NCBI GenBank assembly: GCA_964344965.1
Contig: CAYFPJ010000002.1
Span: 1,068-65,067 of the forward strand
Source: an uncultured Gammaproteobacteria bacterium
Lineage (GTDB): Bacteria > Patescibacteriota > Patescibacteriia > Magasanikbacterales > UBA922
Length of the DNA stretch: 64,000 nt
Direction: 5' to 3'
Part shown: in pieces, positions 1 to 64,000 of the stretch
How the letters are laid out: each line of letters starts with the position of its first letter
Numbering within the stretch: position 1 is the stretch's first letter
Translations under genes and position numbers: made by a program
The notes under the pieces: generated by a model
What the model saw: the letters and a program-made list of their open reading frames with translations, nothing else
The model's database searches: none
Told to the model about the DNA's origin: nothing

Positions 1-516
1 AAATTCATAACGAAAACGAATTGGCTCACTCTCGGTATGAAAACCTTGGGTCAATTGATTGTGGCCACCCCTGGTCACTTCACCAACCACCCCTTGTCTG
101 CTGACCACAAATATACTAGACCACAAATTGTCACTAGGATGTGGAACAAAATCTGCCTGATAATAATCTGGATCAATGTTTTGCTTTGGCAGCCAATCTG
201 CCACTACATCACGAATAGTCATCCCTCGCATCCGTAATTTTTGGAGACCTTCTTTTTTTGGAATAAGTCGGAGAGCACAGTACTCATCACCACGCTCGTC
301 TAAAAAATTTAAAAATTCCTGACTTCGATTTACAACTTCAGATGCTTGGAAACTAGTAGGCTTATCAAATGGAAAAGGGATAATACTAGCCAGTTCTCCC
401 ATCCTTTCTCTCTTCCAATTATCCTCCTCTCGAAATCTTTCTGTGTCTTCATGATTAATATTAGCAAACCATTCTGACAATGAGATTTGTTTTTTGTACA
501 GGTTGGGGAGGTTCAT
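1..516 (-). CDS. hypothetical protein, C-terminus runs off the window edge; the candidate ATG is the complement of 514-516
   Basis: Manual translation of the minus strand gives MNLPNLYKKQISLSEWFANINHEDTERFREEDNWKRERMGELASIIPFPFDKPTSFQ... with no stop before coordinate 1. It is missing from the ORF track, presumably because it is edge-truncated. Confidence 0.4.
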   Translation of the reverse strand, partial: MNLPNLYKKQISLSEWFANINHEDTERFREEDNWKRERMGELASIIPFPFDKPTSFQASEVVNRSQEFLNFLDERGDEYCALRLIPKKEGLQKLRMRGMTIRDVVADWLPKQNIDPDYYQADFVPHPSDNLWSSIFVVSRQGVVGEVTRGGHNQLTQGFHTESEPIRFRYEF

Positions 517-695
517 AGGGTATTGAGATGTAGAAAAACAAGTCAGTAAGTTCTCTCTCCTTTTAGGAGAGAGACAGAGAGAGGTCTCGTCCGTTTTTTT
601 AAGTTTAATTTACAATTTCAATGATAGTTTAGCTTTGAGAGTGCGAGACCTCAACCTGTCCTTCTCCTACGAGGAGAAGGAACGTGCTGACACAC

Positions 696-1067
696 TCAAC
701 AAGCTTCCGAAAGCATCTCACACCAATCATCGATACATTGCAAAGCAATATCCCGTTCAAACAATATTTCATCATTCAAAAATCTAATAACTATGTATCC
801 TCTCGATTCCAGCCAACTCTGTCTCCTCCTATCATATTCTTTTTGATACTGATGAATTGGACCATCGAGTTCAATGATTAGCCGAAGTTCGTGACAATAA
901 AAATCGACAATAAATTTACCAATGCCAACCTGCCTACGAAATTTCCAATCACGTTTCGAAGCTCTAAGTTCTTGCCACAAAACATATTCAGCTTTTGTAT
1001 TCCTTCTACGCAACCTACGTCGAAATTCCTTCTTTTGTTCATCTTGGATATTTCTATCTCTTTTCAT
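696..1067 (-). CDS. DUF559 endonuclease-domain protein (PD-(D/E)XK, Vsr-like fold)
   Basis: 123 aa with the typical DUF559 signature region (...VDFYCHELRLIIELDGPIHQ...RRRQSWLESRGYIVIRF). Confidence 0.7.
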   Translation of the reverse strand: MKRDRNIQDEQKKEFRRRLRRRNTKAEYVLWQELRASKRDWKFRRQVGIGKFIVDFYCHELRLIIELDGPIHQYQKEYDRRRQSWLESRGYIVIRFLNDEILFERDIALQCIDDWCEMLSEAC

Positions 1068-1085
1068 AGCCCCTCCTATTTATAA

Positions 1086-2102
1086 TTACTTCCCCAAAGT
1101 AGTAATCGGTCGACTTTGGGTAATATAAAATTTGTCAGCAGCAAAAGCCCACTCAATGTCACAAGGAAATCCATAATGCTTCTCAATCTTCACACACAAC
1201 TCTGCTAATTCAATAATCTGCTTTCCAGTCAATTTTTGTTCCTTTCCTTCTTCCTTCAAATCAACCCACACATTGACATTCGTGTCATTCGCGTCGCCAA
1301 CATTCGTGCTATCCTTCACCAACATTTTTTTCTGATGAGCGACATTCACATCCAATAAGGACAGTTCAGACTTCGACACAACATACGAATCCGGTGTAAT
1401 CTGACCAGACACTATCGCTTCACCAAGACCAAGCCCAGCTTCGATGATCATTTGATCATAATCTTCTGTCACCGGGTGGACGGTAAAACATATGCCAGAA
1501 ATTTCAGACTGAATCATCTGCTGGATGACCACTGCCACAGATACTTGAGCGTCGATCAGACCTTTTTCATGACGATAAAAAATTGCCCGCGGTGTGAAAA
1601 GTGAAGCCCAGCATTTTTTGACATTTTCGACCACGTTTTCTCTCGTAATATTGAGAAAAGTATCCAGCTCCCCCGCCCAACTAGCAATCTCACTGTCCTC
1701 AGCCGTGGCACTACTGCGCACCGCCACAAGTGCGTTCCCCTCTCCTTTTAGGAGAGGGGTCAGGGGTGAGGTATTATCCGAAAATAGACCATCAAACCCA
1801 TTCAAAATCTCTTCACTCAAATCCTCTGGCATTGGAGTGTCATGAATGACATCACGCAAGATATTACTAGCCTTGTCGATACTATTCATGTCATCTGGAT
1901 TTACTTCAGCTAATTGGGATTTGATTTCGATATTAATATTTGTCTCCTCGATAAATCTGTCAAAAGCATCTGCAACCACGACAAAACCAGGCGGGGCTGG
2001 GATTCCAGCGTTGGTAAGTTCGCCAAGAGAAGCTCCTTTGCCGCCGGCAGTGGATACATCATTTTTTGATATTTTAGAAAAAATTTGAATATAACCAGAC
2101 AT
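1086..2102 (-). CDS. stand-alone PEP-utilising enzyme N-terminal (PEP synthase / PPDK nucleotide-binding) domain protein
   Basis: GGKGASLGEL, LVAVRSSATAEDS and CDIEWAF motifs match the N-terminal domain of pyruvate,water dikinase-family proteins. It carries an in-frame palindromic insert (see findings). Confidence 0.7.
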   Translation of the reverse strand: MSGYIQIFSKISKNDVSTAGGKGASLGELTNAGIPAPPGFVVVADAFDRFIEETNINIEIKSQLAEVNPDDMNSIDKASNILRDVIHDTPMPEDLSEEILNGFDGLFSDNTSPLTPLLKGEGNALVAVRSSATAEDSEIASWAGELDTFLNITRENVVENVKKCWASLFTPRAIFYRHEKGLIDAQVSVAVVIQQMIQSEISGICFTVHPVTEDYDQMIIEAGLGLGEAIVSGQITPDSYVVSKSELSLLDVNVAHQKKMLVKDSTNVGDANDTNVNVWVDLKEEGKEQKLTGKQIIELAELCVKIEKHYGFPCDIEWAFAADKFYITQSRPITTLGK

Positions 2103-2108
2103 GGTAGT

Positions 2109-2957
2109 TTATTTATACTTGCCACCTTCTATTTCCCGCTGTCCCTCAAAATCCCAACTTATATCGGCTCGACGTTCATTCATTGCCTGTACATATTCTT
2201 GCCTTGCCTCTGTATAATACTTTTCACGCCACTCATTGAGCGGCAAACGATATTCAAGCAGTCCTGGAAGCTCTGCTTGTAAAATTTCTTCAACCCAGGC
2301 ATCGTCTTCTCCTGATGGTTCTTCACCCTGCCTATTCCAAAGCGGTGCCTCTCTGTCATCAACCCATCGTCCACCTTTCTTTAATTCATTCCACATATTT
2401 GTGGTACGAATAAATTCTCGTGCCGCATCTTCACCACCTACTTTTCGCATACCGAGAAGAATAGTCCTCACATATGTCTGAGAAATAGGCCATAATTCTT
2501 GCGGCTTACGCTTCATAGCAGGTGCAGCGCAGTATACATCTGCATTTTCGGGTAATGCAAATCCTTCCCCCAATATTTCCATATCCTGTGGTTTGATCTT
2601 AATATAGCCAGATCCAGCCCCTTCTCTCTTGGCGAGCTTATTCCTAATATCTTCATCTGCTTCGACAAGTACACCATTTGTCGTGGCACCCTCTTGCTCT
2701 TCTACTCCGACGTAGGTGACAAATGTAGCTCCATCACCACCCCAAGTATCTTTACCAGGAGTAGAAGGGACTCCCGGCTCTCCACCAAGAGGATAAATGC
2801 GCCAAATCCAACCTCGCTGTAATCCATGAGCACGGACATATACTTCTTCCTGGTCTCCCCAACCTTCATCAGTTGATTCTCTACTACCACTACTTGCCAA
2901 ACTACCGTAGCCAAACATGTATATTTTTCTTTCTTGAGATAAATCTTTTTCTGACAT
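2109..2957 (-). CDS. ChaC/GGCT-like gamma-glutamylcyclotransferase-family protein
   Basis: N-terminal YMFGYGSL motif characteristic of ChaC/AIG2/GGCT folds. Higher GC than its neighbours. The match is to the family only. Confidence 0.5.
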   Translation of the reverse strand: MSEKDLSQERKIYMFGYGSLASSGSRESTDEGWGDQEEVYVRAHGLQRGWIWRIYPLGGEPGVPSTPGKDTWGGDGATFVTYVGVEEQEGATTNGVLVEADEDIRNKLAKREGAGSGYIKIKPQDMEILGEGFALPENADVYCAAPAMKRKPQELWPISQTYVRTILLGMRKVGGEDAAREFIRTTNMWNELKKGGRWVDDREAPLWNRQGEEPSGEDDAWVEEILQAELPGLLEYRLPLNEWREKYYTEARQEYVQAMNERRADISWDFEGQREIEGGKYK

Positions 2958-2960
2958 AAT

Positions 2961-4151
2961 TTATTTTTTAATTACTCCCAGCATCTGAAAGCAACCATCT
3001 TGCATCAGATTGGTGATAAGATTGTGTGAGGTGCGAGCCATTCCTCCTGCATATTTTCCATTGATCATATATGGTCCGAAATCATGGTTAGTTAATTTTT
3101 TTGTAATAAGACCTTTTTTTGTGATATAAGGCTCATATGATTTTGGAATTTTGATATATTCCTGAGCAATCCAACCACCATGCTTTAATCCTTTTTTAAT
3201 TATTTTTCTCCAAGATTGATCTGATTGCTCTATACCGATAAAGACATTGGCTCCGTAAGTACCGATTGATGGTTTAATAATTAATTTCTTTCTATTGTCT
3301 CTTATATACTCAAGCAAATCCACACTGTAACCAGTCATACCTGTAGTTTTTCTCTTTTCAATAATTCGTGTCCAAGGGCACATATTGCCCAAGATTTCTC
3401 TTTCTTTTGGTGTGATGTACTCGTCAAATTGTTCGTCCGTAAAGAAAGCAAAGAAGGCCTTATGAGCTAAGGCTGCAGAGCTAAGTGGATTGAGAATACA
3501 AACAGCATTGTCATATGATGCCCGTAAGAGATCTTGATAAAGCGGTCCAACTTCATTGAGCAGATGATCCATATCAAACCAGCGTAAGACTAGATCGTAC
3601 TGCGTACCATGATAATCTAGTTTACCATCTCTATAATGAACCTGAACTGGATCACCTACCACCACATGATGTCCCATCCTCTGCAATGCTTGGCAGATCA
3701 TGTCACTGTCTTGATTGTATTGGCCTCCCCAGCGGAGCATCAATATTGGAGGATGAGTATCTTTTCCTCCCCATGCCTGGTATTGTTTCATCAGACCAGC
3801 CCTAAGTTTTTTGTACCAATGGTTGTAATAAGTGATATTATGTTTTTTCTGAAATGTATTCCAAAATGGAAATTCTTCTATTACATTACCAAGCATCTCC
3901 ACCCATCCTGGTGTTGCTGCACAATTGGTGTTCAGCTCATACACTCGCAAGCCGTCTTCTGGTGTGAGGACACTGTCAAATCTACCAAATACAACAGGAT
4001 CATAAAATCCATGATCGGTCTTCAATAGTTTTATTTCTGTTTTGGTCAGGTTGAAATATTTTTGTAAATTTTTTGATTCTTGAAACAAATCACGCAGGCG
4101 ACACAATATTTTGAAATATGTTTCTGTACGCTTTTTGACATGCGTTTCCAT
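2961..4151 (-). CDS. glutathionylspermidine-synthase-family ATP-grasp ligase (YgiC/YjfC-like)
   Basis: Shares the ELNTNCAATPGW, KPSIGTYGANVFI and GGMARTSHNLITN blocks of E. coli YgiC (LENNADTPTS, KPIFSREGANVSI, GIGIREDRALIT). Confidence 0.7.
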   Translation of the reverse strand: METHVKKRTETYFKILCRLRDLFQESKNLQKYFNLTKTEIKLLKTDHGFYDPVVFGRFDSVLTPEDGLRVYELNTNCAATPGWVEMLGNVIEEFPFWNTFQKKHNITYYNHWYKKLRAGLMKQYQAWGGKDTHPPILMLRWGGQYNQDSDMICQALQRMGHHVVVGDPVQVHYRDGKLDYHGTQYDLVLRWFDMDHLLNEVGPLYQDLLRASYDNAVCILNPLSSAALAHKAFFAFFTDEQFDEYITPKEREILGNMCPWTRIIEKRKTTGMTGYSVDLLEYIRDNRKKLIIKPSIGTYGANVFIGIEQSDQSWRKIIKKGLKHGGWIAQEYIKIPKSYEPYITKKGLITKKLTNHDFGPYMINGKYAGGMARTSHNLITNLMQDGCFQMLGVIKK

Positions 4152-4199
4152 GGCTGGGGTGATGAAGCGAGGCTTAATGCCACCAGCGATGAATCTACC

Positions 4200-4348
4200 A
4201 ATAAAAGTAAATTTGGTTTAAGTAAGACTTCATCGGGCCATCCCCGCAGCAAGCTGCGGGGTATTGGCAGAAAATCTTATTTCAACCAATGTTAGTTTTC
4301 ACTTTTTCGATGCAAGCATCGAGGAATAAAACCGCTTAAAGATTAAAA
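4200..4348 (+). repeat. 149-nt structured interspersed repeat, copy A
   Basis: Near-identical to the copies at 18577, 20057, 41992 and 47828. Begins AATAAAAGTAAATTTGG and ends CCGCTTAAAGATTAAAA. Contains the hairpins CCCCGCAG-CAAG-CTGCGGGG and CGATG-CAAG-CATCG. Confidence 0.9.
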
Positions 4349-4520
4349 TATTTATTATCCTCCTTTATTTTATAGCCATTGAAATCTAAAAAATGTGGCA
4401 AGGTTTTTTTGGTCTTTATAAATTTCTTTCTAAATTCATTTATATATTCCAAATCAACTCTGTTGACCAGGTCGAATTCTTTTGGATCAATGATGTATTT
4501 TTTTGACATATGATTACCAA

Positions 4521-5918
4521 TTATACTTTGATAACATGCTTTTCAATGAATTTATCAATCCCCAACTCTTCAAATTCTTTGATCGACTTCATAGCTGGAG
4601 ATTCTCGCCTTTCTATTCTATCATATAGGGGCTCTAGATACTCTTCTTCTCCCAAGCCTCGTTGCTCTAAACCTTCTTTGGCAATATCGACAAGTTGGGT
4701 GGCAAGTGGAATGACTTCGTCTACTAATAAACTTTTTTCAATAGTTTTGTCACGAAGATCAATCCAGTATTGCCAGTCTTTTGAAGCGACCAGTGCTTCG
4801 GCCTTTTCAATATTCTCAATAATTCCTAAAACAAGTGCTGGTGCTGACATGATGCTTGACCATGGTTGCGAGGCAATGCAACGTGTTTCAATATATAATT
4901 TAGTCAGATTACCATCCAATAATTGATCTATCGAACCGTCTTCATACGATTTTTTGAATGACTCTAGTGTGATACTTTCATCAAATTCAAATCGGGGACG
5001 AGCCATTGGCCAACCGTACTGGAGTTGATCTGAGACATCAGCAATATTTGGAATAATGGTTGCTCTCTTTGATTCAGCAACATCAAAGCTTATCCATTTT
5101 TGCTTAGAAAAATATTGACCAATATTGTCCAATTCTCTTATGACATGAACATGTTTGCCAGCATCTCTGATAATCATGAAATGAGGCAAAGACCAGTTTC
5201 TCTCTACATATTTTTGTATATTTATAATTGGCTCAGTGGGAATACCGCGCAATCTTTGATGAAATTCATCATAACCGGTTGCCACAAGATTCCATCTATG
5301 TTCACGTTCTTCATGCACATCTAGAATTTGCTCAGATTCTATTGCAGAATTTGCACATATAGATACCATAACTCCAGACAAAGCATTAACCACATTAAAC
5401 ACTTTCATGGCGTCTTCGTAGTGCACATCAATACATACCTGATGAGCGGCAATATTTGAGAAATAATGGTGATACTCGGCCCAAATTTTAGTCCAGTAAA
5501 AACCCCTATACCAAATTTTTTCTGTTTTCAATTCAGGATAATAATATGGAGTCTTTGGTTGGACGCCAAGATCTATGAGGCCAACACTTAGCCCTTTTGC
5601 AACAGAAAGAAAATCCTTTAAGATAACCGCCATGTTTTGTTCACATTCTGAAATGGTGTCAAAGGGTAAAAAACCAAACTCCACTATGTTCACTCCCGTA
5701 TCAGTATTTATAACCACCTCTCTACCATCTTTCTGGGTATACAAAACCCCCACTGGCTGTTTTGTGCCGTAATCTTTGTATAACTTGACATGACTTTCTT
5801 CAGACCATTTTCTCCAGATCGATTTGATCTGGTCGCGATTTGCAGCTTCGCCTGTAGTGACATCAATCGCAAGAAACTCATATTCAAGCGCTATCTTTCT
5901 GTTTTTCATTTTTGTCAT
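4521..5918 (-). CDS. GCS2-family carboxylate-amine ligase (glutamate-cysteine ligase family 2, YbdK-like)
   Basis: N-terminal ALEYEFLAID matches the GCS2 ...ELE.Q..D block, and there is an internal HVHV motif as in YbdK (HVHVG). Confidence 0.6.
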   Translation of the reverse strand: MTKMKNRKIALEYEFLAIDVTTGEAANRDQIKSIWRKWSEESHVKLYKDYGTKQPVGVLYTQKDGREVVINTDTGVNIVEFGFLPFDTISECEQNMAVILKDFLSVAKGLSVGLIDLGVQPKTPYYYPELKTEKIWYRGFYWTKIWAEYHHYFSNIAAHQVCIDVHYEDAMKVFNVVNALSGVMVSICANSAIESEQILDVHEEREHRWNLVATGYDEFHQRLRGIPTEPIINIQKYVERNWSLPHFMIIRDAGKHVHVIRELDNIGQYFSKQKWISFDVAESKRATIIPNIADVSDQLQYGWPMARPRFEFDESITLESFKKSYEDGSIDQLLDGNLTKLYIETRCIASQPWSSIMSAPALVLGIIENIEKAEALVASKDWQYWIDLRDKTIEKSLLVDEVIPLATQLVDIAKEGLEQRGLGEEEYLEPLYDRIERRESPAMKSIKEFEELGIDKFIEKHVIKV

Positions 5919-6135
5919 ATTTCTTTTTTAAATTACCGACCAATTTATCCCTTTTTTGATCGACTAAAAAGTATAAATTTTGTTCCATTTTCATGACATT
6001 TTTAAGATACTCAAAATCAGCAATGGGCAACATCTTGTCTTCGATTGATTTTTTTATAATCATTTTTGCGCTATCTTCAAAAATATGGGTTTCATCCAAT
6101 AAGGTAAAAAATATTTTTGTGTCTTGATATTCCAT
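5884..6135 (-). CDS. small hypothetical protein (83 aa)
   Basis: ORF only; overlaps the start of the ligase gene by 35 nt; no recognisable motif. Confidence 0.2.
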   Translation of the reverse strand: MEYQDTKIFFTLLDETHIFEDSAKMIIKKSIEDKMLPIADFEYLKNVMKMEQNLYFLVDQKRDKLVGNLKKKYDKNEKQKDSA

Positions 6136-6149
6136 ATGTGTTTTTACTG

Positions 6150-7184
6150 TTATATTTCTCTGGTTGCACCCAAACGTTTTCTTTGGCGTCTGGCAGTGAG
6201 TTCAAGTAAGTTCATCCAAATCCTGCGAGCTTCAGCTGTATTACGAAGTAAAATTTCCTTTGGATCCAACCCCTCTTGTTCCATTGCATCTCCTCTAATT
6301 ATTTTAATCACATGCAACCAATGAGCGACAATATCTGGATGATTTTGAAGAGAGACCACCAGCTCATCATCCTGATCAGCTTCTAGCACACCCTGCCCCT
6401 CACGAAGTGGATGGGCATACCCTTGATGAGGAAAATAATCATTCCAAGCCACAACTTGAATATTGTCTTTTGAAGACGGAGTGATAATTCCTTCGCTGTG
6501 ACTGGCACTCATGGGAGTAGAACCACCATCATCCCAAAATCCCTGCAATAATTGAATTTGTTTACCGAGCCCTGCTTCATCTGGATATAAATCAGGTGTT
6601 CCGAATTCCCTAGTACCTCCACCCACCTTACCAAGAGTTGCACCTTCCGAACGCTGAAACAACTGATGACCAAGACATATCGCTAATCCAGGCACTCTAG
6701 CCTGTTTTAATTTATTCATCACCTCTACAACACGTTTCAACCATGGAGTATTTTCGGTCTCATTACCAGGGTCTAGTTCTGACGGCATATATGCTCCTCC
6801 GGTCGTTACCCAGACATCAGGATATGGTAGAGAAGATAGATCTATTTCTTGATTACGAAAAGCTTCCCAAATTTTTACCCTATCATCACCTTTTTCAAAA
6901 CCCATGAAATCCCTAATGGCACTACCATATGTGGTACGATCACTACCAGCAAATTGAAATTCCTTTGCTCTTCTGCTCAATTCCTCATCTCCACCTTTTC
7001 TTGGATCTTGAACTCCTCCTAGATCCATCACAAAGATGTGAGCATCACGTGCTAGCTGATCTGCTACAAATCTTCTTGCTTCTTCTCGATGTCTTTCGAT
7101 TGTTTCAATTTCTGCTGCAAGCTCTGTTTTTTGTTTTTCCCAAAATTCTGAGCTATACCCTTCTGGTTTTTTTATCTCTACCAT
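6150..7184 (-). CDS. class-I glutamine amidotransferase-like / peptidase C26 (gamma-glutamyl hydrolase-type) protein
   Basis: Nucleophile-elbow motif PGLAICLGHQL and a downstream LQNHPD motif (cf. FHPE) of GATase1/C26 enzymes such as PuuD. Confidence 0.6.
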   Translation of the reverse strand: MVEIKKPEGYSSEFWEKQKTELAAEIETIERHREEARRFVADQLARDAHIFVMDLGGVQDPRKGGDEELSRRAKEFQFAGSDRTTYGSAIRDFMGFEKGDDRVKIWEAFRNQEIDLSSLPYPDVWVTTGGAYMPSELDPGNETENTPWLKRVVEVMNKLKQARVPGLAICLGHQLFQRSEGATLGKVGGGTREFGTPDLYPDEAGLGKQIQLLQGFWDDGGSTPMSASHSEGIITPSSKDNIQVVAWNDYFPHQGYAHPLREGQGVLEADQDDELVVSLQNHPDIVAHWLHVIKIIRGDAMEQEGLDPKEILLRNTAEARRIWMNLLELTARRQRKRLGATREI

Positions 7185-7195
7185 ATATCTTTAAA

Positions 7196-7999
7196 TTATT
7201 TCAAATATTCCCTCCACACTCTCCCCAACCCCCCAATCAAATCCTCCGCATTATAAAAAGTTCCTTTTTCATTTGCCAACTTCTCCCCTGTCAAACCAAC
7301 CAGATGAGAGCCTGCCAAAGTAGAATCAAGCAAATCATTGGTAGTAGAGAGGGCTGCAATAGTGCTGGAAAAGACATCACCAGTCCCTCCCTTCGTCATC
7401 CCGACATGACCACTTTTATTTTCCCACAATTCTTTTCCATCACTAATATAATCATGCTTGCCAGTAAGAGCAATAATGCAATTATATTTTGCAGCCATTT
7501 TCTGGACATTCTCGGCATTGGCTTCACAACCAAAAACATTGGCAAATTCTCTAGAGTGTGGTGTAAGGATGCAATTACTATGCAGACAATCTGGCTTGAC
7601 ATGCCAGAGAGCTGTGGCATCGATCACTATTTTTTTATTTGGATACTTATGTAGGATATCGTGAACTAGTGCAATAGTCTCGGAAGTTTCCGGCAATCCA
7701 GGACCAATCAGAATACTATCAACTATCTCGACAGTCTTGAATAATTCTTTTTTTGACACTCCGATAAATGTTGATATTTCACTTCGCAATTTTTTTATCA
7801 GCTTCAAATTTTCTCTTGTAGAATGAACATAGACCATGTCGACAATCCGCGAAGCAGTCTGTACAGATAGCAGAAGAGCCCCATGAAATTTATCAGAGCC
7901 AGCAATTACAAGAAGTCGGCCATTTTGACCTTTATGACTGTCTGGATTAGCTTGTTGTAATCTAGAAAAAATTGATTTGTCTATAGCCTGCATACACAC
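7196..7999 (-). CDS. nnrD: ADP-dependent NAD(P)H-hydrate dehydratase (YjeF C-terminal domain family); the likely true start is the ATG at 7993
   Basis: SHKGQNGRLLVIAGS... and ...GGTGDVFSS motifs of the carbohydrate-kinase-like NnrD domain. Confidence 0.8.
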   Translation of the reverse strand: MCMQAIDKSIFSRLQQANPDSHKGQNGRLLVIAGSDKFHGALLLSVQTASRIVDMVYVHSTRENLKLIKKLRSEISTFIGVSKKELFKTVEIVDSILIGPGLPETSETIALVHDILHKYPNKKIVIDATALWHVKPDCLHSNCILTPHSREFANVFGCEANAENVQKMAAKYNCIIALTGKHDYISDGKELWENKSGHVGMTKGGTGDVFSSTIAALSTTNDLLDSTLAGSHLVGLTGEKLANEKGTFYNAEDLIGGLGRVWREYLK

Positions 8000-8074
8000 T
8001 ATATTGTGCGTAATTTTATGTATAAAGTCAAATTACGATTACTAAACATAACTGACTTAGATCATAAAACACAA

Positions 8075-8186
8075 AAACTAGGGAATAGAACACGGATGAC
8101 ACGGATCTAATGGATTGACACGGATAAAATCTATTAAAATCCGTTTGATCCGTGTGCCGAAGGCCTGTGTGCTATTCCCTAGTTTT
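8075..8186. repeat. 112-nt long hairpin with perfect 15-bp terminal inverted repeats and internal ACACGGAT direct and inverted repeats
   Basis: AAAACTAGGGAATAG...CTATTCCCTAGTTTT. The interior holds three ACACGGAT units followed by two complementary ATCCGT units. Lies between two minus-strand genes. Confidence 0.8.
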
Positions 8187-8208
8187 ATGATTCAAAGTAA
8201 TTACAAAA

Positions 8209-10164
8209 TCAATTATCAAACCTGACAATCTGATCCTGATCAATTTTCTTAGGCTTGTCCTCACTATCTGCTTTATTCTCTTTTTTAGATCCATTCCCAC
8301 CGCCAGAACCATCTTTGGCAGATCCACCGTTTTTCTTTTTCCTCTTTCTTTTCCTCTTTCGTTTCTTCTTAGGCTTGTCTTCCTTTAATTTTTCTTTCAC
8401 TTCTTCCTTACTTGAGTTTTTGTCTTCGTTATCTTTTATTTCTTCATCCTTTTCTTTTCTTGGCAAAGGTGAAAAGTCTTCTGAATCTTTTAGTTCTTTT
8501 TGCTCTTCATCAAAAAAATCAAGTAGATCCTGATCTTCTTCATCATTAGCTTTTTCTTCATCACTTCCAACCTCATCTTCTTGACCATCTTCTTCATCAA
8601 AAACTTCTGGCAAAGCCTCTCCATCTTTATCTTCGGGAAAATCAAACTTATCATCTGTCGCCAAGTCGTCTTCTTTAGCTTTTTCATTTTTAGGTAACAG
8701 ATCTTCAAGAGAGATATCTTCTTTATCAGATTCTAATTTCTTCTTATCAATCTCTATTTTTTCTTTGTCATCATCTTTTTTATTATCAGTATTTTTTTCT
8801 TTCTTTTTTTCTTTTTCTACTTCTCCACTATCACTACCAGCGATCTCCATCCCACTCCACCTAGTGATCTTCTCTTCGATGATATCACGCGATTTACCAT
8901 ATCTTTCCCGAGATACTCGGATCACTTTGTTAGCGCTCCCAGTAGACGAGCCAAGTGGTGGCATGCCAACCGCGCTGAACGGCTGGGAAGCAACTCCATT
9001 GATCATCAGTTTTAGAAAGATTTGATATTTTGGCAGATTAACAATATGCTCTTCGGTAAAAGTCGGAGCATATTCTTTTGCTAGAGCCTCCGCATCAGCT
9101 GCTCCCACTCGAAAAGTAAGAATACTTCCCACATTGCCAAATACAGCATCAGCTACAGTCTCATCTAGCTGAGCCACGTATTGGTGAGCCATGATCAGAC
9201 CAAGGCGATACTTACGAGCTTCAGACAAAATATTGGCAAAAGACTGAGTAGCAAAATTCTGAAATTCATCTACATAAAGAAAAAAATCATTACGCTCTTC
9301 CTCAGGAATATCTACTCTACTCATAGCGGCCAGTTGGATCTCGGTAATAAGCATTCCCCCGAGAAGACGACTATTGTCCTCCCCAATTCTACCTTTGGAA
9401 AGATTCATGATGAGGATCTTCTTCTGATCCATGATCTCTCGTATATTAATCGTTGATTTCACTTGAGCCACCATATTCCTGATCACACTGGCAGAAAGAA
9501 ACTGACCAATCTTGTTCTGAATTGGAGCGACCGCTTCTTTTTGGTACCTGGGTTCGTAGTTGGCAAATTCTGTAGTCCAAAATGATTTGACGACAGGGTC
9601 TTTCAATTGACGAATAACTTTTCGTCGATATTTCTTATCAGCAAGCATTCTGTTGATCCCAAGTAGTGTAGAGCCTTGAGAATCAAGTAGAGCAAGGAGT
9701 GTATTATTGAGAATGTATTCCATCCTCGCACTCCAGACATCTGGCCAAATCTTCTTGAAGACTCCCATCAGTCCAGAAGCAACAAGATGCTTTTGTTCTT
9801 CAGATTCTACTTCTAGAATATTGAAGCCAATTGGGAACTCTACATCAGCTGGATTGAAGTAAATAACATCATTGGTACGATGAGAAGGAATATAGTCGAT
9901 CAGCTTCTCAGCCATGTCTCCATGAGGATCTACCACTCCGACACCATGACCATTATATATGTCTTGGAGAACCATGTTCTCGAGCATAGTCGTCTTACCC
10001 ATCCCAGTCTTCCCTATCACATACATGTGTCTTCTGCGATCATCTGTCTTGATGCCAAACTTGCGCATCTGATTACGATAATTAGTCTGCGCAAAAAAAC
10101 AGACATGTTGTTTGTCTTCTGTAGATTTTTCTTGTCCCTTTATTTGGAGGTGGTGAGTGGGCAT
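8209..10164 (-). CDS. TraD/VirD4-like P-loop ATPase (T4SS coupling-protein-type AAA-binding domain) with ~230-aa K/E/D-rich low-complexity C-terminal tail
   Basis: Walker A YVIGKTGMGKTT and Walker B FFLYVDEFQNF; overall resembles the TrwB/TraD ATP-binding domain. The tail is poly-charged (KKKRKRKRKRKKK and D/E runs). No other T4SS genes are nearby. Confidence 0.5.
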   Translation of the reverse strand: MPTHHLQIKGQEKSTEDKQHVCFFAQTNYRNQMRKFGIKTDDRRRHMYVIGKTGMGKTTMLENMVLQDIYNGHGVGVVDPHGDMAEKLIDYIPSHRTNDVIYFNPADVEFPIGFNILEVESEEQKHLVASGLMGVFKKIWPDVWSARMEYILNNTLLALLDSQGSTLLGINRMLADKKYRRKVIRQLKDPVVKSFWTTEFANYEPRYQKEAVAPIQNKIGQFLSASVIRNMVAQVKSTINIREIMDQKKILIMNLSKGRIGEDNSRLLGGMLITEIQLAAMSRVDIPEEERNDFFLYVDEFQNFATQSFANILSEARKYRLGLIMAHQYVAQLDETVADAVFGNVGSILTFRVGAADAEALAKEYAPTFTEEHIVNLPKYQIFLKLMINGVASQPFSAVGMPPLGSSTGSANKVIRVSRERYGKSRDIIEEKITRWSGMEIAGSDSGEVEKEKKKEKNTDNKKDDDKEKIEIDKKKLESDKEDISLEDLLPKNEKAKEDDLATDDKFDFPEDKDGEALPEVFDEEDGQEDEVGSDEEKANDEEDQDLLDFFDEEQKELKDSEDFSPLPRKEKDEEIKDNEDKNSSKEEVKEKLKEDKPKKKRKRKRKRKKKNGGSAKDGSGGGNGSKKENKADSEDKPKKIDQDQIVRFDN

Positions 10165-10249
10165 GAATTTTGGTAGTTCAGCTAATATTTCAAAGTATAA
10201 TTATTATAGCACATAACATATAACCTGTAACATATAACTTTCCATTGTG

Positions 10250-10933
10250 TTATGGTTCAAATACTTCCTGTACTGGATATTTGCAAAATCCCTCATGGAT
10301 TCCGTCATTGCCAAATCTTTCCAACCAAGTAGGATTGCTGGAATATTTATACATAAAACTATTTTGCAACGAAGCAACTAACCTGTGTTTGAAAGGATTT
10401 TTCAAAATGTAATTGAAATGTTTCCAGAAGTCAGTAATGTTACGGATGCAGTAATCGTGATATTGGTACCATATTTTTCTGCCTGGTGTTTGGTCTAGTT
10501 TGTTTAACTCACGAGATGAGTCTTTGTGTAGCTTACGAACGAACTCAGTTAGAACATGTTTTTCTTGCTTTGGGACGAAATTCGCTGCGCTCATTTCATC
10601 ATTCCATTCTTTATAGGAAATATTCTCTCGTCTGATAGGAATGACAGATTGAGCCACAGCGAAATCTGTCCCAGTAGGCATATACTTTTTATTAATAGAT
10701 TGCGGCAGTGAAAAAAGTATATGGTAATGATTATCTAATAACACCCATGCATACATTCTGATACTAAACCTTTCAATCGATTGACGAAAAACATTTTGCC
10801 ACAATATCTTTTTATATTCTTTTTCAAAATACTTTTTCCCCTCCCAACACCGCGCCGTCAAAAAATAAGTATGTCCTCCATAAATATGATGCGGTCTATG
10901 TAAATTCCGATTTTGTGTTTGTGACAAGACCAT
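10250..10933 (-). CDS. IS200/IS605-type HUH tyrosine transposase, REP-associated (RAYT-like)
   Basis: HUH motif LLDNHYHILF and a C-terminal YILKNPFKHRLV...YKYSS block (cf. NPVKAGLV...W.YSS of RAYTs). No TnpB partner. Confidence 0.65.
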   Translation of the reverse strand: MVLSQTQNRNLHRPHHIYGGHTYFLTARCWEGKKYFEKEYKKILWQNVFRQSIERFSIRMYAWVLLDNHYHILFSLPQSINKKYMPTGTDFAVAQSVIPIRRENISYKEWNDEMSAANFVPKQEKHVLTEFVRKLHKDSSRELNKLDQTPGRKIWYQYHDYCIRNITDFWKHFNYILKNPFKHRLVASLQNSFMYKYSSNPTWLERFGNDGIHEGFCKYPVQEVFEP

Positions 10934-10954
10934 ACAAAAAATACAAAATTCGGA

Positions 10955-10985
10955 ATGACAAACGAAGCGCAGCGGAGTTTGTCAT
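10955..10985. repeat. perfect hairpin immediately upstream of the RAYT start
   Basis: ATGACAAAC-GAAGCGCAGCGGAG-GTTTGTCAT, a 9-bp stem. It overlaps the stop codon of the methyltransferase gene. Confidence 0.7.
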
Positions 10986-11671
10986 CCACGGATTACACTC
11001 ACAATATTATGCCCCTTCCTCAAATCCCTCCTCTTACCTTTCTTAGAAAAATACTGATCGACTATTTCAAACCCTGAACGAGTGAACAAATCTTCTAACT
11101 CTTCAATTTTAAATCCATAATAATACCTTTCGCCCAGCACTCCCCCGACAGGAGTGATCCAAGGAATGAGGAAATTGGCTCCGTGCTTTTTGAATTTTCC
11201 TTTGTTTACCACTTTGTTGACACTATCAGAAAAAAGATTCCAATTGGTCATCATGATGTGCCCCCCGGGTTTCAAAACTCGTTTCATTTCAGATAATGCT
11301 TTCAGTCTAGATTTTTCATCTGGCAAATGATGCAGTGTAGCGATACAAAAAATAAGATCAAACGTATTATCCTCCAATGGAAGATCCGTCATCTCTGCCA
11401 CTACAAATTTATTATTAGGAAAATCTTTCTTGCCCATCTCTATCTGTCCTTCACTTTGATCGACTCCCACATATTCCATGTCTTGAAATTTATCCAAAAG
11501 ATGGTATAATCGCCCTGCTCCACAACCAATATCAAGAACGCTATCACCATCTTTGATATATTTTTGAAAAGGGAGCATATCGTCCCAAACTTTTTGTCTA
11601 GTAGAAGCAAAAAGTGGCGCGATCTTATCGTAGATATCTTTGTTTTGTTTGATAATTTTTTTTGAATCCAT
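10982..11671 (-). CDS. class-I SAM-dependent methyltransferase, Trm9/ALKBH8-like (Methyltransf_11)
   Basis: SAM motif I VLDIGCGAGR, an acidic motif II and an LKPGG motif. Divergently paired with elp3. Confidence 0.6.
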   Translation of the reverse strand: MDSKKIIKQNKDIYDKIAPLFASTRQKVWDDMLPFQKYIKDGDSVLDIGCGAGRLYHLLDKFQDMEYVGVDQSEGQIEMGKKDFPNNKFVVAEMTDLPLEDNTFDLIFCIATLHHLPDEKSRLKALSEMKRVLKPGGHIMMTNWNLFSDSVNKVVNKGKFKKHGANFLIPWITPVGGVLGERYYYGFKIEELEDLFTRSGFEIVDQYFSKKGKRRDLRKGHNIVSVIRG

Positions 11672-11682
11672 AATTTCTGAAT

Positions 11683-11752
11683 GTAACTCAGGCCTTTAGG
11701 CCTGATAGAACCAATTTTGTTTGATGTAGTCAGGCCTAAAGGCCTGAGTTAC
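11683..11752. promoter_or_regulatory. perfect 23-bp inverted repeat (each arm itself a hairpin) in the divergent MTase/elp3 intergenic region, ending 2 nt before the elp3 ATG
   Basis: GTAACTCAGGCCTTTAGGCCTGA -24 nt- TCAGGCCTAAAGGCCTGAGTTAC. Confidence 0.6.
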
Positions 11753-11754
11753 AT

Positions 11755-13434
11755 ATGTGTATGTCTGAATTTGAACAAATAGTAAAATCTATCATTACCC
11801 AAAATCCTTCCACCAAAGGTGAGCTTGATGATATGAGGAGAAAAATCTGTGGTGAATTGCGTATCAATCAACCGTCTAACCGTAAACTTCTGCAAGCTTA
11901 CCAGAATTTGGTCAAAAAGAAAAGCATTGAGAAAAATCAAAAAATAGAAAGATTACTAAGGAAAGCCGATATTCGCACCCTCTCTGGTGTTGCTGTGATC
12001 ACCTCACTCATCAAACCATACAGCTGTCCAGGACAATGTGTCTATTGCCCAACTGAAGTAAGGATGCCCAAGAGCTATATCGCCACCGAGCCAGCCGCTG
12101 CTCGGGCTCTGTCTCTTGAGTTTAGTCCTTATGAACAAATGCAAAGGAGAATCAAGATGCTGGAACTCAATGGTCATCCAGTCGAAAAAATTGAATACAT
12201 TATCAAAGGTGGTACTTGGAATGCTTATCCGATCAAATATCAATACTGGTTCATCATGGAGTCATTCAAGGCTTGTAATAATTTGTCGCGGAGAAAAAAA
12301 ATAGCAGTGACAAATGAAGTGGATTGGAAAACTAGGCCACTAGCAGATGTGCAAGCAGAACTAGAAAAAGAGCAAGAATACAATGACAAAAAAGCTAGAT
12401 ACAAAATCATCGGTCTAACTCTCGAGACTAGGCCAGATGCCATCAGGCCGAAAACCATCATGCACATGCGTCTGCAAGGCTGTACCAGAATTGAACTTGG
12501 TCTCCAGGCCCCTGATGACAAAATTCTTGAGCTGATCAAACGAGGTCATACTGTCCAGCAGTTCAAAGATGCTATTCTCCTCCTCCGCCAAGCTGGCTTC
12601 AAAGTGGACCTCCACTTCATGCCCGATCTACCAGGGACCACAGCGAAGCATGATGTAGAAATGTATGAGACCATTTTCTCTGATCCTGGATTGAAGCCAG
12701 ATATGATCAAGATCTATCCCTGCACTGTGATTAAATCGGCTGAACTATATGGCTGGCTACAAGATGGTCGCTACAAGCCGTATAGTGGAAAGGAATTATT
12801 CTGGGCGTTATTGGAAATGAAAAAATTGACCCCACGATATTGTCGAATCTCTAGATTGATCCGTGACATCCCAAGTGATGTCATCGAGGCTGGTAATGCT
12901 GTCACAAATCTGCGTGAATATTTGGCGCAAGAAATGAAGAAGAATGGTTGGGTCTGTCAATGTCTTCGCTGCCGAGAAGTGGGACATCAAATAAAGAACA
13001 AAGAACAACTAACAACTAACAAAATTAAATTGTTTGTCGACGAATATGAAACTATTGGTGGGACGGAATATTTCTTGAGTTTTGAAGATGAAAAACGTCA
13101 GGTTGTTTTTGCTTTTTTGCGACTCCGACTGCCAGATAAGCAAAACAAAAATCAAAGCATTTCAAGCCTTTTAGGCCTTTCCAGCTTTTCAAGCCTTTCA
13201 TTCATTCGTGAACTCCACACCTACGGTCAACTCGTCAACCTGGGCAAGGAAAATAAAAAAGCTTCTCAACACAAAGGCATGGGTAAGAAGCTAGTAGAGA
13301 AGGCTGAAGAAATAGCCAAAAAAAATGGATTTGATAGTATGGCAGTTATTTCTGGAGTGGGAGTGAGAGGATACTATAGAAAATTAGGTTATAGAAAAAA
13401 AGGGACTTATATGACAAAAAATCTACTTGCTTGA
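11755..13434 (+). CDS. elp3: Elp3-family radical-SAM / GNAT tRNA-modification enzyme
   Basis: Radical-SAM CPGQCVYCP cluster, full-length similarity to Elp3, and a C-terminal GNAT domain that carries a low-complexity insert (SISSLLGLSSFSSLSF). Confidence 0.9.
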   Translation: MCMSEFEQIVKSIITQNPSTKGELDDMRRKICGELRINQPSNRKLLQAYQNLVKKKSIEKNQKIERLLRKADIRTLSGVAVITSLIKPYSCPGQCVYCPTEVRMPKSYIATEPAAARALSLEFSPYEQMQRRIKMLELNGHPVEKIEYIIKGGTWNAYPIKYQYWFIMESFKACNNLSRRKKIAVTNEVDWKTRPLADVQAELEKEQEYNDKKARYKIIGLTLETRPDAIRPKTIMHMRLQGCTRIELGLQAPDDKILELIKRGHTVQQFKDAILLLRQAGFKVDLHFMPDLPGTTAKHDVEMYETIFSDPGLKPDMIKIYPCTVIKSAELYGWLQDGRYKPYSGKELFWALLEMKKLTPRYCRISRLIRDIPSDVIEAGNAVTNLREYLAQEMKKNGWVCQCLRCREVGHQIKNKEQLTTNKIKLFVDEYETIGGTEYFLSFEDEKRQVVFAFLRLRLPDKQNKNQSISSLLGLSSFSSLSFIRELHTYGQLVNLGKENKKASQHKGMGKKLVEKAEEIAKKNGFDSMAVISGVGVRGYYRKLGYRKKGTYMTKNLLA

Positions 13435-14022
13435 AGATTTCTCTACAACTTTTTCTTTCAATCTTACAGTTGCCACAGGCCTTATCCAAGTAAACTCATC
13501 TAATACATCTGATGATAATTCATAGTTACGGATTGTCTCCTGTTTCAACATATTTGCAATTAATACACAAAGTTCTGATACAGGAACGCCAGACTCTGTG
13601 GCAATGTCATCAAGCCTACTTCCCCCGTATGCTCGTATCTCCAACTCTCTCAAAAATTCCGGAGCATACCATACATATCCTTTTGCACGGTCCTCTTGCT
13701 CAATTTCATACACATAATCATCCCAGAAATCAGGGCGTTCACTTAGCATAGTTTTCGCGATAGGTAAAAGTTTTTTGTCACGATCCATCTCCCATTCACG
13801 TGCAATAGTATTCAAACGAAACCCTCGTCGTTTTATATCTAGCACGTGTCTTATGTCTGTCTGTAATTCAGGTGTGAGCACCTCTCTTATTTTACGATGC
13901 TGATCCGATCTCTTTACAAGTAGACCATCTGTGCCTAATTCATTGCGTCTTCTCCTACGGACAACCTCATCTATAATTGGCTGTAATCCAAAATCTGATA
14001 CAGTATATCCTTCCTCTATCAA
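13423..14022 (-). CDS. hypothetical protein with a possible C-terminal HTH
   Basis: ORF overlaps the upstream gene by 4 nt, suggesting an operon. The segment RLDDIATESGVPVSELCVLIANML is HTH-like. No family assignment. Confidence 0.35.
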   Translation of the reverse strand: MIEEGYTVSDFGLQPIIDEVVRRRRRNELGTDGLLVKRSDQHRKIREVLTPELQTDIRHVLDIKRRGFRLNTIAREWEMDRDKKLLPIAKTMLSERPDFWDDYVYEIEQEDRAKGYVWYAPEFLRELEIRAYGGSRLDDIATESGVPVSELCVLIANMLKQETIRNYELSSDVLDEFTWIRPVATVRLKEKVVEKSSSK

Positions 14023-15260
14023 CTGATTTTAAATGAATGTCTTGTGGGAAGTCTCTCTCTGTCAGCTGTTTCAGGAGGAATAGTGAGTTCATTCCGAATT
14101 TCTGCAACAATCATTTCACAAAGCTTGCGAGTATAGCGATAGTACTCTTTTTCTCCACCGACGGCAAAACTATCCATATCAAATTTTTCATTTGGCTGTT
14201 TGTCTATTGCATGCCGATCTATAATATCTGCGGCTATCTCACCTACTCGCCTTGGAGTAACACGACTCTTTCCAATAGCTGCCAACTCGTCTGAAAACAT
14301 ATCTGACAGATAAGCACTCATGCCACGTTCAGTTAGTGGAAAATCATATAGTAGCTGTTGCTCTTCTTTCCATCTTTCTTCCGCAGTATTGATGACCCAT
14401 TCAGATAAAGGTCTTCGTACCTTATCCCCTCTTTTGTCAGACTTTATATCTCCTGTTCTATCTGGATATTTTTCCTTATATTCTTCCACCATTTCTGGAA
14501 TACGTTTGTAAAGATTAGGATACAGACCTACAGCCTCTGGTCTATAAATCAAGTCAGCACACTCAATTGCAATAGAATCAATCCTTCTTTGCACAAAACC
14601 TCGCAATTTTTTTACACTTAGCCATTCAGGAATTTCTTCTTCTCTCACCAATCCTTCAATACCCTCTTGGACATTCACATCATGAGGTTTATCAAGAGTG
14701 TCGTCCAATGCCTGCTTCCATTCTTTCTCATCTTCACCATCCAGACGAGTCGCATATTCTGATTCAACCAGAGCATCAAGATCCTTTGTAGACATCTTCG
14801 CCAACTGGTACATTTTTTCAGCATTATCTACTCCATAAACACAGTATGTAGCCCTACCAGGAAGATCAGAAACAAATACTAGAACACCTTCACTCGAAAG
14901 CATATACATTGTATAGCCGCGCCCTTTTGTTCGACTTTTTGTATAGATACTCTCTATTTTTTGATGCTCTATTTCTCTCCGACGAAAAACTTTTTCTATC
15001 CACCCATTCCTAGGAAGTGGGGGTTGATCTAGTACAGCTGCTGCTTTTGGTTTTCTTTCACCACGAATTTTTCGCATTTCCACCCCTGAACGCAAAATAG
15101 GAAACCACACCATTCCATTCTTTTGGTGCAATTCGGATACTTCCTCTAGCGTATTTTGTACAGATTGTTCCATGTCTCCTAGAATCTTTACTCTTTCTTC
15201 TAGAAGCCTGCGAGCCTCTTGTTCCAAATCTGGACCACCTGATTCTCCTGCTATATACAC
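14019..15260 (-). CDS. hypothetical protein, paralog of the 20149..21429 ORF
   Basis: Shares the block YTMYMLSSEGVLVFVSDLPGRATYCVYGV with DLFVIPDKGVSIFVSDLHGEGTHIVFV of the paralog. Confidence 0.4.
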   Translation of the reverse strand: MYIAGESGGPDLEQEARRLLEERVKILGDMEQSVQNTLEEVSELHQKNGMVWFPILRSGVEMRKIRGERKPKAAAVLDQPPLPRNGWIEKVFRRREIEHQKIESIYTKSRTKGRGYTMYMLSSEGVLVFVSDLPGRATYCVYGVDNAEKMYQLAKMSTKDLDALVESEYATRLDGEDEKEWKQALDDTLDKPHDVNVQEGIEGLVREEEIPEWLSVKKLRGFVQRRIDSIAIECADLIYRPEAVGLYPNLYKRIPEMVEEYKEKYPDRTGDIKSDKRGDKVRRPLSEWVINTAEERWKEEQQLLYDFPLTERGMSAYLSDMFSDELAAIGKSRVTPRRVGEIAADIIDRHAIDKQPNEKFDMDSFAVGGEKEYYRYTRKLCEMIVAEIRNELTIPPETADRERLPTRHSFKIS

Positions 15261-15307
15261 AATTATTTAAATATTATATTCAAGAATGACTTTCACCGCA
15301 AAATTAC

Positions 15308-16216
15308 TTAACCAAAAGATAAAATGACTACTCCCACCACCATAATACCAATCGCGGATAGTTTCAGCAAGATATTTCTTTTGTCCACTTCTTCCTTTAT
15401 AATACCTGGCGCGAATTTGGTCAGAAGAACTGTCATTGCAAAGACCATTATAGGCTGGGAACCTTCTAGTGAACTTACCAAAGATACAGGCGCCATAGAC
15501 AGAGCTTTAATTTTCAAAAAAATACCAAGCTTACCAATCATATTAATGACAACAATGATTGCAAGCACTTTACAAGTAAAAAAAGATTTTTTATCTTTAC
15601 GAAAATCATGTCTGAATTTTTTGGAAAAAAATAATAACAAACTAAGACAGACAGGAAATATAGTAAAGAAGACAAACATAACCTCAAACGGTAGAGAAAA
15701 TCGGACAGAGACATAGCGAATAATAACATGGTAAGCTGCAAAAAACATTGTAGCTACCAACATCAACAAGAAGGATCTGGAAAAAGTAAATCTACCAAAA
15801 CTTTTGACATGAAGAGAGGCAACCAATCCACCAACAAATAATATGAGGAAAGACAGTAATTGGACGCTATTCAATTCCTCACCAATAAAAACCCAACCAC
15901 CAAACAAAGTAAAGACAGGAACAAAACTCCAAAAAACACTAAGTCTACTAGCTTCCTCAATTTGTAAAGCTCTTACATAGAGGAGCACTCCTGTAAAAAA
16001 AGCAACAGAGCCAATGGCTATAAAAAATAGCTCTAATACAGTAGGAACGAAAAAATCTATAAAAGGAATGACTACTAATACGAGCGCTCCGGCAATAATA
16101 CCAACCACAGCATATACATACGGATTCTTGAACTTCTTATCAACCATAAACTTCTCACCAACATTGGTGAGAGCCCAAAAGAAATGTGTGAGGAGGGCGT
16201 ATGATATCCAGGACAT
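15308..16216 (-). CDS. EamA-family (DMT superfamily) transporter
   Basis: 10-TM hydrophobic profile with duplicated EamA-like halves. Confidence 0.65.
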   Translation of the reverse strand: MSWISYALLTHFFWALTNVGEKFMVDKKFKNPYVYAVVGIIAGALVLVVIPFIDFFVPTVLELFFIAIGSVAFFTGVLLYVRALQIEEASRLSVFWSFVPVFTLFGGWVFIGEELNSVQLLSFLILFVGGLVASLHVKSFGRFTFSRSFLLMLVATMFFAAYHVIIRYVSVRFSLPFEVMFVFFTIFPVCLSLLLFFSKKFRHDFRKDKKSFFTCKVLAIIVVINMIGKLGIFLKIKALSMAPVSLVSSLEGSQPIMVFAMTVLLTKFAPGIIKEEVDKRNILLKLSAIGIMVVGVVILSFG

Positions 16217-16245
16217 AAATATTGTTGCATGTTAAATGCTATGTG

Positions 16246-16752
16246 TTAAATGCTATGTGTTACGTGTTTTGTGTCTCGTGAATACTTACATCCACAATAA
16301 TTTTGTCGATAAATTCCTTTTTCCTTCACCATCTTTCTTACCTTTTCTTGTCTACCACCCTTTTTCCAGTCTTCTTTTAAAAAACCAATATTATATTTTT
16401 CCGCCAACCTCCTACAAATCCCCCCGATAATTTCCATTTTTTTGTTTCGTCCGCTAGTGAGAGTGGTAGAGAAAATATCAAAATTATTTTCTTTAGCATA
16501 CTGAGCAGATTGATTGAGACGCAGATAAAAACACTTTGGACAACGAAGCCCTCCCTCTGGCTGATCTTCAAAACCTTTTATAGCCTCATCCCACCTATTC
16601 ACATCATAATCAGCATCGACCATCTTCACTCCCCACTCATCACAAATACGTACCACTTCTTTTTTTCTTTTCAGATATTCTTCTATTGGATGAATGTTGG
16701 GATTATAAAAATAAACCGTCAGATCATACTGATCTTTTAGGTCTCGTGCCAA
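16246..16752 (-). CDS. queH: epoxyqueuosine reductase QueH (DUF208), lacking the N-terminal CCAPC segment
   Basis: The protein aligns with T. maritima QueH from VTVFFFNPNIHP onward (ours TVYFYNPNIHP). The GGLRCPKC, DIFSTTL and QNYCGC motifs are present. The ORF begins at a TTG, and in-frame stop codons lie upstream. Confidence 0.7.
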   Translation of the reverse strand: MARDLKDQYDLTVYFYNPNIHPIEEYLKRKKEVVRICDEWGVKMVDADYDVNRWDEAIKGFEDQPEGGLRCPKCFYLRLNQSAQYAKENNFDIFSTTLTSGRNKKMEIIGGICRRLAEKYNIGFLKEDWKKGGRQEKVRKMVKEKGIYRQNYCGCKYSRDTKHVTHSI

Positions 16753-17752
16753 TGTTATATGGCTTGTATTTATCTATTTTTATCCTCATCATCCTGTCAA
16801 TTTCATCATCCAGAGAAGAAGAATAATGTCTTCCATTCATTTTGTTATTACGATTGAGAAGCCACTTCATAGAGGAAGTTTCTCCATCGTCCGTTAGCGG
16901 GCTTTCCTGGTGTGCTTTTTGGGCAAATCTCTTTGCCCAGGTGCGTAAAGTCATAAACGGAATTTCCTTATTATATTCTGTTTTAGCGATTTTATGATAT
17001 TTTTTGGCAATATCTTGCTCACTGCGCCATTCCGCAGATGCCACTTCCTTTCCCATAGCAAGTATAATTATTTCTTTTGTCAATCTTGGACCACAATACC
17101 ATGCCATGCCTCTATTTTTATTACAATAGTACCTACCATACTCTTCAGAGAGAATACTATCTCTTTCTATTATTTCCTTTATCAATGAATGTATTGCCTG
17201 TTTATCATGAACTACTGATTTTTCTAATGGTTTCAAAAATCTAGAAATACCTACCAATAATCTAAATCCTTCTGGAGGTGAATCCTTATACTTCTCCATC
17301 TTATGTCCGACATCTTTAGGTAAATTTGCAAATACTTCTGCAAAGTCAGACCCATCATAAATGTCACCTGCCATTCTTTTAGATTGTCGTTCCAACAATT
17401 TTTTTATTGCAATAGCGTCTTTTTCACCAAACCAATCAACAAACAAACCAAAAAATCGTGGCCTCAAAATACCATCAGCAGTACACACTCTTGGATAAGA
17501 TTTCAAAATTTCTGCAAATTCAGGAACGCTAGACTGTCCAATTTCCGGATCGTTTTCAACAATCCTATCTACTAAACTAAAAATTTCAAAATCGGTCCTA
17601 ATTCCCTCCTCATTTAGACCCATGCCCTCCTCAACCTTATCTATATCAAAACCATCCAATCTTTTTTTATCTTCGTGTAGCGCATATACCGCACCCCTGT
17701 AAATATTTTCTGCTTCTGTGGCCATAAAATATTTTTTTAAAAATCTAAGCAA
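16724..17752 (-). CDS. hypothetical protein
   Basis: 342-aa ORF with no recognisable motif; overlaps queH by 29 nt. Confidence 0.35.
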   Translation of the reverse strand: MLRFLKKYFMATEAENIYRGAVYALHEDKKRLDGFDIDKVEEGMGLNEEGIRTDFEIFSLVDRIVENDPEIGQSSVPEFAEILKSYPRVCTADGILRPRFFGLFVDWFGEKDAIAIKKLLERQSKRMAGDIYDGSDFAEVFANLPKDVGHKMEKYKDSPPEGFRLLVGISRFLKPLEKSVVHDKQAIHSLIKEIIERDSILSEEYGRYYCNKNRGMAWYCGPRLTKEIIILAMGKEVASAEWRSEQDIAKKYHKIAKTEYNKEIPFMTLRTWAKRFAQKAHQESPLTDDGETSSMKWLLNRNNKMNGRHYSSSLDDEIDRMMRIKIDKYKPYNIGTRPKRSV

Positions 17753-17787
17753 ACCCCCACCTTCTCGTTTTTAAATCAAAGGTATGA

Positions 17788-17897
17788 ACCCCAGGGCAAG
17801 CCCTGGACCCTTTTTTCCGAGGCAAGCCTCGGGGAACCTGCCTGCCGGCAGGCAGGTTAAACCAACCCCTCGTCCCGTACCGAGGAACGAGGTCGGG
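17788..17897. repeat. cluster of four consecutive GC-rich hairpins (REP-like palindromes)
   Basis: CCAGGG-CAAG-CCCTGG, CCGAGG-CAAG-CCTCGG, CCTGCCTGCC/GGCAGGCAGG and CCTCGT...ACGAGG. The loops match the CAAG loops of the 149-nt repeat. Confidence 0.7.
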
Positions 17898-17972
17898 ATT
17901 AAAAATTATTCAATCAAGATACCAAAAAAATCTCTAATCATAAGTAAAACAAACCTTTACATATATCAAGAA

Positions 17973-19408
17973 TTAATAAAAATAATTTCTATCTTCTAAC
18001 TCTTCCGGCAAATAATCCTGCTCCACCTCTCCCCCAAAATCTGGATTATACTTATAATCTTTACCATATCCAATTTCCTTCATAAAGTCAGTCGGAGCAT
18101 TCCGGAGATGTAAAGGTACACCAAGATGTGAAGTATTCTTAGCATCTCTGGCCGCCCGACCATAAGCTTTGTAAAGTAAGTTTGATTTGGTCGACTTAGC
18201 ACAGTATACCACAGCCTGAGCAAGGTGGACGGTGCACTCAGGCATGCCGATCTTGTGCACTGCATCATACGCTGCGTTAGCTTGAATCATTGCTTCACTA
18301 TTGGCCATGCCGATATCTTCACAAGCGAAGCGAAGCACTCGTCTAGCCACATATAGCGGATCTGCTCCCCCTTCAAGCATCCGAGCAAGCCAATACAGCG
18401 AAGCATCTGCATCACTTCCCCGCATAGATTTATGCAAAGCTGAGATCAGATTGTAAAACTCCTCACCTTTTTTATCAAAAACTAAGTGAGTACGCTGTAA
18501 TGCTTCTTTTATATCGTCAACTGACAAGATAACGCCACCAGATTCACCCCCCCCCTATGAGGGGGAGTCGATCCCGAATAAAAGTAAATTTGGTTTAAGT
18601 AAGACTTCATCGGGCCATCCCCGCAGCAAGCTGCGGGGTATTGGCAGAAAATCTTATTTCAACCAATGTTAGTTTTCACTTTTTCGATGCAAGCATCGAG
18701 GAATAGAACCGCTTTAGATTCAATCGGGACGGAGGGGGTCTCACTGGAAGTCTTCCCAACTACGGCAAGTTCAATACCATTCAAAGCTACTCTCCCATCT
18801 TCCCCACTCAAACTTGCCAAAAATTCGATAGTCTCATTATCAATCTCGACATTATATTTCCCCAATCCTCTATCCTCATCCTCGAGAGCTTGTCTTATAA
18901 GCAGGACAATATCCTCATCACTAAGACTTTTCAAAATAAAAACTCGTGAACGTGAGAGAAGTGGACGGATGATTTCAAAAGAAGGATTTTCCGTAGTGGC
19001 TCCGATGAGTGTAACCACTCCTCTCTCAACATAAGGCAGTAATGCATCTTGCTGGGCCTTATTCCAACGATGAATCTCATCAATAAAAAGCACTGTCTTC
19101 TTATTTTCATTCTGTAACAATTCTGAAGCTTCCTTGACTGCTTTCATCAAATCTCGCTTACCGCTCTCTACTCCTGACAAAGAGACAAACTCTGAATTAG
19201 TTTGCTCAGCTATAATATTGGCGAGACTAGTCTTTCCTACCCCAGGCGGACCCCAAAAAATGATCGAAGATAATTGATCTTGCTCGACCATGCGTCTGAG
19301 TAATTTGCCTTTCCCAACAATTTCTTCTTGACCTACAAATTCATCAAAATTGCGAGGACGCATGCGGTCTGGGAGTGGTCTATTATTCTGTGGCTTTTTT
19401 TCTTTCAT
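17973..19408 (-). pseudogene. rarA: rarA/mgsA (recombination factor AAA+ ATPase) split into two ORFs (18659..19408 and 17973..18527) by an inserted copy of the 149-nt repeat
   Basis: The N-terminal ORF has the Walker A GPPGVGKTSLA and ends with repeat-encoded LDACIEKVKTNIG*. The C-terminal ORF starts at a TTG with ...FDKKGEEFYNLISALHKSMRGS..., which continues the RarA alignment with no residues missing. Confidence 0.7.
18577..18724 (+). repeat. 149-nt structured repeat, copy B (inside rarA)
   Basis: Identical over ~130 nt to the other copies, with a diverged 3' end. It is preceded by an extra C9-TATGA-G6 hairpin. Confidence 0.9.
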
Positions 19409-19418
19409 GAAAATACCT

Positions 19419-20090
19419 TTATCCTTCAGATTTATCTCTCAAATATCCTTCTATAATGGTGTCAGCTTTGGAGAGATTTATTGCTACCAAAACACGAGGA
19501 GGAGTATTGGATTCTAAATAAATCTGCTCTTCCAATGGAATTTTGTGTCCTTCACCTCCCATCAATCTCTCTTGAGCTTCCTTCAAAATTCTAGACATCG
19601 TTATATAAGTTATACCAGCGTATCTAGAACGGATATATTTAGGGCGAACAAAATTTTTATTATTAATCAAAAGACCAAGAATCGTCATCCGTGCAAGCGC
19701 ATCTTCTGCTAAATCTGGACTAAGATATACCTCTCTCCTCAATCTTTCTTTTGTATTGAACTTTTGTGTAAAATGTCTTGAACCATAATTCCGCTGATCT
19801 CCCTCGGGCTTACTTTTGTTACTTTCTTTCATTCTTGATACATTCTCTGCAATTTTCCTTTTATCTAGACCTGTTTTTCTCTGTATGGTTGTCAGAGACA
19901 AGCCATATCTTCCGTCTTCTGGGGGGTATAATCTTCCATCCTCACCTTCCACAGCTCCCAAAAAAATCAAAAATTGTTTTCGATCTTCTTGAATACGACT
20001 CTCAATCATTTCCAAAACCTTAGGACTATATTTGGCATCATATCTTCTATGAGGAAAATAAAAGTAAATTTGGTTTAAGTAAGACTTCAT
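19419..20090 (-). CDS. hypothetical protein with a possible HTH; the annotated start (MKSYLNQIYFY) is encoded by the repeat, and the true start is probably near 20009
   Basis: The first 11 codons lie inside repeat copy C. The segment LSLTTIQRKTGLDKRKIAENVSRM is HTH-like. Confidence 0.35.
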   Translation of the reverse strand: MKSYLNQIYFYFPHRRYDAKYSPKVLEMIESRIQEDRKQFLIFLGAVEGEDGRLYPPEDGRYGLSLTTIQRKTGLDKRKIAENVSRMKESNKSKPEGDQRNYGSRHFTQKFNTKERLRREVYLSPDLAEDALARMTILGLLINNKNFVRPKYIRSRYAGITYITMSRILKEAQERLMGGEGHKIPLEEQIYLESNTPPRVLVAINLSKADTIIEGYLRDKSEG

Positions 20091-20206
20091 CGGGCCATCC
20101 CCGCAGCAAGCTGCGGGGTATTGGCAGAAAATCTTATTTCAACCAATGTTAGTTTTCACTTTTTCGATGCAAGCATCGAGGAATAAAACCGCTTAAAGAT
20201 TTAAAA
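20057..20206 (+). repeat. 149-nt structured repeat, copy C (150 nt)
   Basis: Matches the other copies. It supplies the last 19 codons (TFKSLSGFIPRCLHRKSEN*) of the upstream ORF. Confidence 0.9.
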
Positions 20207-21429
20207 GTAAGATCCTCATCATTACTCACTCTCCCAACAACTTCCTCTATAAGGGTAGCATAAGGTTGGCCATACTTTAATTTAACATAATTATGCAACT
20301 TCATTTCCGTAAACCATTCATCATCTTTTTGTTTTATTTCCAAAAGTAATTCGACCACTTCTACACTATACAGCATCAAACTACGACCTCCAAGGTATGA
20401 TCCTGGTCGTTTAATCTGCTCATCTCTCATCCCCTCATCTCTAAGTCTATCCACCACACCAAGAAGAGAACTATTTATCCAATATTTAGATTTACCAACA
20501 ACAGCAGCAAGAGATCTATTCTTATCACCATCAATATCACCAATAATATACCAACCACCACCTGGACGCTCCATATTTTTAACAAGTTCAACTTCTGCAG
20601 GAACATCATTAAGTATTCTTTCGATTTCAGCCAGCCAGTCTTCCATGTTTGAAAAAGGAATTATTTCATGAGGATGTGGATATGTTTCAAATGAACGCAT
20701 AGTATACTTATCTGGAGTTTGACCTAGAAAATTCTCTATATCTTCCTCTTCAGTACCTGGATTGACAAAAACAATGTGAGTACCCTCACCGTGTAAATCA
20801 GAGACGAAAATTGACACTCCTTTGTCAGGGATAACAAACAAATCATACAAACCATCATAATCACGCACAGTTGATTCAATTTGTTTTTTTGCTCCACTTG
20901 ATAAATCTTCTTTTGATTTTGTTTTTGCACGCACAGAGACAACACCTAATCTTGTCAATAAAATATCAAGTGCTTCTTTTCTCTTATGAGTTTTCCTTTT
21001 CTTTTCCCTATCTTTCTCTCCTCCTTTACCAATTCCAAGTCTTCCTTCTCCAGTGCTAAGTAAAGGCCTGTCAATATATATTGTGTTCACGGCCCCAGTC
21101 ACAACTTCTCCCTCTGGATCAGTCAATTCTACTTCGTCAGAAGTAGAATTGAAAACTAAAGGAAATTCCTCTGCTAGACTTCTCGCCCGCTTTTCTAGGA
21201 TGCTTTCTATACTATTCATATCCTCAGGAGGAATGCCTAAGATGTCTGCAATATCACCTCTATTAAGTCCAGACTCTGTCAAAGCTTCTAATTCACTTGC
21301 AAGACATCCTCTCCAATATTCTACAGCTGAGATGGGAGCAGTCTCAAGACCAGCTTGCTTACCAGCATGTTCACGTAACTTCTTCACCATTATACGGTCA
21401 GCATGAGGTTCAAGATATTTTTTTGACAT
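20149..21429 (-). CDS. hypothetical protein, paralog of the 14019..15260 ORF; its C-terminal 19 aa are read from the repeat
   Basis: Shares the FVSDL-containing block with its paralog; no family assignment. Confidence 0.4.
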   Translation of the reverse strand: MSKKYLEPHADRIMVKKLREHAGKQAGLETAPISAVEYWRGCLASELEALTESGLNRGDIADILGIPPEDMNSIESILEKRARSLAEEFPLVFNSTSDEVELTDPEGEVVTGAVNTIYIDRPLLSTGEGRLGIGKGGEKDREKKRKTHKRKEALDILLTRLGVVSVRAKTKSKEDLSSGAKKQIESTVRDYDGLYDLFVIPDKGVSIFVSDLHGEGTHIVFVNPGTEEEDIENFLGQTPDKYTMRSFETYPHPHEIIPFSNMEDWLAEIERILNDVPAEVELVKNMERPGGGWYIIGDIDGDKNRSLAAVVGKSKYWINSSLLGVVDRLRDEGMRDEQIKRPGSYLGGRSLMLYSVEVVELLLEIKQKDDEWFTEMKLHNYVKLKYGQPYATLIEEVVGRVSNDEDLTFKSLSGFIPRCLHRKSEN

Positions 21430-21470
21430 ATATCTAATAATAATCTAATCTTTACCTATCATATACTAGT

Positions 21471-21947
21471 ATGATAACATACAGTAATAATACCACAAAT
21501 GAGTGCTATTCAAGCAATATGAATCTCCCAACAAACACAATCATTGCCTCAGGTCCAGTAATTATTGAAGATGGTAGAGTCTTGCTTAATCGTGAAATAA
21601 AAAAAGATGGCAAGGAAAGTCCATATTTCATGTTCCCAGGCGGTACTGTAGAAGACTTTTCTTTTCCACTAGAAGACACTGCTAGACGAGAAACTCGAGA
21701 AGAGGTCGGGATTGAGATTGAAATTATCAAACCACTCCGCACACTCTTGGTTAATCGCCCTGATAAAGATAGTCTGGCGATTCTTGTTCATTATTTAGCT
21801 AGAAGAATCGGTGATATCAAACCAGGGCCAGAGACTGTGGAATGGGGCTGGTTTGATATTGATAATTTGCCGGAGAATGTGGCGGGAAACGTGAGGATTA
21901 TTATTAGTGATTATCTTAAGGAACTAGGCCGAGGATCACACAAATAG
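21471..21947 (+). CDS. NUDIX hydrolase (likely start at 21519, MNLPTN...)
   Basis: Nudix box GGTVEDFSFPLEDTARRETREEVGIEI. Confidence 0.85.
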   Translation: MITYSNNTTNECYSSNMNLPTNTIIASGPVIIEDGRVLLNREIKKDGKESPYFMFPGGTVEDFSFPLEDTARRETREEVGIEIEIIKPLRTLLVNRPDKDSLAILVHYLARRIGDIKPGPETVEWGWFDIDNLPENVAGNVRIIISDYLKELGRGSHK

Positions 21948-21964
21948 ACGCTAATAACACGAAT

Positions 21965-22345
21965 ATGTCGGGTAAGGAGGGTATTATTTACAAAGAATTA
22001 TCATATGCTGTAAATGGAATACTTTTTAAAGTACAAAACAAACTTGGTACTAAATTCCAAGAAGTTCATTATGTCAGAGCAGTGTGTTCCTTACTTAAAG
22101 AATATAATATTCCTTTTAGGATAGAAGTGCCGTTTAAAGTAACATTCAATGGAGAATTCCTAGGAAAATTTCGAGCAGATATGATTGTTGATAACAAAAT
22201 TTTGATAGAATTCAAGACTGTTCCCCATCTAACTGACCAACATAGACAACAACTGCTACGATATATCAAATCATTAGACTTGAAACTGGGCTTACTAGTC
22301 AACTTTCGCGCCTACCCCCTCCAAATTTGGCGTGTCGTAAATTAA
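21965..22345 (+). CDS. GxxExxY-family protein (PD-(D/E)XK-like)
   Basis: N-terminal GIIYKELSYAVNGILFKV matches the GxxExxY signature. Confidence 0.75.
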   Translation: MSGKEGIIYKELSYAVNGILFKVQNKLGTKFQEVHYVRAVCSLLKEYNIPFRIEVPFKVTFNGEFLGKFRADMIVDNKILIEFKTVPHLTDQHRQQLLRYIKSLDLKLGLLVNFRAYPLQIWRVVN

Positions 22346-22351
22346 ATATTC

Positions 22352-22402
22352 GTGTAATCCAAAATAATTTGTGTAATTCGCGCACATTAGTGTAATTCCA
22401 AA
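22352..22402 (+). promoter_or_regulatory. three direct GTGTAATYC repeats at ~19-nt spacing upstream of glyA
   Basis: CGTGTAATCC...TGTGTAATTCG...AGTGTAATTCC. A similar AGTGTAATCA lies 12 nt before the hup ATG. Confidence 0.35.
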
Positions 22403-22412
22403 AATAAAACAT

Positions 22413-23684
22413 ATGCAACTACAAAACCAAGATCCAGACATTTACAATCTCATGCAAAAAGAGGTCACCAGACAAAGCGAAGGACTAGAAATGATTCCAT
22501 CAGAAAATCATACTTCCGGTGCTGTACTGGAAGCTCTTGGATCAAGATTGACAGACAAATATTCTGAAGGATACCCAGGAATGCGCTACTATGGAGGATG
22601 TGAAAATGTCGATGATGTGGAAAACATTGCTCGTGACAGAGCCAAAGCACTATTCGGGTCCAGCTGGGCTAATGTCCAGCCCCATTCAGGCTGTCCCGCC
22701 AATCAAGCAGTCTATTTTGCTCTTGTCGATCCGGGCGATACCGTAATGGGCTTGAAACTTTTTCATGGCGGACACATGACCCATGGTTTAAAATTAAATT
22801 TTTCAGGAACTATTTACAACAGTATTCAATATGGCTGTCGTGAAGATGGATTCATAGATCTGGATGAAATGAGAAGGCTAGCTCTTGAACACAAACCAAA
22901 AATGATCGTCACTGGTGGGAGTGCTTATCCTCAAATTTATGAATGGGACAAATACAAAGAAATTGCTGATGAAGTCGGGGCTTACCTTCTAGCTGATATG
23001 AGTCATGTCGCCGGTCTAGTAGCTGGTGGAGTACATCCCAATCCTGTCGGAGTAGCTGACGTAGTTACTACCACTACTCACAAGACTCTACGTGGCCCTC
23101 GTGGCGCCATCATCATGGCCAATGGTAATCCGTCTACTCCACTCAAAAAAACAGAAAGGACAAAAGAAAATATTCCTACATTAATTGATCGAGCAATAAT
23201 TCCAGGACTGCAGGGTGGACCTCACAACCACCAGACTGCAGCCATTGCAGTTGCTCTCAAGGAAGCTAGTCAGCCAGAATTCAAAGATTATGCCAAGCAA
23301 GTAGTAGCCAATGCCAAAGTACTGGCTGAAGAATTGATCTCAAAAGAATATCAACTGGTGACTGGAGGAACAGAAACTCATCTCCTGTTGATCAATCTTG
23401 GAAACAAAAATATTACTGGTAAACAAGGTGAATCAGCTCTTGGTAAAGCTGGTATTACAGTAAACAAAAATACCATCCCTCATGATCCCAGAAAACCATT
23501 TGATCCAAGTGGAATTAGACTTGGCACTCCAGCTCTCACAACAAGAGGAATGAAAGAAGATGAAATGAGGTTAGTAGCTGGATTCATTGACCGAGCTTTG
23601 AGTAATATTGAAAATGAAGAAGAACTAAGCAAGATTGAAGAAGAAGTGAAAGAAATGTGTAAGTCTTTTCCATTGCCACAGTAA
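22413..23684 (+). CDS. glyA: serine hydroxymethyltransferase
   Basis: Full-length SHMT including the PLP-lysine block TTTTHKTLRGPRGA. Confidence 0.95.
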   Translation: MQLQNQDPDIYNLMQKEVTRQSEGLEMIPSENHTSGAVLEALGSRLTDKYSEGYPGMRYYGGCENVDDVENIARDRAKALFGSSWANVQPHSGCPANQAVYFALVDPGDTVMGLKLFHGGHMTHGLKLNFSGTIYNSIQYGCREDGFIDLDEMRRLALEHKPKMIVTGGSAYPQIYEWDKYKEIADEVGAYLLADMSHVAGLVAGGVHPNPVGVADVVTTTTHKTLRGPRGAIIMANGNPSTPLKKTERTKENIPTLIDRAIIPGLQGGPHNHQTAAIAVALKEASQPEFKDYAKQVVANAKVLAEELISKEYQLVTGGTETHLLLINLGNKNITGKQGESALGKAGITVNKNTIPHDPRKPFDPSGIRLGTPALTTRGMKEDEMRLVAGFIDRALSNIENEEELSKIEEEVKEMCKSFPLPQ

Positions 23685-23702
23685 GATAAATTAATTACAA
23701 AC

Positions 23703-23736
23703 AAAAATCACCAAGCTTAGTTGGTGATTTTTTTGT
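23703..23736 (+). terminator. rho-independent terminator of glyA
   Basis: ATCACCAA-GCTTAG-TTGGTGAT followed by TTTTTTTG. Confidence 0.8.
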
Positions 23737-23761
23737 AAATATTAGATTAGAGTTTTCCTTA

Positions 23762-23893
23762 CTCTCTCGCAACCCACCACCTGTCCTCCTCCCTTAAAAA
23801 GGGAGGAGGGACGTACTAATAAGTTTGACCTATGCAGCACGTTCTCCCTCCCTTTCTAAGGGAGGGAGACAGAGGGTGGGTTGCGTGGTGAGA
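23762..23893. other. GC-rich multi-stem structured element in the convergent glyA/murG spacer
   Basis: Outer 10-bp stem GCAACCCACC/GGTGGGTTGC encloses two hairpins, CCTCCTCCC-TTAAAAA-GGGAGGAGG and CTCCCTCCC-TTTCTAA-GGGAGGGAG. Confidence 0.6.
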
Positions 23894-23934
23894 AAAAGAA
23901 CTACAAAAATCCAAACACGTGAATTCTATAAATG

Positions 23935-25008
23935 TCAAGATATTAACTTTCCCAAAACCCCCAAAATATCTTCGCTCTTCGCTACCGGCATCATACTAGC
24001 AAGCCTTTCCCCAATTTCTCTTCTTCCATCTTCATCATCAAGCAATCCCTTGATAACTTTTGCCAAATACAATCCCGTACCAGTCTTTTCACTAACAAAG
24101 ATTGCAGCTTCGGTATCTTTCAAAAATGCAACATTCTCCTCTTGATGTCCAGGCTTAGGGACGAGAATAGCAGCCTTCTTGAGAGCAGCCAGTTCACTAA
24201 TCGTCCCAAATCCTCCACGAGAAATCACTAGATCAGCCACAGCATAAGCATGTTTCATCTCTGAGGTAAAAAATTGATGGACTTGGTAATCTTCAAAATG
24301 TTTTTCCGCGCGCTCGGATAATTCTTGAGGCCGCTCTTTACCAGTTAGGTGGATCACTTGAGCGTAGCCTTGGAGATGATTGATAGATTCCACAACCAAC
24401 TGATTGACTTTTAGAGATCCAGTCCCCCCGCCAGTAACGAATACGGTAGACAAACCAGGTTTCAAATTAAATATTTTTCTAGCTTCTTCTTCTGAGCCAG
24501 ATAGAATATCTTTCCGGATCGGGTTCCCCATCCAGATAGTTTTTCTTTGAGGAAAATCATCTAGTTGGCTCTCCAATACCACAGTAATTTTCTTAGCAAA
24601 TGGTGACATCAATTTATTGGCAAGTCCGACTCGCACATCTTGCTGGTGAATCCAAGTCGGTACTCCCACAAACCATGCCGCCCAGTGCAAAGGTACGGAG
24701 ACAAAACCACCAGCAGAGATACAAACATCAGGATTTTCTTTCCAAAGAAAAATAATAGATTGAAAAACACCAAAACAAATCTTGAAAAAATCAAAAATAT
24801 TGAGTAGTGAAAAATATCTTCGAAACTTCCCAGAAGTAATCGTACGGAATCGGATTCCTTCTTTTTCTACCAATTCTTTTTCTGGACCTTTCTTGGTACC
24901 GACCCAAATGAACTCTGCTTCTGGATATTTTTCTTGGATTGTCTCGTGCATGGCGAGGAGAGGGGTGACAGGACCGAGAGTTCCTCCGCCGGAGAATATT
25001 ATTTTCAT
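23935..25008 (-). CDS. murG: undecaprenyldiphospho-muramoylpentapeptide beta-N-acetylglucosaminyltransferase
   Basis: N-terminal IIFSGGGTLGPVTP and the GT28 C-terminal domain with VFVTGGGTGS. Confidence 0.9.
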   Translation of the reverse strand: MKIIFSGGGTLGPVTPLLAMHETIQEKYPEAEFIWVGTKKGPEKELVEKEGIRFRTITSGKFRRYFSLLNIFDFFKICFGVFQSIIFLWKENPDVCISAGGFVSVPLHWAAWFVGVPTWIHQQDVRVGLANKLMSPFAKKITVVLESQLDDFPQRKTIWMGNPIRKDILSGSEEEARKIFNLKPGLSTVFVTGGGTGSLKVNQLVVESINHLQGYAQVIHLTGKERPQELSERAEKHFEDYQVHQFFTSEMKHAYAVADLVISRGGFGTISELAALKKAAILVPKPGHQEENVAFLKDTEAAIFVSEKTGTGLYLAKVIKGLLDDEDGRREIGERLASMMPVAKSEDILGVLGKLIS

Positions 25009-25033
25009 AAATACTTATTTTTGTAATAGCGTA

Positions 25034-25441
25034 TCATTCCCTATTTTGCAAATCTCTCAATATATTGCCAGCATCTTCAATTAAAGATTGAAAAATCACT
25101 ACAAGTGGAAATCCTTCTTCTTTCATTCTTTTAAATTTGGTACCAAAATATCCTTTCACAACCCTTTTTCCCTCATCATCCAATTCTTCCCAAATAACAC
25201 GCAACAAATCTTCCAATTCTTCCCTTTCATCTCCAGATTCAAGTCGTTCCAGTGCCTCCGTTACCACTGCACGAAGTTGAGCTAGCTCAGCACTTGCCTC
25301 AACCGTAGGTTCGTTACCTACTGCTGTTGCCTCTTCTTCTGTATCAGCTGGCACAATCTCTTCCACTTCTGATGCGGCTGGTTCTGCATCTAAATTCGTA
25401 GGACTATGACCTCCCAGCCCCTCTCTTCGTCTTCTAGGCAT
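25034..25441 (-). CDS. acidic hypothetical protein
   Basis: 135-aa ORF, E/D-rich, with higher GC than its neighbours. Confidence 0.3.
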   Translation of the reverse strand: MPRRRREGLGGHSPTNLDAEPAASEVEEIVPADTEEEATAVGNEPTVEASAELAQLRAVVTEALERLESGDEREELEDLLRVIWEELDDEGKRVVKGYFGTKFKRMKEEGFPLVVIFQSLIEDAGNILRDLQNRE

Positions 25442-25480
25442 ACTTGATATAAGGTTAATTATTAGATATAAAATTACTGA

Positions 25481-25518
25481 ATGTACGAAATTACGAACGT
25501 TACGAAATTTGCGAAACG
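25481..25518 (-). repeat. TTTCGTA-type 8-9-bp tandem repeat array (4 units), oriented toward the 25034..25441 gene
   Basis: The minus strand reads TTTCGCAAA TTTCGTAACG TTCGTAA TTTCGTACAT. Confidence 0.7.
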
Positions 25519-25526
25519 TTACTACT

Positions 25527-25600
25527 GCGATAGGATTACCGCCGAAAGGCGGTCTCTACGAACGTTGTCTGTGCCGGCCTGCCTTTCGGCAGGAATCCTA
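25527..25600. repeat. GC-rich nested hairpins between the two TTTCG arrays
   Basis: CCGCC-GAAA-GGCGG and CCTGCC-TTTC-GGCAGG enclosed by TAGGATT/AATCCTA. Confidence 0.6.
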
Positions 25601-25612
25601 ATATTTGAACCA

Positions 25613-25649
25613 CTTTCGCACCCTTCGTACTATTCGTAATTCCGTACAT
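25613..25649 (+). repeat. TTTCGTA-type tandem repeat array (4 units), plus orientation
   Basis: CTTTCGCACC CTTCGTACTA TTCGTAATT CCGTACAT. Confidence 0.65.
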
Positions 25650-25678
25650 CATCTTCATACTTTCAATACGTTCACGTA

Positions 25679-28651
25679 CTACACCCTAAACTCACAAATA
25701 TCCCTAAAATCACATCTTCCACAAATAAATTTACTTGGCGTAGCTTCAAACTTTCGTTCGTGAATTTGCTCAATAGTTTTGGCCAATTTTCCTTTTAGCT
25801 TTTCCAGTTCTTTTTCTTTCCCGATGAATGATGTCTTTATATTATCATTTAAATAATAAAATGTTAACTTACTGGTCTCACCCACATGCTTATATTCTGG
25901 CAAAGTGCTAGCCACTATCTGATAAATCAAAAGTTGATCCTTCTCTTTACCAACTAATTTCTCTTTACTTTTTCCAGTCTTGTAATCAACAATTTCAAGA
26001 GTGCCGTCTTCCAGTTTGTCGACCCGATCAATACGGCCGGAAATTGTATAGTCCCCTACTTTTACCTTGAAACCACTTTCAAGAGAGATAGGTACATTCC
26101 AATTCCCTTCTTCAGAAGCATAAAAAACTTTTAGAATTTCTTTTCCTTTCTTATGATAATCTTCTCGCTGGCGTTTGCTCACATACCAGTCACTGATCCA
26201 CTTCTCCTCATATATTTGTAGAAGTTCTTCAAAAGACGGCACTTTGATATTGGAATCTATAAACTTATCAGCCGGTAGACCAAAAAGTGAATCCTGCTTC
26301 AAGCCATTTAATTCCTGAATCCGCTCATAAAATTTTTGCAAAGTATTGTGCATGGTCGAGCCAAAACTAAAGCTAGCACTCCCCTTGGTCGGAATTTTGA
26401 GGACATGCGCCAGCTTATACTGATACGGACAAGTCTGATAAGAACTAATCTGCGAATAAGAAAACCTCTTCGGCAAATCATAGATCACCTCACTTTCCTT
26501 TGTATCTTGAATATCCCTCTGTTGAAAAGATATGGTAACGGGTTCGTCGTTCGTCAGGAGCTTGTCCTGAGCTTGCCGAATGGATCGTTCGTCTCTCATT
26601 CCCAACTCCGCCACGAATCTACTTAATTTGGAAGAGCGTACCCCACCATAACTCTCAGCGCTCGTCAAAAAAAGTCTCTCCTTCGCCCTCGTCATCGCTA
26701 CATAAAACAGCCGTCTCTCTTCTTGATAATGATAGTCCCCTTCTGGCACAGTTTCACGAACAAGTTCTTCTGGCAGCTCAATATTGCCACCTTTGCGACG
26801 AGTAGGAAATCGCCCTTCCACACAGTTGACGACGAAAACATACTTGAATTCCAGACCCTTGGAGGCATGTACTGTCATAATGTTCACAGAGTCTGGTGTA
26901 TCGGTCGGCTGGTAGAGCTTGCCATCATCACCAGAAATGATAATTTGGTTATAAAAATCAACAAATCCAAAAACATTGGCATCCGGAATAGATTCTTGAT
27001 ATTTTTCTACAAATTCAAAAAACTGCTTGAGATGTCTGATCTCTCTTATCGTTTTTCTATCCCCATCTTCTTCTGTCTGCGTGAGGTGAGATAGATATCC
27101 ACTGTTTTCGAGAAACTCAATTAGTACTGTGGTTGGTTTCTCAAATCTGGCTCGCTTCATGCCATGGTGGATTAGTTCGATCAATTTATTACAAATTCCA
27201 ACCCCCTCCTCTGATAGCTTGAATTCTCGAGCCCGCTTCAGACCTTCGTAATATGGAATGCTTTTCTTTTTTGATAAGTACAAAATCTTCTGCATATCAT
27301 TTTCGCGCATTCCAAAAAATGGTAAACGAAGAAGGCGGTAGACTGCCACAGAATCATGAAAGTCAGCCAGCACTTTAAAAAAATTAAAGCAATCCATCAC
27401 AATCGGCTGGCGATACAATCCAGAAGAAGCCAAAAATTCGTATGGAATACCTGATTGTTCAAGGCCTTGGATAAACGGACTAGCATGACTATTGGCTCGG
27501 ACGAGGATAGCAACATCATCCCACACAAACTCTTTATCTTCTTTTTGCAATTTCAAAATTTCACTAACAACAGATCTGACTTCGCTTTCTAAATTAAGTT
27601 CATTAACATGCAAAACTGATGGTTGGGAACTATATTCTCCTGATTCTTTATTCCTAATTCCTGATTCTAGTCTCTTATCAATATCAAGCTTCACCTCAAG
27701 ACGATCCGGATTATTATTCTGAATAAGCTGGTAAGCAGAATCAAGGATCTTCTGATTGGAGCGATAATTTTCTGTTAGCACTATTTCTTTTCCTTTTGGA
27801 AAGTCATCTTTGAATCTAAGGATATTGGAAACACTGGCTCCACGAAAGGCATAAACAGACTGATCATCGTCCCCGACCACAGTGAGCTGACTATTGCCAG
27901 CCAGCAATTTTACCAGCTCATACTGAGCATAGTTGACGTCTTGAAATTCATCAACCAGAATATATTTAAATCTTTTTTGCAAACTTTCTAAAATTAATTT
28001 CCTTTTTTTGAGTAGTCCTACTGTATAAAAAATTAGATCGCCAAAGTCTAACGCATTATGCCTGAGCAGAAGCTGATTGTAGCTGTGATAAGCATTGGCG
28101 AGCTCTGCTATCTTGCTTTTCTCTTCTTCGGCATTGTCATGATCTAGTTGTAAATTTTTGGCATATTCCAGATATTCTGCCGGACTGATCAGCTCGTCTT
28201 TACATTTGGAAAAATGAGAGATAAGGGCATAGATATTACGACTGGGATTTCCAAGTGGGCGATAATAATCAAGGTTGAAATCATACAAATTTTCTTTCAT
28301 CAGAAGCCAGGCATCTGTCCCTGTCATTAGTTTGAACTGATTTGGTAAACCCACATCAAGACCATAATTCTCCAAAATATTTTGGCAAAAAACATGAAAA
28401 GTAGAAATCTGTAAATCTAGGTAACCAATATCAAGGAGCACATCAACCCGCTCCTGCATCTCTTCTGCTGCTTTGTCTGTAAAAGTAAGGGCGAGAATCT
28501 CTTCTGGTTTCACTCCTTTTTCCTTTACCAAATAACTAATCTTCTTGGTAATCACAGTCGTCTTCCCAGTCCCCGCTCCAGCAACAATAAGAAGAGGACC
28601 GCCGACATATTCGACGGCCTGTTTTTGTGATTTATTGAGTTTTTTTGTCAT
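25679..28651 (-). CDS. UvrD/PcrA-like superfamily-1 helicase fused to a C-terminal PD-(D/E)XK Cas4/AddB-like nuclease domain
   Basis: N-terminal helicase motifs (GAGTGKT, VDEFQD, TVHASKGLEF). The C-terminal region carries the nuclease motifs and a Cys cluster (CPYQYK...CGRCDFRDIC). Confidence 0.8.
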   Translation of the reverse strand: MTKKLNKSQKQAVEYVGGPLLIVAGAGTGKTTVITKKISYLVKEKGVKPEEILALTFTDKAAEEMQERVDVLLDIGYLDLQISTFHVFCQNILENYGLDVGLPNQFKLMTGTDAWLLMKENLYDFNLDYYRPLGNPSRNIYALISHFSKCKDELISPAEYLEYAKNLQLDHDNAEEEKSKIAELANAYHSYNQLLLRHNALDFGDLIFYTVGLLKKRKLILESLQKRFKYILVDEFQDVNYAQYELVKLLAGNSQLTVVGDDDQSVYAFRGASVSNILRFKDDFPKGKEIVLTENYRSNQKILDSAYQLIQNNNPDRLEVKLDIDKRLESGIRNKESGEYSSQPSVLHVNELNLESEVRSVVSEILKLQKEDKEFVWDDVAILVRANSHASPFIQGLEQSGIPYEFLASSGLYRQPIVMDCFNFFKVLADFHDSVAVYRLLRLPFFGMRENDMQKILYLSKKKSIPYYEGLKRAREFKLSEEGVGICNKLIELIHHGMKRARFEKPTTVLIEFLENSGYLSHLTQTEEDGDRKTIREIRHLKQFFEFVEKYQESIPDANVFGFVDFYNQIIISGDDGKLYQPTDTPDSVNIMTVHASKGLEFKYVFVVNCVEGRFPTRRKGGNIELPEELVRETVPEGDYHYQEERRLFYVAMTRAKERLFLTSAESYGGVRSSKLSRFVAELGMRDERSIRQAQDKLLTNDEPVTISFQQRDIQDTKESEVIYDLPKRFSYSQISSYQTCPYQYKLAHVLKIPTKGSASFSFGSTMHNTLQKFYERIQELNGLKQDSLFGLPADKFIDSNIKVPSFEELLQIYEEKWISDWYVSKRQREDYHKKGKEILKVFYASEEGNWNVPISLESGFKVKVGDYTISGRIDRVDKLEDGTLEIVDYKTGKSKEKLVGKEKDQLLIYQIVASTLPEYKHVGETSKLTFYYLNDNIKTSFIGKEKELEKLKGKLAKTIEQIHERKFEATPSKFICGRCDFRDICEFRV

Positions 28652-28656
28652 AAGTT

Positions 28657-28696
28657 ATGTGCGAAATTACGAAAGCTGCGAAATGTACGAAAAAAA
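28657..28696 (-). repeat. TTTCGTA-type tandem repeat array (4 units) ending 5 nt before the helicase-nuclease ATG
   Basis: The minus strand reads TTTCGTACA TTTCGCAGC TTTCGTAA TTTCGCACAT AACTT ATG. Confidence 0.7.
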
Positions 28697-28760
28697 CTTA
28701 ATCTATTCTATATAATCCTAGCACAATTATGTTGCCTTAACAATTCCAACAACAAACAAA

Positions 28761-28796
28761 TTTCGTAACTTTCGTACTGTTCGTAATTTCGCACAT
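28761..28796 (+). repeat. TTTCGTA-type tandem repeat array (4 units), upstream of the hup promoter
   Basis: TTTCGTAAC TTTCGTACTG TTCGTAA TTTCGCACAT. Confidence 0.7.
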
Positions 28797-28828
28797 AAAT
28801 CATCCTGTGGACAAATATTTTGGCTCTA

Positions 28829-28858
28829 TTGACACAAATATGCATTATCAAGTATAAT
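28829..28858 (+). promoter_or_regulatory. candidate sigma70-type promoter of hup
   Basis: TTGACA -18 nt- TATAAT, lying 40 nt upstream of the hup ATG. Confidence 0.45.
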
Positions 28859-28897
28859 TCCTATAGAAAATAAGTAATTAGTGTAATCAATGTTTAT

Positions 28898-29224
28898 ATG
28901 TCTAAACTCAATAAAGCTGCTCTAGCGGATGCCATCTCTTCAAAGGTAGGTGTCTCAAAAAAAGAAGCCGAAGCCATGCTCGAAGCCTTTGTCCAGATCG
29001 TCACTACTACTCTCCAGGCCAATGACGAAGTTACTATTGCTGGCTTCGGAGCCTTCAGCGCCAAGATGCGTGCTGGCCGGATCGGAGTCAATCCTCAAAA
29101 CCCAAGCCAGAAAATCCAAATCCCACCAGTAAGAGTACCGAAGTTCAAAGCTGGAAAGGGATTGAAAGATGCTCTCAAAAAGAAAAAAGAGGAAGAAGCA
29201 GTGGAAGCTCCTCCAATGATGTAA
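28898..29224 (+). CDS. hup: HU/IHF-family DNA-binding protein with a K/A/P-rich C-terminal extension
   Basis: MSKLNKAALADAIS...GFGAF...RNPQT-like HU fold, plus the tail KFKAGKGLKDALKKKKEEEAVEAPP. Confidence 0.85.
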   Translation: MSKLNKAALADAISSKVGVSKKEAEAMLEAFVQIVTTTLQANDEVTIAGFGAFSAKMRAGRIGVNPQNPSQKIQIPPVRVPKFKAGKGLKDALKKKKEEEAVEAPPMM

Positions 29225-29235
29225 ACACATTTCAA

Positions 29236-29268
29236 ACAAAAAAATCCTGATGCTTATCGGGATTTTTT
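29236..29268 (+). terminator. rho-independent terminator of hup
   Basis: AAATCCTGA-TGCTTA-TCGGGATTT followed by a T-run. Confidence 0.7.
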
Positions 29269-29332
29269 GTTCCATATTTGTCATCCTGAGCGCAGCGAAG
29301 GATCTTTAGCAAGGAAGACATTCTCTAAGCCA

Positions 29333-29358
29333 AAAACCGCCTAATCAGGCGGTTTTAT
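29333..29358 (-). terminator. rho-independent terminator downstream of tRNA-Met
   Basis: The minus strand reads AAAACCGCCTGATTAGGCGGTTTTT. Confidence 0.75.
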
Positions 29359-29360
29359 TG

Positions 29361-29434
29361 TGTCAGAGGTGGGGATTGAACCCACGACCTTAGCGTTATG
29401 AGTGCTACGCTCTAACCAACTGAGCTACTCTGAC
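29361..29434 (-). tRNA. tRNA with CAT anticodon (Met; an initiator or lysidine-Ile2 identity is not excluded); CCA not encoded
   Basis: Manual fold: acceptor GTCAGAG/CTCTGAC, D-arm GCTC-AGTTGGTTA-GAGC, anticodon loop CTCATAA, T-arm GTGGG-TTCAATC-CCCAC. There is an A-C mismatch at positions 31-39. Confidence 0.8.
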
Positions 29435-29549
29435 CGGGCTCCATTTTCGCTTCGCTCAAATTATGCCCGGCAGGCCCGGGGCTTTCTGGGCAAAAAAATA
29501 ATAATTGGCCTGCCCGGCGCAATCACGACAGAGTCGGGATGGAGACGGG

Positions 29550-29621
29550 TAGCCCCAAGGGGAATCGAACCCCTGTTCCCAGGATGAGAACCTGGTGTCC
29601 TAACCACTAGACGATGGGGCC
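29550..29621 (-). tRNA. tRNA-Glu (anticodon CTC); CCA not encoded
   Basis: Manual fold: acceptor GGCCCCA/TGGGGCT (G1-U72), anticodon stem CCAGG/CCTGG with loop TTCTCAT, T-arm GGGG-TTCGATT-CCCC. Confidence 0.8.
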
Positions 29622-29680
29622 TTATTCAACAATTAACATTTTACAATTGACAATTAACTTTTGACTAATGAGACGAAAAG

Positions 29681-29709
29681 ATTATATACGATTTAACCAA
29701 ATTAGTCAA
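29681..29709 (-). promoter_or_regulatory. consensus sigma70 promoter of the tRNA-Glu/tRNA-Met operon
   Basis: The minus strand reads TTGACT -17 nt- TATAAT; the predicted TSS is ~50 nt upstream of tRNA-Glu. Confidence 0.6.
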
Positions 29710-29790
29710 TAATTACGTTCTGTATCACTATTTTAGATACGTTATTGACAAAATCAATAGTATATAAGATTGGAATTAAAAAAATGTTTT

Positions 29791-29818
29791 AGTGCTTAGG
29801 TGTTTAAGTGTTCAAGTG
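29791..29818. repeat. AGTGYTTAR octamer tandem repeats directly after the ftsI stop codon
   Basis: AGTGCTTAGG TGTTTAAG TGTTCAAG TG; as RNA this reads CACUUGAACACUUAAACACCUAAGCACU and is G-poor. Confidence 0.7.
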
Positions 29819-29823
29819 AAAAA

Positions 29824-31599
29824 CTAGCGGACCGGCGGCACTTGATAATATTCCAAAATAGATTTAGCAATATCTCCAAACACTGGGGCCGCTGTGCTAG
29901 AAGAATATTTTCTCTTTGGTTTTTCAAACTTAACTATCATCACAAACTTAGGATCATCTACCGGAGCAAATCCAATGAAAGAATGATTGGTATCTTCTGT
30001 ATATCCTCCCCGGCCAGCAATCTGAGCTGTCCCAGTCTTTCCCGCTACATAATGACCATTCACACCAGCCAAGCCAGCCTGACCACTATCCACAACTTTC
30101 ACAAGCATGGCTCCCAAAAGAGAGGCGCTTTTTTTGTCCAAAATTTCCCCAGTAGACTCTGGATGAGTCTGGTCTATCCTACCATCTGCGTATTCTATTC
30201 TCTCTACCACATAGGGTTTCATCATCTCCCCTCCATTGGCAATTGCTCCGAATGCAGTAACTGCCTGAAGAGGTGTAGCTGTAAGTCCCTGACCAAAAGA
30301 AGCAGTCGCCGTGTAGCAATCAAAACGATCTTTGCTATTTTCATAAAGAGAATCTATTGTACCAGAAGATTCACTATCAAGCTCAATACCTGTCTTCACC
30401 CCAAAACCAAATTTTTCAATATATTCAATAAATTTTTCTTTACCAACCTCTTCAGCCACATGGACCATTCCCGTATTAATAGAATTTTCCAACACACCTG
30501 TCATGGTCTGATCTTTGTATATTTTTTCTCCAGCATTTTTGATTGGCTTTTGACATACGCCATCTCTACTACCAGAATCATAAAAATATGTATCTGGAGT
30601 GATAACCTCAACATCTAGAGCGGCAGCCATAGCAATTGGTTTGAAAATTGAACCAGGCTCATATGGCGTGAAAATACTAGAATTATTATAAAAATTTACG
30701 TCATCAATGTTCCCATAATTATTGAGTTCAAAGTCTGGCAAAGAACACATCGTTCGAATTGCACCAGTACTAGGGTCTAAAATAATAAGAGATGCTCCGC
30801 TTGCACCATATTCTTCCATACCTTGACGCAAACGCTCACAAGCCTTGAATTGGAGTGTCCTATCAATAGTAAGGAAGATATCTGCCCCATCTTCAGCTGG
30901 CTCGAACGACCGACCAGCTAGTGGGATGAAGCTCCCTGCCAACCCTTTCTTTCCTTCAAGAAACCCTCCCTTACCGCTGAGCTCCTGCTGCCAATACCCT
31001 TCTATACCATAACGTCCAATATCATTACCGTCTTCATCTTTACCCACAAAACCTATCACATGAGACCCGAGATGTCCTTCTGGATAGTAGCGTTCTTGTC
31101 GACGAACAAATCCGATTCCTTCCAAATCTTTTTCTTTCAAAATATCAACCACACTTTCTTCCACTTTTTTCTCTATCGGTTCGTAGGGGTCTGTACGCTT
31201 ATTTAGTTGTAAATAAAGTTGGAATTTTTGCTCGTCATCATAGCCAAACACTTCAGACAGTACTTCTGAAATACTCTCGGCAGTTTCATCATCCTCAATA
31301 TCACGAGTATCTGCAAATACTGTAAAAAAATCCTTATTGAGAGCAGCAGGATAAGCTTCTCCAGTATCATCATCTTCTAGAAAAAAAATCTCCCCTCTCT
31401 CGGGAAAGAGCTGCTCATAGAGTGTATGAGAGCCAGCAGCAAGAGCTGTATAAAATCCATGCTGGATGACCATTAAGACAAAAAGGCGAGCTATCACAGC
31501 AAAGGTAAAGATGCTCAAAAAAACAACCGCGATTCTAAGACGTTTGTCTGTGGGATTAGAGAGATCTTCTTTGTATTTTCTTTTTTTATTTTTATACAC
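29824..31599 (-). CDS. ftsI: peptidoglycan D,D-transpeptidase (PBP2/FtsI-type class B penicillin-binding protein)
   Basis: N-terminal TM segment, PBP dimerisation domain, and transpeptidase motifs SIFKP (SxxK), SIN-like and KTGTA. Confidence 0.85.
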   Translation of the reverse strand: MYKNKKRKYKEDLSNPTDKRLRIAVVFLSIFTFAVIARLFVLMVIQHGFYTALAAGSHTLYEQLFPERGEIFFLEDDDTGEAYPAALNKDFFTVFADTRDIEDDETAESISEVLSEVFGYDDEQKFQLYLQLNKRTDPYEPIEKKVEESVVDILKEKDLEGIGFVRRQERYYPEGHLGSHVIGFVGKDEDGNDIGRYGIEGYWQQELSGKGGFLEGKKGLAGSFIPLAGRSFEPAEDGADIFLTIDRTLQFKACERLRQGMEEYGASGASLIILDPSTGAIRTMCSLPDFELNNYGNIDDVNFYNNSSIFTPYEPGSIFKPIAMAAALDVEVITPDTYFYDSGSRDGVCQKPIKNAGEKIYKDQTMTGVLENSINTGMVHVAEEVGKEKFIEYIEKFGFGVKTGIELDSESSGTIDSLYENSKDRFDCYTATASFGQGLTATPLQAVTAFGAIANGGEMMKPYVVERIEYADGRIDQTHPESTGEILDKKSASLLGAMLVKVVDSGQAGLAGVNGHYVAGKTGTAQIAGRGGYTEDTNHSFIGFAPVDDPKFVMIVKFEKPKRKYSSSTAAPVFGDIAKSILEYYQVPPVR

Positions 31600-31640
31600 A
31601 AAAACAAATTCCTATTATCTAGAAAATGGACGAATGCAAA

Positions 31641-31714
31641 TTCTTTTTTGCTTTTTTGGTGGAGCCAACAGTCTGCTCCTCTGCGATTTTGGGCCATCAA
31701 AAAAGCAAAAAGAA
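31641..31714. other. conserved-loop / variable-stem hairpin, copy 1
   Basis: Stem TTCTTTTTTGCTTTTTTG / CAAAAAAGCAAAAAGAA encloses GGAGCCAACAGTCTGCTCCTCTGCGATTTTGGGCC. Confidence 0.7.
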
Positions 31715-31746
31715 TTTGGTAGTTCATTTTACAATTTTTAAGCAAA

Positions 31747-32859
31747 CTATATCTTCCGATGTCTCCCAGTCCTATTCTCTGCCACTTCTTCTGTAATAAG
31801 TCCATCTTTCAATAACTGCTTTATAGAGTTATCCATAGTAATCATCCCCTCTTTCGCTCCGGTCTGAATAGAGCTCTGGATCTGAGCAATATTATTCTCT
31901 CTAATCAAATTACTAATTGCTGGAGTGTTGACCAAAATTTCTCTAGCAGCAACCCTCTTACCATCTGCAGCAGGCACTAGCTGCTGAGCCACCACACAAC
32001 GAAGAACAGCAGAAAGCTGAATCAAGACCTGCTTTTGCTTTGCCCCCTCAAAAACATCTACTATACGCTCTACAGCTTCAGCAGCAGTAGAAGTATGAAG
32101 AGTAGAAAATACCAGGTGACCAGTCTCCGCAGCAGTGAGGACAGTGGCAATAGTCTCTGGATCACGCATTTCTCCTACAAAGACGACATTGGGGTCTTGC
32201 CGAAGGACATGCTTGAGAGCAGAATCAAAAGATCTGGTATCCACCCCCACTTCACGCTGCTCAATAAGACTTTCTTTATCTTCGAAATTAAACTCTATTG
32301 GGTCTTCAATCGTAATGATGTGAGACTTCCTGGTCTTGTTGATCTCTTCAATCATACTGGCGATAGTAGTAGACTTACCATGCCCTGTCGGACCTACCAC
32401 AAGCACCAGACCGTCTAGAAGGTTGATACAATTCTTGAGAGCTGGCTCAAAACGAAGATCTTCTGGAGTAGGAATGTCCTTGGGGATAAGACGAGCAGCC
32501 AGACCGATCTTACCGTCTTGTCTGTGAACATTGACTCGAAAACGAACTTCACCCACCTCATATCCTAGATCCAACTCAGCCTGGTCAATAAATCTCTTTT
32601 TTTGTTTGGTAGAGATAATATCCATGATATAACCCTCTAGCTCATTGGCAGGCAAAGGACCCTCTTCCCAATACTGAAGCACTCCTTCAATACGTATTGC
32701 TGGCTTTTCATCTCCTACAAGATGTAAATCTGACGCACCACTGTCAATAGCAACTTGAAAATATGATTTTAGTGATTTCATAGATAAAGGCTTAAAAATG
32801 CTTGAAAAGCTAAGAAGGCTTGAAAGACTTAATATCCTTTCTAGTTTAGCACAAAACAA
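31747..32859 (-). CDS. pilT: type IV pilus retraction ATPase PilT (probable start at 32781, MKSLKSY...)
   Basis: Walker A GPTGHGKST and the PilT-specific HLVFSTLHT and AIRNLIRE-like (ISNLIRENN) motifs. Confidence 0.85.
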   Translation of the reverse strand: MFCAKLERILSLSSLLSFSSIFKPLSMKSLKSYFQVAIDSGASDLHLVGDEKPAIRIEGVLQYWEEGPLPANELEGYIMDIISTKQKKRFIDQAELDLGYEVGEVRFRVNVHRQDGKIGLAARLIPKDIPTPEDLRFEPALKNCINLLDGLVLVVGPTGHGKSTTIASMIEEINKTRKSHIITIEDPIEFNFEDKESLIEQREVGVDTRSFDSALKHVLRQDPNVVFVGEMRDPETIATVLTAAETGHLVFSTLHTSTAAEAVERIVDVFEGAKQKQVLIQLSAVLRCVVAQQLVPAADGKRVAAREILVNTPAISNLIRENNIAQIQSSIQTGAKEGMITMDNSIKQLLKDGLITEEVAENRTGRHRKI

Positions 32860-33076
32860 AACTACTAGCTAACCTATCATTTTAGAATCCACATGGGGGT
32901 TTGGGGGAGAAGCTGTTTGAGCCCTGTTGCTAAGTGTAGATGATATTAATAGCACCTCACGGGCGAGTTCTTCTCCCCCAACACTTTTTGTTACTTTTTG
33001 GTGTCAAAAAGTAAGTGGAGAATATATTAACGTCGGGAGTTTGAGAGGTGGGTCGGAGGGAAAGACTTCATGATAA

Positions 33077-33107
33077 AAAAATCCATCATGTAGATGGATT
33101 TTTTTAA
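33077..33107 (-). terminator. bidirectional rho-independent terminator after the YtxH-like gene
   Basis: AAAAAAATCCATC-ATGTA-GATGGATTTTTTT. Confidence 0.75.
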
Positions 33108-33113
33108 TATTAA

Positions 33114-33440
33114 CTATTTCTTCCTACCACCAATTTCTCTCTGTATACTTTTCCACTGCGAGCTGACCAGCTTCACTACCATATTTTTAACATTATCAGC
33201 CAAACCATTTTGAATAGCATATTTGTCCACAGTCTCTCTGACCAAAGTAACATATTTATTCTTGGTCATCTTACCAAATTGATCAGAGGTGGCAACCCTC
33301 TCTTTGACATCAGCATATACATCGGCCGCATAGTCAAAAATTTGGTCACGCACTTCCCTGCCCTTCTTAGTAGTAGAGAGCCACATAAGTCCTGCTCCCA
33401 AGAGACCACCAAATACTAAGCCTTTTTTAAATTTACCCAT
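33114..33440 (-). CDS. YtxH-like small membrane-anchored protein
   Basis: N-terminal GLVFGGLLGAGLMWL TM segment followed by KKGREVRDQI, as in the YtxH family. Confidence 0.45.
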   Translation of the reverse strand: MGKFKKGLVFGGLLGAGLMWLSTTKKGREVRDQIFDYAADVYADVKERVATSDQFGKMTKNKYVTLVRETVDKYAIQNGLADNVKNMVVKLVSSQWKSIQREIGGRKK

Positions 33441-33463
33441 ATTTTTTAGAATATAAAACTAAA

Positions 33464-33576
33464 CTCTTCGTCATTGCGAGGAGTCTGAAAGAACGACGTG
33501 GCAATCTTAGTGTTTGTAAATAAAACAATGAGATTGCCACGTCGTGCTTGCTTCGCGCACTCCTCGCAATGACGAG
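33464..33576. repeat. 113-nt long two-segment hairpin between co-directional genes
   Basis: CGTCATTGCGAGGAGT/ACTCCTCGCAATGACG and ACGACGTGGCAATCT/AGATTGCCACGTCGT, both perfect arms; GC-rich relative to the flanks. Confidence 0.75.
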
Positions 33577-33627
33577 ATTGTAATATTATGAACTCAAAAC
33601 ATTTCACTATTTAGTATAGCAAATCCT

Positions 33628-34806
33628 CTAAGCCCCGGCAAGATCCTCGTACAAAAGTTCCAAGATATCCACAATAGGGCCCCAAGAATATTTCCTCTCC
33701 ACCGCCAATCTAACATCTTGACCAAACCCAAAACGATCCACACTCCCAGAAAAATACTCTACTATTCTGTCTGCTAAATCTGAAGCATCTCCAGGATTGA
33801 AGACTACACCACCATCTGCAGCCACAGTCCTCACTCCTGGCAAATTGCTTGCAATCACAGGTACTCCACTAGACATAGACTCTAAGAGGACCATTCCAAA
33901 AGCTTCTCCTTGATGAATAGAAGGCAAGACTGTCAGGTCAGCCATATTGTAATAATATGGCAACTCCTCCTGACTCACTCTACCCACAAAACGGACAGAT
34001 CTAGATAATCCAAAAATTTTAGCTCTAGACTCAAAATCAGCTCGCAGCTCACCATCTCCCACAAAAACTGTCTGGATTTCCAAATCCATTTTTTTTAATA
34101 AACGCAAAGAATCTAAAAAAACTGGCACTCCTTTGAAGTAGTGGGCTGCATCCATGCCCCCCACAAACAATAAGAGTGGCATATCTGGATTCAAACTGTG
34201 ACGCAAAAAAAGGGCCTCTGGCTTACCTACACGAGGTCTAAAAGTGCTAGTATTAACACCAAAAGGAAGCTCTGCCCATTTATTTTTTTGGGTGAAAAAA
34301 ATGTTGGCAGCACTGCTGTGTTCTATATAATCAAATGAACTAGCTATGATAAGATCTGCAACATCAAGAATTTTCGGCATCCAGTATTTGGCGTAATATT
34401 TGAAAATCAGACCTTTCCATCCAGGTCCGCGTGTGTCCATATGATAAGTGACAACGAGAGGCTTGTCTGGATTACGAAGTTTCCACTTTCGGACCAAGTT
34501 GGCTGTCCCAAAAAATGGATAGTGTAGATGGACTAAATCAAAACGGTCTAACTCTTTTCTTACCTGCGGCAATCTGGCTGCCTTACCGTATTGAAAGCTT
34601 GGCTTTAGAAATTTGGCATATTCGATCTGTTCTTGAATTTCTGGCTCATAGTCTGATTCTTTTTGGGGCAGTTTTTCTTGAAATGTCGGTGTCAATACTT
34701 CCACCTCATGCCCACGTTTGGCCAGTTCGCTAATCGTCTGTAGCACAACATTGCCCATGCCGCCGTAGTAGGGTGGGTAGCTGCAGACTATATGGGCGAT
34801 ACGCAT
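33628..34806 (-). CDS. GT4-family glycosyltransferase
   Basis: N-terminal MRIAHIVCSYPPYYGGMGN and the C-terminal EGFGMVLLE.. E-x7-E region. Confidence 0.85.
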   Translation of the reverse strand: MRIAHIVCSYPPYYGGMGNVVLQTISELAKRGHEVEVLTPTFQEKLPQKESDYEPEIQEQIEYAKFLKPSFQYGKAARLPQVRKELDRFDLVHLHYPFFGTANLVRKWKLRNPDKPLVVTYHMDTRGPGWKGLIFKYYAKYWMPKILDVADLIIASSFDYIEHSSAANIFFTQKNKWAELPFGVNTSTFRPRVGKPEALFLRHSLNPDMPLLLFVGGMDAAHYFKGVPVFLDSLRLLKKMDLEIQTVFVGDGELRADFESRAKIFGLSRSVRFVGRVSQEELPYYYNMADLTVLPSIHQGEAFGMVLLESMSSGVPVIASNLPGVRTVAADGGVVFNPGDASDLADRIVEYFSGSVDRFGFGQDVRLAVERKYSWGPIVDILELLYEDLAGA

Positions 34807-34812
34807 ACAAAT

Positions 34813-35148
34813 TTATTTTTTGTCTATCTCTTCAAGAGAGTCCTGACGTATAACCTTGGTAAAATCACGTTTCAGACCCTCCATCTTAACATGAAGCTTG
34901 AAGAGAAGATAAAAGATAGCAGCAATTGAAAGATAAATTACCAAATCAGCTCCACGACCTATACCAATGTAGTCAGCAAGACGCTGGACAATATTCGGCC
35001 AGACAACCACTACTGCCACCACCATCCAAAATAAAATCCAAAATAAAGCCCCCTTCGGACCAAGTAAATCATCTTCTTTTCTCTTCAAAACCCCCACAAT
35101 GGCAAAAAGACAAAACAAAACCAACAAAACTTGAAATACAACTAACAT
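34813..35148 (-). CDS. DUF2304-family small membrane protein (GT2 partner)
   Basis: Three TM segments; sits upstream of a DPM1-like GT2, the usual genomic context of this family. Confidence 0.5.
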   Translation of the reverse strand: MLVVFQVLLVLFCLFAIVGVLKRKEDDLLGPKGALFWILFWMVVAVVVVWPNIVQRLADYIGIGRGADLVIYLSIAAIFYLLFKLHVKMEGLKRDFTKVIRQDSLEEIDKK

Positions 35149-35175
35149 ACTGCAGAAATTTAAAACTTAAGAATA

Positions 35176-35835
35176 TTAATTCAAAAATTTACCAAAAAAC
35201 AAATCTTTCAAAACTTTCAAACCACCCACCGCTCGTTGTCCATATTCATGATACGTCACTTTGACTGGAAATTCAATATATTTCAAACCATGCCGTTTTA
35301 TCAATTCAGGAATCTCTGAAGCATGAGCCATCCTGTCTTGTTTAATTCTAATTTTATCAAGAGCATTTTTATTCAAAATACGAAAGCCATTATGGACATC
35401 AGTGAGCTTTATCCCCCCAAAAGCACGACTGACCAATCTACCAAGTGGCAATAAAATATGTTTTTTGAACCAAGGAATACGAGAACGGTCATCCAAAAAA
35501 CGAGAACCAAGTAAAACATCCGCCTCCTTCTCTCTCATTTTCTGTAATGCTGGGTTGATATCCAAAGCATCAAATTGATTGTCACCATCAAAATGAAGTA
35601 CATATTCTGCTCCATGCTTTCTTGCATATTCATGACCTGTCTCCAGAGTAGCCCCTTGGCCACGATTGATCTTGTGCCGTATCACCACAGCTCCAGCCTC
35701 TCTAGCTTGCTTTCTCGTACCATCCTTGGAACAATCATCTACAACAACAATCTCATCAACATGTCCAAAAAGGCTCCGCACAACGGAACCTATTCTTTCT
35801 TCTTCATTATATGCCGGAACTATAGCAAGAAACAT
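35176..35835 (-). CDS. GT2-family glycosyltransferase (polyprenyl-phosphate sugar synthase-like)
   Basis: AIVPAYNEEERI...VVDDCSKDGT and the DGD motif (HFDGDNQ). Confidence 0.85.
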   Translation of the reverse strand: MFLAIVPAYNEEERIGSVVRSLFGHVDEIVVVDDCSKDGTRKQAREAGAVVIRHKINRGQGATLETGHEYARKHGAEYVLHFDGDNQFDALDINPALQKMREKEADVLLGSRFLDDRSRIPWFKKHILLPLGRLVSRAFGGIKLTDVHNGFRILNKNALDKIRIKQDRMAHASEIPELIKRHGLKYIEFPVKVTYHEYGQRAVGGLKVLKDLFFGKFLN

Positions 35836-35903
35836 ATTTCAAAATACACCAATTAAGCCAGAGCAGTTAACTACCATATGAGAGGTAAATAATTCCAATT
35901 CAA

Positions 35904-35957
35904 AAGTGTTTAAGTGTTTAAGTGTTTAAGTGCTAAAGTGCTAAAGTGCTAAAGTGC
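35904..35957. repeat. AGTGYTTAA/AGTGCTAAA octamer tandem repeats (3+3 units) directly after the epimerase stop codon
   Basis: (AGTGTTTA)x3 (AGTGCTAA)x3 AGTGCC; as RNA this is (CACUUUAG)x3 (CACUUAAA)x3 and is G-poor. Confidence 0.8.
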
Positions 35958-35962
35958 CAAAA

Positions 35963-36973
35963 TCACGTCATCATCTCCTTATTGGCAATAGTATAGTTGA
36001 TGGTCCTCTTCAGACCATCATCAATCCTAATCAATGGAATCCATCCTAACCCTTCTTTAGCGCGAGTCAGATCTGGCATTCCTTTGGCAGTAAGAAACTC
36101 TAATGGGTCTTCAAATACCACTCTAGAATTGGAACCTGTCATAGCAATAATCTTTTCAGCAATAGCAGACATCTTATGGATTTCATCATGACCCAAATTT
36201 ACTAAGTATATCTCAGGACCAGCATGCATCAGGCGAACCAATCCGTCAACAGTATCTGAGACAAAACAAAGTGACTGGACAAGCGTATCATCACCATAGA
36301 TCACCAGGTCCCGCCCGTCAAGTGCATCTAGGATAAAATCTGGTATCAAGAGACCATCACGAAGCTTCATACGCGGTCCGTAAGTAGTGAAAACTCTGGC
36401 AATTTTAGCATCAAGACCATAAACTTGTCTATAGGTCTCGACACAAGTCTCAGCAAACCTTTTTCCCTCATCATAAGAGCCTCTTGGAGAGAGGTGATTG
36501 ACCTGACCTTCGTCAGACTCAGTAAAAAACCTTTTTTCTGGAGAGGAGGGACCATAGACTACAGAGCTGGAAGTGAAAACATACTTGGAGCGATACTTTA
36601 CAGCCAGATCTAGAGTGTTGAGCATTGCCCTAGAGTTGGCATGCAAGGAGTGTAGTTTTAAATCTTCAAAATTCTTAGGGCTGGTAGGACAAGCCAAATG
36701 ATAAATTTCTTGTATACCTTGAAATTTCAATTTGAATTTTTCTAACTCTGGAAAATCTTTTAGATCAATAGGAAAATTTACGTCATACTTTATAAATTCA
36801 AAGTCAGGATATTGCAACAGATGTTCAACATTTTGGATAGTAGAATTGGACAGATCATCCATACAAATCACATTGGCTTCTCTCAAAAGACGCTCACATA
36901 GATGAGACCCTAAGAAGCCAGCCCCACCAGTCACTAAGACATTTTTCTTTTCAAAAATAGGTGTTTGATCCAT
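35963..36973 (-). CDS. NAD-dependent epimerase/dehydratase (UDP-glucuronate decarboxylase / UXS-like)
   Basis: VLVTGGAGFLGSHL Rossmann motif and a YxxxK-containing SDR core; overall UXS-like. The match is to the family only. Confidence 0.65.
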   Translation of the reverse strand: MDQTPIFEKKNVLVTGGAGFLGSHLCERLLREANVICMDDLSNSTIQNVEHLLQYPDFEFIKYDVNFPIDLKDFPELEKFKLKFQGIQEIYHLACPTSPKNFEDLKLHSLHANSRAMLNTLDLAVKYRSKYVFTSSSVVYGPSSPEKRFFTESDEGQVNHLSPRGSYDEGKRFAETCVETYRQVYGLDAKIARVFTTYGPRMKLRDGLLIPDFILDALDGRDLVIYGDDTLVQSLCFVSDTVDGLVRLMHAGPEIYLVNLGHDEIHKMSAIAEKIIAMTGSNSRVVFEDPLEFLTAKGMPDLTRAKEGLGWIPLIRIDDGLKRTINYTIANKEMMT

Positions 36974-36980
36974 AACATCA

Positions 36981-39005
36981 CTAATTATAAACAGGTGCAG
37001 AAATTAAATTAATATCATTCTGCTTTGTAAAAAAATATTTCTGATCAATTTTTTTTCCAAATTTATCCCAAACACGTGCCGGTTGTCCTCCACCTCTTGG
37101 TATTGCAAACAAATCATCTTCTCCATCATTGTCATAATCTCCGACAGCAAAAGAAAAAGATTTTTTATAGGATCCGTAAGCTAAAAACTTTCTTATTACA
37201 CTACCGTCATCATCATAAAAAACAATCATTGGTCGCTCTCCATCTCCACCTCCTACCACATATTCAAGATTATCATCTTTATCCAAATTAATCGTAGCAA
37301 TTGGACCAATTTTAGAAAAAGATTCAACCAAAAAACTTTCTAAAACCTCTCCATCTCCTGTAATTTTTTCTAATATTAGATTGGAGTCAGCCTCATACAA
37401 CACCACTATGTCATACTTATTGCCTGATTTTGAAAAAGATCTAGAGACAGAAACTCCGTTATGCTTAGAATCTAACTTATGCACATATTTTTCTTCACCT
37501 GTCAAAGAATAAATACTAAATACTGTGTTACTAGACTCCTGTGGCACTATCACTATCTCAAATTCTTTGTCGTCCATCACTTGAATCACTTCCAGACTGA
37601 CTTTTCCGGAAGGGGAGATAATAAAACTATCTTCTCTCTCCCATTGAGAATTGTAAATACTAATTCTTGTCCTCTTGCTATCAAAAGGCTTGGCTGTGAC
37701 AAAAAAAGTTTTACCAGCATATTGATATGAATCAAAGTCATCAATACCAGATAGAGAAATTTCTTTATTGATTATATTTTCTCCTTCTGATTTTAGATCC
37801 CAAGATTCACTATCACCACCAATATTATCTAAAATAAAAATATTTCTTAATGGCCTATTGTTGACAAACTTTTCTAAAGCATAATTTACAGCCTTGTCTA
37901 TTTGCAAAAGACCAGCCCCAAACAGATTGGCGTATATTTCTTCATCTTGACCAGGTGTATGGTGGGTGGTAGATAGGAGGGCTTTATAAATATTTTTTGG
38001 ACCCCAACTTGGTTGGATGCTCTTGATTAATGCTGCCGCACCACTGACCAAGGGGGTGGAAAATGAGGTGCCATTCCAACCTTTCATATACTTTTCCTTA
38101 AGACCATATTTGGGAGAATAACGTACTGTGCTGGCCAAATCCTCTCCAGGAGCTGTGATGTCAATGCAATCTGAACCAATATTAGAAAAGTTAGCAATAT
38201 TATGATTTTTATTGATTGCACTTACTCCAATAATTTTATTTACCTTTTCCCCAGCATCAATACAGATCGGATAGGTGGGATAATCATTCAGATTATAATA
38301 ATTGTTACCAGCTGCTGCGACCATGGCTACTCCATTTTTGTAAGCATAATCCACAGCCTCTTCTATACCTGAAGTGATATCTCCCACTACACTCATGTTT
38401 ATGATATCAGCACCATTATCCACCGCATAGTAGATAGCATTGTGAAGTTTGGCAAAAGAACCAATACCATCCTCATCAACTACACGAAGGTTCATCAATT
38501 TTACATTTGGACTTACACCCGAACCATTCTTCCCATTATCCCCAACAGCTCCAATAATCCCAGCAACCACAGATCCATGATGTACTATTCCGGCATCTTT
38601 TTCGCTTTGAGTCAATTTGTCTACTCTCGGCCGTGGATTGTTATTTCCTTTTTCTTCTTCTTTGCTTATTTTTCTATCTCCGTCAGTGTCTTCTGGAACA
38701 AAACTCCATCCCCAGACATCATCTACATACCCATTGTTGTCATCATCCAAATTATTATTTGGTATTTCTGCTTTATTTTTCCAGGCATTCTTCCTTAAAT
38801 CGGGATGAAATGTGTCAAACCCATTATCAATTACAGCTACCACCACATCTTTTGAGCCCAAAGTATAATCCCAGGCTTTGTACACATTTGTATCAGCATA
38901 AGCCCATTGTTCGACAAAAGGATCATTCAGTTTTTTTGCCTCGACCACTTCGAAAAACAAAAAAGAGAGAGATGCGTAAATTAAAATTAATACAAAATTT
39001 TTCAT
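36981..39005 (-). CDS. secreted subtilisin-like S8 serine protease with C-terminal FG-GAP/beta-propeller-like repeats
   Basis: Signal peptide. Catalytic triad in VAVIDNGFD, HGSVVAGIIGA and GTSFSTPLVSGAAAL. The C-terminal region has DNDGEDD-type repeats. Confidence 0.85.
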   Translation of the reverse strand: MKNFVLILIYASLSFLFFEVVEAKKLNDPFVEQWAYADTNVYKAWDYTLGSKDVVVAVIDNGFDTFHPDLRKNAWKNKAEIPNNNLDDDNNGYVDDVWGWSFVPEDTDGDRKISKEEEKGNNNPRPRVDKLTQSEKDAGIVHHGSVVAGIIGAVGDNGKNGSGVSPNVKLMNLRVVDEDGIGSFAKLHNAIYYAVDNGADIINMSVVGDITSGIEEAVDYAYKNGVAMVAAAGNNYYNLNDYPTYPICIDAGEKVNKIIGVSAINKNHNIANFSNIGSDCIDITAPGEDLASTVRYSPKYGLKEKYMKGWNGTSFSTPLVSGAAALIKSIQPSWGPKNIYKALLSTTHHTPGQDEEIYANLFGAGLLQIDKAVNYALEKFVNNRPLRNIFILDNIGGDSESWDLKSEGENIINKEISLSGIDDFDSYQYAGKTFFVTAKPFDSKRTRISIYNSQWEREDSFIISPSGKVSLEVIQVMDDKEFEIVIVPQESSNTVFSIYSLTGEEKYVHKLDSKHNGVSVSRSFSKSGNKYDIVVLYEADSNLILEKITGDGEVLESFLVESFSKIGPIATINLDKDDNLEYVVGGGDGERPMIVFYDDDGSVIRKFLAYGSYKKSFSFAVGDYDNDGEDDLFAIPRGGGQPARVWDKFGKKIDQKYFFTKQNDINLISAPVYN

Positions 39006-39014
39006 ATCTATTTA

Positions 39015-40577
39015 TTATAATGGATGTAAACTGTTATTTTTACCAAGCAATGTTGGATATTTTATATTTTCAGTACCCGCTTTTATAGATCCTTTAGATT
39101 TCAACTTCATGCCAATGGCTGAAGAGCCATAAATTACAAATTTTTTATGAAAATTATTCGAAGAAAATACTTTTCCACCTATATTTCCAGAAATTGCATA
39201 AAACAAGTCATCAATGTATTGGTAATATATTTGATTTTTGTTTGGATGCTTTACAACAGAACCTCGAGGATACTGATAGCCGGCACTGCTAAAAATTTCT
39301 AAACCAGAAAGAAGGTTCCCGGATAGTGCATCCGCCAAATCACTAAAGCCATTGCCAGTAGTGTCTTTTATATCCGGATCTGTAAACCAATAAAAAATTT
39401 CCTCATGGTCAGTAAGGCCATCACCATCAGAATCGTGTTTCAAATCACTTGTGCCATATTCCTTTTCTGTTTCACTGTCTACTCCATCGTGATCCTTGTC
39501 GACAATATCTTTATCTCCCACATCATAGCTTCTAATCTGATAAAAGCTACTCTGTGATGATTCCAAAGTGATTACTCTTTTGTCCCAATTGTTACCATAT
39601 AGGAGCTTAGCTTCTACCTCTGAACGGATTGGTCGCAATTGACATCCCGGCTCTGGTGCATATACTTTTGGAGAATGGTCAAAACTTACCAACCAAGTCC
39701 CAGCCCTAACACAAATAGGCTTCCCAACCAAATATTGACTAATCTTCGGATTACTAACATAAAAGATATTAGAAATGCTATCATACCAAGAATGCAAAAC
39801 TGCCGGATGAGAAAAGGGATGAATATAACCATCAAATCCCAAATAATATATTGGAGTGTTCTTACCCTTTATCAAGCTACCTTCTGGAATATAAGTAGGA
39901 GATTGATTATATTGAATTGTCTTGCTAATTATTTTTGTTTTGCCATCAGCATCTTTGAATTGCATGTAAACTTTTTTCTGTCCACTACCGGCAGAAAGCA
40001 TCCAAGATATTTTCTTGGTGATAGGCATAAAATCAAATAAAGAAAAATCCTCTTGGTTGCTCACAAATATTGACTCGACACTTTTTGAAAAACTGATATC
40101 AAGAGAAACAGAACGAGAATCTGTCTCCTCATCACCATCATTGATAATAAAATTAACTTCCATGTTTTCTGGTACAGACAAGGTGATGGTATCCTTGTAT
40201 ATTTTTTCTTCGTCAGCATCACCTCCTTTAAACTTAATATAAACAGTTTTTGTACCCTTGCCATAATCCAGATACCATTTTTTTGTTTTAGCATAAGATT
40301 CCCAGTCTATATTATCAAAATCAAGTTTATTAGAAATTTTCATTTTCTTGGTACCATCTGGGGCAGAAATATAGAGAGTCACCTTACGGACAGAAGTTTC
40401 AGATTTATTTTTATTTATATTAAAATAAATATCTGAGGAAGCACTTTGAACTGTCTCAAAAAATACAAGCAATACTACCAACAAACAGAGAGTAGCCAAG
40501 AGAATAATGTGGTGTTGATTTTTTAGCCTAAATAACATATAATCTCGATAGAAGTATACTAAAAAATTGGCCCTCAT
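39015..40577 (-). CDS. secreted or membrane-anchored hypothetical protein with calcium-binding DxDxDG (TSP3-like) motifs
   Basis: N-terminal TM segment and DKDHDGVDSE...DSDGDGLTDHEE. Its start overlaps the divergent gene's start, so one of the two starts is probably miscalled. Confidence 0.4.
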   Translation of the reverse strand: MRANFLVYFYRDYMLFRLKNQHHIILLATLCLLVVLLVFFETVQSASSDIYFNINKNKSETSVRKVTLYISAPDGTKKMKISNKLDFDNIDWESYAKTKKWYLDYGKGTKTVYIKFKGGDADEEKIYKDTITLSVPENMEVNFIINDGDEETDSRSVSLDISFSKSVESIFVSNQEDFSLFDFMPITKKISWMLSAGSGQKKVYMQFKDADGKTKIISKTIQYNQSPTYIPEGSLIKGKNTPIYYLGFDGYIHPFSHPAVLHSWYDSISNIFYVSNPKISQYLVGKPICVRAGTWLVSFDHSPKVYAPEPGCQLRPIRSEVEAKLLYGNNWDKRVITLESSQSSFYQIRSYDVGDKDIVDKDHDGVDSETEKEYGTSDLKHDSDGDGLTDHEEIFYWFTDPDIKDTTGNGFSDLADALSGNLLSGLEIFSSAGYQYPRGSVVKHPNKNQIYYQYIDDLFYAISGNIGGKVFSSNNFHKKFVIYGSSAIGMKLKSKGSIKAGTENIKYPTLLGKNNSLHPL

Positions 40578-41967
40578 GCAATTATTTTATAGGATTAGAC
40601 AGTTAATTCTACTAGCTGGAGACATGATTGTCTTCATTTTTGCGTTTTGGATCAGTCTGGCAGTAAGGTATTTCCAAATTCCAGCTTGGGAAATTGTTTT
40701 GCAAAATATAGTGGTATTACCCGTCCTCTTACTGATTTGGATAGTTTTAAACTATATAAATGGTCTTTACGACTTAGTCAAATATAGCGATATTAAAAAT
40801 TTTTCAAAAAGAATACTGGAAACATCTGTTGTTTCTCTGGTTGTCAGCATTATATTATTTTATATCATTCCCCAAAAAGATCTCACACCAAAAACAATTC
40901 TGGTGCTGGCTGTATTTTTTGGTTACAGTTTTGCATTTTTGTGGAGGCTATTATACAGTCAAATCATTGGCAACAAGGGACTGAAAGAGAAAATACTATT
41001 TGTTGGACATAGTAAAGAAATGGATGAGCTGGTGGATATAATTACCAAACTCCCTCAAAGAGGTTATGAAGTGTGTGTTTGGGTGGATCCAGAAAAAAAC
41101 ATAAAAAAAGAAAAGTGTGAAAAAATTGAAGTATATGAAAGATTACAGACCATAAGACCCGCCATAACCAACCATCATATTAGTACTATAGTGATTGCCC
41201 CTCACTTGCGGTACGAAGAGAAAGTACTTCGAGAATTATATGAATTGTTATTTTGGGATGTACGAATTATGGACATGGCCTCATTTTATGAAGCAATCAC
41301 TGGTCGTATTCCTCCTTCTACTTTTTCAGAAGGGTGGTTTTTGGATCATATTGGTAATAATGATTTACCAGTCTATCAAAAAATAAGAGTAGTCTTAGAC
41401 TATATAACTGCTATAATGCTTGGTCTTTTGTTTTTAATTCTTTTTCCTCTAATTACTCTTGGAATCAAGGCCACTTCCAGAGGCCCAATATTTTTTAAAC
41501 AAAGAAGAGTAGGAAAATATGGCGAGCATTTTCTGTTGTACAAATTCCGTTCCATGTACTCCTTGGCAGAAGATGGCAGTGCTGAAACAGAAGGTGCTCA
41601 ATTTGCCAAAAAAAACGATAAGCGAGTTACTCCTTTTGGAAAATTCTTAAGAAAAACTAGACTGGACGAACTACCACAATTCATAAACATACTCAAGAGA
41701 GATATCACTCTCATTGGACCACGTCCAGAAAGACCAGAAATAGTGCAACAATTGGAAGAAAAAATGCCTTATTATTCACTACGTCACATCATTGAGCCTG
41801 GTTTGACTAGCTGGGCAGTACTTCACCAAAACTATACTGATACACTGGAAACTTCTTTGCAAAAGCTGCAGTACGATTTATATTATATAAAAAATAGGTC
41901 ATTTTTGCTTGACCTATCTATCTTGCTCAAAACTATCAACCTGGTCGTCAGGGGGATGGGTCAATGA
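40567..41967 (+). CDS. polyprenyl-phosphate hexose-1-phosphate transferase (WbaP/CpsE-like bacterial sugar transferase)
   Basis: N-terminal TM segments, then a C-terminal PF02397-type domain (RGPIFFKQRRVGKYGEHFLLYKFRSM...DELPQFINILKRDITLIGPRP). Confidence 0.85.
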   Translation: MALMQLFYRIRQLILLAGDMIVFIFAFWISLAVRYFQIPAWEIVLQNIVVLPVLLLIWIVLNYINGLYDLVKYSDIKNFSKRILETSVVSLVVSIILFYIIPQKDLTPKTILVLAVFFGYSFAFLWRLLYSQIIGNKGLKEKILFVGHSKEMDELVDIITKLPQRGYEVCVWVDPEKNIKKEKCEKIEVYERLQTIRPAITNHHISTIVIAPHLRYEEKVLRELYELLFWDVRIMDMASFYEAITGRIPPSTFSEGWFLDHIGNNDLPVYQKIRVVLDYITAIMLGLLFLILFPLITLGIKATSRGPIFFKQRRVGKYGEHFLLYKFRSMYSLAEDGSAETEGAQFAKKNDKRVTPFGKFLRKTRLDELPQFINILKRDITLIGPRPERPEIVQQLEEKMPYYSLRHIIEPGLTSWAVLHQNYTDTLETSLQKLQYDLYYIKNRSFLLDLSILLKTINLVVRGMGQ

Positions 41968-41991
41968 CGATAGTTACAAATTACTAGTTAA

Positions 41992-42140
41992 AATAAAAGT
42001 AAATTTGGTTTAAGTAAGACTTCATCGGGCCATCCCCGCAGCAAGCTGCGGGGTATTGGCAGAAAATCTTATTTCAACCAATGTTAGTTTTCACTTTTTC
42101 GATGCAAGCATCGAGGAATAAAACCGCTTAAAGATTAAAA
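41992..42140 (+). repeat. 149-nt structured repeat, copy D
   Basis: Full-length match to the other copies; lies between convergent genes. Confidence 0.9.
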
Positions 42141-42178
42141 ATAAAATGCCCAAATTTAAATTGGGAATTTTATTTTTA
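42141..42178. terminator. bidirectional terminator hairpin
   Basis: CCCAAATTTAAATTGGG flanked by A/T runs, between convergent genes. Confidence 0.6.
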
Positions 42179-42230
42179 ATTTGAAACTAGCTTTCAATCG
42201 TGGTCTCAAGTCAAAAGGAAATTCTGAAAT

Positions 42231-43166
42231 TTAGTCTATTCCCCATTCTTTTTTCAACTCTTTAATCCCATCTTCTAGCGTGATTGTAGGCTCCCATCCG
42301 AGGAGTTCTTTTGCTTTTGTGATATTGGCTTCTGTATATCGGACATCCCCTGGTCTCTCATCAACATTTACAAAGTCTCCACCAATCATTTTCACAATGT
42401 CATTTACTGAGTTAGGATTGTTGTTGCCAATATTGATAGTCTCACCTTTACCGACACTACTCTTTGTCATGGCAAGGATATTGGCACGCACTACATCTGA
42501 AACATGGGTATAGTCACGATAATACTCTCCGTCACCACAGACGGTCATCGACTCGCCATTCTTGACTTGCTGTAAAAACTTAGCAATAACAAGAGCATAA
42601 GCACCATTGGGGTCTGCGTATGGTCCATAGACATTAAAGTACACTAATGACACTGTCTCTAGTCCATACAAATCTGCAAACTGACGACAATAGTGCTCAC
42701 CAATCAATTTATGTAAAGCATAAGGAGCAATCGGTAGTTTGTTAATTTTGTCTTCTACTAGTGGATAAGCCTCTCTAGGCTGATCGCCATAAGTAGATGA
42801 GGAGGATGAAAAAACAACTCGCTTCACACCAGCATCTCTAGCAGCAAGAAGGACATTCAAAGTACCGTTGACATTGGTGTTATGAGTTTCTTGAGGATGC
42901 TCAACAGAATATGTCACTCTAGGAAGGGCAGCCATGTGAAATACTCCATCGACTCCTTCCATAGAAGGAAGCAATATATCCATATCTCGAATATCCCCTT
43001 CAATATATTCCACACCGTCCTGGATTCTTTCTTCTTTTTTGCCACCAGCGTAGTTGTCTATCACTTTTACATCGTGACCTTCTGCCAGAAGTTGTTTGGC
43101 CAAATTTGTACCGATGAAGCCAGCGCCGCCGGTTATTAAATATTTCATAAATACTACAATGTCCAA
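42231..43166 (-). CDS. UDP-sugar 4-epimerase of the GalE/WbpP family (likely start at 43148, MKYLITGG...)
   Basis: ITGGAGFIGTNL and the YxxxK core. Overlaps the dehydrogenase gene by 13 nt, suggesting an operon. Confidence 0.75.
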   Translation of the reverse strand: MDIVVFMKYLITGGAGFIGTNLAKQLLAEGHDVKVIDNYAGGKKEERIQDGVEYIEGDIRDMDILLPSMEGVDGVFHMAALPRVTYSVEHPQETHNTNVNGTLNVLLAARDAGVKRVVFSSSSSTYGDQPREAYPLVEDKINKLPIAPYALHKLIGEHYCRQFADLYGLETVSLVYFNVYGPYADPNGAYALVIAKFLQQVKNGESMTVCGDGEYYRDYTHVSDVVRANILAMTKSSVGKGETINIGNNNPNSVNDIVKMIGGDFVNVDERPGDVRYTEANITKAKELLGWEPTITLEDGIKELKKEWGID

Positions 43167-44458
43167 TAATTAATGTCTATATTTTCTATCTCATTTTTGG
43201 TGTATAACTTTTTTATATCTACCAAAAGTAAATTATCATGATTCATCATATCTTTCAACTGATCAAAAGTCAAAGATCTAAATTCATCATGAGCAACAGC
43301 TACGATCAGTGTATCTGCCTTTGGTAAATCTTCTTTTTTGGTTAGTTCTATTCCATATTCCCTTTTCACTTCTTCTTGGTCTGCGTATGGATCACAAACT
43401 ACAGGAATAATTCCAAAATTTTTCAATTCATTATACATTTCAGCTACTTTTGAATTACGTACGTCAGGAATGTTCTCTTTGAAAGTAATACCTAAAATAA
43501 CAATGTTTGATTTTTGCATATCCTTCCCCATTCCAACCATTTTCTTGATAATTTGATGGGCAACAAACTTATGAAAACTATCATTGATACCACGTCCAGC
43601 CAAAATAACTTCTGGATTATGCCCCACTTCTCGAGCTTTGTATGTCAAGTAATATGGATCTACACCAATACAATGACCACCAACAAGTCCAGGTTTGAAT
43701 GGAAGAAAATTCCATTTTGTATTTGCAGCGTCCAAGACATCGTACACACTAATGTCCATTTTATTAAACAGAATTGCCAACTCATTCATAAGGGCGATGT
43801 TGATATCTCTTTGGGTGTTTTCAATAGCTTTGGCTGCTTCTGCTACTTTTATGGAAGATGCTTTGAATGTATTTGTGATTGTACCATATACTTCAGACAT
43901 GAGATTGACTGAATCTTCATCCATACCGGCCACAACTTTGATAATTTTATCAATAGTATGCTCTTTGTCGCCAGGATTGACTCTTTCTGGAGAGTATCCT
44001 ATTTTGAAATCAATACCAGCCTGAAGACCAGACTGATTTTCCAAAACAGGTAAACAAATATCTTCTGTAACACCAGGATAGACAGTCGATTCATAGACTA
44101 CCACTGAATCTTTTGTTAAATTTTTACCGACCATTTCAGTGGCTTTTTTCAAAATTGATAAATCTGGAATTTTATTTTCATCTATTGGAGTTGGAACAGA
44201 TACGATAATAAACTTTGAGTTACTGATCTCTGTCTGGTCGTCGGTATAATGAATATGAGAAACTGTCAAATCTTTATCATTTACCTCCCCTGTTTTGTCT
44301 GTTCCGTCTTTCAAATCATTTATTCTAAGAGAGTTGATATCAAAGCCAATAACATCAAAATGTTTGGAAAATAAAACTGCGAGCGGTAAGCCTACATATC
44401 CTAGTCCGACGATACAAACTTTTTCTTTTTTTGATTGTAAATCTTTAAAATTGATCAT
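43154..44458 (-). CDS. UDP-N-acetyl-D-glucosamine 6-dehydrogenase (WbpA/TviB/WecC family)
   Basis: N-terminal VCIVGLGYVGLPLA and overall nucleotide-sugar dehydrogenase architecture. Paired with the WbpP-like epimerase, as in the UDP-GalNAcA pathway. Confidence 0.8.
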   Translation of the reverse strand: MINFKDLQSKKEKVCIVGLGYVGLPLAVLFSKHFDVIGFDINSLRINDLKDGTDKTGEVNDKDLTVSHIHYTDDQTEISNSKFIIVSVPTPIDENKIPDLSILKKATEMVGKNLTKDSVVVYESTVYPGVTEDICLPVLENQSGLQAGIDFKIGYSPERVNPGDKEHTIDKIIKVVAGMDEDSVNLMSEVYGTITNTFKASSIKVAEAAKAIENTQRDINIALMNELAILFNKMDISVYDVLDAANTKWNFLPFKPGLVGGHCIGVDPYYLTYKAREVGHNPEVILAGRGINDSFHKFVAHQIIKKMVGMGKDMQKSNIVILGITFKENIPDVRNSKVAEMYNELKNFGIIPVVCDPYADQEEVKREYGIELTKKEDLPKADTLIVAVAHDEFRSLTFDQLKDMMNHDNLLLVDIKKLYTKNEIENIDINYWTL

Positions 44459-44464
44459 AGAAAA

Positions 44465-45298
44465 TCAAAAAATCATCAATATAACCCCAATGACAAGTAA
44501 TAATAAAAAAATAATTTTTGTGAGTATGGTTCTTTCTTTAAAGTAGACATAACCTGACAAAAGTGACCATGATATACTAAAAGATCTCTTGGCAGCAATA
44601 ATTACTGAAGCTGGGGCAAACAAAAAAGCAAAACTAGCAAATACAGTAGAAAGACCACTACTTAAAGACTGGAAAAAAAAGATTGGTTTTTTCAAGAATA
44701 CAAACGGATTTTCCTTCTTTCTAACCATAGCCATAATAAAAAAGTAAATTAATAGAACAAAAATTGTAATAGACTGTTCAGCTTCCACAGAATTGAAGTA
44801 GGTTATATTATACTTAAACAAGGAGAGAGTTGCAACAGCATTGACGGCAGTAAAAAGTACTAGCCATCTCCCTTTTTTCTTCATCTTATTGTTTAGAAAT
44901 ATCAAAATAACAACAATAAATATCAAACTAATGCCAATAAACTGAAAAGTACTAATACTATACCCCAAAACAACATCTACAAAAAGTAGTAGTGGAATGG
45001 TCAGAGTCCTGATAAAGCTGAAAGTGGTCCTGTCTGCTGTCACTATGGCCCAAATAGTCACATGGGCCTGGAGGACCTCTAGGAATAACTTGGGTACAAA
45101 AGTGGGTAGAGAAGAGACAGAAAATAAAAATTCTCCTCTAAAAAAAGAAATCAACAGAAAGAAAAGAAAGGAGAAAAAAAAGATCAAAAAACCCATAGTG
45201 TAGAGGCTCTCCTCTTTAGCCTCTACTTTCTTTTTTCCCAAACTATCAGAAAACTCCTGAAAAAAAGTGCCTACAAATGTAAGGAATATTCCAAACAT
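44465..45298 (-). CDS. polytopic integral membrane protein of unknown function
   Basis: ~9 predicted TM segments; no family motif. Confidence 0.4.
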   Translation of the reverse strand: MFGIFLTFVGTFFQEFSDSLGKKKVEAKEESLYTMGFLIFFFSFLFFLLISFFRGEFLFSVSSLPTFVPKLFLEVLQAHVTIWAIVTADRTTFSFIRTLTIPLLLFVDVVLGYSISTFQFIGISLIFIVVILIFLNNKMKKKGRWLVLFTAVNAVATLSLFKYNITYFNSVEAEQSITIFVLLIYFFIMAMVRKKENPFVFLKKPIFFFQSLSSGLSTVFASFAFLFAPASVIIAAKRSFSISWSLLSGYVYFKERTILTKIIFLLLLVIGVILMIF

Positions 45299-45305
45299 AA
45301 ATATC

Positions 45306-45442
45306 TAACGAGTAGTGTGAATTAATTTTCACAATTGGCTGAATTGAACTATTTTTGAAGCGAGGACTGTTTGAGCGAAGCGAGTTTCGCAGCGAAAAAA
45401 TAGCTCAATTCAGACAAAAAAATTAATTCACACTACTCGTTA
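45306..45442. repeat. 137-nt element with perfect 24-bp terminal inverted repeats (MITE-like long hairpin)
   Basis: TAACGAGTAGTGTGAATTAATTTT...AAAATTAATTCACACTACTCGTTA. A nested second inverted repeat and GCGAAG/GCGAAA repeats lie inside. Confidence 0.8.
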
Positions 45443-45443
45443 T

Positions 45444-46835
45444 CTATTGTCGTCCTACCAAAAATGGGCTGCCTACTGCTACTATATCAAATCCAGCCTT
45501 ATTCAAATCACCATAACGATGCTGCAACATCCTCCGTCCATCCATGATGAGAGGTTTATCTCCTTGACACTCTTTCGAGAGTAAATCTGCTAGCCCTCGA
45601 AATTGTGGCCAATCTGTGGAGATAATCACCACATCAGCATTTTCTATTGCTTTTTCCTCTTCTGTGGAATAGACAATTTGATCAGAAGCTGGAAACTGTT
45701 GTCTAAACATGGGTACAGCGACAGGATCAAATATTTGAATTTTTCGGACATTTTTTTCTTGTAGAAATCGAACTATATCAATACTTGGTGAATTACGAAT
45801 ATCATTGGTATCTTGTTTGAAAGCAGTACCCATTATTGCGACAGTCTTTCCTGACCAGTCCAGCTCTGCTTCTTTTTCTGCTCTATTCAAAAATAATTCT
45901 AATTGTCGTTTGTTGGCTAGATAGACTTCACTAACTAGCGAGGCACTCTGTCCAGCAGTCTGTAGCTGATGAGCCAAAGAACGCGCATCCTTGATAAAAC
46001 AGCTACCTCCAGCATAAAGGCTGTCATAAAATCCCCAGCCTGAAATCCTAGACTCTGTAGTGATGACTTTCCGCAAATTCTCAAATTGAACATCTGAAAA
46101 CGTCTCGCTGGTACGACCAATGACATCAAAACAGAGTTGTAATTTTGCAAATAAATAAAAATTTGCCAGTAGTTTTCCTGCTGCTGCTTCTTTTGGATTA
46201 ACTTCGATGTAAGCAATACCAGAAGAATCATAAAATCGGCGATACAGTTGGCGCATCACCTGGAAATCCTTTTCTTCCCAAGCACCGACCACCACCCGAT
46301 CAGGATGAAGTGATCCTTCGATCGCTTTTCCCTCTACCAGGAATTCGGGGTTAGATACTACGCCATAATTTTTTACCCCAGACTCGTCCATGATACGCTT
46401 GGTCTCATCAACCATCTCTACCGGCACAGTACTTTTGTTGACGATTACAATATATTTTTCTTGTTTCCCTTTATTTCTCTTGGTCAAAGCTTGAGATAGC
46501 TGCTCGGCAGCCATATTGTAATACTTGAGGTCACTCTCCCCTGTCTCACCAATTTCTGGGGTAGGCAGGCACATCAATATGATATCACACTGGTCAAGAA
46601 AATTTTCAACTTTGCCATAGTCTGTCGTGAACTCGATACGTTCCTTATTGCGGATCAAAAGATCAGCCAGACCTTCTTCAAATAGGCAGGACTGAATAAT
46701 ATCTCGATCATTTGAGCCGAGTTTTTTTATTTTATTTTCATCGATGTCATAGACCAGAACCTGGTGGCCGCTGTCAGCCGAGACTGCTGCTGAGCAGGCT
46801 CCCACAAAGCCAGATCCGATGTAGAGAATGTTCAT
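45444..46835 (-). CDS. ugd: UDP-glucose 6-dehydrogenase
   Basis: NILYIGSGFVGACSA Rossmann motif and catalytic-Cys region (GGSCFIKD); full length. Confidence 0.85.
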   Translation of the reverse strand: MNILYIGSGFVGACSAAVSADSGHQVLVYDIDENKIKKLGSNDRDIIQSCLFEEGLADLLIRNKERIEFTTDYGKVENFLDQCDIILMCLPTPEIGETGESDLKYYNMAAEQLSQALTKRNKGKQEKYIVIVNKSTVPVEMVDETKRIMDESGVKNYGVVSNPEFLVEGKAIEGSLHPDRVVVGAWEEKDFQVMRQLYRRFYDSSGIAYIEVNPKEAAAGKLLANFYLFAKLQLCFDVIGRTSETFSDVQFENLRKVITTESRISGWGFYDSLYAGGSCFIKDARSLAHQLQTAGQSASLVSEVYLANKRQLELFLNRAEKEAELDWSGKTVAIMGTAFKQDTNDIRNSPSIDIVRFLQEKNVRKIQIFDPVAVPMFRQQFPASDQIVYSTEEEKAIENADVVIISTDWPQFRGLADLLSKECQGDKPLIMDGRRMLQHRYGDLNKAGFDIVAVGSPFLVGRQ

Positions 46836-46838
46836 AAT

Positions 46839-46875
46839 TATGTACGAAATACGAAAAATTCGAAAATTACGAAAA
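46839..46875 (-). repeat. TTTCGTA-type tandem repeat array (4 units) ending 4 nt before the ugd ATG
   Basis: The minus strand reads TTTTCGTAA TTTTCGAAT TTTTCGTA TTTCGTACAT AATT ATG. Confidence 0.7.
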
Positions 46876-47118
46876 TGGATGAATTAACATTTTTCTTTAA
46901 AAAAAGCTATAGTAGTGTAGCATAAATTGGTGTTTTTTTCAATACTTGTACTTTTGAACAAATTTGCCTAAGTATAAGAAAAAAATGGCAAAAATAAATA
47001 TTTTAATCATACACAAATTCTCTCTCCAAAAATACAAAAACATATCCACAGCTTAATATGGTGTATATTGAAAAATCTGCTAAACTTATCATATCTAAAT
47101 TGTTAATAATAAAATTAT

Positions 47119-47259
47119 ATGACTACCGAACGTGAAGAGAAACAATGTCCAATTTGTGGAGCTCCAGAAAGAGGCTGCAATTGCATAAAAGAAATTGAAA
47201 AAAAGGCTTTGATGCAAATTTGGTCATTGGTGAAATCCCAAATCATGAAAAACTAGCCA
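47119..47259 (+). CDS. possible small zinc-ribbon-like ORF (46 aa)
   Basis: MTTEREEKQCPICGAPERGCNCIKEIEKK... Absent from the track because it is under 60 aa. Overlaps the next ORF in another frame. Confidence 0.2.
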
Positions 47260-47849
47260 CACAAATTGCTACTTTCATGGATACTGATGCCACTGAACCA
47301 AGTGAGGGTAATATCAGAGAAGGATGGACCTCTGACGCACATTTGCGCAAATTAGAAAGTGTAGTAATGCACGAAAACCACCAAAACCAGACTTTTGCTG
47401 ATATTGCAGAAAATGCTGGAGAAAGAAGTAAAAGCCCTGCTGTAAAAATTCTTCTGAAAATAGGCGGACAAATTAACGGATTGAGGCGCATGACCGATAA
47501 AGAACCGATCAAAGACGAAGTTGACAAACTAATCAGAGAGGCCGCAGAGGAAATTGATCAGCTGGAGGATGGAACTAAAAAAGAACGCCTAGACTCACTG
47601 TTGGATTATAATGCTGGTGAGTGGAATAGAGTTATGGGAAATTATGACCTGGCTGCTGAATTGAAAAAACGCTCTGCAACCAAAGCCGAGACAAGCGGGG
47701 ATAGAGTAGGTGCCTCTATCGGGTATGTCGGTGAAAGTGTTCAGAAAGTGAATGAAGCTTTGGTAAATGGTGACCAAACAGAAATAGCTGCGAATCTAGA
47801 AGAAATGATTAGTCGTTCTGATCATCTAATAAAAGTAAATTTGGTTTAA
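47220..47849 (+). CDS. hypothetical protein (TTG start in the track; the last 6 codons, IKVNLV*, come from the repeat)
   Basis: ORF with higher GC than its neighbours; no motif. Confidence 0.35.
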   Translation: MVIGEIPNHEKLATQIATFMDTDATEPSEGNIREGWTSDAHLRKLESVVMHENHQNQTFADIAENAGERSKSPAVKILLKIGGQINGLRRMTDKEPIKDEVDKLIREAAEEIDQLEDGTKKERLDSLLDYNAGEWNRVMGNYDLAAELKKRSATKAETSGDRVGASIGYVGESVQKVNEALVNGDQTEIAANLEEMISRSDHLIKVNLV

Positions 47850-47976
47850 GTAAGACTTCATCGGGCCATCCCCGCAGCAAGCTGCGGGGTATTGGCAGAA
47901 AATCTTATTTCAACCAATGTTAGTTTTCACTTTTTCGATGCAAGCATCGAGGAATAAAACCGCTTAAAGATTAAAA
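47828..47976 (+). repeat. 149-nt structured repeat, copy E
   Basis: Full-length match; separates two GC-richer ORFs. Confidence 0.9.
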
Positions 47977-48024
47977 GAATGCACTGGAGAAACTTATGAT
48001 GAGACCCGCTGGAAATATCTAAAC

Positions 48025-48417
48025 ATGCCAGCCCATGTCCTGCTAGCTCATGTTTGGGCTAATGCTCCGCTAGAGGATACTGATCGTTTTGGAGACCTGC
48101 TCCGTGAATATAGCAACATAGATCCTGCAGTGGCAGAAAGTCATAAGCATGATATAACTGCCTTTGCAGCTTGTGAAGCTTGGTTGCAAAATGATACAAC
48201 AAGGGCCAAGAAGCTAGCTGAAGAAGTACTGGTAGCAGATCCAACTCCACACGAACAGAGCACCACAACTGCCAAACTAATCCTGGCAAGGGTTGTTGCT
48301 GGGGAAGGCGATACCACTAGAGCGAAAAATCTTCTAGAGGAGATATCTGCACCTGGGCACTACATGCACCAAGTACGAACTATTGCCGAGCGTGAACTGG
48401 CTGACTTGGGAAATTAA
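48025..48417 (+). CDS. hypothetical protein with an internal repeat (TTRAKKLAEE / TTRAKNLLEE)
   Basis: ORF followed by a terminator. Confidence 0.35.
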   Translation: MPAHVLLAHVWANAPLEDTDRFGDLLREYSNIDPAVAESHKHDITAFAACEAWLQNDTTRAKKLAEEVLVADPTPHEQSTTTAKLILARVVAGEGDTTRAKNLLEEISAPGHYMHQVRTIAERELADLGN

Positions 48418-48425
48418 AAAATTGT

Positions 48426-48460
48426 AAAAAAATTCTCTACTTCAGGTAGAGAATTTTTTG
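48426..48460 (+). terminator. rho-independent terminator
   Basis: AATTCTCTAC-TTCAG-GTAGAGAATT followed by TTTTTG. Confidence 0.8.
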
Positions 48461-48537
48461 TCTGTTGTTTTTGTGTGTTTTGAACTAATCTACAACTCGA
48501 TATCAGTGTAATCTACTAAAATCTAAGTAATCTGTAT

Positions 48538-49578
48538 TTAGACCTCAAAATCCAAACCATCAATCGAAGTCAGCATCTCCTTGATCTCATCAGTAGTCAT
48601 CAGCTGCTGATCTTTGGAAGAGTACTCTTTGAATTCAGCGCCTTTGGTGCCTGGATACTCAATAGATTTGATGTCATTAAAAATTTCATAACCCACATCG
48701 GGACGCAAAATATACATATCTTCTGTCTCAAGAGCATTTTCTGATTCAGCCAGGCTAAGCAGCTTCTCATGTTGTCTTTCACCAGCTCTCCGACCAATTA
48801 TCTTGGTCTCTATATCTTTTGGCAAATCATTTTTTTCCTTTACTATCTCTAGGACTGACTGCGCTAGGTCACCAATAGTTGCCACCGGCATCTTGAGAAT
48901 AAAAATCTCTTGACCTCTGGTCATGGTACTAGCCTTAAAAATGAGATCCACAGCTTGGTGAGTACTCATAAAAAATCTGGTCATATCTGCATCTGTCACA
49001 GTCACTGGTCCACCTTCCTTGATCTGTCTGATAAATAATGGCAAGACAGAACCACGAGAACCAAGGACATTACCAAAGCGAACCGAACAAAACTTGGTTT
49101 GCTTTTTTCCTTTATAAAAAAATGATGATAAGATTAATTTCTCTGCCAAAAGCTTGGTACAGCCCATCACATTGGTCGGATCAGCAGCCTTATCTGTGGA
49201 GATACTGACTACTTTGTCCACTTTGTTGGCAAAAGCACAAGAAATGATGTTTTGCACACCACCGACATTGGTCTTCACTGCCTCAAAAGGATTGAGTTCA
49301 CATGACACAACATGCTTGAGAGCCGCTGTATGAAAGACGATGTCTACATTTTCCATTGCCATCATCAGACGCTCCTTATCACGCACATCTCCAACCAAAA
49401 ATCTCATTCTAGGATCTCTGCCCAATCTATGTGCTAATTCAAACTGTTTGGTTTCATCACGACTGTAGACCCTCACCTGTCTGACACCAGCTTCGAGAAG
49501 CTGTCTTGTTATCTCCGAACCAATGGAGCCTGTACCTCCAGTTACCAAAACTGTTTTGTTTTTGAATTGTTCTTTCAT
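48538..49578 (-). CDS. UDP-N-acetylglucosamine 4,6-dehydratase (PseB/FlaA1/CapD family)
   Basis: VLVTGGTGSIGSE and the CapD-type extended SDR fold. Confidence 0.8.
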   Translation of the reverse strand: MKEQFKNKTVLVTGGTGSIGSEITRQLLEAGVRQVRVYSRDETKQFELAHRLGRDPRMRFLVGDVRDKERLMMAMENVDIVFHTAALKHVVSCELNPFEAVKTNVGGVQNIISCAFANKVDKVVSISTDKAADPTNVMGCTKLLAEKLILSSFFYKGKKQTKFCSVRFGNVLGSRGSVLPLFIRQIKEGGPVTVTDADMTRFFMSTHQAVDLIFKASTMTRGQEIFILKMPVATIGDLAQSVLEIVKEKNDLPKDIETKIIGRRAGERQHEKLLSLAESENALETEDMYILRPDVGYEIFNDIKSIEYPGTKGAEFKEYSSKDQQLMTTDEIKEMLTSIDGLDFEV

Positions 49579-49714
49579 ATAATTTTTAGTTTACCTTCTA
49601 GATATTACACATCCAGACCTGAAGGAGGAAAAATATATCTAATTGTTTGAGCGCCATTGCTTGCGACTCTTGGTTGGCGCCAAACAATTAGATATATTTT
49701 TACGACTGAAGTGG

Positions 49715-50578
49715 TTATTTATAAAAAATTAAATATTTTTGATACATTTTTTTAATCCCCAAGTCTAGATCATATTCCAAATCTTGTCCAATAATATTCT
49801 TCAATTTACTGCCATCTCCTATTACTGAAAATTTTTCAAAAACAGATTGGCCAAATCTATAATTTAATTTTTTGTATGTCACTTTTTCCACCAACCCAAT
49901 AAGATCCAAAATCGATACCCCCTCACCTGTACACAAATTGAAAACTTCGATTTTTTCCTTTTGGTCAAACTCTACAATAGCATTCAACAATCTTGATACA
50001 TCTCCCACAAATATATAATCCCTCACTTGTCCTCCATCACCATTGATAATAAATTGTTGATTACTGATCAATGCTAATAATATATAATTCAAAATTCCTT
50101 TATTTTTGACATCACCATAGACATTTGCCAATCTAGCTATACACAACTTTATATCATTCCTATCAACAAATTCTTTAAGCAATTTTTCTTCTTCATATTT
50201 TGCTTTTTCATAATCAGTCTTAGGTTCTGGCACCACTTCTTCATCATGTATTTGCGATGAATCTGGATAGACTAGTAAAGTGGATAAATATACGATCTTT
50301 TTCAAACCATTTGCTGATTCCAGAGCCATCATAATATTCCCCATCCGAACACTACTTGGCTGCACGGCTATCACCACCACTTCTATGTCATCCAAAATAT
50401 TTTTTAGCGACAAAAAATCATTATTTAAATCTATTTTTTGATAACAAACCCCTTCTATCGCTTCATTTTTAGATAATTCAGTAGCATGCACGGCTACCAC
50501 TTCTTTTCCACAATTCACCAAGTCACGACACAAATACCCACCGACAAATCCTGTACCACCTATCACAAGTACCTGCAT
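49715..50578 (-). CDS. NAD-dependent epimerase/dehydratase family protein
   Basis: VLVIGGTGFVGGYL Rossmann motif. Confidence 0.6.
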   Translation of the reverse strand: MQVLVIGGTGFVGGYLCRDLVNCGKEVVAVHATELSKNEAIEGVCYQKIDLNNDFLSLKNILDDIEVVVIAVQPSSVRMGNIMMALESANGLKKIVYLSTLLVYPDSSQIHDEEVVPEPKTDYEKAKYEEEKLLKEFVDRNDIKLCIARLANVYGDVKNKGILNYILLALISNQQFIINGDGGQVRDYIFVGDVSRLLNAIVEFDQKEKIEVFNLCTGEGVSILDLIGLVEKVTYKKLNYRFGQSVFEKFSVIGDGSKLKNIIGQDLEYDLDLGIKKMYQKYLIFYK

Positions 50579-50579
50579 A

Positions 50580-51731
50580 CTAATATGTTATTACTTTTTG
50601 GATTGGAGGAAGATCAATGGTTTCCAAAATCTCAACTATCTGCTTGGCTGTATTACCACGGTCATAAGGATTTTTTCCTTTTTTGACACTAGCGATAAAT
50701 TCCTCATCAGTCAAGGCCTTCACGATCCCCTTCTCAATAGCCTCTTGGTCGTTTGGCACATCAATCACATTGACCCCTCGTTCACGACGCTGCTGTCTGG
50801 TCCCTATATTGACAGTGGGTAGACCAAACGAAGGAGCCTCATGAATACCAGAACTAGAATTGCCAACCAAAACGTCAGCCACGTTCAACAGCCGTAAAAA
50901 ATCTTCATAAACTATGTGGGGCAAGACATGAATTCCTGCTTTTTTGATAGATTCAATTATTCTTCGACCGCCAGCATCGTGATTGGAATAAATGGCCAAA
51001 ACTTCCAAATCATGAGTCTCTTTCGTTTTTTTGATAGCAGCAATGCTTTTGTCTATTTGTTGTTCTACCTCTTCTACTTCAGTAGTAACCGGGTGTTGCA
51101 AAAATATAGCTAATTTTTTGGCCAGGTCAATGTCGTATTTCTTGCTAATATCCTCTTTGCTTGGATAATCTATTGATTTGATAGTATCAAGACTAGGACT
51201 ACCAACCAAAAATACATAGCTGGGGTCTTCTCCCAATTTTACAATTCTCTCCACACTTTGCTTGGTAGCAGCGAAATGAAGATGAGCAAACTTGGTACAA
51301 GCATGACGCAGTATTTCATCTATCGTGCCAGTAACTTCCCCACCCTGCATATGAGCAACATGGATATTCAAATGGGTGCCTGTGATAGCAGCAGCAAGAT
51401 GTGCCCCTAGATCAAATCCACAAAATACTATATCTGGCTTCAGCTTTGGGATAATGTCTGCCATGCCTATCAAGGCCTTACCCATAGCCCTAACCATCGA
51501 AGCACCATCATCCGGATCATCCTCTGCAAATATAGGAAGGGTGGCATCTATTTCAAAACCATCTTCCTTGACCACTTTTTCTGTTTCACCAAAATTTTTG
51601 AGAAGGTGAGCACCGGTGATAAGCAAAAGAAGCTCTAGCTCTTCGCTAGCCTGCACAGCTTTCATGATTGGCTTTAGTCTACTATAATCAGCTCGCCTCT
51701 CAGTAACAAATAAAATTCTTCTTTTAGACAT
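50580..51731 (-). CDS. neuC: UDP-N-acetylglucosamine 2-epimerase, hydrolysing (NeuC/LegG-like)
   Basis: Epimerase_2 fold with the typical HVEAGLRS-like (HVAHMQGGEV) and HPVT blocks. Confidence 0.8.
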   Translation of the reverse strand: MSKRRILFVTERRADYSRLKPIMKAVQASEELELLLLITGAHLLKNFGETEKVVKEDGFEIDATLPIFAEDDPDDGASMVRAMGKALIGMADIIPKLKPDIVFCGFDLGAHLAAAITGTHLNIHVAHMQGGEVTGTIDEILRHACTKFAHLHFAATKQSVERIVKLGEDPSYVFLVGSPSLDTIKSIDYPSKEDISKKYDIDLAKKLAIFLQHPVTTEVEEVEQQIDKSIAAIKKTKETHDLEVLAIYSNHDAGGRRIIESIKKAGIHVLPHIVYEDFLRLLNVADVLVGNSSSGIHEAPSFGLPTVNIGTRQQRRERGVNVIDVPNDQEAIEKGIVKALTDEEFIASVKKGKNPYDRGNTAKQIVEILETIDLPPIQKVITY

Positions 51732-51733
51732 AT

Positions 51734-52783
51734 TTATAAATCTATATCATTATATTTTAAATGTGTATCTATAGGGATGTCATTTCTTACGATCTTACCA
51801 AGCAACCCCTCATATTCTCCTGCCTTTATCTCTCCAGTACCCGGACGCTTCACCCAGATATTTTCTTTTGTTAATTTTTCGCCTTCTTTTATATCTTGTA
51901 TTGTCACTACAGTTGCAAAAGCAAAATCTATTGTCACTTGTTCCTCTTTGGCTGCTTCTTTTTTGCCACCACGCATCTTGAATATCTCTCCTGAATCAAA
52001 AATCAAATTCTCAAGAGCTTCAGGATCCATGGAGTTGACAATGTCTGGGCCAGGCCTATCCATACTATCTGTGAAATGCCTCTCGAGGATATCAGCTCCA
52101 AGAGCTGTAGCAGCCAAACAAGCCAAATTGGATACTGTGTGGTCGGACAATCCTACGACAGCATTGGAGAATTCTTTTTGCAATTCTTGCATCCCCCCTA
52201 GTCGAACTAAGTGCGGAGGCGTGGGGTAGAGATTGGTGGTGTGGAGAAGCGCATAAGGAACATTATATTTCTCTACTATTTCTACAGCCTTCTTGACGCT
52301 TGCTATATTATTCATGCCTGTACTTATGATCATGGGCTTACCAAACCCTGCAATGTGCTCGACAAGAGGATAATTATTGCACTCCCCTGATCCAATTTTA
52401 TAGGCAAGCACTCCCATTCGCTCCAGACGATCAGCTGCTGCTCTAGAAAATGGGGTACTAAGAAAAATCATCCCTTTTCCTTCTACATATTCTTTCAATT
52501 TTATTTCATCTTCTTCATTAAGAGCACATTTCTCCATGATGTCATAAATTGAATCTGTAGAATTGCCTGGGATAACTTTTTTGGCCTCTTTGCTCATCTC
52601 ATCCTCTATCACATGGGTCTGGTGCTTGATCACTTCTGCTCCAGCCTGATGTGCAGCATCGACAATGGCAAAAGCCACTTCCAAATCACCTTCATGATTG
52701 ATCCCAATATCGGGAATAACAAAAGTAGGAAAGTCTGGACCGATCTTCCTGTCTCCAATTTGAATGAAATTATTTTTTGGCAT
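51734..52783 (-). CDS. neuB: N-acetylneuraminate (nonulosonate) synthase, NeuB family
   Basis: [23 protein letters not shown], and the SDHT-like block (LSDHTVS), plus a C-terminal SAF domain. Confidence 0.85.
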
Positions 52784-52831
52784 AAAACAGCAATAGATTT
52801 CTCTCCAATTTTTATTTTAATAAAGTTAATA

Positions 52832-52902
52832 AATAGTAGGATATTTTTGTCAGCAACAGTCTGCTCCTTTTAGATTTTGATGGCTAAAATATCCTACTAT
52901 TT
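52832..52902. other. conserved-loop / variable-stem hairpin, copy 2
   Basis: Stem AATAGTAGGATATTT / AAATATCCTACTATT encloses TTGTCAGCAACAGTCTGCTCCTTTTAGATTTTGATGGCTAA. Confidence 0.7.
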
Positions 52903-52943
52903 ATTGATGGTCACAAAAATTAGTTAATGTTCATTATTAAAAT

Positions 52944-53942
52944 CTACAAATCTTTAAAGCCATCCAAAAAACCAAGGATACGTTCATCTTCCTGAAATGT
53001 ATACGGAAATTCTTTCTTTCCTTCTACAGCCTGGAGAAAATCACCAATCTCCGCTTCATACGCTTCTTCACCTGTATTGTATTGTCCCACCTTCTTCCCG
53101 CTGTCAAGATCAATTACCTCAGTATCTCCTTTTTCTGTACCAAAAATACTAATTTTTTTACCCAACCAATCCCAATCTATGGTCCCTTCTGTCCCAATTA
53201 TTTTCAAAGTTCTGCCAGCCTTTCTGTTTATGAGATCAATCATCATATTCCCCACTATACCATTTTCAAATTGTGCGGTGGCAGCATAAATATCATCTGC
53301 TGTCATTTCTAAATCTGATATTTTTCCACGCAAGCCGTAAACTTTCTTTACTGAACTACTGAACATGTCTATCAGCCAGACCAGCTCATAGGCAAACATC
53401 TCAGGACAACCCCCAGTATCCTTCTTGGCAAAGTAAACTTCTTTGTAATCTTCATACGGATGCCAATCTGGCAGATATTGCCCAAGATAATGATTAAAAG
53501 ACAGTGGCTTACCTATTCTTCCTGACAAAATTAACTCTTTAATTCTTTTGACAGCAGGAAAATAACGGAATGTACAAGACGGTGCTGCCACAAAATCATC
53601 ACCAAGCAAAGGATAAAGCTCTTGGTAACCGTCAGGCTTGGTAGTCACTTCTACAAAAAAATGCTTTTTCTTTTTGGCAATCTGTAAAAAATACTGATGA
53701 TGCAAATTTGGCGGAGTAGAAATGATGTAGGCATCTGGATTTATCTCTTGCTCTGCTTCTTCAAAATTTACAAAAGTTTTTATCCCGTATTCTTTGCCAA
53801 CCTCTGTACTTCTCTCTTCTGAAGGGTCAAACCCAAAAATCTGCTCCGCTGGAATTTGATGAAATTTCAAATTTCTAATGCGGCGCTTACCCATCGAACC
53901 AAGTCCAATGATAAGAAATTTTTTATCTGTTTTCACTGGCAT
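52944..53942 (-). CDS. Gfo/Idh/MocA-family oxidoreductase
   Basis: N-terminal KFLIIGLGSMGKRRIRNL Rossmann motif. Confidence 0.75.
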   Translation of the reverse strand: MPVKTDKKFLIIGLGSMGKRRIRNLKFHQIPAEQIFGFDPSEERSTEVGKEYGIKTFVNFEEAEQEINPDAYIISTPPNLHHQYFLQIAKKKKHFFVEVTTKPDGYQELYPLLGDDFVAAPSCTFRYFPAVKRIKELILSGRIGKPLSFNHYLGQYLPDWHPYEDYKEVYFAKKDTGGCPEMFAYELVWLIDMFSSSVKKVYGLRGKISDLEMTADDIYAATAQFENGIVGNMMIDLINRKAGRTLKIIGTEGTIDWDWLGKKISIFGTEKGDTEVIDLDSGKKVGQYNTGEEAYEAEIGDFLQAVEGKKEFPYTFQEDERILGFLDGFKDL

Positions 53943-54873
53943 ATTTCTTTAAATCTTCTATTATTTCTACATCGTGTATTGCCTCATCTACGTTGGAAAA
54001 GTAATCACCCTTTTGGAGAGAATCTATAAAAAAATCAATCTCTCTCTCATACATATTGTTGCGTTCCAGTTCTATTTTTTCACTCAAAATAACACTCTCA
54101 TGATTCTTGACAACAATCGTATTGTTATCGCTATTCCAGACTAGAGTACCCTGGTCCCCAGCTATCTCCAAATATCTACCATAGGGAACGCGGATATAAT
54201 CTTGGTGAATTGATACTATCACTCCAGAATCACTAACTAAAACACTCTCTGCACAATCCTCAGTATCTATCTCCAAACTTGAAATTTTGTCTAGATAACA
54301 AATTTTGGCTTGCAACTTTTCTCCCAATAGCCAGGCCGGATAGTTTATTTCATGCACTAAGTCAAGCATTACTCCCCCGCCATCATCCTTACTAGATGAA
54401 TAACACTGGCGATAATCTCGCTCTCTCCACTGGAGCAAATCCTGTCCAACTGAAACGCGCATATAATAAATACGACCCAAAATTTTATCCTTCAAAATTT
54501 TCTTAATGTGGAGAAATGGTTCAAAAAAATGAAAATTATAAGCTACCCAAGAACTAATTTCTTTTTGCTTCATTTCTTCCGCCAGCTCTGTCAACATTTT
54601 GATGTTATTTGAAAGAGGCTTTTCAATCAACAGTGCTTTTGGATTGAGCTTAATACATTTTTCAATTGTTTCCACGTGCTTCGATGTCTCGTTGGTAATA
54701 AAAAATGCGTCAAAAGGACCATGCTTGGCTAGCTCATCCCAAGAAGAGACAGTTGTAATGTTTGACAAATCAGTTCGCTTGGATAAAACAACAGTATCGA
54801 CATCTTTATAAAACTGCAAATTCTCTAGATGCCTTTTTCCAATTGAACCAAATCCAATTATGCCAATTTTCAT
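53923..54873 (-). CDS. Gfo/Idh/MocA-family oxidoreductase
   Basis: N-terminal MKIGIIGFGSIGKRHLENL. Confidence 0.75.
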   Translation of the reverse strand: MKIGIIGFGSIGKRHLENLQFYKDVDTVVLSKRTDLSNITTVSSWDELAKHGPFDAFFITNETSKHVETIEKCIKLNPKALLIEKPLSNNIKMLTELAEEMKQKEISSWVAYNFHFFEPFLHIKKILKDKILGRIYYMRVSVGQDLLQWRERDYRQCYSSSKDDGGGVMLDLVHEINYPAWLLGEKLQAKICYLDKISSLEIDTEDCAESVLVSDSGVIVSIHQDYIRVPYGRYLEIAGDQGTLVWNSDNNTIVVKNHESVILSEKIELERNNMYEREIDFFIDSLQKGDYFSNVDEAIHDVEIIEDLKKYASENR

Positions 54874-55619
54874 AGACCTTTTTTTTCTTGTTCTAATTCT
54901 AGAATTCTATCTTTCATTTTTTCTTTATTTTGATAAAAAAGCTCAGCCATGGCCCACTCTTCTGGATCATCTAGGTCAACCGAACGCCATTTTGGACAAA
55001 CCACTGCTTTGGTCTTCTTGGTAATCACCAATTTTTCTTTCAATAAAGCTCCCATCTCAATGATATAAACAAAACAACCATTTAGTAGATAGGCCTTCTC
55101 CCAAGTCTGTGTATTATTAGAATGTGTCTCTAATCCATTGACAAGAACTGTGTCATTTTCTGTGCTAAGATGATATAGCTTAGGATGAGTCGGGCAGACT
55201 GTCAAAACTGTTGTGGCATCAGTGTCTTGCATCATCTGCCAACAATCTTCAATATCTTTAATTTCTCGCAAAAGAGAAGTGGTTTGTAAAATCATCAAAT
55301 GTGTCGGCTCATATCCTTCATCATTTTTTAATTTTTCCAAAGTATAGAGAATACTGTCGACGACATTGGCACTATCCGATGCCAAATGTTCAGGACGCAA
55401 AAATGGTACATCTGCTCCATACTTTTTTGCCACCTTAGCGATCTCTTCTGAATCAGTGTCTACGACTACTCTATCGATAAATGGCACGGACAAAGCCTGC
55501 TCAATAGCATAAGCAATCAAAGGTTTACCCAAAAAATCCTTGATATTTTTACCAGGAATTCTTTTGGAGCCAGCCCGAGCTGGGATGTAGGCTAGTATAC
55601 GCTGCTCTTTCTTATCCAT
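54870..55619 (-). CDS. neuA: CMP-nonulosonate synthetase (acylneuraminate cytidylyltransferase, NeuA family)
   Basis: LAYIPARAGSKRIPGKNIKDFLGKPLIAYAIE. Confidence 0.8.
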   Translation of the reverse strand: MDKKEQRILAYIPARAGSKRIPGKNIKDFLGKPLIAYAIEQALSVPFIDRVVVDTDSEEIAKVAKKYGADVPFLRPEHLASDSANVVDSILYTLEKLKNDEGYEPTHLMILQTTSLLREIKDIEDCWQMMQDTDATTVLTVCPTHPKLYHLSTENDTVLVNGLETHSNNTQTWEKAYLLNGCFVYIIEMGALLKEKLVITKKTKAVVCPKWRSVDLDDPEEWAMAELFYQNKEKMKDRILELEQEKKGL

Positions 55620-55620
55620 A

Positions 55621-56655
55621 TTATTCTAAATCTTCTTTAAGAATATGTTCGCCATTTTTAATATTTCTTTTTACTTTTTTGTCAACCAAAGTGTCAAATT
55701 CTTCGATAGATATATGCCCATCTTCAGGCCGATATGGACGAATAGACATAAGATCATCTGGCTCGAGCACTGATCCGACTGACAAATCTTTGTGTGCACA
55801 AATTGCCTTATGAGCCCAAGTCTTGTATTGCAATACTTCATCATCAATCTGATAATTTCTAGTTATTTGATAAATCTCATCTACATCTGCTAGCATCTTT
55901 TTGAACTGATCTGGAACAATACCAACTGAAATATCAAGACTCTCAAATTTTGGTTTGACCTTATGTTCTGGAAGACAGATATGCTTTTCCATAATCGTCA
56001 CTTCCTCCATGCCTGCTGCTACCAAGATAGCATTGGTCCCAGCCACATGATCAGAATACCCAAAGTTAAATTCTGGAAATTTGGACTTCATTTTCTCGAT
56101 CAACCTCAAATTGGCCAGACGTGGCGGTGTTGGATAAATGGTTGTACAGTGAAATATAATTAACTGATCAGCGTAATTTTGGTATTTTTCTAAAACCCGC
56201 ATTACTTCTTCTTCTTGCAAAAGACCAAGAGAAAGTAAAACTGGCTTGCCTGTGCCAAGAGCCATATCTATCATTCGATAGTTATTGCTATCACCAGACC
56301 CAATTTTTAAGACTGGCATCCCAGCTTCGGCTAGCTCTACCAAATCATACTCATTGTGGGTAGTAGCAAAACAAGTGATTCCTTTTTCTTTCCCATACTT
56401 CATGATTTCAAGAAAATCACTTTTACTCAACGCTCTTTGACTAAGACGCTCTCGCCAATGAACGTCTATCTCACTAACTACATTTTCTGGAGTAATACTT
56501 TGGAATTTTAAAAGTCTAATACCCGCCTTTATGGCTTCATCTACGAATTTTAAACCTACTTCTTTTTCACCAAATGTCAAAACACCAGCCTCTGCGATTA
56601 CTTCTGGTTTTTTGTTTGATCCAACTATAATACCCCTATCTAATTCTATATTCAT
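55621..56655 (-). CDS. NeuB-family nonulosonate synthase, second paralog
   Basis: KIGSGDSNNY, YSDHVAG, and a C-terminal SAF domain. Confidence 0.75.
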   Translation of the reverse strand: MNIELDRGIIVGSNKKPEVIAEAGVLTFGEKEVGLKFVDEAIKAGIRLLKFQSITPENVVSEIDVHWRERLSQRALSKSDFLEIMKYGKEKGITCFATTHNEYDLVELAEAGMPVLKIGSGDSNNYRMIDMALGTGKPVLLSLGLLQEEEVMRVLEKYQNYADQLIIFHCTTIYPTPPRLANLRLIEKMKSKFPEFNFGYSDHVAGTNAILVAAGMEEVTIMEKHICLPEHKVKPKFESLDISVGIVPDQFKKMLADVDEIYQITRNYQIDDEVLQYKTWAHKAICAHKDLSVGSVLEPDDLMSIRPYRPEDGHISIEEFDTLVDKKVKRNIKNGEHILKEDLE

Positions 56656-56700
56656 AAATTAGTAGTGAGTTATGCTTATATTATTTACAAACAAAGCCGA

Positions 56701-56774
56701 AAAATGAATTGATTTCTTGGACAGCAACAGTCTGCAAGAGGTGTGATTTTGCTGGCTAAAAAATCAATTCATTT
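56701..56774. other. conserved-loop / variable-stem hairpin, copy 3
   Basis: Stem AAAATGAATTGATTT / AAATCAATTCATTT encloses CTTGGACAGCAACAGTCTGCAAGAGGTGTGATTTTGCTGGCTAAA. Confidence 0.7.
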
Positions 56775-56823
56775 GAGGCAACATAGGGAAAACCTATTAT
56801 TTAAATTCGATAGTTATGATAGT

Positions 56824-57996
56824 TTATTTCTTCTGCTCCCACTTTATTTTTGGAGTAATAGTATCTTTATTAATATTATCCCTGTAATCCATAATCTTCT
56901 TCAACATACTATCCACCAATACATCAGACAATTTATTTGGCTTCAGCCCAAGATCCAACAACTTGGTGTGCACAGGATTAAAGTAATGCTCTTCTGCTTC
57001 TTTGCGAGGATTTTCAATATGCTCAATTCTCGGATTCAACCCAAGCTTTTGTCCGGCACTTTGAACCATTTCTGCCAATTCTTTGACAGAAAATAACTCT
57101 GTAAACTGGTTGTAAATTCTAAATTCCCCCCTATCTGCAGGATTCATAGCGGCAATTTCAACACATTGCAAGGTGTCTACAATATTTAAGTATCCTCTAG
57201 TCTGCCCACCTTTACCGTAAGGAGTAATCGGCATATCAGCCACAGCCTGGACACAAAAACGATTAAGAGCAGTCCCGAATACTGCATCATAATGTAAGCT
57301 GGTGGCCAGACGCTCATCTTTTTTTGTTTCTTCGGTCTCAATACCATAGACAATACCCTGATTCAAATCTGTAGCTCTGAGATCCCAAATCTTACAGGCA
57401 AAATAAATATTGTTACTATCATGCACTTTAGATAAGTGATAAAAAGAACCTGGATTTTTTGGGAAAAGCATCCGATCAGTCCTTCCTTTGTGCTCAATAT
57501 CAATGTACCCTTCTTCAATATCAATATTTGGTGTACCGTACTCTCCCATGGTTCCAAGCTTTACCAGATGAGCATCTGGACAATTTCTCTTCATGGCAAA
57601 CAAGACGTTTAGAGTGCCCATGACATTATTCATCTGAGTGTTGACAGCAGTAGAATTGGTCATCATGGAGTAAGGAGCTGAGGGCTGTTCACCATAGTGA
57701 ACAATGACATCAGGCATGAATTGGACAATAAACTTATTGACAAACCTCTTGTTCAATAGATCTCCAATGTATGGAGTGATTGTCTTTCCGGAAACTTCTT
57801 TCCAAACTTTTATTCTTTCGTGCAATGTAGATATTGGGATAAGAGGCTCTACCCCTTCTTCCAGTTCCCACTTTCGTTTGTTAAAATTATCTACTACAGC
57901 CACTTCATGACCTTTGTTTGAAAAGTACATTGCTGTTGGCCATCCCAGATAACCATCTCCTCCCAAAATAAGAATCTTCATATATTCAATATACAA
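56824..57996 (-). CDS. sqdB: UDP-sulfoquinovose synthase (SqdB/SQD1)
   Basis: Near-colinear match to plant/cyanobacterial SQD1. Shared blocks include ILGGDGYLGW (SQD1 GGDGYCGW), HYGEQPSAPYSM, HLVKLGTMGEYGTPNIDIEEGYI, FYHLSKVHDS, ATDLNQG, AVFGTALNRFCVQA and PYGKGGQTRGYL. Confidence 0.85.
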   Translation of the reverse strand: MYIEYMKILILGGDGYLGWPTAMYFSNKGHEVAVVDNFNKRKWELEEGVEPLIPISTLHERIKVWKEVSGKTITPYIGDLLNKRFVNKFIVQFMPDVIVHYGEQPSAPYSMMTNSTAVNTQMNNVMGTLNVLFAMKRNCPDAHLVKLGTMGEYGTPNIDIEEGYIDIEHKGRTDRMLFPKNPGSFYHLSKVHDSNNIYFACKIWDLRATDLNQGIVYGIETEETKKDERLATSLHYDAVFGTALNRFCVQAVADMPITPYGKGGQTRGYLNIVDTLQCVEIAAMNPADRGEFRIYNQFTELFSVKELAEMVQSAGQKLGLNPRIEHIENPRKEAEEHYFNPVHTKLLDLGLKPNKLSDVLVDSMLKKIMDYRDNINKDTITPKIKWEQKK

Positions 57997-58009
57997 AATA
58001 GTAATTAAA

Positions 58010-59287
58010 TTAATTAGTTTTTTTTTCTACATCACAAATGACTCCACAAGCTACAGTATTATTACTCATCTCATCGATCAAAATGAAATTGCCAGTATTT
58101 TTGTTTTCACTATATTTGTCAAACAACAAAGGATTGCGTGCGGAAATAGAAACAGCACATATATCATTTATATACATACTATTTCCACCAGATTTTTTTT
58201 CCAAACTATCAACATCTAGGTAATAATAAATATTGTCTACACAGCATCTTTGTGTCTGTGTGGTATGCTTTATCAAATAGCTTCTTTCCAGTTTTTGCAT
58301 TGGCTCTTTGTCAAACCAAAATAATAACGCATCAATTCTCTTATTTATTTTCGGGCTATTAGAATTCTTGACTATCATATCTCCCCTACTGACATCCACT
58401 TCCTCTGTCAATGTCAATACGACAGATTCAGGGTCAGATGCTTCTTCCTTTTCTCTATCAGCTACAAAAATAGACTTGACATGTGTACTAGTGCCAGATG
58501 GTAATATAGTGACTTGGTCACCTTTTTTTATAGACCCTCCCCCTACTTTACCAGCATAGCCTCTCCAGCTTCCTTCTCCTCTCACCACGTATTGAACCGG
58601 AAAACGAAATACATCAAGGTTACCTTGTGTTGAATGAGGTACGTCTTCCAAGAACTCCAAGACGGTCTTACCGCTAAACCAATTCATATTTTCACCACGG
58701 TTGACTACCATATCGCCTTTAAGAGCTGACACTGGGATGAAGTCAACATCTTCAACACCTAAACCAGAGAGATAGATAAGGAAGTCTTTTTTTACTTTAT
58801 CAAAAGCAAATTGGTCATATTGTACCATATCCATCTTATTTATCAATATCACTATGTGCTTTACACCTAGACTAGCTGCAATGTAGATGTGCCTCTTTGA
58901 TTGCTTTGTTACGCCCTTCTTTACATCAATCAAAAATAAGGCGACATCAGCACGAGATGCTCCAGTAGCCATATTTCTAGTATATTGTTCATGACCAGGA
59001 ACATCCGCCACTATAATCCTTCTTTTTGGGGTGTTTAGGTATCTGTAAGCCACATCTATTGTAATTCCCTGTTCACGCTCAGCAGATAAGCCGTCGGTAA
59101 ATAGAGAAAAATCTATATCTTCACTCGCCCCTCTAGTGCTATCCTTTTTTAATTTAGAAAGTTGATCTTCATATATTGCCCCACAATCAAAAAACAATCG
59201 GCCTATCAAAGTTGATTTACCATCATCGACACTGCCTGAAGTCGCTATCCTCAAAAGTTCTGAATTTTGTGCATCTTTTATGTGCAT
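58010..59287 (-). CDS. cysN: sulfate adenylyltransferase subunit 1 (GTPase; not fused to an APS-kinase domain)
   Basis: ATSGSVDDGKSTLIGRL, DVPGHEQY, and the NKMD G4 motif. Confidence 0.85.
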   Translation of the reverse strand: MHIKDAQNSELLRIATSGSVDDGKSTLIGRLFFDCGAIYEDQLSKLKKDSTRGASEDIDFSLFTDGLSAEREQGITIDVAYRYLNTPKRRIIVADVPGHEQYTRNMATGASRADVALFLIDVKKGVTKQSKRHIYIAASLGVKHIVILINKMDMVQYDQFAFDKVKKDFLIYLSGLGVEDVDFIPVSALKGDMVVNRGENMNWFSGKTVLEFLEDVPHSTQGNLDVFRFPVQYVVRGEGSWRGYAGKVGGGSIKKGDQVTILPSGTSTHVKSIFVADREKEEASDPESVVLTLTEEVDVSRGDMIVKNSNSPKINKRIDALLFWFDKEPMQKLERSYLIKHTTQTQRCCVDNIYYYLDVDSLEKKSGGNSMYINDICAVSISARNPLLFDKYSENKNTGNFILIDEMSNNTVACGVICDVEKKTN

Positions 59288-59299
59288 ATTTATTTTATA

Positions 59300-59542
59300 T
59301 TACTCTTCTTTTGCCACTCCCCAATCTATGCTATTCCAAAACCGTTCATGACCATAATAAAGGATCATCTTGAAGAAAACCTCAATAGACCCAATACTAA
59401 AAGCAATAAGAAAGTCTTTTGTCAATAAATAAGAAATTGTTACTGTTGCCAAAGTAGCAATGATTCTCCAACTGATTGTTTTAGTGAAAGTTCTAATCTG
59501 TTTTTCTTTTTTACTCATATTTTTTTGGTTACTCGCGATCAT
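59300..59542 (-). CDS. DUF2061-family small membrane protein
   Basis: 80 aa with two TM segments; this family is typically encoded in sulfate-activation loci. Confidence 0.45.
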   Translation of the reverse strand: MIASNQKNMSKKEKQIRTFTKTISWRIIATLATVTISYLLTKDFLIAFSIGSIEVFFKMILYYGHERFWNSIDWGVAKEE

Positions 59543-59688
59543 TATTACACTGAAGAGGAGCGGAACAAAGTATTATTCCTTTTTTACCTGACCACTGTGT
59601 GAGTCAAAGCGAGTTTGGTAAGGTAAAAAAGGAATAATACTTTGTGGAGTGAAAAAATCCTGTAAATACAATGAATATTTACAAATAT

Positions 59689-60591
59689 TCAAAAATATCC
59701 TTCCTTTTTCTTTTGTTCCATCGAAGATGATGAGCCGTGATCAATAGCTCTCGTCTCTCTTTCAGAATTTTTTGCCAGATACAATTCTTCAATAATGCCA
59801 TCTATGGTCGTAGCCAAAGAAGGTACACATCCAGTCGATGGCGAACAACCCAGAGTCCTGTAGCGAAACATATCTTCTATAATTTCTTCATCACCAGCTT
59901 TGACATATTTATCAAGACGTAAGTATACTCCTCTTTTTTTGATAACTCTTTGTTTTTTGGAAAAATAAAGAGGAACTATTTCGATATTTTCTTTTTTTAT
60001 ATATTCCCAAATGTCTACCTCTGTCCAGTCTGAAAGTGGGAAAACTCTCATCGATTGCCCCTCATGCAGGCGAGAATTATAAAGATGCCAGAGCTCTGGT
60101 CGTTGATTCTTAGGATCCCACACTCCCCCCTCACCACGAACAGAGAAAATTCTTTCCTTAGCTCTTGATTTTTCTTCATCTCTTCTCGCACCACCAAAAG
60201 CTAGATCAAAATTATGTATATCAAGTGCTTCCAGGAGGGGTTTGGTTTTTTTGTAATATATGTACTCCTCTGTATGAGCTTGTTCTGGATTCATGTTCAT
60301 AGCTATCACTTCCTCATTTTTATGGACTATGAGATCTACTCCTATTTTTTTGGTATAGTAATCTCGAAATTCAATCATCTCTGGAAATTTATAACCTGTG
60401 TCTATATGAAGAAGAGGAAAAGGAATCTTACCAGGATAAAATGCTTTTTGCACTAATCTAAGCAATACTGAAGAATCCTTCCCTATCGAATAAAGTAAGA
60501 CTGGATTCTTACATTCGGCCACTGCTTCACGAATGATAAAAATACTTTCCATCTCAAGTTGTTCCAAATAACTCAAACTACGCTGTGACAT
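59689..60591 (-). CDS. cysD: sulfate adenylyltransferase subunit 2 (the track ORF extends to 60654; the likely start is MSQRS at 60591)
   Basis: Collinear with E. coli CysD (LEQLEMESIFIIREAV...LYSIGKDSSVLL...FGGARRDEEKSRAKERI...KKKEGYF). Confidence 0.9.
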   Translation of the reverse strand: MSQRSLSYLEQLEMESIFIIREAVAECKNPVLLYSIGKDSSVLLRLVQKAFYPGKIPFPLLHIDTGYKFPEMIEFRDYYTKKIGVDLIVHKNEEVIAMNMNPEQAHTEEYIYYKKTKPLLEALDIHNFDLAFGGARRDEEKSRAKERIFSVRGEGGVWDPKNQRPELWHLYNSRLHEGQSMRVFPLSDWTEVDIWEYIKKENIEIVPLYFSKKQRVIKKRGVYLRLDKYVKAGDEEIIEDMFRYRTLGCSPSTGCVPSLATTIDGIIEELYLAKNSERETRAIDHGSSSSMEQKKKEGYF

Positions 60592-60595
60592 AAAA

Positions 60596-61252
60596 TTATC
60601 TAGTATGTAAACCACATTCACTAGTGGTATCATTTGTATTATGAAAACGACCAAACCTCTCTTCGCTGGTGTTACTTTTCTTTGTGCATGGCTGACAACC
60701 TAAAGATGGATAGCCTTGATCATATAGTGGATGATAGCTGAGATTTCTTTCCTTTATGTATTGCCAGATATCATCTTTGGTCCAAAAAACAATTGGGTTT
60801 ATCTTGGTGATATCTTCTTCTACTTCTGTAATTTCTGTATCCTTGCGACTTTCTGCCTCATCTCTTCGCAGACCAGTAACCCAACTATCATGTGCTTCAA
60901 TTACTGGTTTTATAGCTGGTTTTTTCATAGCACAACACTTGTACTTTCCATCCTTGATCATCTCATCACCAAAAGAATTCTCAATATCTTCTTTTTCTTC
61001 TGGAGTTGGTCTAATCCATTTAAAGTTCATGCCTGTTTCTTGTACTAGCTGGTCTGCAAAATCTAGTGTCTCTTTGAATTCATAGCCTGTATCAATTCCA
61101 ACAAAATTCGCTTGGGGGTCGACACTCATTACCAAATCTACAATCACTCTTGAATCTTTACCAAAAGAACAAGTAACAAAAACTTTCTTATTTTCTTCAA
61201 ATAGATCTTTGATAATTGTTTTACTTTGTTTGATCTTTTCGGCAAGTTTCAT
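60596..61252 (-). CDS. cysH: APS-reductase-type phosphoadenosine phosphosulfate reductase family protein (Fe-S type)
   Basis: PAPS_reduct fold (FGKDS), C-terminal ECGLH, and the Cys pairs KCCAMK and GCQPC that characterise APS rather than PAPS reductases. Confidence 0.8.
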   Translation of the reverse strand: MKLAEKIKQSKTIIKDLFEENKKVFVTCSFGKDSRVIVDLVMSVDPQANFVGIDTGYEFKETLDFADQLVQETGMNFKWIRPTPEEKEDIENSFGDEMIKDGKYKCCAMKKPAIKPVIEAHDSWVTGLRRDEAESRKDTEITEVEEDITKINPIVFWTKDDIWQYIKERNLSYHPLYDQGYPSLGCQPCTKKSNTSEERFGRFHNTNDTTSECGLHTR

Positions 61253-61255
61253 AAT

Positions 61256-61969
61256 TTATGTGTTATTGTTCTTTTGTCTATATTCCAAAAAAATTTTTAT
61301 CGAATCAAGATCCTCTGGATAATCAACATCCATTGAGTAAAATTGATCTATTACTAAAGGATAGTTTCTTTTACCTTCCATTTTCTTTTCACTAGTCAGT
61401 GTCTCGAAACTAGACAACCAGAGGTTGGCTGCTTTATAAAATTTTGGCTTTTGCTTATTTTCTACATTTTGGTAATGAAGTTCGTCTTGCCAAAAGACAA
61501 TCGTACCATCTTCTTTGATCTCTCGAATATTATAAGGATGATTCAAGGTATCCACTTCTGATACTGCCACTACTGAGTCTGCTTTTTTGTCTATAGCTAG
61601 ACTCACCGCTGTGTCAATCTGCTTGGTGTCGATAAGAGGTGAAGCAGCTTGTAACAAAATTACATAGTCGGCTTTATAACCTTCGTCTTTTTCCAATTTT
61701 TCGACAGTATAAACCATGGTATCAATGACTGGACTATCATCTCTAGCCAACTCTGCTGGGCGTATAAATGGTACATCTGCTCCATGCTCTTTCGCAACTC
61801 TAGCAATTTCATCATCATCAGTAGAGACAATGACGCGATCAACCAATGAAGATTTTTTGGCTGCTTCAATTGACCAAGTCAAAAGAGGTTTGCCTTGCAA
61901 CAAAGCTAGGTTTTTACCAGGAAACCTTTTACTACCCCCTCGTGCCGGGATTATTACCACTACATTCAT
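61256..61969 (-). CDS. NeuA-family cytidylyltransferase, second paralog
   Basis: VVIIPARGGSKRFPGKNLALLQGKPLLTWSIE. Confidence 0.75.
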   Translation of the reverse strand: MNVVVIIPARGGSKRFPGKNLALLQGKPLLTWSIEAAKKSSLVDRVIVSTDDDEIARVAKEHGADVPFIRPAELARDDSPVIDTMVYTVEKLEKDEGYKADYVILLQAASPLIDTKQIDTAVSLAIDKKADSVVAVSEVDTLNHPYNIREIKEDGTIVFWQDELHYQNVENKQKPKFYKAANLWLSSFETLTSEKKMEGKRNYPLVIDQFYSMDVDYPEDLDSIKIFLEYRQKNNNT

Positions 61970-61978
61970 ATATTCAAA

Positions 61979-62980
61979 TTATTTTTGAGCGATAAATCTC
62001 AATTTTAGACCAATACCAAGTTCATTCATTTTGTTTTCCAATATCTTTTCATTTTCAGGATCCAATATAAAATCCCTGAATTTTTTTGGCAAAAAATCAT
62101 ATATTTCATCACCAAAGGGATCCAAAAATTGAAAACTATTAATCATTGAATCCTTCCCTGTATAGCATGTGTTCACTTCAATATTTTCATTCTTCCAACC
62201 AAGATTTGAGAATAAGTATCTCAAAGTATCTTCTGAAAAATAGGAAAGATGCAGACGGCCAGTAAATGTACGAGACATTTCATGTAGTGTCATACAGACA
62301 AGACTCTGTACATTAGGGCAAATTCCCAAAAATATTCCACCTGGCTTTAAAATACGATAAATATCTTTGACGACATCAATCGGTTCAGGCAAATGTTCGA
62401 TCACACCAAACATAGTGACAAGATCAAAACTATTATCCTCAAAACCACACTCATGCAACAATTTTCTCTCTACCTTTACTCCATACATCTCTTCAGCATA
62501 CTTAGCAGTCCTTTCATTTAGCTCCAGACCAAGTGTGTCATAACCCCTCTCTTTGGCTGTGTGCAAAAATCCTCCCACGGAACATCCGATATCAAGCACT
62601 CTGCCAGATGGAACCTGATCTTGAATTTTGTCTAAAAAATAATTATATAATTTACCTCTAATCTCCTGATGCTTTTCAGACGATAAAAAATCAAAACCAG
62701 CATCATTGGTGTCAGATTCTTCATTGTACTGCTTTACTACCGCTTCTTCATTAGCTTGGGGATTGACATAGACATGTGCACAATTACTACAACGCACAAA
62801 ATCAAAGCCATTTTTTGTAAAAAGCACAGTGAAATTTGGTGAATGACAAAGTAAACAATTTATTTTTTTTACCAAGTGTTCAAAGACCTTACCAGTCTTT
62901 GGGTCAACTAGTTTGTCCAATTCTTTATCACGTTCTTCAAAAAATCTTTCTCCTTTTGTCTGTTTATCAAATGTACTCAT
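61979..62980 (-). CDS. class-I SAM-dependent methyltransferase with an N-terminal Cys4 zinc-ribbon
   Basis: CLLCHS...CSNCAH ribbon, then VLDIGCSVGGF motif I and LKPGG. Confidence 0.65.
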   Translation of the reverse strand: MSTFDKQTKGERFFEERDKELDKLVDPKTGKVFEHLVKKINCLLCHSPNFTVLFTKNGFDFVRCSNCAHVYVNPQANEEAVVKQYNEESDTNDAGFDFLSSEKHQEIRGKLYNYFLDKIQDQVPSGRVLDIGCSVGGFLHTAKERGYDTLGLELNERTAKYAEEMYGVKVERKLLHECGFEDNSFDLVTMFGVIEHLPEPIDVVKDIYRILKPGGIFLGICPNVQSLVCMTLHEMSRTFTGRLHLSYFSEDTLRYLFSNLGWKNENIEVNTCYTGKDSMINSFQFLDPFGDEIYDFLPKKFRDFILDPENEKILENKMNELGIGLKLRFIAQK

Positions 62981-62990
62981 ACGTATAAAA

Positions 62991-64000
62991 TTAATAAGTT
63001 ATTCTTTTGCGTAAAAGTTTTTTGTTTATTTCTAATTTTTTAATAATTTTTATAATTTGTTCCGAGACATCACCTTCTCCAAGGCGATTACCGCACTTGC
63101 CCAATCCTTTTATATAACCACTGTCTTTCAACACAAAGTGTATTTTCTTTACTATATCTTCTTTGTCAGCCAAGGCATCAACCACATTCTTTTCTCTTGC
63201 TCTACCAAGTTGCCTATTACCAATATTTATTGCTGGCAACCTGAGGTAAGGAGCCTCCACCAATGCACATGATGAATTGCCTATCAAAAACTGGGCATTA
63301 TCAAGAAGACTCAAAAAATCCAGATGCTCAATATTTTTATAGATCAAAAACTGTGGATCATCCTGTACTTCTTCTATGGCATTGACCACTTTTTCATACC
63401 CAGGATCTGAGCATGGGTATATAATGAAAGCTCTATTTTCTGATGACGATTTGACCGCCTCGATGATGGAGTGCATGTATTCTCCATTCTTATCTGGGGA
63501 CTCAAATGTGTCTGGATGGGTCAGTATTATACTATATTTTTCGCCTTTTTTCAAGCCGTATTTAGGTGCTATTTTTTCGATGGTTGGGTACATTTTTTTG
63601 ACAATTCTATCTATATATAGAGATCCTACGGTATGAATACGCCATTTTTCTTCTCCCATTTTTTTTATTCTTTCTGTTGAATCATCTGATTCAGGAAAGT
63701 GTAGGTGGGCTAGCTTGGTAATGGCATGTCTCTGAATATCATCTATATTTCCAGATACATCACCACCTTGGGTGTGAGCAATAACAACACCCAGATTAAG
63801 AGCAGCAAGAGCCATCACCAGGTGCTCCCCCCTATCCCCGTGAACAAAAAGGATGTCTGGACTTAATTCAGATAATAATTTTGCAGATTTTTGGAGACAG
63901 ACGCCAAGATTTTCTGTACGTGCAATCGGTGAGTCGACTCGTCCAGCTCCCATTTCAATAATTTCTAATGTAGAATTTGGGAAGAGCGATTGCGCTTCTT
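62991..64000 (-). CDS. hydrolysing UDP-GlcNAc 2-epimerase (NeuC-like), second paralog, N-terminus beyond the window edge
   Basis: Epimerase_2 C-terminal blocks (HTQGGDVSG, HPDTF). The in-frame reading continues upstream of the listed Met to coordinate 64000. Confidence 0.7.
   Translation of the reverse strand, partial: EAQSLFPNSTLEIIEMGAGRVDSPIARTENLGVCLQKSAKLLSELSPDILFVHGDRGEHLVMALAALNLGVVIAHTQGGDVSGNIDDIQRHAITKLAHLHFPESDDSTERIKKMGEEKWRIHTVGSLYIDRIVKKMYPTIEKIAPKYGLKKGEKYSIILTHPDTFESPDKNGEYMHSIIEAVKSSSENRAFIIYPCSDPGYEKVVNAIEEVQDDPQFLIYKNIEHLDFLSLLDNAQFLIGNSSCALVEAPYLRLPAINIGNRQLGRAREKNVVDALADKEDIVKKIHFVLKDSGYIKGLGKCGNRLGEGDVSEQIIKIIKKLEINKKLLRKRITY

Follow-up and report, generated by a model that had tools for sequence, protein, structure and literature searches.

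Hexamer arrays at gene boundaries in Magasanikbacteria as candidate terminal inverted repeats of a miniature element family linked to a predicted GxxExxY nuclease

REPIN-RAYT systems (PMC3116915, PMC3337134) combine short non-coding inverted doublets and singlets, dispersed in intergenic DNA, with a small gene that is itself flanked by the repeats and encodes an HUH Y1 (IS200/IS605-like) transposase. In this work we describe arrays of TTCG(T/C)A hexamers in 64,000 nucleotides of Magasanikbacterales DNA (the whole stretch is referred to below as the window), which resemble this arrangement and are associated with a gene of the GxxExxY / PD-(D/E)XK_3 family. The latter is a widespread orphan family, PF13366 / TIGR04256 being listed as 'Unknown' in a 2012 superfamily survey (PMC3424549). 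In our preferred reading, to which we assign a probability of roughly 0.6, the Magasanikbacteria and related Patescibacteria harbour a family of miniature selfish elements that resemble REPINs and MITEs, and the arrays form their terminal inverted repeats. A literature search on the motif, on CPR promoters and on GxxExxY returned nothing relevant.

Arrays of the window and their wider distribution

The window contains five arrays and no others, at the places given by an initial sequence-only reading save that the last begins at 46840 and not 46839. Each is built from four TTCG(T/C)A hexamers with a terminal ...TTCGYACAT. Four of them stand back to back in two pairs, and the fifth is solo. The 9/9/8 spacing reported in that reading was seen, but 8/9/8 also occurs, giving a range of 8-9 bp.

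21965..22345, plus strand: the window's single GxxExxY (TIGR04256) gene, listed for context and lying outside the elements
25481..25518, minus strand: array A1, left arm of doublet 1, with its tip at 25481; the four TTCGYA units end in ...TTTCGTACAT (profile E=5.4e-09)
25519..25612, unstranded: core of doublet 1, with GC hairpins at 25538-25553 (ACCGCCGAAAGGCGGT) and 25578-25593 (CCTGCCTTTCGGCAGG)
25613..25649, plus strand: array A2, right arm of doublet 1, final unit degenerate (TTCCGTACAT), tip at 25649 (profile E=4e-04)
25481..25649, unstranded: doublet 1, a tips-outward inverted pair of 169 bp with arms 81% complementary over 36 nt
28657..28696, minus strand: array A3, left arm of doublet 2, tip at 28657 (profile E=5e-08)
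28761..28796, plus strand: array A4, right arm of doublet 2, tip at 28796 (profile E=2.3e-10)
28657..28796, unstranded: doublet 2, a tips-outward inverted pair of 140 bp around a 64-bp AT-rich core without an ORF
46840..46875, minus strand: array A5, solo, with one unit TTCGAA and a last spacing of 7 nt, tip at 46840 (profile E=3.5e-03)

These arrays stand well above background. The two-unit pattern TTCGYANNNTTCGYA, with one mismatch allowed, matches the window 10 times where shuffles predict 0.70, and the five arrays contain every one of these matches as well as 17 of the window's 49 TTCG[TC]A hexamers. A profile built from 48 arrays recovered the same five, its sole extra match being noise (E=9.1), and no partner array is present in the 344 nt behind A5. 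The two mirror pairs were correctly recognized in the initial reading, but the GC hairpins it placed in both cores occur only in 25519-25612, where they are closed by TAGGATT/AATCCTA (25531-25537 / 25594-25600); 28697-28760 is AT-rich and has none. The core of doublet 1 holds no ORF for a GxxExxY protein, and we take this doublet to be a non-autonomous copy that lacks the gene of the element.

Distances to neighbouring start codons were as first described: the tip of A3 lies 5 nt from the ATG (28651) of a UvrD/PD-(D/E)XK helicase-nuclease gene (25679-28651), that of A5 4 nt from the ATG of ugd (46835), and that of A1 39 nt, for a claimed value of about 40, from the ATG (25441) of a 135-aa acidic ORF (25034-25441). 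Since Pfam domains begin at residues 1-5 of both the helicase and Ugd, these start calls are right. A2 faces the convergent helicase-nuclease gene, whose stop codon is 29 nt from its tip, while doublet 2 lies between the divergent helicase-nuclease and hup genes, with A4, as noted earlier, upstream of the hup promoter (28829-28858) by 32 nt.

Scans of genomes and metagenomes yielded 148 distinct arrays, nearly all from Candidatus Magasanikbacteria and related Patescibacteria. The association with start codons seen in the window exists in this larger set, where about 40 arrays beyond the window end 0-12 nt before a start codon (offsets from the CAT tip of 4 nt, n=13; 2 nt, n=8; 5 nt, n=4), but stop codons of convergent genes are abutted just as often and as precisely (2 nt, n=22). 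Overall, 52 arrays point toward the 3' end of a convergent gene and 58 toward a start, with scores of 36.0 and 34.4 bits, respectively. CAT tips also abut terminator T-runs and, at an offset of 4-6 in four loci, the tmRNA 5' end, and some arrays lie in frame within ORFs. Downstream of the tip there is a weak A-n-n-T flank preference, also found in arrays without neighbouring ORFs; the combined CAT-A-n-n-T predicts which offsets are favoured (ATG at +2 and +4, stop at +2) and which are rare, and thus accounts for the start and stop offsets by itself. Translational coupling as a source of the stop-nn-ATG spacing is therefore unneeded. Among 45 solo arrays a gene boundary is touched by the CAT side in 21 and by the inner side in 8, an excess that fits a tip at the edge of an element and an inner side facing its interior.

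The geometry of neighbouring arrays is similarly constrained. Wherever two neighbours of opposite orientation lie close together (36 cases) their tips face outward. The total of tips-outward pairs is 41, bounded by terminal inverted repeats as in MITEs and other insertion-sequence derivatives, and the tip-to-tip distance is 77-87 bp in 22 of them, while all eight tips-inward neighbours lie more than 1 kb apart. Arm identity, spacers included, is 31-34/35 (89-97%) in gene-bearing copies and averages 25.7/35 in short doublets, whose two arms agree with each other at spacer positions less often than random arrays do (0.22 vs 0.36). Partner arms are thus not selected for complementarity, and the mobile-element reading has to assume something further, for instance that perfect palindromes are selected against. 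The same values, together with the lack of a T-run after pairs, led us to reject the pair as an RNA hairpin, RNase III site or terminator.

Gene-bearing copies and their predicted nuclease

There is also a longer version of the pair, of approximately 0.5 kb, which in every locus examined encloses a gene of 136-150 aa for a GxxExxY / PD-(D/E)XK_3 nuclease; in pairs of ~490-520 bp the enclosed ORFs are homologous, 136-139 aa long, and score as TIGR04256 GxxExxY and PF13366. In the first set of loci all six close gene copies are array-flanked, including a frameshifted one (L007), while distant paralogs are unflanked. Further distinct loci reached through protein homologs (L130, L131, L134 and identical copies) have hexamer-repeat flanks, weak in L134. 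The GxxExxY gene of the window (21965-22345) is one such distant paralog, with 29% identity to the array-flanked subfamily and no flanking TTCGYA arrays. The sequencing project that includes the window's sequence (PRJEB17505) contains a GxxExxY copy with the same TTCGYA...CAT ends.

A comparison between two copies, at loci L066 and L103, places the limits of homology at the array tips: the two match with 74% identity for exactly 495 bp, a span bounded by the CAT tips, and their flanks lack homology. Among nine gene-bearing loci, flank similarity was detected by tblastx in 1 of 36 comparisons, the other 35 being unrelated. Neighbours of gene-bearing copies include Wzy/radical-SAM, T4SS pilin, Na/Ca exchanger/AdoHcyase and LemA/HtpX genes; in total the gene occurs in at least eight unrelated contexts, one copy being a pseudogene. 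Within the sequences compared, a change of gene lineage is accompanied by a change of hexamer variant: in JACQQA01, TTCGCA with the tip TTCGCATGT is found both around the GxxExxY gene and in an 87-bp doublet, in LCHA01 the variant is TTCGAA, and at least 15 TTCGTA units in tandem come after a Bacteroidetes homolog (45% identity).

The associated protein matches PF13366 (E=3e-23) and TIGR04256 (E=2e-24), and residues D77, E87 and K89 as well as the GxxExxY motif are invariant among 17 sequences. An AlphaFold model has a confident PD-(D/E)XK fold (pLDDT 90.9), with Cas4 SSO0001, MGME1 and lambda exonuclease as best fold matches; on this model the protein would present the D...(D/E)xK residues on a restriction-endonuclease-like fold that characterize the PD-(D/E)XK superfamily. 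A search by sequence found no solved structure of a relative for PF13366 / TIGR04256. In Pfam and NCBIfam the only ORF of the longer element gives PD-(D/E)XK_3 / GxxExxY and no recognised transposase. No transposases are known in the PD-(D/E)XK_3 family, and a role for it in mobility is purely what we infer.

Taken as a mobile element, each end would comprise ~36-40 bp: four phased TTCG(T/C)A hexamers, the ...ACAT tip and then the weak A-n-n-T flank. The full-length form, of ~0.5 kb, would carry two tips-outward ends around the single 136-150 aa gene, most copies having lost the gene to become ~80-bp doublets of two ends, and some being solo ends; the window would then hold two gene-less doublets (25481-25649 and 28657-28796) and one solo end (46840-46875). 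The predicted nuclease may bind the hexamers with one protomer per unit, and because the period is 8-9 bp, we propose that such protomers would spiral around the helix. It would join two ends, cut at the tips and move or copy the element without target duplication, gene-less doublets being mobilised in trans. If copies persist only where a gene boundary leaves a few nucleotides non-coding, the contact of tips with starts, stops, terminators and the tmRNA gene would be accounted for.

Turnover and competing explanations

Comparisons with relatives reveal turnover of individual arrays. In the PFPK01 relative, A4 is orthologous with two hexamers mutated, A2 has an orthologous decayed copy, and the helicase ortholog (80% aa identity) has no recognisable array at its start, the position of A3; relatives at 62-66% identity have no arrays in 23 kb around the helicase. 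Conversely, a doublet between orthologous convergent genes in L039 is absent from the corresponding region of the window. No direct repeat of 2-8 bp was found flanking 24 pairs or five gene-bearing copies, and a TA target duplication would suit some copies but not others. Among all 138 loci searched for empty sites none was clean, and the rplW-rplB junction of L031/L034 is not cleanly empty. Both results count against the mobile-element reading, in which transposition is a proposal. Furthermore, where arrays lie in frame in IleRS and Xer the protein linker is no longer than in homologs and there is no insertion signature, contrary to the prediction of simple insertion.

A compact host promoter appears improbable, though it is the best placed of the alternatives. 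Here a clade-specific sigma factor or activator would bind the array, with transcription starting 4-5 nt past CAT to give leaderless or near-leaderless mRNAs and tmRNA, and mirrored copies acting as antisense or divergent promoters; such activity could also coexist with mobility, as an outward promoter on the element end. The start-codon and tmRNA offsets described above are consistent with this reading, as are a CIRCE operator following the array in L008 and the position of the last hexamer, which lies where a -10 box would be. The triplet at a start site is classically CAT, and the minimal -10 pattern is TAnnnT, which the TAnnTT junctions between array units fit. Hardly any gene in the window is preceded by a Shine-Dalgarno sequence, and in many a TATAAT-like box stands 6-10 nt ahead of the ATG, which makes leaderless expression plausible, and no sigma-70-like site above threshold was found upstream of the helicase or the acidic ORF. 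Set against this, start-facing and stop-facing arrays are near equal in number and score; doublets lie between convergent genes (L039), against convergent terminators and inside ORFs; the offsets follow from CAT-A-n-n-T without a promoter; and there are only five arrays among ~60 genes. A scan for -35/-10 hexamers at 16-18 bp found none within arrays, the only strong site nearby being the perfect TTGACA-N18-TATAAT promoter of hup, downstream of A4. A sigma-70-like site (TTGAAA-17-TGcTACACT, 46942-46914, minus strand) lies upstream of A5, and a below-threshold one recognized by eye (TTGTTA-N17-TGnTAGGAT) lies upstream of A3 and is kept in the relative that lacks A3.

Less probable again is a domesticated system, in which the GxxExxY protein would be a host DNA-binding factor, like a host-kept single-copy RAYT, and the arrays its genome-wide sites; these would serve a host function such as boundary/insulator activity or recombination control, with the gene-flanking sites used for autoregulation. 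The constant association and co-variation of gene and arrays would be expected under such a scheme, and arrays occupy nearly every intergenic region of a surface-polysaccharide cluster. At the smpB-ssrA junction the hexamers of the intervening pair are intact in both arms in three species with differing spacers (a fourth species also has an ssrA array). From these alignments, hexamer retention at smpB-ssrA looks like in-situ selection, which suggests a host function and speaks against the mobile-element reading. However, the invariant catalytic triad points to an active nuclease over a pure binder, and the scattered contexts of the gene, its pseudogene copy and the decay of orthologous arrays in a close relative also argue against domestication.

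The initial reading had further proposed a phased protein-binding array, which remains plausible given that only the hexamers are conserved, the spacers vary and partner arms are not selected for complementarity, but the specific roles it named, namely a transcription factor or nucleoid protein site, an UP-like element or a 5'-UTR element, are unsupported by the comparative data. The last of these, which that reading favoured on account of the contact with start codons, would be a transcribed UUCGUA array next to the AUG that recruits or regulates ribosomes; it is very improbable and, by orientation statistics, largely refuted. Three window arrays and the ~40 others near start codons speak for it, as does the dearth of Shine-Dalgarno sequences and as do the sigma-70-like sites upstream of A5, and possibly A3, which would put those arrays in 5' UTRs. 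However, CAT tips abut stops of convergent genes as often as starts, as well as tmRNA and T-runs; half of the arrays are oppositely oriented to the neighbouring gene; and arrays precede the untranslated tmRNA, separate convergent genes and bound the GxxExxY gene with their tips directed away from it. An RNA-level element before the AUG does not account for arrays whose transcript would be the complement, or which would have no transcript.

Equally remote is a DNA-uptake-type signal that would have built up in a naturally competent lineage through biased uptake and recombination, for which clade-specific arrays with variants between lineages, inverted pairs after genes, permissive coding frames without length change and turnover by substitution might speak, but which is at odds with the very long unit (~40 bp), the low density (5 per 64 kb), directional abutment by one end only, the fixed doublet length, the tip-bounded homology and the specific link to one gene family.

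Other candidates were discarded. CGTA is a typical ECF -10 core and is contained in the hexamers, but the array logo has no AAC at the -35 position of an ECF-sigma type promoter. Mini-ORFs (MYEITNSTKLRN...) read from the tip ATG on the other strand have near-geometric lengths, a two-fold excess at 12 aa deriving from tandem copies. No match was found in viral contigs that would indicate a phage origin. TIGR arrays have 36-nt units with two ~9-nt spacers beside a Tas (Nop-domain) gene (PMC12045711), whereas variable positions here span only 2-3 nt, and the arrays are dispersed and have no adjacent Tas gene.

Implications and relation to known systems

Extending the mobile-element reading, we tentatively propose, at somewhat less than even odds, that GxxExxY / PD-(D/E)XK_3 proteins are the mobilising enzymes of an unrecognised class of miniature elements, parallel to REPIN-RAYT with a restriction-endonuclease-fold nuclease replacing the HUH transposase and with ends that would be recognised by way of four phased hexamers and in CPR possibly double as outward, near-leaderless promoters of housekeeping genes and tmRNA. 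This would give a widespread orphan family a concrete functional hypothesis and, if true, extend the few proteins that move DNA in bacteria by an enzyme with a nuclease fold. Strongly reduced CPR genomes are seen still to hold a persistent population of intragenomic repeats. In practical terms, motif searches will present such arrays as apparent regulons or promoters, and since arrays replace the native leaders of core genes, effects on expression need direct testing.

Several known systems share parts of this organization. Like Rickettsia palindromic elements, the arrays resemble a selfish repeat found in frame within protein genes and beside RNA genes, although those elements are insertions of 100-150 bp that lengthen the protein, whereas in-frame arrays are ~36 bp and leave the linker unlengthened. 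As at the ends of Mu and Tn7, there are several phased sites per end in inverted arrangement with a TGT.../...ACA tip, and the MuA site consensus also contains CGAAA; however, the units here are of 6 bp with a period of 8-9 bp, as opposed to sites of ~22 bp, and the element is 20-100 times smaller and without a DDE enzyme. Closer likenesses are seen with MITEs and their parent insertion sequences and with the Correia elements of Neisseria, in the terminal inverted repeats, the small size (80-170 bp), the many copies with a longer one-gene relative sharing the same ends, and a location right beside genes with a possible outward promoter. These differ in that the copies described here share only the hexamers, not their whole sequence, and have neither a target-site duplication nor a DDE, serine or tyrosine transposase.

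With respect to REPIN-RAYT, the arm is made of four direct hexamers where a REP is a palindromic hairpin, partner arms are not selected to pair, and the associated gene is predicted to encode a PD-(D/E)XK_3 / GxxExxY nuclease. The two systems nevertheless have in common short inverted doublets and singlets scattered between genes, a small gene that is itself repeat-flanked (at all distinct loci of the subfamily examined, weakly in L134), lineage-specific repeat variants that track the gene, and an inheritance that appears mostly vertical with slow turnover.

The arrays and their distribution

All five arrays described in the sequence-only reading are present in the window, each composed of four TTCG(T/C)A hexamers with a spacing of 8-9 bp and ending in TTTCGYACAT (the CAT tip), with only the start of the last array moved, from 46839 to 46840.

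25481-25518 (-): array A1, paired tips-outward with A2
25613-25649 (+): array A2
28657-28696 (-): array A3, paired tips-outward with A4
28761-28796 (+): array A4
46840-46875 (-): array A5, solo

The two-unit pattern has 10 matches in the window versus 0.70 expected, all 10 inside these arrays, which hold 17 of the 49 hexamer occurrences, while a profile from 48 arrays picks out just these five in 64 kb. Distances from tip to ATG were also borne out, at 5 nt (helicase-nuclease), 4 nt (ugd) and 39 nt (acidic ORF); since the Pfam domains of the helicase and of Ugd begin within residues 1-5, their start codons are right. GC hairpins, proposed for the cores of both pairs, occur in the first and not the second. 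A hairpin of the form CCTGCC-N4-6-GGCAGG is found in or beside arrays of three genomes (window 25578-25593; L010 6281-6385; L020 4741-4928), and in L010 and L020 it sits between two hexamers of one arm and breaks that arm up, resembling a nested insertion. Window intergenic DNA further contains a perfect 20-bp palindrome, CCCCGCAGCAAGCTGCGGGG, five times versus 0 expected, which is a second REP-like repeat family of this genome, unrelated to the arrays.

4242-4261; 18619-18638; 20099-20118; 42034-42053; 47870-47889: copies of the palindrome

With TTCGYANNNTTCGYANNTTCGYACAT as an exact query, species-representative genomes gave 39 loci, almost all of them in MAGs of Candidatus Magasanikbacteria, Parcubacteria or Paceibacter, and a metagenome scan gave 78; the viral contigs scanned yielded no locus. 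Profile searching and de-duplication resolved 148 distinct arrays in 86 loci. The upstream unit, though unconstrained in the search, is also conserved, so that four units are the norm, while spacer bases between hexamers vary. The window genome is itself Magasanikbacteria-like; its helicase shares 80% identity with that of a related MAG, PFPK01, and runs of project PRJEB17505 hold identical copies of window genes.

What the array tips adjoin

The reported abutment of start codons holds in that many tips lie near an ATG: a same-strand start is found within 60 nt ahead of the tip in 58 arrays, with peaks at offsets 4 (n=13) and 2 (n=8). However, 52 arrays face the stop codon of a convergent gene (22 at an offset of exactly 2), and further tips lie directly against the T-run of a convergent terminator. 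Stop-facing arrays score equal to start-facing ones, and solo arrays occur in both classes. The preferred offsets are explained by a flank preference, CAT-A-n-n-T, which is intrinsic to the tip and also seen in arrays without an adjacent ORF; it accommodates ATG at +2 or +4 and TTA or CTA at +2, and rare placements are those breaking its T. Among the 45 solo arrays, 21 touch a gene boundary with the CAT side and 8 with the opposite side, an excess indicating that the tip behaves as an outer edge. Arrays also lie in frame within genes.

L013 3354-3389: in IleRS, antisense to gene
L024 7442-7476: in UvrC, antisense to gene
L011 1757-1792: in XerC/D, antisense to gene
L005 6819-6854: in DusB, antisense to gene
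L068 about 1698-1733: in SufS-like gene, antisense to gene

The encoded peptides are hydrophilic linkers (e.g. MYETTNSTKDTK), and those in IleRS and Xer are not longer than the linkers of homologs. The L005 contig (Parcubacteria BM521) also carries a group I intron overlapping a tRNA gene (3-363, Rfam). In a surface-polysaccharide gene cluster (L073 3833-3906, 5471-5589, 6118-6190), almost all intergenic regions hold arrays, as tandem units of 41 nt (...ACTAGTT-ATG-TACGAA...), and one upstream ORF runs through an array up to the TAG of the next unit.

The tip could additionally act as an outward promoter, a role compatible with mobility. Its geometry makes this possible, with the last hexamer in the -10 position, CAT present and an ATG or tmRNA start 4-5 nt on; many arrays end 2-5 nt ahead of an ATG, four end 4-6 nt ahead of the mature tmRNA 5' end, and at one (L008 5482-5530) a CIRCE operator, TTATCACTC-N9-GAGTGCTAA, begins 11 nt past the tip. 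The partner of that array faces groES. Almost no window gene is preceded by a Shine-Dalgarno sequence, and a TATAAT-like box is common 6-10 nt upstream of the start codon, which suggests that leaderless or short-leader mRNAs are widespread. Other observations argue against the arrays as the main promoters: hup is served by a perfect sigma-70 promoter of its own, ugd has a sigma-70-like site upstream of A5, and a weak conserved site, seen by eye, lies upstream of A3; moreover, the larger array set faces starts and convergent stops symmetrically. A 5'-UTR translational element, as had also been proposed, does not fit these orientation data.

Paired arrays and the GxxExxY gene

Neighbours in opposite orientation with tips outward number 41, 22 of which span 77-87 bp tip to tip; the eight with tips inward are all more than 1 kb apart. 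Doublet cores show no conservation, and at spacer positions the two arms of a pair resemble each other less than random arrays do (0.22 vs 0.36), making a selected RNA or DNA hairpin unlikely.

Four pairs of about 490-520 bp surround homologous ORFs of 136-139 aa (three intact, the L007 copy frameshifted), and two more loci (L073, L099) have such a gene between arrays. These encode GxxExxY proteins (TIGR04256) of the PD-(D/E)XK_3 family, listed with function unknown (PMC3424549). The D/E/K triad is invariant, and a confident model predicts a minimal PD-(D/E)XK nuclease; a sequence search for a solved relative returned none. Within the first locus set, arrays flank all six close copies of the gene, the frameshifted one included; distant paralogs, such as the one at window 21965-22345, are without them. 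That paralog, 29% identical to the array-flanked subfamily and without TTCGYA arrays around it, is followed at 22352-22398 by three GTGTAATYC repeats of 19-bp period, just ahead of the next gene's ATG.

Two gene-bearing copies, L066 and L103, share 74% identity across exactly 495 bp, from CAT tip to CAT tip, and none beyond. Flanks were similar in 1 of 36 comparisons among nine gene-bearing loci (L103/L131, with AdoHcyase common to one side). Arm identity is 31-34/35 in gene-bearing copies, whereas short doublets have a mean value of 25.7/35. A protein search returned 113 homologs, mostly from Magasanikbacteria, and the distinct loci derived from them (L130, L131, and L134 with its identical copies) have tips-outward hexamer repeats, weak in L134, and sit between unrelated housekeeping genes, e.g. 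LemA and HtpX. Gene and hexamer variant change together: in JACQQA01 the repeats flanking the GxxExxY gene and those of a neighbouring 87-bp doublet are both TTCGCA with tip TTCGCATGT, LCHA01 has TTCGAA, and in a Bacteroidetes MAG (L017 7134-7505, 7577-7735) a homolog of 45% identity precedes at least 15 tandem TTCGTA units, (C)ATTCGTAC. A long perfect hairpin follows those units. A copy with the window's own variant was found in its sequencing project, PRJEB17505.

A candidate selfish element family

Judged from sequence comparison, the simplest account is that the arrays are the ends of a selfish element family, represented in the window by two doublets without the gene and a single solo end. 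The GxxExxY protein would bind and cleave the arrays, and the element would thereby move. Arrays differ between relatives: in L039, syntenic with window 35180-42830, a doublet lies exactly between the stop codons of two convergent genes, a position taken up in the window by 264 bp of unrelated sequence. In PFPK01, A4 and A2 are orthologous with mutated hexamers, A3 is not recognisable, and the helicase-murG junction is without A1, the hairpin core and the 135-aa acidic ORF (25034-25441, no Pfam or NCBIfam match), window 25034-25612 being absent together. Relatives at 62-66% helicase identity have no arrays in 23 kb. We found no empty site among the loci compared, and no target duplication at pairs or gene-bearing copies. 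Two further features sit less easily with this account: the in-frame arrays leave the IleRS and Xer linkers no longer than those of homologs, and at the smpB-ssrA junction the hexamers of both arms are intact across species. The closest known parallel to the proposed family is the REPIN-RAYT system (PMC3116915, PMC3337134), from which it differs in both enzyme fold and repeat architecture.

Follow-up and report, generated by a model that had tools for sequence, protein, structure and literature searches.

Two short runs of CACTTNAN octamers, each right after a stop codon, were confirmed in the window, the whole stretch of 64,000 nucleotides that was analysed. We tentatively favour the reading that both arrays are solo-arm copies of lineage-restricted, small dispersed intergenic octamer repeats of a REP/MITE-like kind, and judged from sequence they look more like repeat DNA of this type than Rho signals. 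On comparison with related contigs, the family to which they belong is one of lineage-restricted, fast-changing intergenic repeats in a Patescibacteria-like genome. The two loci contain the following features.

29548..29621, minus strand: tRNA-Glu (CUC), the nearest gene downstream of site 1
29681..29709, minus strand: near-consensus sigma-70-type promoter TTGACT-17-TATAAT for the tRNA-Glu and tRNA-Met genes
29779..29818, minus strand: site 1 array, a solo arm reading CACTTGAA CACTTAAA CACCTAAG CACTAAAA and then a degenerate CATTTTTT
29819..29826, minus strand: stop codon TAG of the PBP gene (29826-29824) and the 5-nt spacer TTTTT
29824..31599, minus strand: class-B PBP transpeptidase gene ('ftsI')
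35176..35835, minus strand: GT2 (PpgS-like) gene, downstream of site 2
35836..35900, minus strand: rest of the site 2 intergenic region, 65 nt up to the GT2 ATG, with two AATTGG motifs
35901..35956, minus strand: site 2 array, a solo arm of three CACTTTAG, three CACTTAAA and one CACTTTTG
35957..35965, minus strand: stop codon TGA of the SDR gene (35965-35963) and the 6-nt spacer TTTTGG
35963..36973, minus strand: SDR epimerase/dehydratase gene ('UXS-like'), a sugar-nucleotide dehydratase/epimerase

The gene labels are approximate, as the 'ftsI' and 'UXS-like' proteins both fall under all NCBIfam cut-offs. Site 2 consists of seven octamers on the minus (coding) strand, 56 nt in all, with its first base 6 nt past the SDR stop. 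TRF reports a period of 8, 7.4 copies, 92% matches and a score of 69, and in the plus-strand register AGTGTTTA and AGTGCTAA are each repeated exactly three times at 35905-35952, so that identical octamers stand head to tail in 3+3 blocks. Site 1 consists of 4-5 degenerate octamers on the minus strand and, taken alone, ranks low as a repeat (31 in TRF; period-8 score 11.5 against a threshold of 11). Its first base lies 5 nt past the class-B PBP stop. The first-pass annotation had located the site 2 array correctly apart from a start that was off by one.

The arrays contain 5-9% G and 21-23% C, compared with 17.4% G and 17.3% C in the intergenic sense-strand background. The earlier description was borne out: CACUUNAA repeats poor in G stand in the mRNA right after the two stops, and the same extends to relatives. 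It was also correct that no terminator-like hairpin, in which a run of T follows a G+C-rich stem-loop, is present near site 1 or site 2. Neither array region folds better than its shuffled versions (z +1.09 and -0.70), and no inverted (GTG) partner was found for either site, which makes both solo arms. The window holds these two copies in 64 kb. Taken singly, the octamer AGTGYTNA occurs there about as often as expected (21 found and 18.7 expected), while the phased octamer pattern occurs at sites 1 and 2 only. Both arrays are identical in the assemblies of ERR2281800, ERR2281801 and ERR2281803, and no copy-number variation was seen among these three assemblies, which all come from one study.

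We compared the window with its relatives, where those with an FtsI-like identity of 55% or more were taken as close. The building block of the family is a C-A-C-(T/C)-T-N-A-N octamer. The pattern (CAY-N3-A-N)x2-CAY gave 9 matches in 266 kb of close relatives and 0 in 601 kb of distant relatives, which supports the earlier suggestion of a lineage-specific signal, and all nine are at gene ends or in intergenic regions. One further array was found in 130 kb of additional loci, and a plain search for three CAC-N5 units gave 8 intergenic matches, while about 1-2 were expected in all. Among 37 distinct units, C1 is kept in 35, A2 in 37, C3 in 32 and A7 in 34, with no constraint at positions 6 and 8. 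Such a conserved CAC...A core would imply that the units are recognised by a lineage-specific factor, be it a mobilising enzyme or a protein that binds them. In related Magasanikbacteria-like contigs the motif recurs in the same strand sense 0-10 nt past stops: 5 nt past the PBP stop in L135, 6-10 nt past stops at two sites in L132, and 1 nt past a stop in L140. L132 has four copies in 19 kb, and those at loci 13 kb apart have AGCACGATA(G/A)CACT in common. Family copies are also present in L128, L135, L140 and L210; the member in L210/L211 lies in a divergent promoter region and not behind a stop. Period-7 versions of the array occur in L150, which reads TATCACA TATCACG TAGCACA, and in L206.

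Short-period repeats are common in this lineage. Arrays of period 7-9 at this strength number 30 in 266 kb, compared with about 1.6 in shuffles (approximately 19-fold), and 21 of the 30 are intergenic, a genome context in keeping with the favoured reading. It might also be asked whether the two arrays are independent, neutral VNTR-like repeats that grew by slippage from chance seeds and persist after stops as the sole unconstrained part of a compact intergenic region, the likeness between them being a coincidence. This account is consistent with the identical-unit blocks at site 2, with the arrays of many different units that occupy intergenic regions of the lineage and often abut stops or starts, and with CACTT-N3 arrays in many phyla (at least 120 loci among the matches listed). 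Like VNTRs, the arrays are intergenic and head to tail, with 3+3 identical units, and the repeat number differs between the window (7) and L128 (3). However, the same core is found at no fewer than five non-orthologous loci in at least five genomes and is absent from distant relatives, which differs from a VNTR, as do the inverted partner arrays and the lack of polymorphism in the three assemblies of one study. In addition, site 1 and the L140 arms have the order of unit variants in common, as do the L132 copies among themselves, and the inverted arms are true duplicates. We thus consider independent neutral growth unlikely.

In relatives the element is often palindromic: a direct CAC arm lies at the stop, and 20-45 bp away an inverted GTG arm lies at the start codon of the next gene. 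First, the palindromes of L140 and L132 (470-575) fold at -34.4 kcal/mol (z -4.56) and -34.0 kcal/mol (z -4.57), respectively, and in both the arms also pair where the octamer varies. Second, the L135 palindrome folds with a z of -2.29. Third, the CAC and GTG units of L128 keep an 8-nt phase across a central CACGTG, while the arms pair poorly (z -1.58), which suggests motif-level symmetry rather than base pairing. Finally, the solo arms found so far comprise 4-5 CAC arms next to stops and no GTG arm. Simple decay of a palindrome does not predict CAC-only solo arms, which is a point against the favoured reading and a hint at a separate role or origin for the CAC array on the sense strand. One such role, which we regard as doubtful, would be a signal for a putative lineage factor at ORF 3' ends, which might bind single-stranded RNA periodically or else bind DNA cooperatively and form a roadblock; it is suggested by the CAC sense of all solo arms by stops, by the core conserved across genomes, and by arrays that fill the space where a terminator would sit.

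Close relatives differ in whether they have the element at orthologous sites. At 76% identity, the closest relative has the PBP gene with no array after its stop and retains the same tRNA promoter, and that promoter is kept in relatives lacking the array. The SDR-GT2 junction is 36-50 nt long and array-free in four relatives (L190, L126, L155 and L129), whereas in L128 an array begins 10 nt past the SDR stop and is accompanied by a GAATTGG tail homologous to the site 2 tail; this homologous junction holds three octamers in L128 and seven in the window. The DUF2304-GT4 junction measures 6-11 nt in L123, L129, L155 and the window itself, and it has an insert in other relatives, namely the CAC palindrome in L132, a different palindrome in L128 and a set of heptamers in L135. 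Under the REP/MITE-like reading, copies would originate through duplication or insertion directly 3' of an ORF, where the boundary is unconstrained, and the arrays might then lengthen or shorten by slipped-strand mispairing and decay. They would be transcribed within the 3'UTR or intercistronic RNA, where a paired element may form an intercistronic hairpin and the solo arms of the window would be unstructured, tolerated spacers rather than terminators.

Compared with REP, BIME and REPIN elements, the arrays are likewise short (about 25-60 nt), dispersed and only intergenic, are typically found directly behind ORFs and within operons, and come either singly or as inverted doublets able to form long hairpins. 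The family has many dispersed copies with a lineage-specific consensus, its presence varies between relatives, and a RAYT homolog is encoded in the window (10250..10933). There are also differences. The CAC unit is a tandem octamer array and REP a single imperfect palindrome, and CAC arrays lack a conserved 5' tetranucleotide of the GTAG type. The two copies in the window are singlets, so the hairpin typical of REP is seen in L140 and L132 (about -34 kcal/mol, z about -4.6) but not in the window. A GACAAAC...GTTTGTCAYTCC hairpin repeat, and not CAC octamers, flanks the RAYT homolog of the window as well as the homologs of that gene in L214 and L215. MITEs are defined by terminal inverted repeats, a target-site duplication and a related autonomous element, and of these, inverted arms are present in L140, L132 and L135. 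Against the REP/MITE-like reading, we found no mobilising enzyme or related transposase for the CAC octamers, no clearly readable target-site duplication around the arrays, and no pair of empty and filled sites with exact boundaries. Other dispersed repeat families besides the CAC octamers are present in the window, and intergenic arrays of other units in the lineage (among them TACGAA, AAATCAT, TTTAGAC, AAGATTNA and AACAATGC) often abut stops or starts.

The first-pass annotation had suggested that the arrays may be rut sites. On this reading they would load Rho once the ribosome leaves at the stop, and factor-dependent termination would stand in for a hairpin terminator. Canonical rut sites span 60-80 nt of single-stranded RNA and have 5'-YC dimers at 9-13-nt linkers with an excess of C over G (PMC6144790). 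The likeness is that the arrays are G-poor and unstructured, lie on the transcript 5-6 nt past stops with no intrinsic terminator nearby, and are always on the sense strand when solo; among the 60-nt windows of its strand, site 1 also shares the lowest G content. Moreover, %CAC, %ACA, %AAC and %CTT are among the best descriptors separating classes of Rho-dependent terminators in an E. coli model (PMC6144790). On the other hand, YC dimers are nearly absent, with none in the 66 nt counted at site 2 and two in the 44 nt counted at site 1, the C content given above leaves the arrays G-poor yet not C-rich, and neither is in the top 12 C>G 60-nt windows of its strand. The period of 8 nt differs from a YC spacing of 11-15 nt, and the length of 40-56 nt falls below the footprint of 60-80 nt. 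In L132, canonical intrinsic terminators follow the solo arrays within 0-3 nt, and both site 2 and the DUF2304-GT4 copy of L132 lie within operon junctions with no downstream promoter. The PBP gene of the closest relative does without the array next to the same tRNA promoter, inverted, G-rich arms occur too, and CACTT arrays across phyla show no preference for the sense strand (19 sense versus 28 antisense). A tblastn search with E. coli Rho gave no match in the 64-kb window or the fetched loci, a coverage too small for this negative to be informative, and we found no literature on Rho in this lineage. Since the YC dimers are few, the C content is modest and the period is 8, and since a relative's arrays precede intrinsic terminators and site 2 sits at an operon junction, the rut reading is weak, and we regard it as improbable.

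The same annotation had offered a binding-site array as a fallback, and this stands as a putative reading in so far as the core C1 A2 C3 A7 is kept and the other positions vary. The arrays would bind a lineage-specific protein with one dimer or domain per 8-nt unit. In a DNA version, a cooperative ribbon-helix-helix (RHH)-type binder would form a roadblock, an operator or a nucleoid/centromere site, and in an RNA version a binder of the OB-fold or KH type would occupy the single-stranded 3'UTR. The 8-bp metboxes of MetJ and the ACTC boxes of ParG with 4-bp spacers are precedents. Sites of the RHH type, including omega heptads, resemble CAC arrays in their contiguous 7-8 bp repeats, at least four per site, in a core A-N-C-A-C plus spacer, and in non-palindromic units used in direct and inverted orientation. 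In omega/ParB of pSM19035, 7-10 contiguous non-palindromic heptads 5'-WATCACW-3', direct or inverted, are bound by one dimer per repeat (PMC9499535). The window arrays have 7 and 4-5 contiguous repeats, the period-7 array of L150 recalls the omega heptads, and a core-plus-spacer unit, the occurrence of both orientations and the 8-nt phase of L128 despite its poor pairing all argue for this possibility. However, the arrays here overlap no promoter. At site 2 no promoter was found overlapping or following the array at the locus, and the downstream remainder (35836..35900) contains neither a sigma-70-like promoter nor a terminator; a distance of 69 nt separates the end of site 1 from the -35 hexamer of the tRNA promoter downstream. 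The arrays lie instead at 3' flanks and in convergent intergenic regions, where two solo arrays stand between stop and terminator with no promoter to regulate. No cognate RHH gene or other DNA-binding gene was found among about 40 window proteins scanned, and the separation of the inverted CAC arms is a further difference from RHH sites. The complementarity of the L140 and L132 arms at free positions fits duplication or base pairing better than selection on the motif only, and the presence of arrays among close relatives is patchy. Based on these observations, we consider a binding-site array possible at a low probability.

We also considered whether the arrays are back-up translation stops that close every frame just after a gene. 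As a period of 8 shifts the reading frame from one unit to the next and almost all units have TAA, TAG or TGA, three units suffice to close all frames. A sense-strand stop triplet was counted by eye in 27 of 32 units, and the three frames are closed within 28-30 nt past both stops, compared with a window median of 67 nt. However, 28-30 nt corresponds to about the 10th percentile of ordinary window genes, AT-rich sequence has stops anyway, units in L128 and L135 often lack stop triplets, and the CAC core and the inverted arms are left unexplained. A role as back-up stops is therefore very improbable.

If the arrays are REP/MITE-like repeats, very small Patescibacteria genomes would hold several fast-evolving intergenic repeat families, one of which consists of octamers repeated in tandem and able to form long hairpins by pairing, and such repeats would invade operon junctions that are otherwise few bases long. 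This would matter for the assembly of MAGs, which breaks at repeats of this kind, and for the prediction of operons and terminators in the genomes of candidate phyla; the finding would also bear on the origin of non-coding DNA in streamlined genomes. If instead a factor recognises the arrays, they would point to a factor marking gene ends in a lineage with unstudied transcription termination, and they would be a new factor-dependent signal for 3'-end formation, insulation or processing rather than junk repeats.

The two octamer arrays were located in the window as listed here, and the minus strand is the coding strand of every gene around both of them.

35963..36973, minus strand: ORF of 336 aa, SDR-family sugar-nucleotide epimerase/dehydratase
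35965-35963, minus strand: stop codon TGA of the SDR gene, followed by TTTTGG
35956-35901, minus strand: site 2, on the coding strand CACTTTAG three times, CACTTAAA three times and CACTTTTG
29824..31599, minus strand: ORF of 591 aa, class-B penicillin-binding transpeptidase (PBP), with Pfam Transpeptidase and PBP_dimer
29826-29824, minus strand: stop codon TAG at the end of the PBP ORF
29823-29779, minus strand: TTTTT followed by site 1, on the coding strand CACTTGAA CACTTAAA CACCTAAG CACTAAAA CATTTTTT
29709-29681, minus strand: near-consensus promoter TTGACT-17-TATAAT for tRNA-Glu and tRNA-Met, 69 nt after site 1

The first-pass annotation had described G-poor octamers directly after two stop codons with no hairpin terminator nearby, and this observation was confirmed. 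The positions were right to within one base, the arrays contain 5-9% G against a sense-strand intergenic background of 17.4% G and 17.3% C, and no terminator-like hairpin was seen near site 1 or site 2, both of which are unstructured as RNA (fold z +1.09 and -0.70). Site 2 is a clear-cut tandem repeat (TRF: period 8, 7.4 copies, 92% matches). Site 1 is weak as a repeat by itself (TRF score 31; period-8 score 11.5 with a threshold of 11), and we gave it weight because the motif is common to both sites. While the isolated octamer occurs at chance frequency in the window (21 versus 18.7 expected), the phased pattern is restricted to these two sites. Since the single octamer is no commoner than chance, a DNA uptake sequence was ruled out, and hypervariability was dropped since both arrays are unchanged in the other public assemblies carrying their flanking genes, all from one study. 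The 591-aa PBP ORF is SpoVD/PBP2/FtsI-like, yet scores under every NCBIfam cut-off, and the designation of the 336-aa SDR ORF as 'UXS-like' is plausible but not established. An alternative genetic code reading TGA as sense is unneeded because translation table 11 gives long, densely packed ORFs.

The gene for a PpgS-like GT2 protein begins with its ATG 65 nt downstream of site 2, and the DUF2304 and GT4 genes come next. No sigma-70-like promoter sequence was found between site 2 and this ATG, so a promoter role for site 2 was rejected, and a sigma-54 promoter was also rejected by eye, as the initial TGGCAC lacks the GG/GC spacing. A resemblance to boxA (GCUCUUUAAC versus GCACUUUAGC) was also considered. 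It was dropped since site 1 is located ahead of the tRNA promoter, and we know of no precedent for seven tandem boxA copies. The gap between this promoter and the tRNA-Glu 5' end (29628-29666) is occupied by about 4-5 copies of AACAATT-type heptamers, and a scan of the window at Rfam gathering thresholds returned two tRNAs only. With all three reading frames closed within 28-30 nt, the arrays might be taken for a back-up stop cassette, but among ordinary genes this value falls no lower than about the 10th percentile, and we consider the reading very unlikely.

The array family is also present beyond the window, which is part of a 159.5-kb NCBI contig and whose Elp3-like protein has its best named homologs in Candidatus Magasanikbacteria (Patescibacteria; 65-72% identity). 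Using the PBP protein in a metagenome scan, we obtained syntenic contigs of relatives (55-76% PBP identity) in which the block S8 protease - SDR - GT2 - DUF2304 - GT4 - YtxH - PilT - PBP is conserved. In the closest relative (loci L123, L124 and L140; 76%), the PBP 3' end carries no array and the same tRNA promoter lies 16 nt past the stop. At the PBP 3' end of locus L135 we found TAA GGAAA CACTTCAC CACTGAAT CACCTGAC CACTCAAC, at that of L132 GATTATCT GACCACCT GACCATCT AAACATTT running directly into a canonical intrinsic terminator, and at that of L150 a period-7 form, TATCACA TATCACG TAGCACA TAACATA. The SDR-GT2 junction is array-free and 36-50 nt long in four relatives (L190, L126, L155 and L129), and in L128 it holds CACCTTAT CACTTTGT CACGT, followed by a GAATTGG tail as in the window.

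When we searched 266 kb of non-redundant close relatives for CAC-N5 x3, 11 matches were obtained, 8 of them intergenic, against about 1-2 in all expected by chance; they include an array at L132 13654, in a convergent intergenic region with an intrinsic terminator immediately after it, and further cases at L132 480-563 and L140 10668-10759. The more specific pattern (CAY-N3-A-N)x2-CAY gave 9 matches in the same 266 kb. Distant relatives, whose PBP identity does not exceed 42%, yielded no match in 601 kb, and 69 kb of sequence selected around Elp3 homologs yielded no intergenic one. One more array, found in 61 kb anchored on homologs of the REP-associated tyrosine transposase (RAYT), is situated in a divergent promoter region; no other array departs from the after-stop position. 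The logo of 37 distinct units reads C1 (35/37), A2 (37/37), C3 (32/37), T/C4, T5, N6, A7 (34/37) and N8, where conservation at positions 1-3 is partly circular because these positions defined the register; A7 was not used for it. Within the 266 kb we counted 30 arrays of short period (7-9 nt), 21 of them intergenic, where shuffles contained about 1.6. CAC arrays with a 7-nt period (CAYRTAA) occur at window 10205-10238, L208 9244, L206 8450-8497 and L150 1008-1042. The copy in the window is oriented antisense to the genes beside it, and a promoter-like TTACAG-16-TATAAT with TGTGC upstream overlaps it; a similar array lies in the orthologous intergenic region of L208, and the L206 and L150 copies are on the sense strand at stops.

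In relatives, the direct octamers at the stop (the CAC arm) are often paired with an inverted partner (the GTG arm). The L140 copy has a direct arm, CACTTGAA CACCTAAA CACTTTAG, that begins 1 nt past a stop, and its inverted arm finishes 9 nt ahead of the next ATG; the two arms agree at the variable positions also, with a predicted RNA fold of -34.4 kcal/mol (z -4.56). L132 470-575 has the same paired layout (predicted fold -34.0 kcal/mol, z -4.57), the palindrome of L135 is weaker (z -2.29), and the symmetry in L128 is confined to the CAC/GTG cores (z -1.58). No inverted partner arm was found for site 1 or site 2. In the window and in L123, L129 and L155, the DUF2304-GT4 junction spans 6-11 nt. 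In other relatives it is occupied by the CAC palindrome, overlapping the ORF end (L132), a long palindrome of unrelated sequence (L128), TGTTACR heptamers (L135) or a 400-nt insert (L190). Since differing inserts repeatedly invade these junctions, we regard the arrays as insertions or expansions, not conserved signals. Moreover, L132 copies 13 kb apart have AGCACGATA(G/A)CACT in common, a similarity that slippage starting separately from chance seeds does not account for.

The first-pass annotation had noted that the arrays have the composition expected of Rho utilisation (rut) sites and may be factor-dependent termination signals, a reading that we consider improbable. Such sites are described as 60-80 nt of single-stranded RNA with a C>G excess and 5'-YC dimers separated by 9-13-nt linkers, and these dimers occupy the primary binding clefts (PMC6144790). 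The arrays are indeed G-poor, unstructured and adjoining stops, each solo arm seen (an arm without its partner) is a CAC arm on the sense strand, and CAC, ACA, AAC and CTT are among the best descriptors separating terminator classes in an E. coli model (PMC6144790). However, site 2 has no YC dimer in 66 nt and site 1 has two in 44 nt, C content is 21-23%, the repeat period is 8 nt, and neither array ranks among its strand's twelve windows of greatest C>G excess. Two solo arrays of L132 are enclosed by a stop and a canonical intrinsic terminator, which leaves no room for a Rho entry site to work. Termination at site 2 or at the DUF2304-GT4 copy of L132, each in an operon junction, would shut off the genes that follow. 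Across phyla, CACTT arrays were sense in 19 and antisense in 28 cases among the matches listed, with crude ORF calls, and in the absence of a sense-strand bias the idea of a G-poor mRNA does not generalise. The YtxH-PilT intergenic region (32860-33113) has the strongest intergenic C>G, with G-poor coding-strand stretches (C 0.37-0.38, G 0.05-0.08), and is far more rut-like than either array. A tblastn search with E. coli Rho gave no match in the window or the fetched loci, a coverage too small for a conclusion, and we found nothing useful in the literature on Rho in Patescibacteria/CPR.

A periodic protein-binding array is a serious rival, although we judge it unlikely. The sites of MetJ and ParG are similar to these arrays. 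Omega/ParB of pSM19035, which binds as one dimer per repeat to 7-10 contiguous WATCACW heptads, direct or inverted (PMC9499535), offers a parallel to the core-spacer anatomy, the 7/8-nt period and the occurrence in both orientations. Against this reading, the arrays overlap no promoter, two of them are located between convergent genes, and a scan of about 40 proteins revealed no RHH gene.

We also examined a REP/RAYT link because the window encodes a RAYT homolog.

10250..10933, minus strand: RAYT homolog, with Pfam Y1_Tnp and HUH (HYH) and Tyr motifs
4242-4261, 18619-18638, 20099-20118, 42034-42053 and 47870-47889: copies of the CCCCGCAGCTTGCTGCGGGG hairpin element
31666-31676, 52854-52864 and 56725-56735: GCAGACTGTTG loops

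The RAYT homolog is over the Pfam Y1_Tnp cut-off, scores 78.1 bits with NCBIfam NF047646 (cut-off 80) and matches TnpArep (PDB 4er8_A); its ORF contains an in-frame palindromic insert at 10571-10673, and in relatives it keeps synteny with the genes for the methyltransferase and Elp3. On its flanks are hairpin repeats of the form GACAAAC...GTTTGTCAYTCC. Since the homolog and its own homologs are flanked by this different hairpin repeat, the CAC arrays are not its flanking REPs, and the relationship was rejected.

Other repeat families were observed as well. The CCCCGCAGCTTGCTGCGGGG hairpin belongs to an REP/MITE-like element of about 80 nt with five intergenic copies, one of which (18528-18658) splits a RarA/MgsA gene, unbroken in relatives, into an AAA part (18659..19408) and an MgsA_C part (17973..18527). 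In three intergenic regions, the identical loop GCAGACTGTTG is at the centre of long AT-rich palindromes, which form another dispersed hairpin family. CACGGAT-type repeats, direct and inverted, are found at 8090-8125 in the intergenic region 8000-8208, within a larger palindrome AACTAGGGAATAG ... CTATTCCCTAGTT. TACGAA arrays of 9-nt period occur at 25471-25522, about 25600-25640, 28657-28692, 28761-28791 and 46847-46875. Two inverted pairs lie on either side of an AddA-like helicase-nuclease gene (25679..28651), one of them flanking a promoter-like stretch with its proximal arm stopping 5 nt ahead of the ATG, and a single array lies 11 nt ahead of the ATG of 45444..46835; as these nonamers were seen in the window genome only and in no relative's locus, a shared family was rejected. 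CACTT-N3 octamer arrays occur in many phyla, at no fewer than 120 loci (scan of genome contigs, L003-L122), and among the matches listed 14 of the paired arrays are ordered (AAGTG-N3)n ... (CACTT-N3)n and 1 the other way round. At L012 3690-3870, paired arrays directly past a stop form a predicted hairpin of -67.9 kcal/mol (z -11.8) with a U-rich tail, a terminator-like structure with tandem octamers as its arms.

Based on these observations, we tentatively suggest, at somewhat under even odds, that the most likely identity of the arrays is a lineage-restricted, REP/MITE-like dispersed intergenic repeat of tandem CAC octamers. We put it no more firmly because neither a mobilising factor nor a signature of insertion was found, this reading leaves the excess of solo CAC arms at stops without an explanation, and 64 kb is all of the genome that was read. 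If the arrays are such a repeat, the complete element would be palindromic and both window sites would be solo arms. The repeat would arise at the unconstrained boundary directly 3' of ORFs, slippage may expand it, and the resulting array would be transcribed without causing termination.

Follow-up and report, generated by a model that had tools for sequence, protein, structure and literature searches.

A hairpin family with a conserved apex and locus-specific stems at gene junctions of Candidatus Magasanikbacteria: a possible REP-like insertion module

The CPR bacteria have tiny genomes in which, to our knowledge, few regulators are known and few repeats have been described. The closest described counterparts of the hairpin family reported here (F1) include the REP sequences and REPINs. 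Like F1, these are short (~35 nt) imperfect palindromes with fixed bulges, are extragenic and lie between co-directional genes downstream of coding regions, have neither terminal inverted repeats nor target duplications, and show a genome-specific expansion with a RAYT-like gene in the genome. The layout differs: REPINs have conserved arms and a variable loop, whereas in F1 conservation falls on the top, and the long arms are free and unrelated between copies, which inverts the usual arrangement of palindromic repeats. One criterion for REP sequences is a terminal tag, GTAG or CGTC, that is conserved and unpaired (PMC3733652). The stems of F1 have a second counterpart in template switching, which has been documented to create and perfect hairpin arms in a single step (PMC8794818, PMC13100816). 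Template-switch hairpins (Monttinen and Loytynoja; quasipalindrome correction) share with F1 perfect arms made from arbitrary sequence, changes on both arms together with loop inversion, and the uptake of pre-existing local sequence into new palindromes. Template switching could account for the stems of F1, but not for one 37-nt core placed centrally in hairpins of different loci and genomes.

The window (the whole stretch of DNA that was analysed, 64 000 nt) comes from a member of Candidatus Magasanikbacteria (CPR); F1 is the first hairpin family in it and F2 the second. A preliminary description had placed three copies of F1 in spacers between minus-strand genes. All three are present on the + strand, and all of the flanking genes lie on the - strand. 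Copy 1 (whole hairpin 31637–31718, core ~31663–31698) lies between a pilT-like ATPase gene (stop at 31747) and the PBP2/FtsI gene (start at 31599), and its core opens with the variant GCCAACAG. Copy 2 (52826–52907, core 52848–52885) lies between a GFO oxidoreductase gene and NeuB and has perfect 20-bp arms at 52828–52847 and 52886–52905. Copy 3 (56702–56774, core 56716–56760) is found between an epimerase gene and the second NeuB, with arms at 56702–56715 and 56761–56774. Its terminal loop AAGAGGTG resembles the inverted loop of copy 1, six of the eight bases corresponding to the reverse complement of the latter. The copies are 73–82 nt long, with an AT-rich base and an interior of 37–45 nt, and are solitary, 4–21 kb apart.

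The structural family was confirmed as real: the interior of F1 is conserved, and its stems diverge in sequence yet pair. The 11-mer CAACAGTCTGC is identical in the three window copies. The shared core CAACAGTCTGC-N7-9-GATTTTG, already named in the preliminary description, matched three times, in the F1 copies, with 0 matches expected; CAGTCTGC-N5-12-GATTTTG occurred three times against 0.00 expected (100 shuffles). A covariance model of the three copies scored them at 64.6–70.3 bits on the + strand and 16–26 bits on the - strand and found no fourth copy in the window. The stems had been given as perfect helices of 13–18 bp with unrelated sequences; they are indeed unrelated between copies, but measure 14 bp in copy 3, 20 bp (perfect) in copy 2 and ~18 bp with a one-base bulge in copy 1. 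The Rfam check proposed earlier gave no F1 match, the window reaching the gathering threshold only with two tRNAs, and a permissive Rfam search with copy 2 returned only generic hairpin and miRNA noise.

Further copies were sought in genomes and metagenomes, as had been suggested. A public genome scan (596 Gb) with an 18-base pattern, for which ~139 chance matches were expected, gave 116 loci; 114 of these were chance matches and only L050 and L080 were real. With an exact 21-base pattern, the metagenome scan recovered only the same lineage, that of two other Magasanikbacteria, m1 and m2, the rest being chance matches. In a viral collection the core matched at chance level only and the stem of copy 2 was unmatched. 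Both m1 and m2 carry F1 at one orthologous site, the junction between genes for a TPP enzyme and an aldehyde dehydrogenase (Aldedh; the gene is present in m2 at the F1 site), whereas no copy was found in other Magasanikbacteria loci (~250 kb). F1 has been retained at this site since two lineages split by ~13% nucleotide divergence. Two positions of the stem differ between m1 and m2 on both arms and are still paired (G-C to A-T and C-G to G.U). The m1/m2 hairpin is conserved better than the adjoining non-coding DNA, and the core is nearly identical across different lineages; together these observations argue for a host function and not for mere selfish persistence.

The same junctions were compared in relatives. 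With the hairpin, the TPP/Aldedh junction is 157 nt long in m1 and reaches 236 nt in m2; without it, the junction measures 8–17 nt in L134, L135 and L139/L140. The pilT/PBP junction is 3 or 30 nt long in two relatives and holds an unrelated 131 nt in the closest relative (L130), again with no hairpin. The F1 hairpins are therefore insertions, and the module reached short gene junctions by insertion; the assertion that the pattern is not that of a transposon does not hold in view of these sites. The genes flanking F1 include core genes (PBP2 and pilT) that are syntenic in relatives. Direct repeats at the F1 flanks and a target duplication are absent, as are terminal inverted repeats of its own. 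No donor or intermediate of F1 was seen.

The conserved ~35 nt, previously regarded as an open loop, proved to be a bulged helix with the same fold in every copy. This conserved top is an imperfect palindrome of ~37 nt, in which a G x A mismatch separates CCA/UGG from CAA/UUG and a C bulge separates the latter from AGUC/GAUU, which includes a G.U pair; beyond a U bulge follow a helix of 2–3 bp and a variable terminal loop of 5–7 nt. Fold z-scores on the + strand were -5.3 to -8.2. When folded alone, the core adopts the same structure on the + strand in five of five copies (-7.9 to -13.7 kcal/mol) and inconsistent structures on the - strand (-4 to -8.9 kcal/mol). The energy of the whole hairpin is likewise lower on the + strand in all five, with RNA and DNA parameters alike. 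Counted by hand, independent G.U/G.T pairs number ~9 on the + strand and one on the - strand (binomial P ~0.02).

Pairing was assessed over five distinct F1 sequences. Paired cells amounted to 90.3%, against 74.3% in shuffles, and none of 500 shuffles reached the observed value. Both-side changes were present at nine pairs, seven in the basal stem P1 and one each in P2 and P5. The core helices P3 and P4 never vary among the five sequences and therefore supply no covariation evidence. Freely covarying helices had been taken as the hallmark of a functional structural element. The stems do differ and still pair, but any DNA palindrome yields 'covariation' of this kind, and the basal stems (14–25 bp) are essentially without G.U pairs, which points to copying at the DNA level rather than selection on RNA.

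The reading that we prefer, at a probability of roughly 0.35, is that F1 is an inserted DNA hairpin module of REP-like type, with stems that template switching makes and keeps perfect. In some Candidatus Magasanikbacteria, F1 would then form a small family of palindromic insertion modules that resemble REP sequences, with F2 built alike. The conserved unit would be the ~37-nt imperfect palindrome, the + single strand of which is predicted to fold with fixed irregularities (G x A mismatch, C bulge, G.T/G.U pair and T/U bulge). Strand-specific hairpins of this kind are recognised by HUH/Y1 enzymes and by other structure-specific proteins, and the module would act as single-stranded DNA. The long, perfect, AT-rich basal stems would be excluded from the moving part; intrastrand template switching (fold-back copying), with the core hairpin as the seed, may build them locally at each site and maintain their perfect pairing. 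Mobilisation by the putative RAYT-like transposase of the genome is possible, and a benefit to the host, such as the separation of neighbouring transcription units, would be secondary. The orientation speaks against the module: the + strand of F1, antisense to every flanking gene, is the transcription template and, from GC skew and gene orientation, also the leading-strand template; of the two strands it is therefore the less exposed in single-stranded form.

In m1 and m2, one arm of a new small palindrome at the F1 site consists of the ancestral spacer ATTTTTCT, as expected of a palindrome that behaves at the DNA level; against the preferred reading, no origin for the 22-bp stem of m1 was found in the ancestral local sequence. 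Insertion into the loops of pre-existing terminators was ruled out because the ancestral junction has no hairpin and the native terminators differ. The stems were also considered as guides, and this was rejected: among 11 stems tested, no arm had a significant second match. The stem of hairpin I10 gave one 19/21 match, for which chance is ~2% per 21-mer with 11 stems tested. Several further hairpins in the window are nested palindromes.

Measured against the REP sequences, F1 agrees in its short extragenic imperfect palindrome (20–40 nt in REP sequences; a bulged core of ~37 nt in F1, all copies being intergenic) and in the presence of a RAYT gene in the same genome. It departs from them in three respects. 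The GTAG or CGTC tag is absent both beside the core and at the hairpin base in five of five F1 sequences. REP sequences are conserved over the whole repeat and have a high copy number, whereas F1 copies share the core alone and three are known per 64 kb. Finally, no F1 copy borders the RAYT gene. This RAYT-like gene (REP-associated tyrosine transposase; 10250–10933, - strand) encodes 227 amino acids with the HUH motif NHYHIL and the tyrosine motif NYILKNPFKH. The protein scored 78.1 bits with NCBIfam NF047646 (cut-off 80) and matched Pfam Y1_Tnp; the best PDB match was 4ER8. It is a candidate for the trans-acting partner of F1, the link being circumstantial. Cognate hairpins of the kind found in a REPtron were looked for on both sides of the gene: the 3' flank has none, neither flank carries F1, and the 9-bp hairpin in the 5' flank resembles F2 in GAGTTTG alone. 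In relatives, the homologues of the RAYT gene directly adjoin or overlap neighbouring genes; the gene is syntenic and apparently vertically inherited in relatives that show no such hairpins.

The second family follows the same design as F1, with CTGTKTGAG...GCGAGTT within a variable stem. Its window copies are c (32901–32981), I12 (45335–45417; 22-bp stem, core GACTGTTTGAGCGAAGCGAGTTT) and I3 (59565–59645; stem of 25–30 bp, core CACTGTGTGAGTCAAAGCGAGTTTGG), all on the + strand. Orientation is thus uniform over the three F1 and three F2 copies of the window, and F1 and F2 are also co-oriented at L120. Copy c and the next hairpin (to ~33025) are conserved at L120 (5765–5890). The window and L120 share 78% identity over the ~125-nt element with the F2 motif, in unrelated gene contexts, and at L120 this element sits after a terminator in the manner of an independent gene.

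It is possible, with the odds some way against it, that F1 and F2 are transcribed from the + strand, antisense to the operons, as small structured RNAs or as modules of RNAs, in which the conserved bulged apical helix binds a protein and the long stem serves as a generic handle of double-stranded RNA. Both the G.U bias and the consistent fold fall on the + strand. The two both-arm changes with retained pairing between m1 and m2, the conservation of their hairpin beyond the adjacent non-coding DNA, and the persistence and position of the ~125-nt F2 element point the same way. However, the + strand has no conserved promoter and no T-run 3' of the hairpin, basal stems without G.U pairs would not be expected if selection were on RNA only, and the distribution is patchy, with orthologous sites empty. 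The invariance of P3 and P4 and the lack of an Rfam match also weigh against RNA. A promoter reading of F1 itself was rejected, as no consistent -35/-10 pair was found on either strand; so was a small ORF or Shine–Dalgarno sequence in the loop, which is confined to copies 1 and 2 and is unconserved.

We consider it distinctly unlikely that the hairpin works on the sense (-) strand as an intergenic intrinsic terminator, attenuator or 3'-end stabiliser, with the conserved interior as a factor-binding site. The preliminary description had offered a terminator or attenuator on the transcribed strand as one reading, and part of this is borne out. Every F1 copy follows a stop codon, beginning 28–49 nt past it in the window and 6–14 nt past it in m1/m2, and on the sense strand a T-run comes after the hairpin at three of four independent sites (by eye in copy 3, m1 and m2, the F1 stems being AT-rich), and never on the + strand. 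Insertion also turned a junction of 8–17 nt into a long spacer able to hold its own promoter; the next start codon lies 37–46 nt beyond each window copy. However, the apical helix pairs well on the + (antisense) strand only: on the sense strand A.C mismatches replace the G.U pairs, and the folds are weaker and inconsistent. The T-run of m1/m2 is ancestral spacer and lies outside the element. The Rho-independent terminators of Magasanikbacteria share with F1 an intergenic position after stop codons, a stable hairpin and, in some cases, a sense T-run, but they consist of an A-run, a short G+C-rich stem, a loop of 3–8 nt and a T-run and have no shared sequence, whereas F1 has 73–82 nt, an AT-rich base and a conserved interior. 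A consensus terminator scan gave no match at the three window copies.

TIGR-Tas-like systems are known in CPR, with a unit in which a palindromic stem encloses two successive segments, each made up of box C, a 9-nt spacer and box D, on either side of a ~9-nt loop (PMC12045711; bioRxiv 10.64898/2026.09.09.750476). That the F1 hairpins are dispersed stem-loop guide RNA units of such a system is very improbable. In tigRNA units (Faure et al. 2025; Xu et al. 2026 preprint), as in F1, variable palindromic stems surround a conserved-motif interior of ~37–45 nt, and they occur in Patescibacteria (PMC12045711; bioRxiv 10.64898/2026.09.09.750476). The m1/m2 core can be parsed as CCA-GCAACAGTC-TG, a 9-nt loop and CGA-TTTTGATGG; the pattern box C-N9-box D is matched by the first half of F1, after which comes the 9-nt loop. 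This first interval is perfect in m1/m2 and has a one-base variant in copies 2 and 3, with a loop of 8–9 nt, but a single interval matches ~1 in 128 positions by chance. In the second interval box C is NGA and box D is AT or CT instead of TG or CG. The would-be spacers GCAACAGTC and TTTTGNTGG are invariant in five of five copies and pair mutually, the solitary copies form no array, no Nop-domain or Tas-like protein was detected among the window ORFs (Pfam, NCBIfam and PDB sequence search), and a search of the window for target-like 18-mers was empty.

Just as improbable is a duplex-DNA site, either the operator of a dimeric regulator or the core site of a site-specific recombinase (attC- or dif-like) with an incidental outer palindrome: the intergenic core, an imperfect inverted repeat whose variable centre is flanked by two half-sites (~13 bp each) that are conserved but not identical, would suit it, but the distance between the halves varies by 2 nt, which fits a hairpin better than a duplex-binding dimer, strand-asymmetric G.T pairing is meaningless for a duplex, and integron attC sites, which like F1 are structure-defined hairpins of variable sequence with one active strand between co-directional genes, conserve the base (R and L boxes) and vary at the top, the reverse of F1, in which the bases are unrelated, the conserved part is apical, RYYYAAC/GTTRRRY boxes are absent, the flanking genes are core genes and the window has no detected integrase domain or integrase/recombinase gene.

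Were F1 a REP-like selfish repeat only, its interest would be modest and mainly descriptive. A wider and rather unlikely view is that F1 and F2 represent an undescribed class of CPR hairpin modules, which carry a conserved, strand-specific apical protein-recognition helix, are inserted at junctions and grow a locus-specific perfect stem; they would be either a new single-strand DNA mobile element with arms made by fold-back synthesis or dispersed snoRNA- or tigRNA-like hairpin RNAs for a conserved protein. F1 offers a tractable case for the origin of new hairpins and gene boundaries, by template switching or single-strand transposition, and for what reads such structures in CPR cells. Its formal likeness to stem-loop TIGR guide units makes comparison with those systems worthwhile.

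A separate 149-bp repeat occurs in five copies that are 97–100% identical and is a more obvious substrate for the RAYT-like protein. The contigs of the window genome break at this repeat.

The three copies of the hairpin family F1 named in the preliminary description were found where it had placed them, every one on the + strand (copy 1, 31637-31718; copy 2, 52826-52907; copy 3, 56702-56774). The core pattern CAGTCTGC-N5-12-GATTTTG gave three matches in the window against zero expected. A covariance model was built on five sequences, comprising these copies and one from each of two other Candidatus Magasanikbacteria MAG lineages (m1 and m2). Its scores for the three copies in the window were 64.6-70.3 bits on the + strand and 16-26 bits on the - strand, and a search of the 64 kb window with it yielded no fourth copy. 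No conservation was seen among the copies beyond the core of roughly 37 nt. The outer stems were indeed unrelated from copy to copy, but they are not all perfect helices of 13-18 bp, as had been described: copy 1 has ~18 bp interrupted by a single bulged T, copy 2 a perfect 20 bp and copy 3 14 bp.

The core had been taken for an open loop of ~35 nt. Instead, the + strand of every copy gives one common irregular helix. From the base upward, this is predicted to start with CCA/UGG or an equivalent helix, followed by a G x A mismatch (a G-C pair in copy 3) and CAA/UUG. Above a bulged C come AGUC/GAUU, whose G.U pair is invariant, then a bulged U and a helix of 2-3 bp capped by a variable loop of 5-7 nt. 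Across the five sequences 90.3% of cells are paired, compared with 74.3% in shuffles. Nine pairs are changed on both sides, most of them (seven) in the basal stem and one each in P2 and P5. The long basal stems are nearly pure Watson-Crick. Covariation had been regarded as the hallmark of a functional element; the same pattern is expected of any DNA palindrome, and that of F1 is of this ordinary kind because the double changes lie mostly in the basal stem and the core helices P3 and P4 are invariant.

The closest homologues of the PBP2 encoded in the window (58-76% identical) include proteins named in their sources as Candidatus Magasanikbacteria or Patescibacteria, and the window was therefore assigned to a CPR bacterium. 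Nearly all matches from the first public scan were due to chance, the pattern being too loose. Two real F1 loci were found outside the window, both in Magasanikbacteria MAGs: m1 (L050, L122 and L124) and m2 (L080 and L120). Each holds the core within a perfect stem of 20-22 bp and was also recovered from metagenomes; F1 was not found in ~250 kb of other Magasanikbacteria loci. The m1 and m2 copies are orthologous in position, both lying between the genes for a TPP enzyme and an aldehyde dehydrogenase (Aldedh). Their cores differ only in the terminal loop, and their stems differ in two base pairs, both partners of which have changed (G-C to A-T and C-G to G.U). The non-coding DNA beside the hairpin is mostly unalignable and the flanking genes share 83-87% nucleotide identity. 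F1 is patchy among relatives and has been kept at this site through ~13% divergence.

A transposon-like origin had been discounted in the preliminary description. The hairpin is absent from orthologous junctions of relatives, however, and F1 was inserted into gene junctions. The TPP/Aldedh spacer without a hairpin measures 9, 8 and 17 nt in relatives whose TPP enzymes are 95, 90 and 83% identical; with the hairpin it measures 157 nt in m1 (L124 2322-2478) and 236 nt in m2 (L120 1175-1410). The ancestral 9 nt spacer ATTTTTTCT (L134 11708-11716) is retained at the insertion site as ATTTTT(T)CT, directly after the hairpin in the sense direction, and has been taken into a new small palindrome, TACATTTTTCT-GAGC-AGAAAAATGTA, as one of its arms. 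The pilT/PBP2 junction is 30 and 3 nt long in two relatives and contains an unrelated 131 nt in the closest one (76% PBP2 identity). Neither a target duplication nor a terminal repeat was found in the flanks of the hairpins. Recombination around the m1/m2 site is suggested by conflicting gene trees, since TPP pairs m1 with m2 and the 5' part of Aldedh pairs m1 with L134. The motif ACGGAT/ATCCGT (TATCCGTAA) occurs in clusters, with five copies in the window spacer 8090-8155 and others just upstream of the Aldedh start, inside the inserted DNA of m1 (L124 ~2322-2350) and m2 (L120 ~1175-1260); it is possibly an operator.

Our leading reading, given a probability of about 0.35, is that F1 is a REP-like DNA module. 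Template switching, which is documented as a way of making hairpin arms (PMC8794818, PMC13100816), would build the stems and keep them perfect; this is proposed because of the new palindrome on the old spacer, the nested palindromes and a loop in copy 3 that looks inverted. This terminal loop, AAGAGGTG (56737-56744), agrees at six of eight bases with the reverse complement of the loop region of copy 1, CTCCTCTG (31678-31685), which suggests inversion of the loop within otherwise co-oriented cores. The core, in the form of a single-stranded hairpin, would be what is recognized and propagated. The main difficulty lies in the strand, since + should be less exposed in single-stranded form than -; a second is that conservation of the core across lineages hints at a host function. 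Several defining features of REP elements also fail in F1. It would be a palindromic extragenic repeat of a new variant, with a modest chance of something more unusual. Full-text literature searches brought up no account of elements like these from the CPR.

F1 is a real, strand-specific, structure-conserved hairpin module. Folding was better on the + strand in all five sequences, with RNA as well as DNA parameters. The core alone gave a single consistent structure on this strand (-7.9 to -13.7 kcal/mol) and unrelated weak folds on the other. About nine independent G.U pairs occur in the + strand folds, four of them at variable positions just under the core, versus one in those of the - strand (binomial P about 0.02); the C to T mutational bias expected on the G-rich sense strand would predict the opposite. 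A protein-binding RNA made from the + strand, which is antisense to the flanking genes at four of four independent sites, ranks next and is doubtful; the Rfam search that had been proposed returned no family for F1. A terminator or attenuator acting on the sense strand, where the core folds weakly, is less likely again. Terminators in relatives are mostly ordinary (A-run, short G+C stem, T-run).

A TIGR-like guide RNA is highly improbable: the stem-loop TIGR arrays of CPR bacteria resemble F1 in having a variable palindromic stem around an interior with conserved motifs, and one half of F1 fits the box C-N9-box D rule (with one base changed in copies 2 and 3), but in the other half box D is AT or CT, the would-be spacers are invariant and there is no array. 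A search of the window for TIGR-type targets was empty, and its ORFs gave no match to a Nop-domain (Tas) protein, an integrase or another recombinase. A duplex-DNA site is just as improbable.

A RAYT-like (REP-associated tyrosine transposase) Y1 HUH transposase gene lies at 10250-10933 (-). Its product scored 78.1 bits against NCBIfam NF047646, matched Pfam Y1_Tnp, had 4ER8 as its top PDB match and carries the HUH and tyrosine motifs. The gene looks vertically inherited because it is syntenic with methyltransferase and radical SAM genes in another Magasanikbacteria species (55% identity), where there is no space for flanking repeats, and because a 66% identical homologue overlaps the adjacent gene. 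Its link to F1 is co-occurrence only. Many of its homologues lie on contigs of 1-3 kb. A TrwB/VirD4-like type IV coupling protein gene (8209-10164, -) is directly downstream of the RAYT-like gene.

A more obvious candidate substrate for the RAYT is a ~149 bp repeat present in five + strand copies (4200-4348, 18577-18723, 20057-20205, 41992-42140 and 47828-47976) that are 97-100% identical. Two hairpins with GCAAGC loops lie within it, terminal inverted repeats and target duplications are not obvious, and Rfam has no match; it appears to be an active miniature element of the IS200/IS605 (PATE) kind. Contigs assembled from short reads of this genome end at it (L150 and L151). The copy at 18577-18723 interrupts the rarA/mgsA gene (17973-19408, -), separating its AAA part (18659-19408) from its MgsA_C part (17973-18527); relatives have a single intact gene of 448 amino acids (L154 224-1570).

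Long hairpins that enclose large interiors are unusually frequent in the window. A second family of the same design, F2 (32901-32981, 45335-45417 and 59565-59645), has the interior CTGTKTGAG...GCGAGTT within stems unrelated from copy to copy, and its interior aligns with that of F1 position for position (ACnGTnTG...GCGAnTTTG). One F2 copy with the 10 bp hairpin that follows it (window ~32890-33025) is 78% identical over ~125 nt to m2 L120 5765-5890, in an unrelated gene context; the outer stem shows a compensating change. Because this element is shared by the window and m2, F1 and F2 co-occur in both lineages, co-oriented. Rfam had no match for the ~125 nt element, a candidate small RNA gene. 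At gathering score, Rfam matched only two tRNA genes in the window, at 29361-29434 and 29550-29621 (-).

Further long hairpins at 49629-49701, 11681-11754 and 25531-25600 have perfect or near-perfect stems of 20-25 bp and interiors of 24-31 nt and match neither family. That at 11681-11754, both arms of which are themselves palindromes, makes up the entire divergent methyltransferase/radical SAM spacer, which is 33 nt long in a relative. Large G+C-rich nested hairpins with CCTCCC/GGGAGG-rich arms occur at 23768-23885 and 542-691 (-79 to -87 and -59 to -71 kcal/mol, respectively). Short motifs, among them GGAGRGAGACAGAG and ACCTGTCCTYCTCC, are common to these two structures, which may be another repeat or RNA family. 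Most F1 and F2 hairpins lie in a large glycan locus (42231-63953) that has genes for NeuB-type synthases, UDP-GlcNAc 2-epimerases and cytidylyltransferases (two of each) as well as CysD/CysN-like genes and several epimerases.
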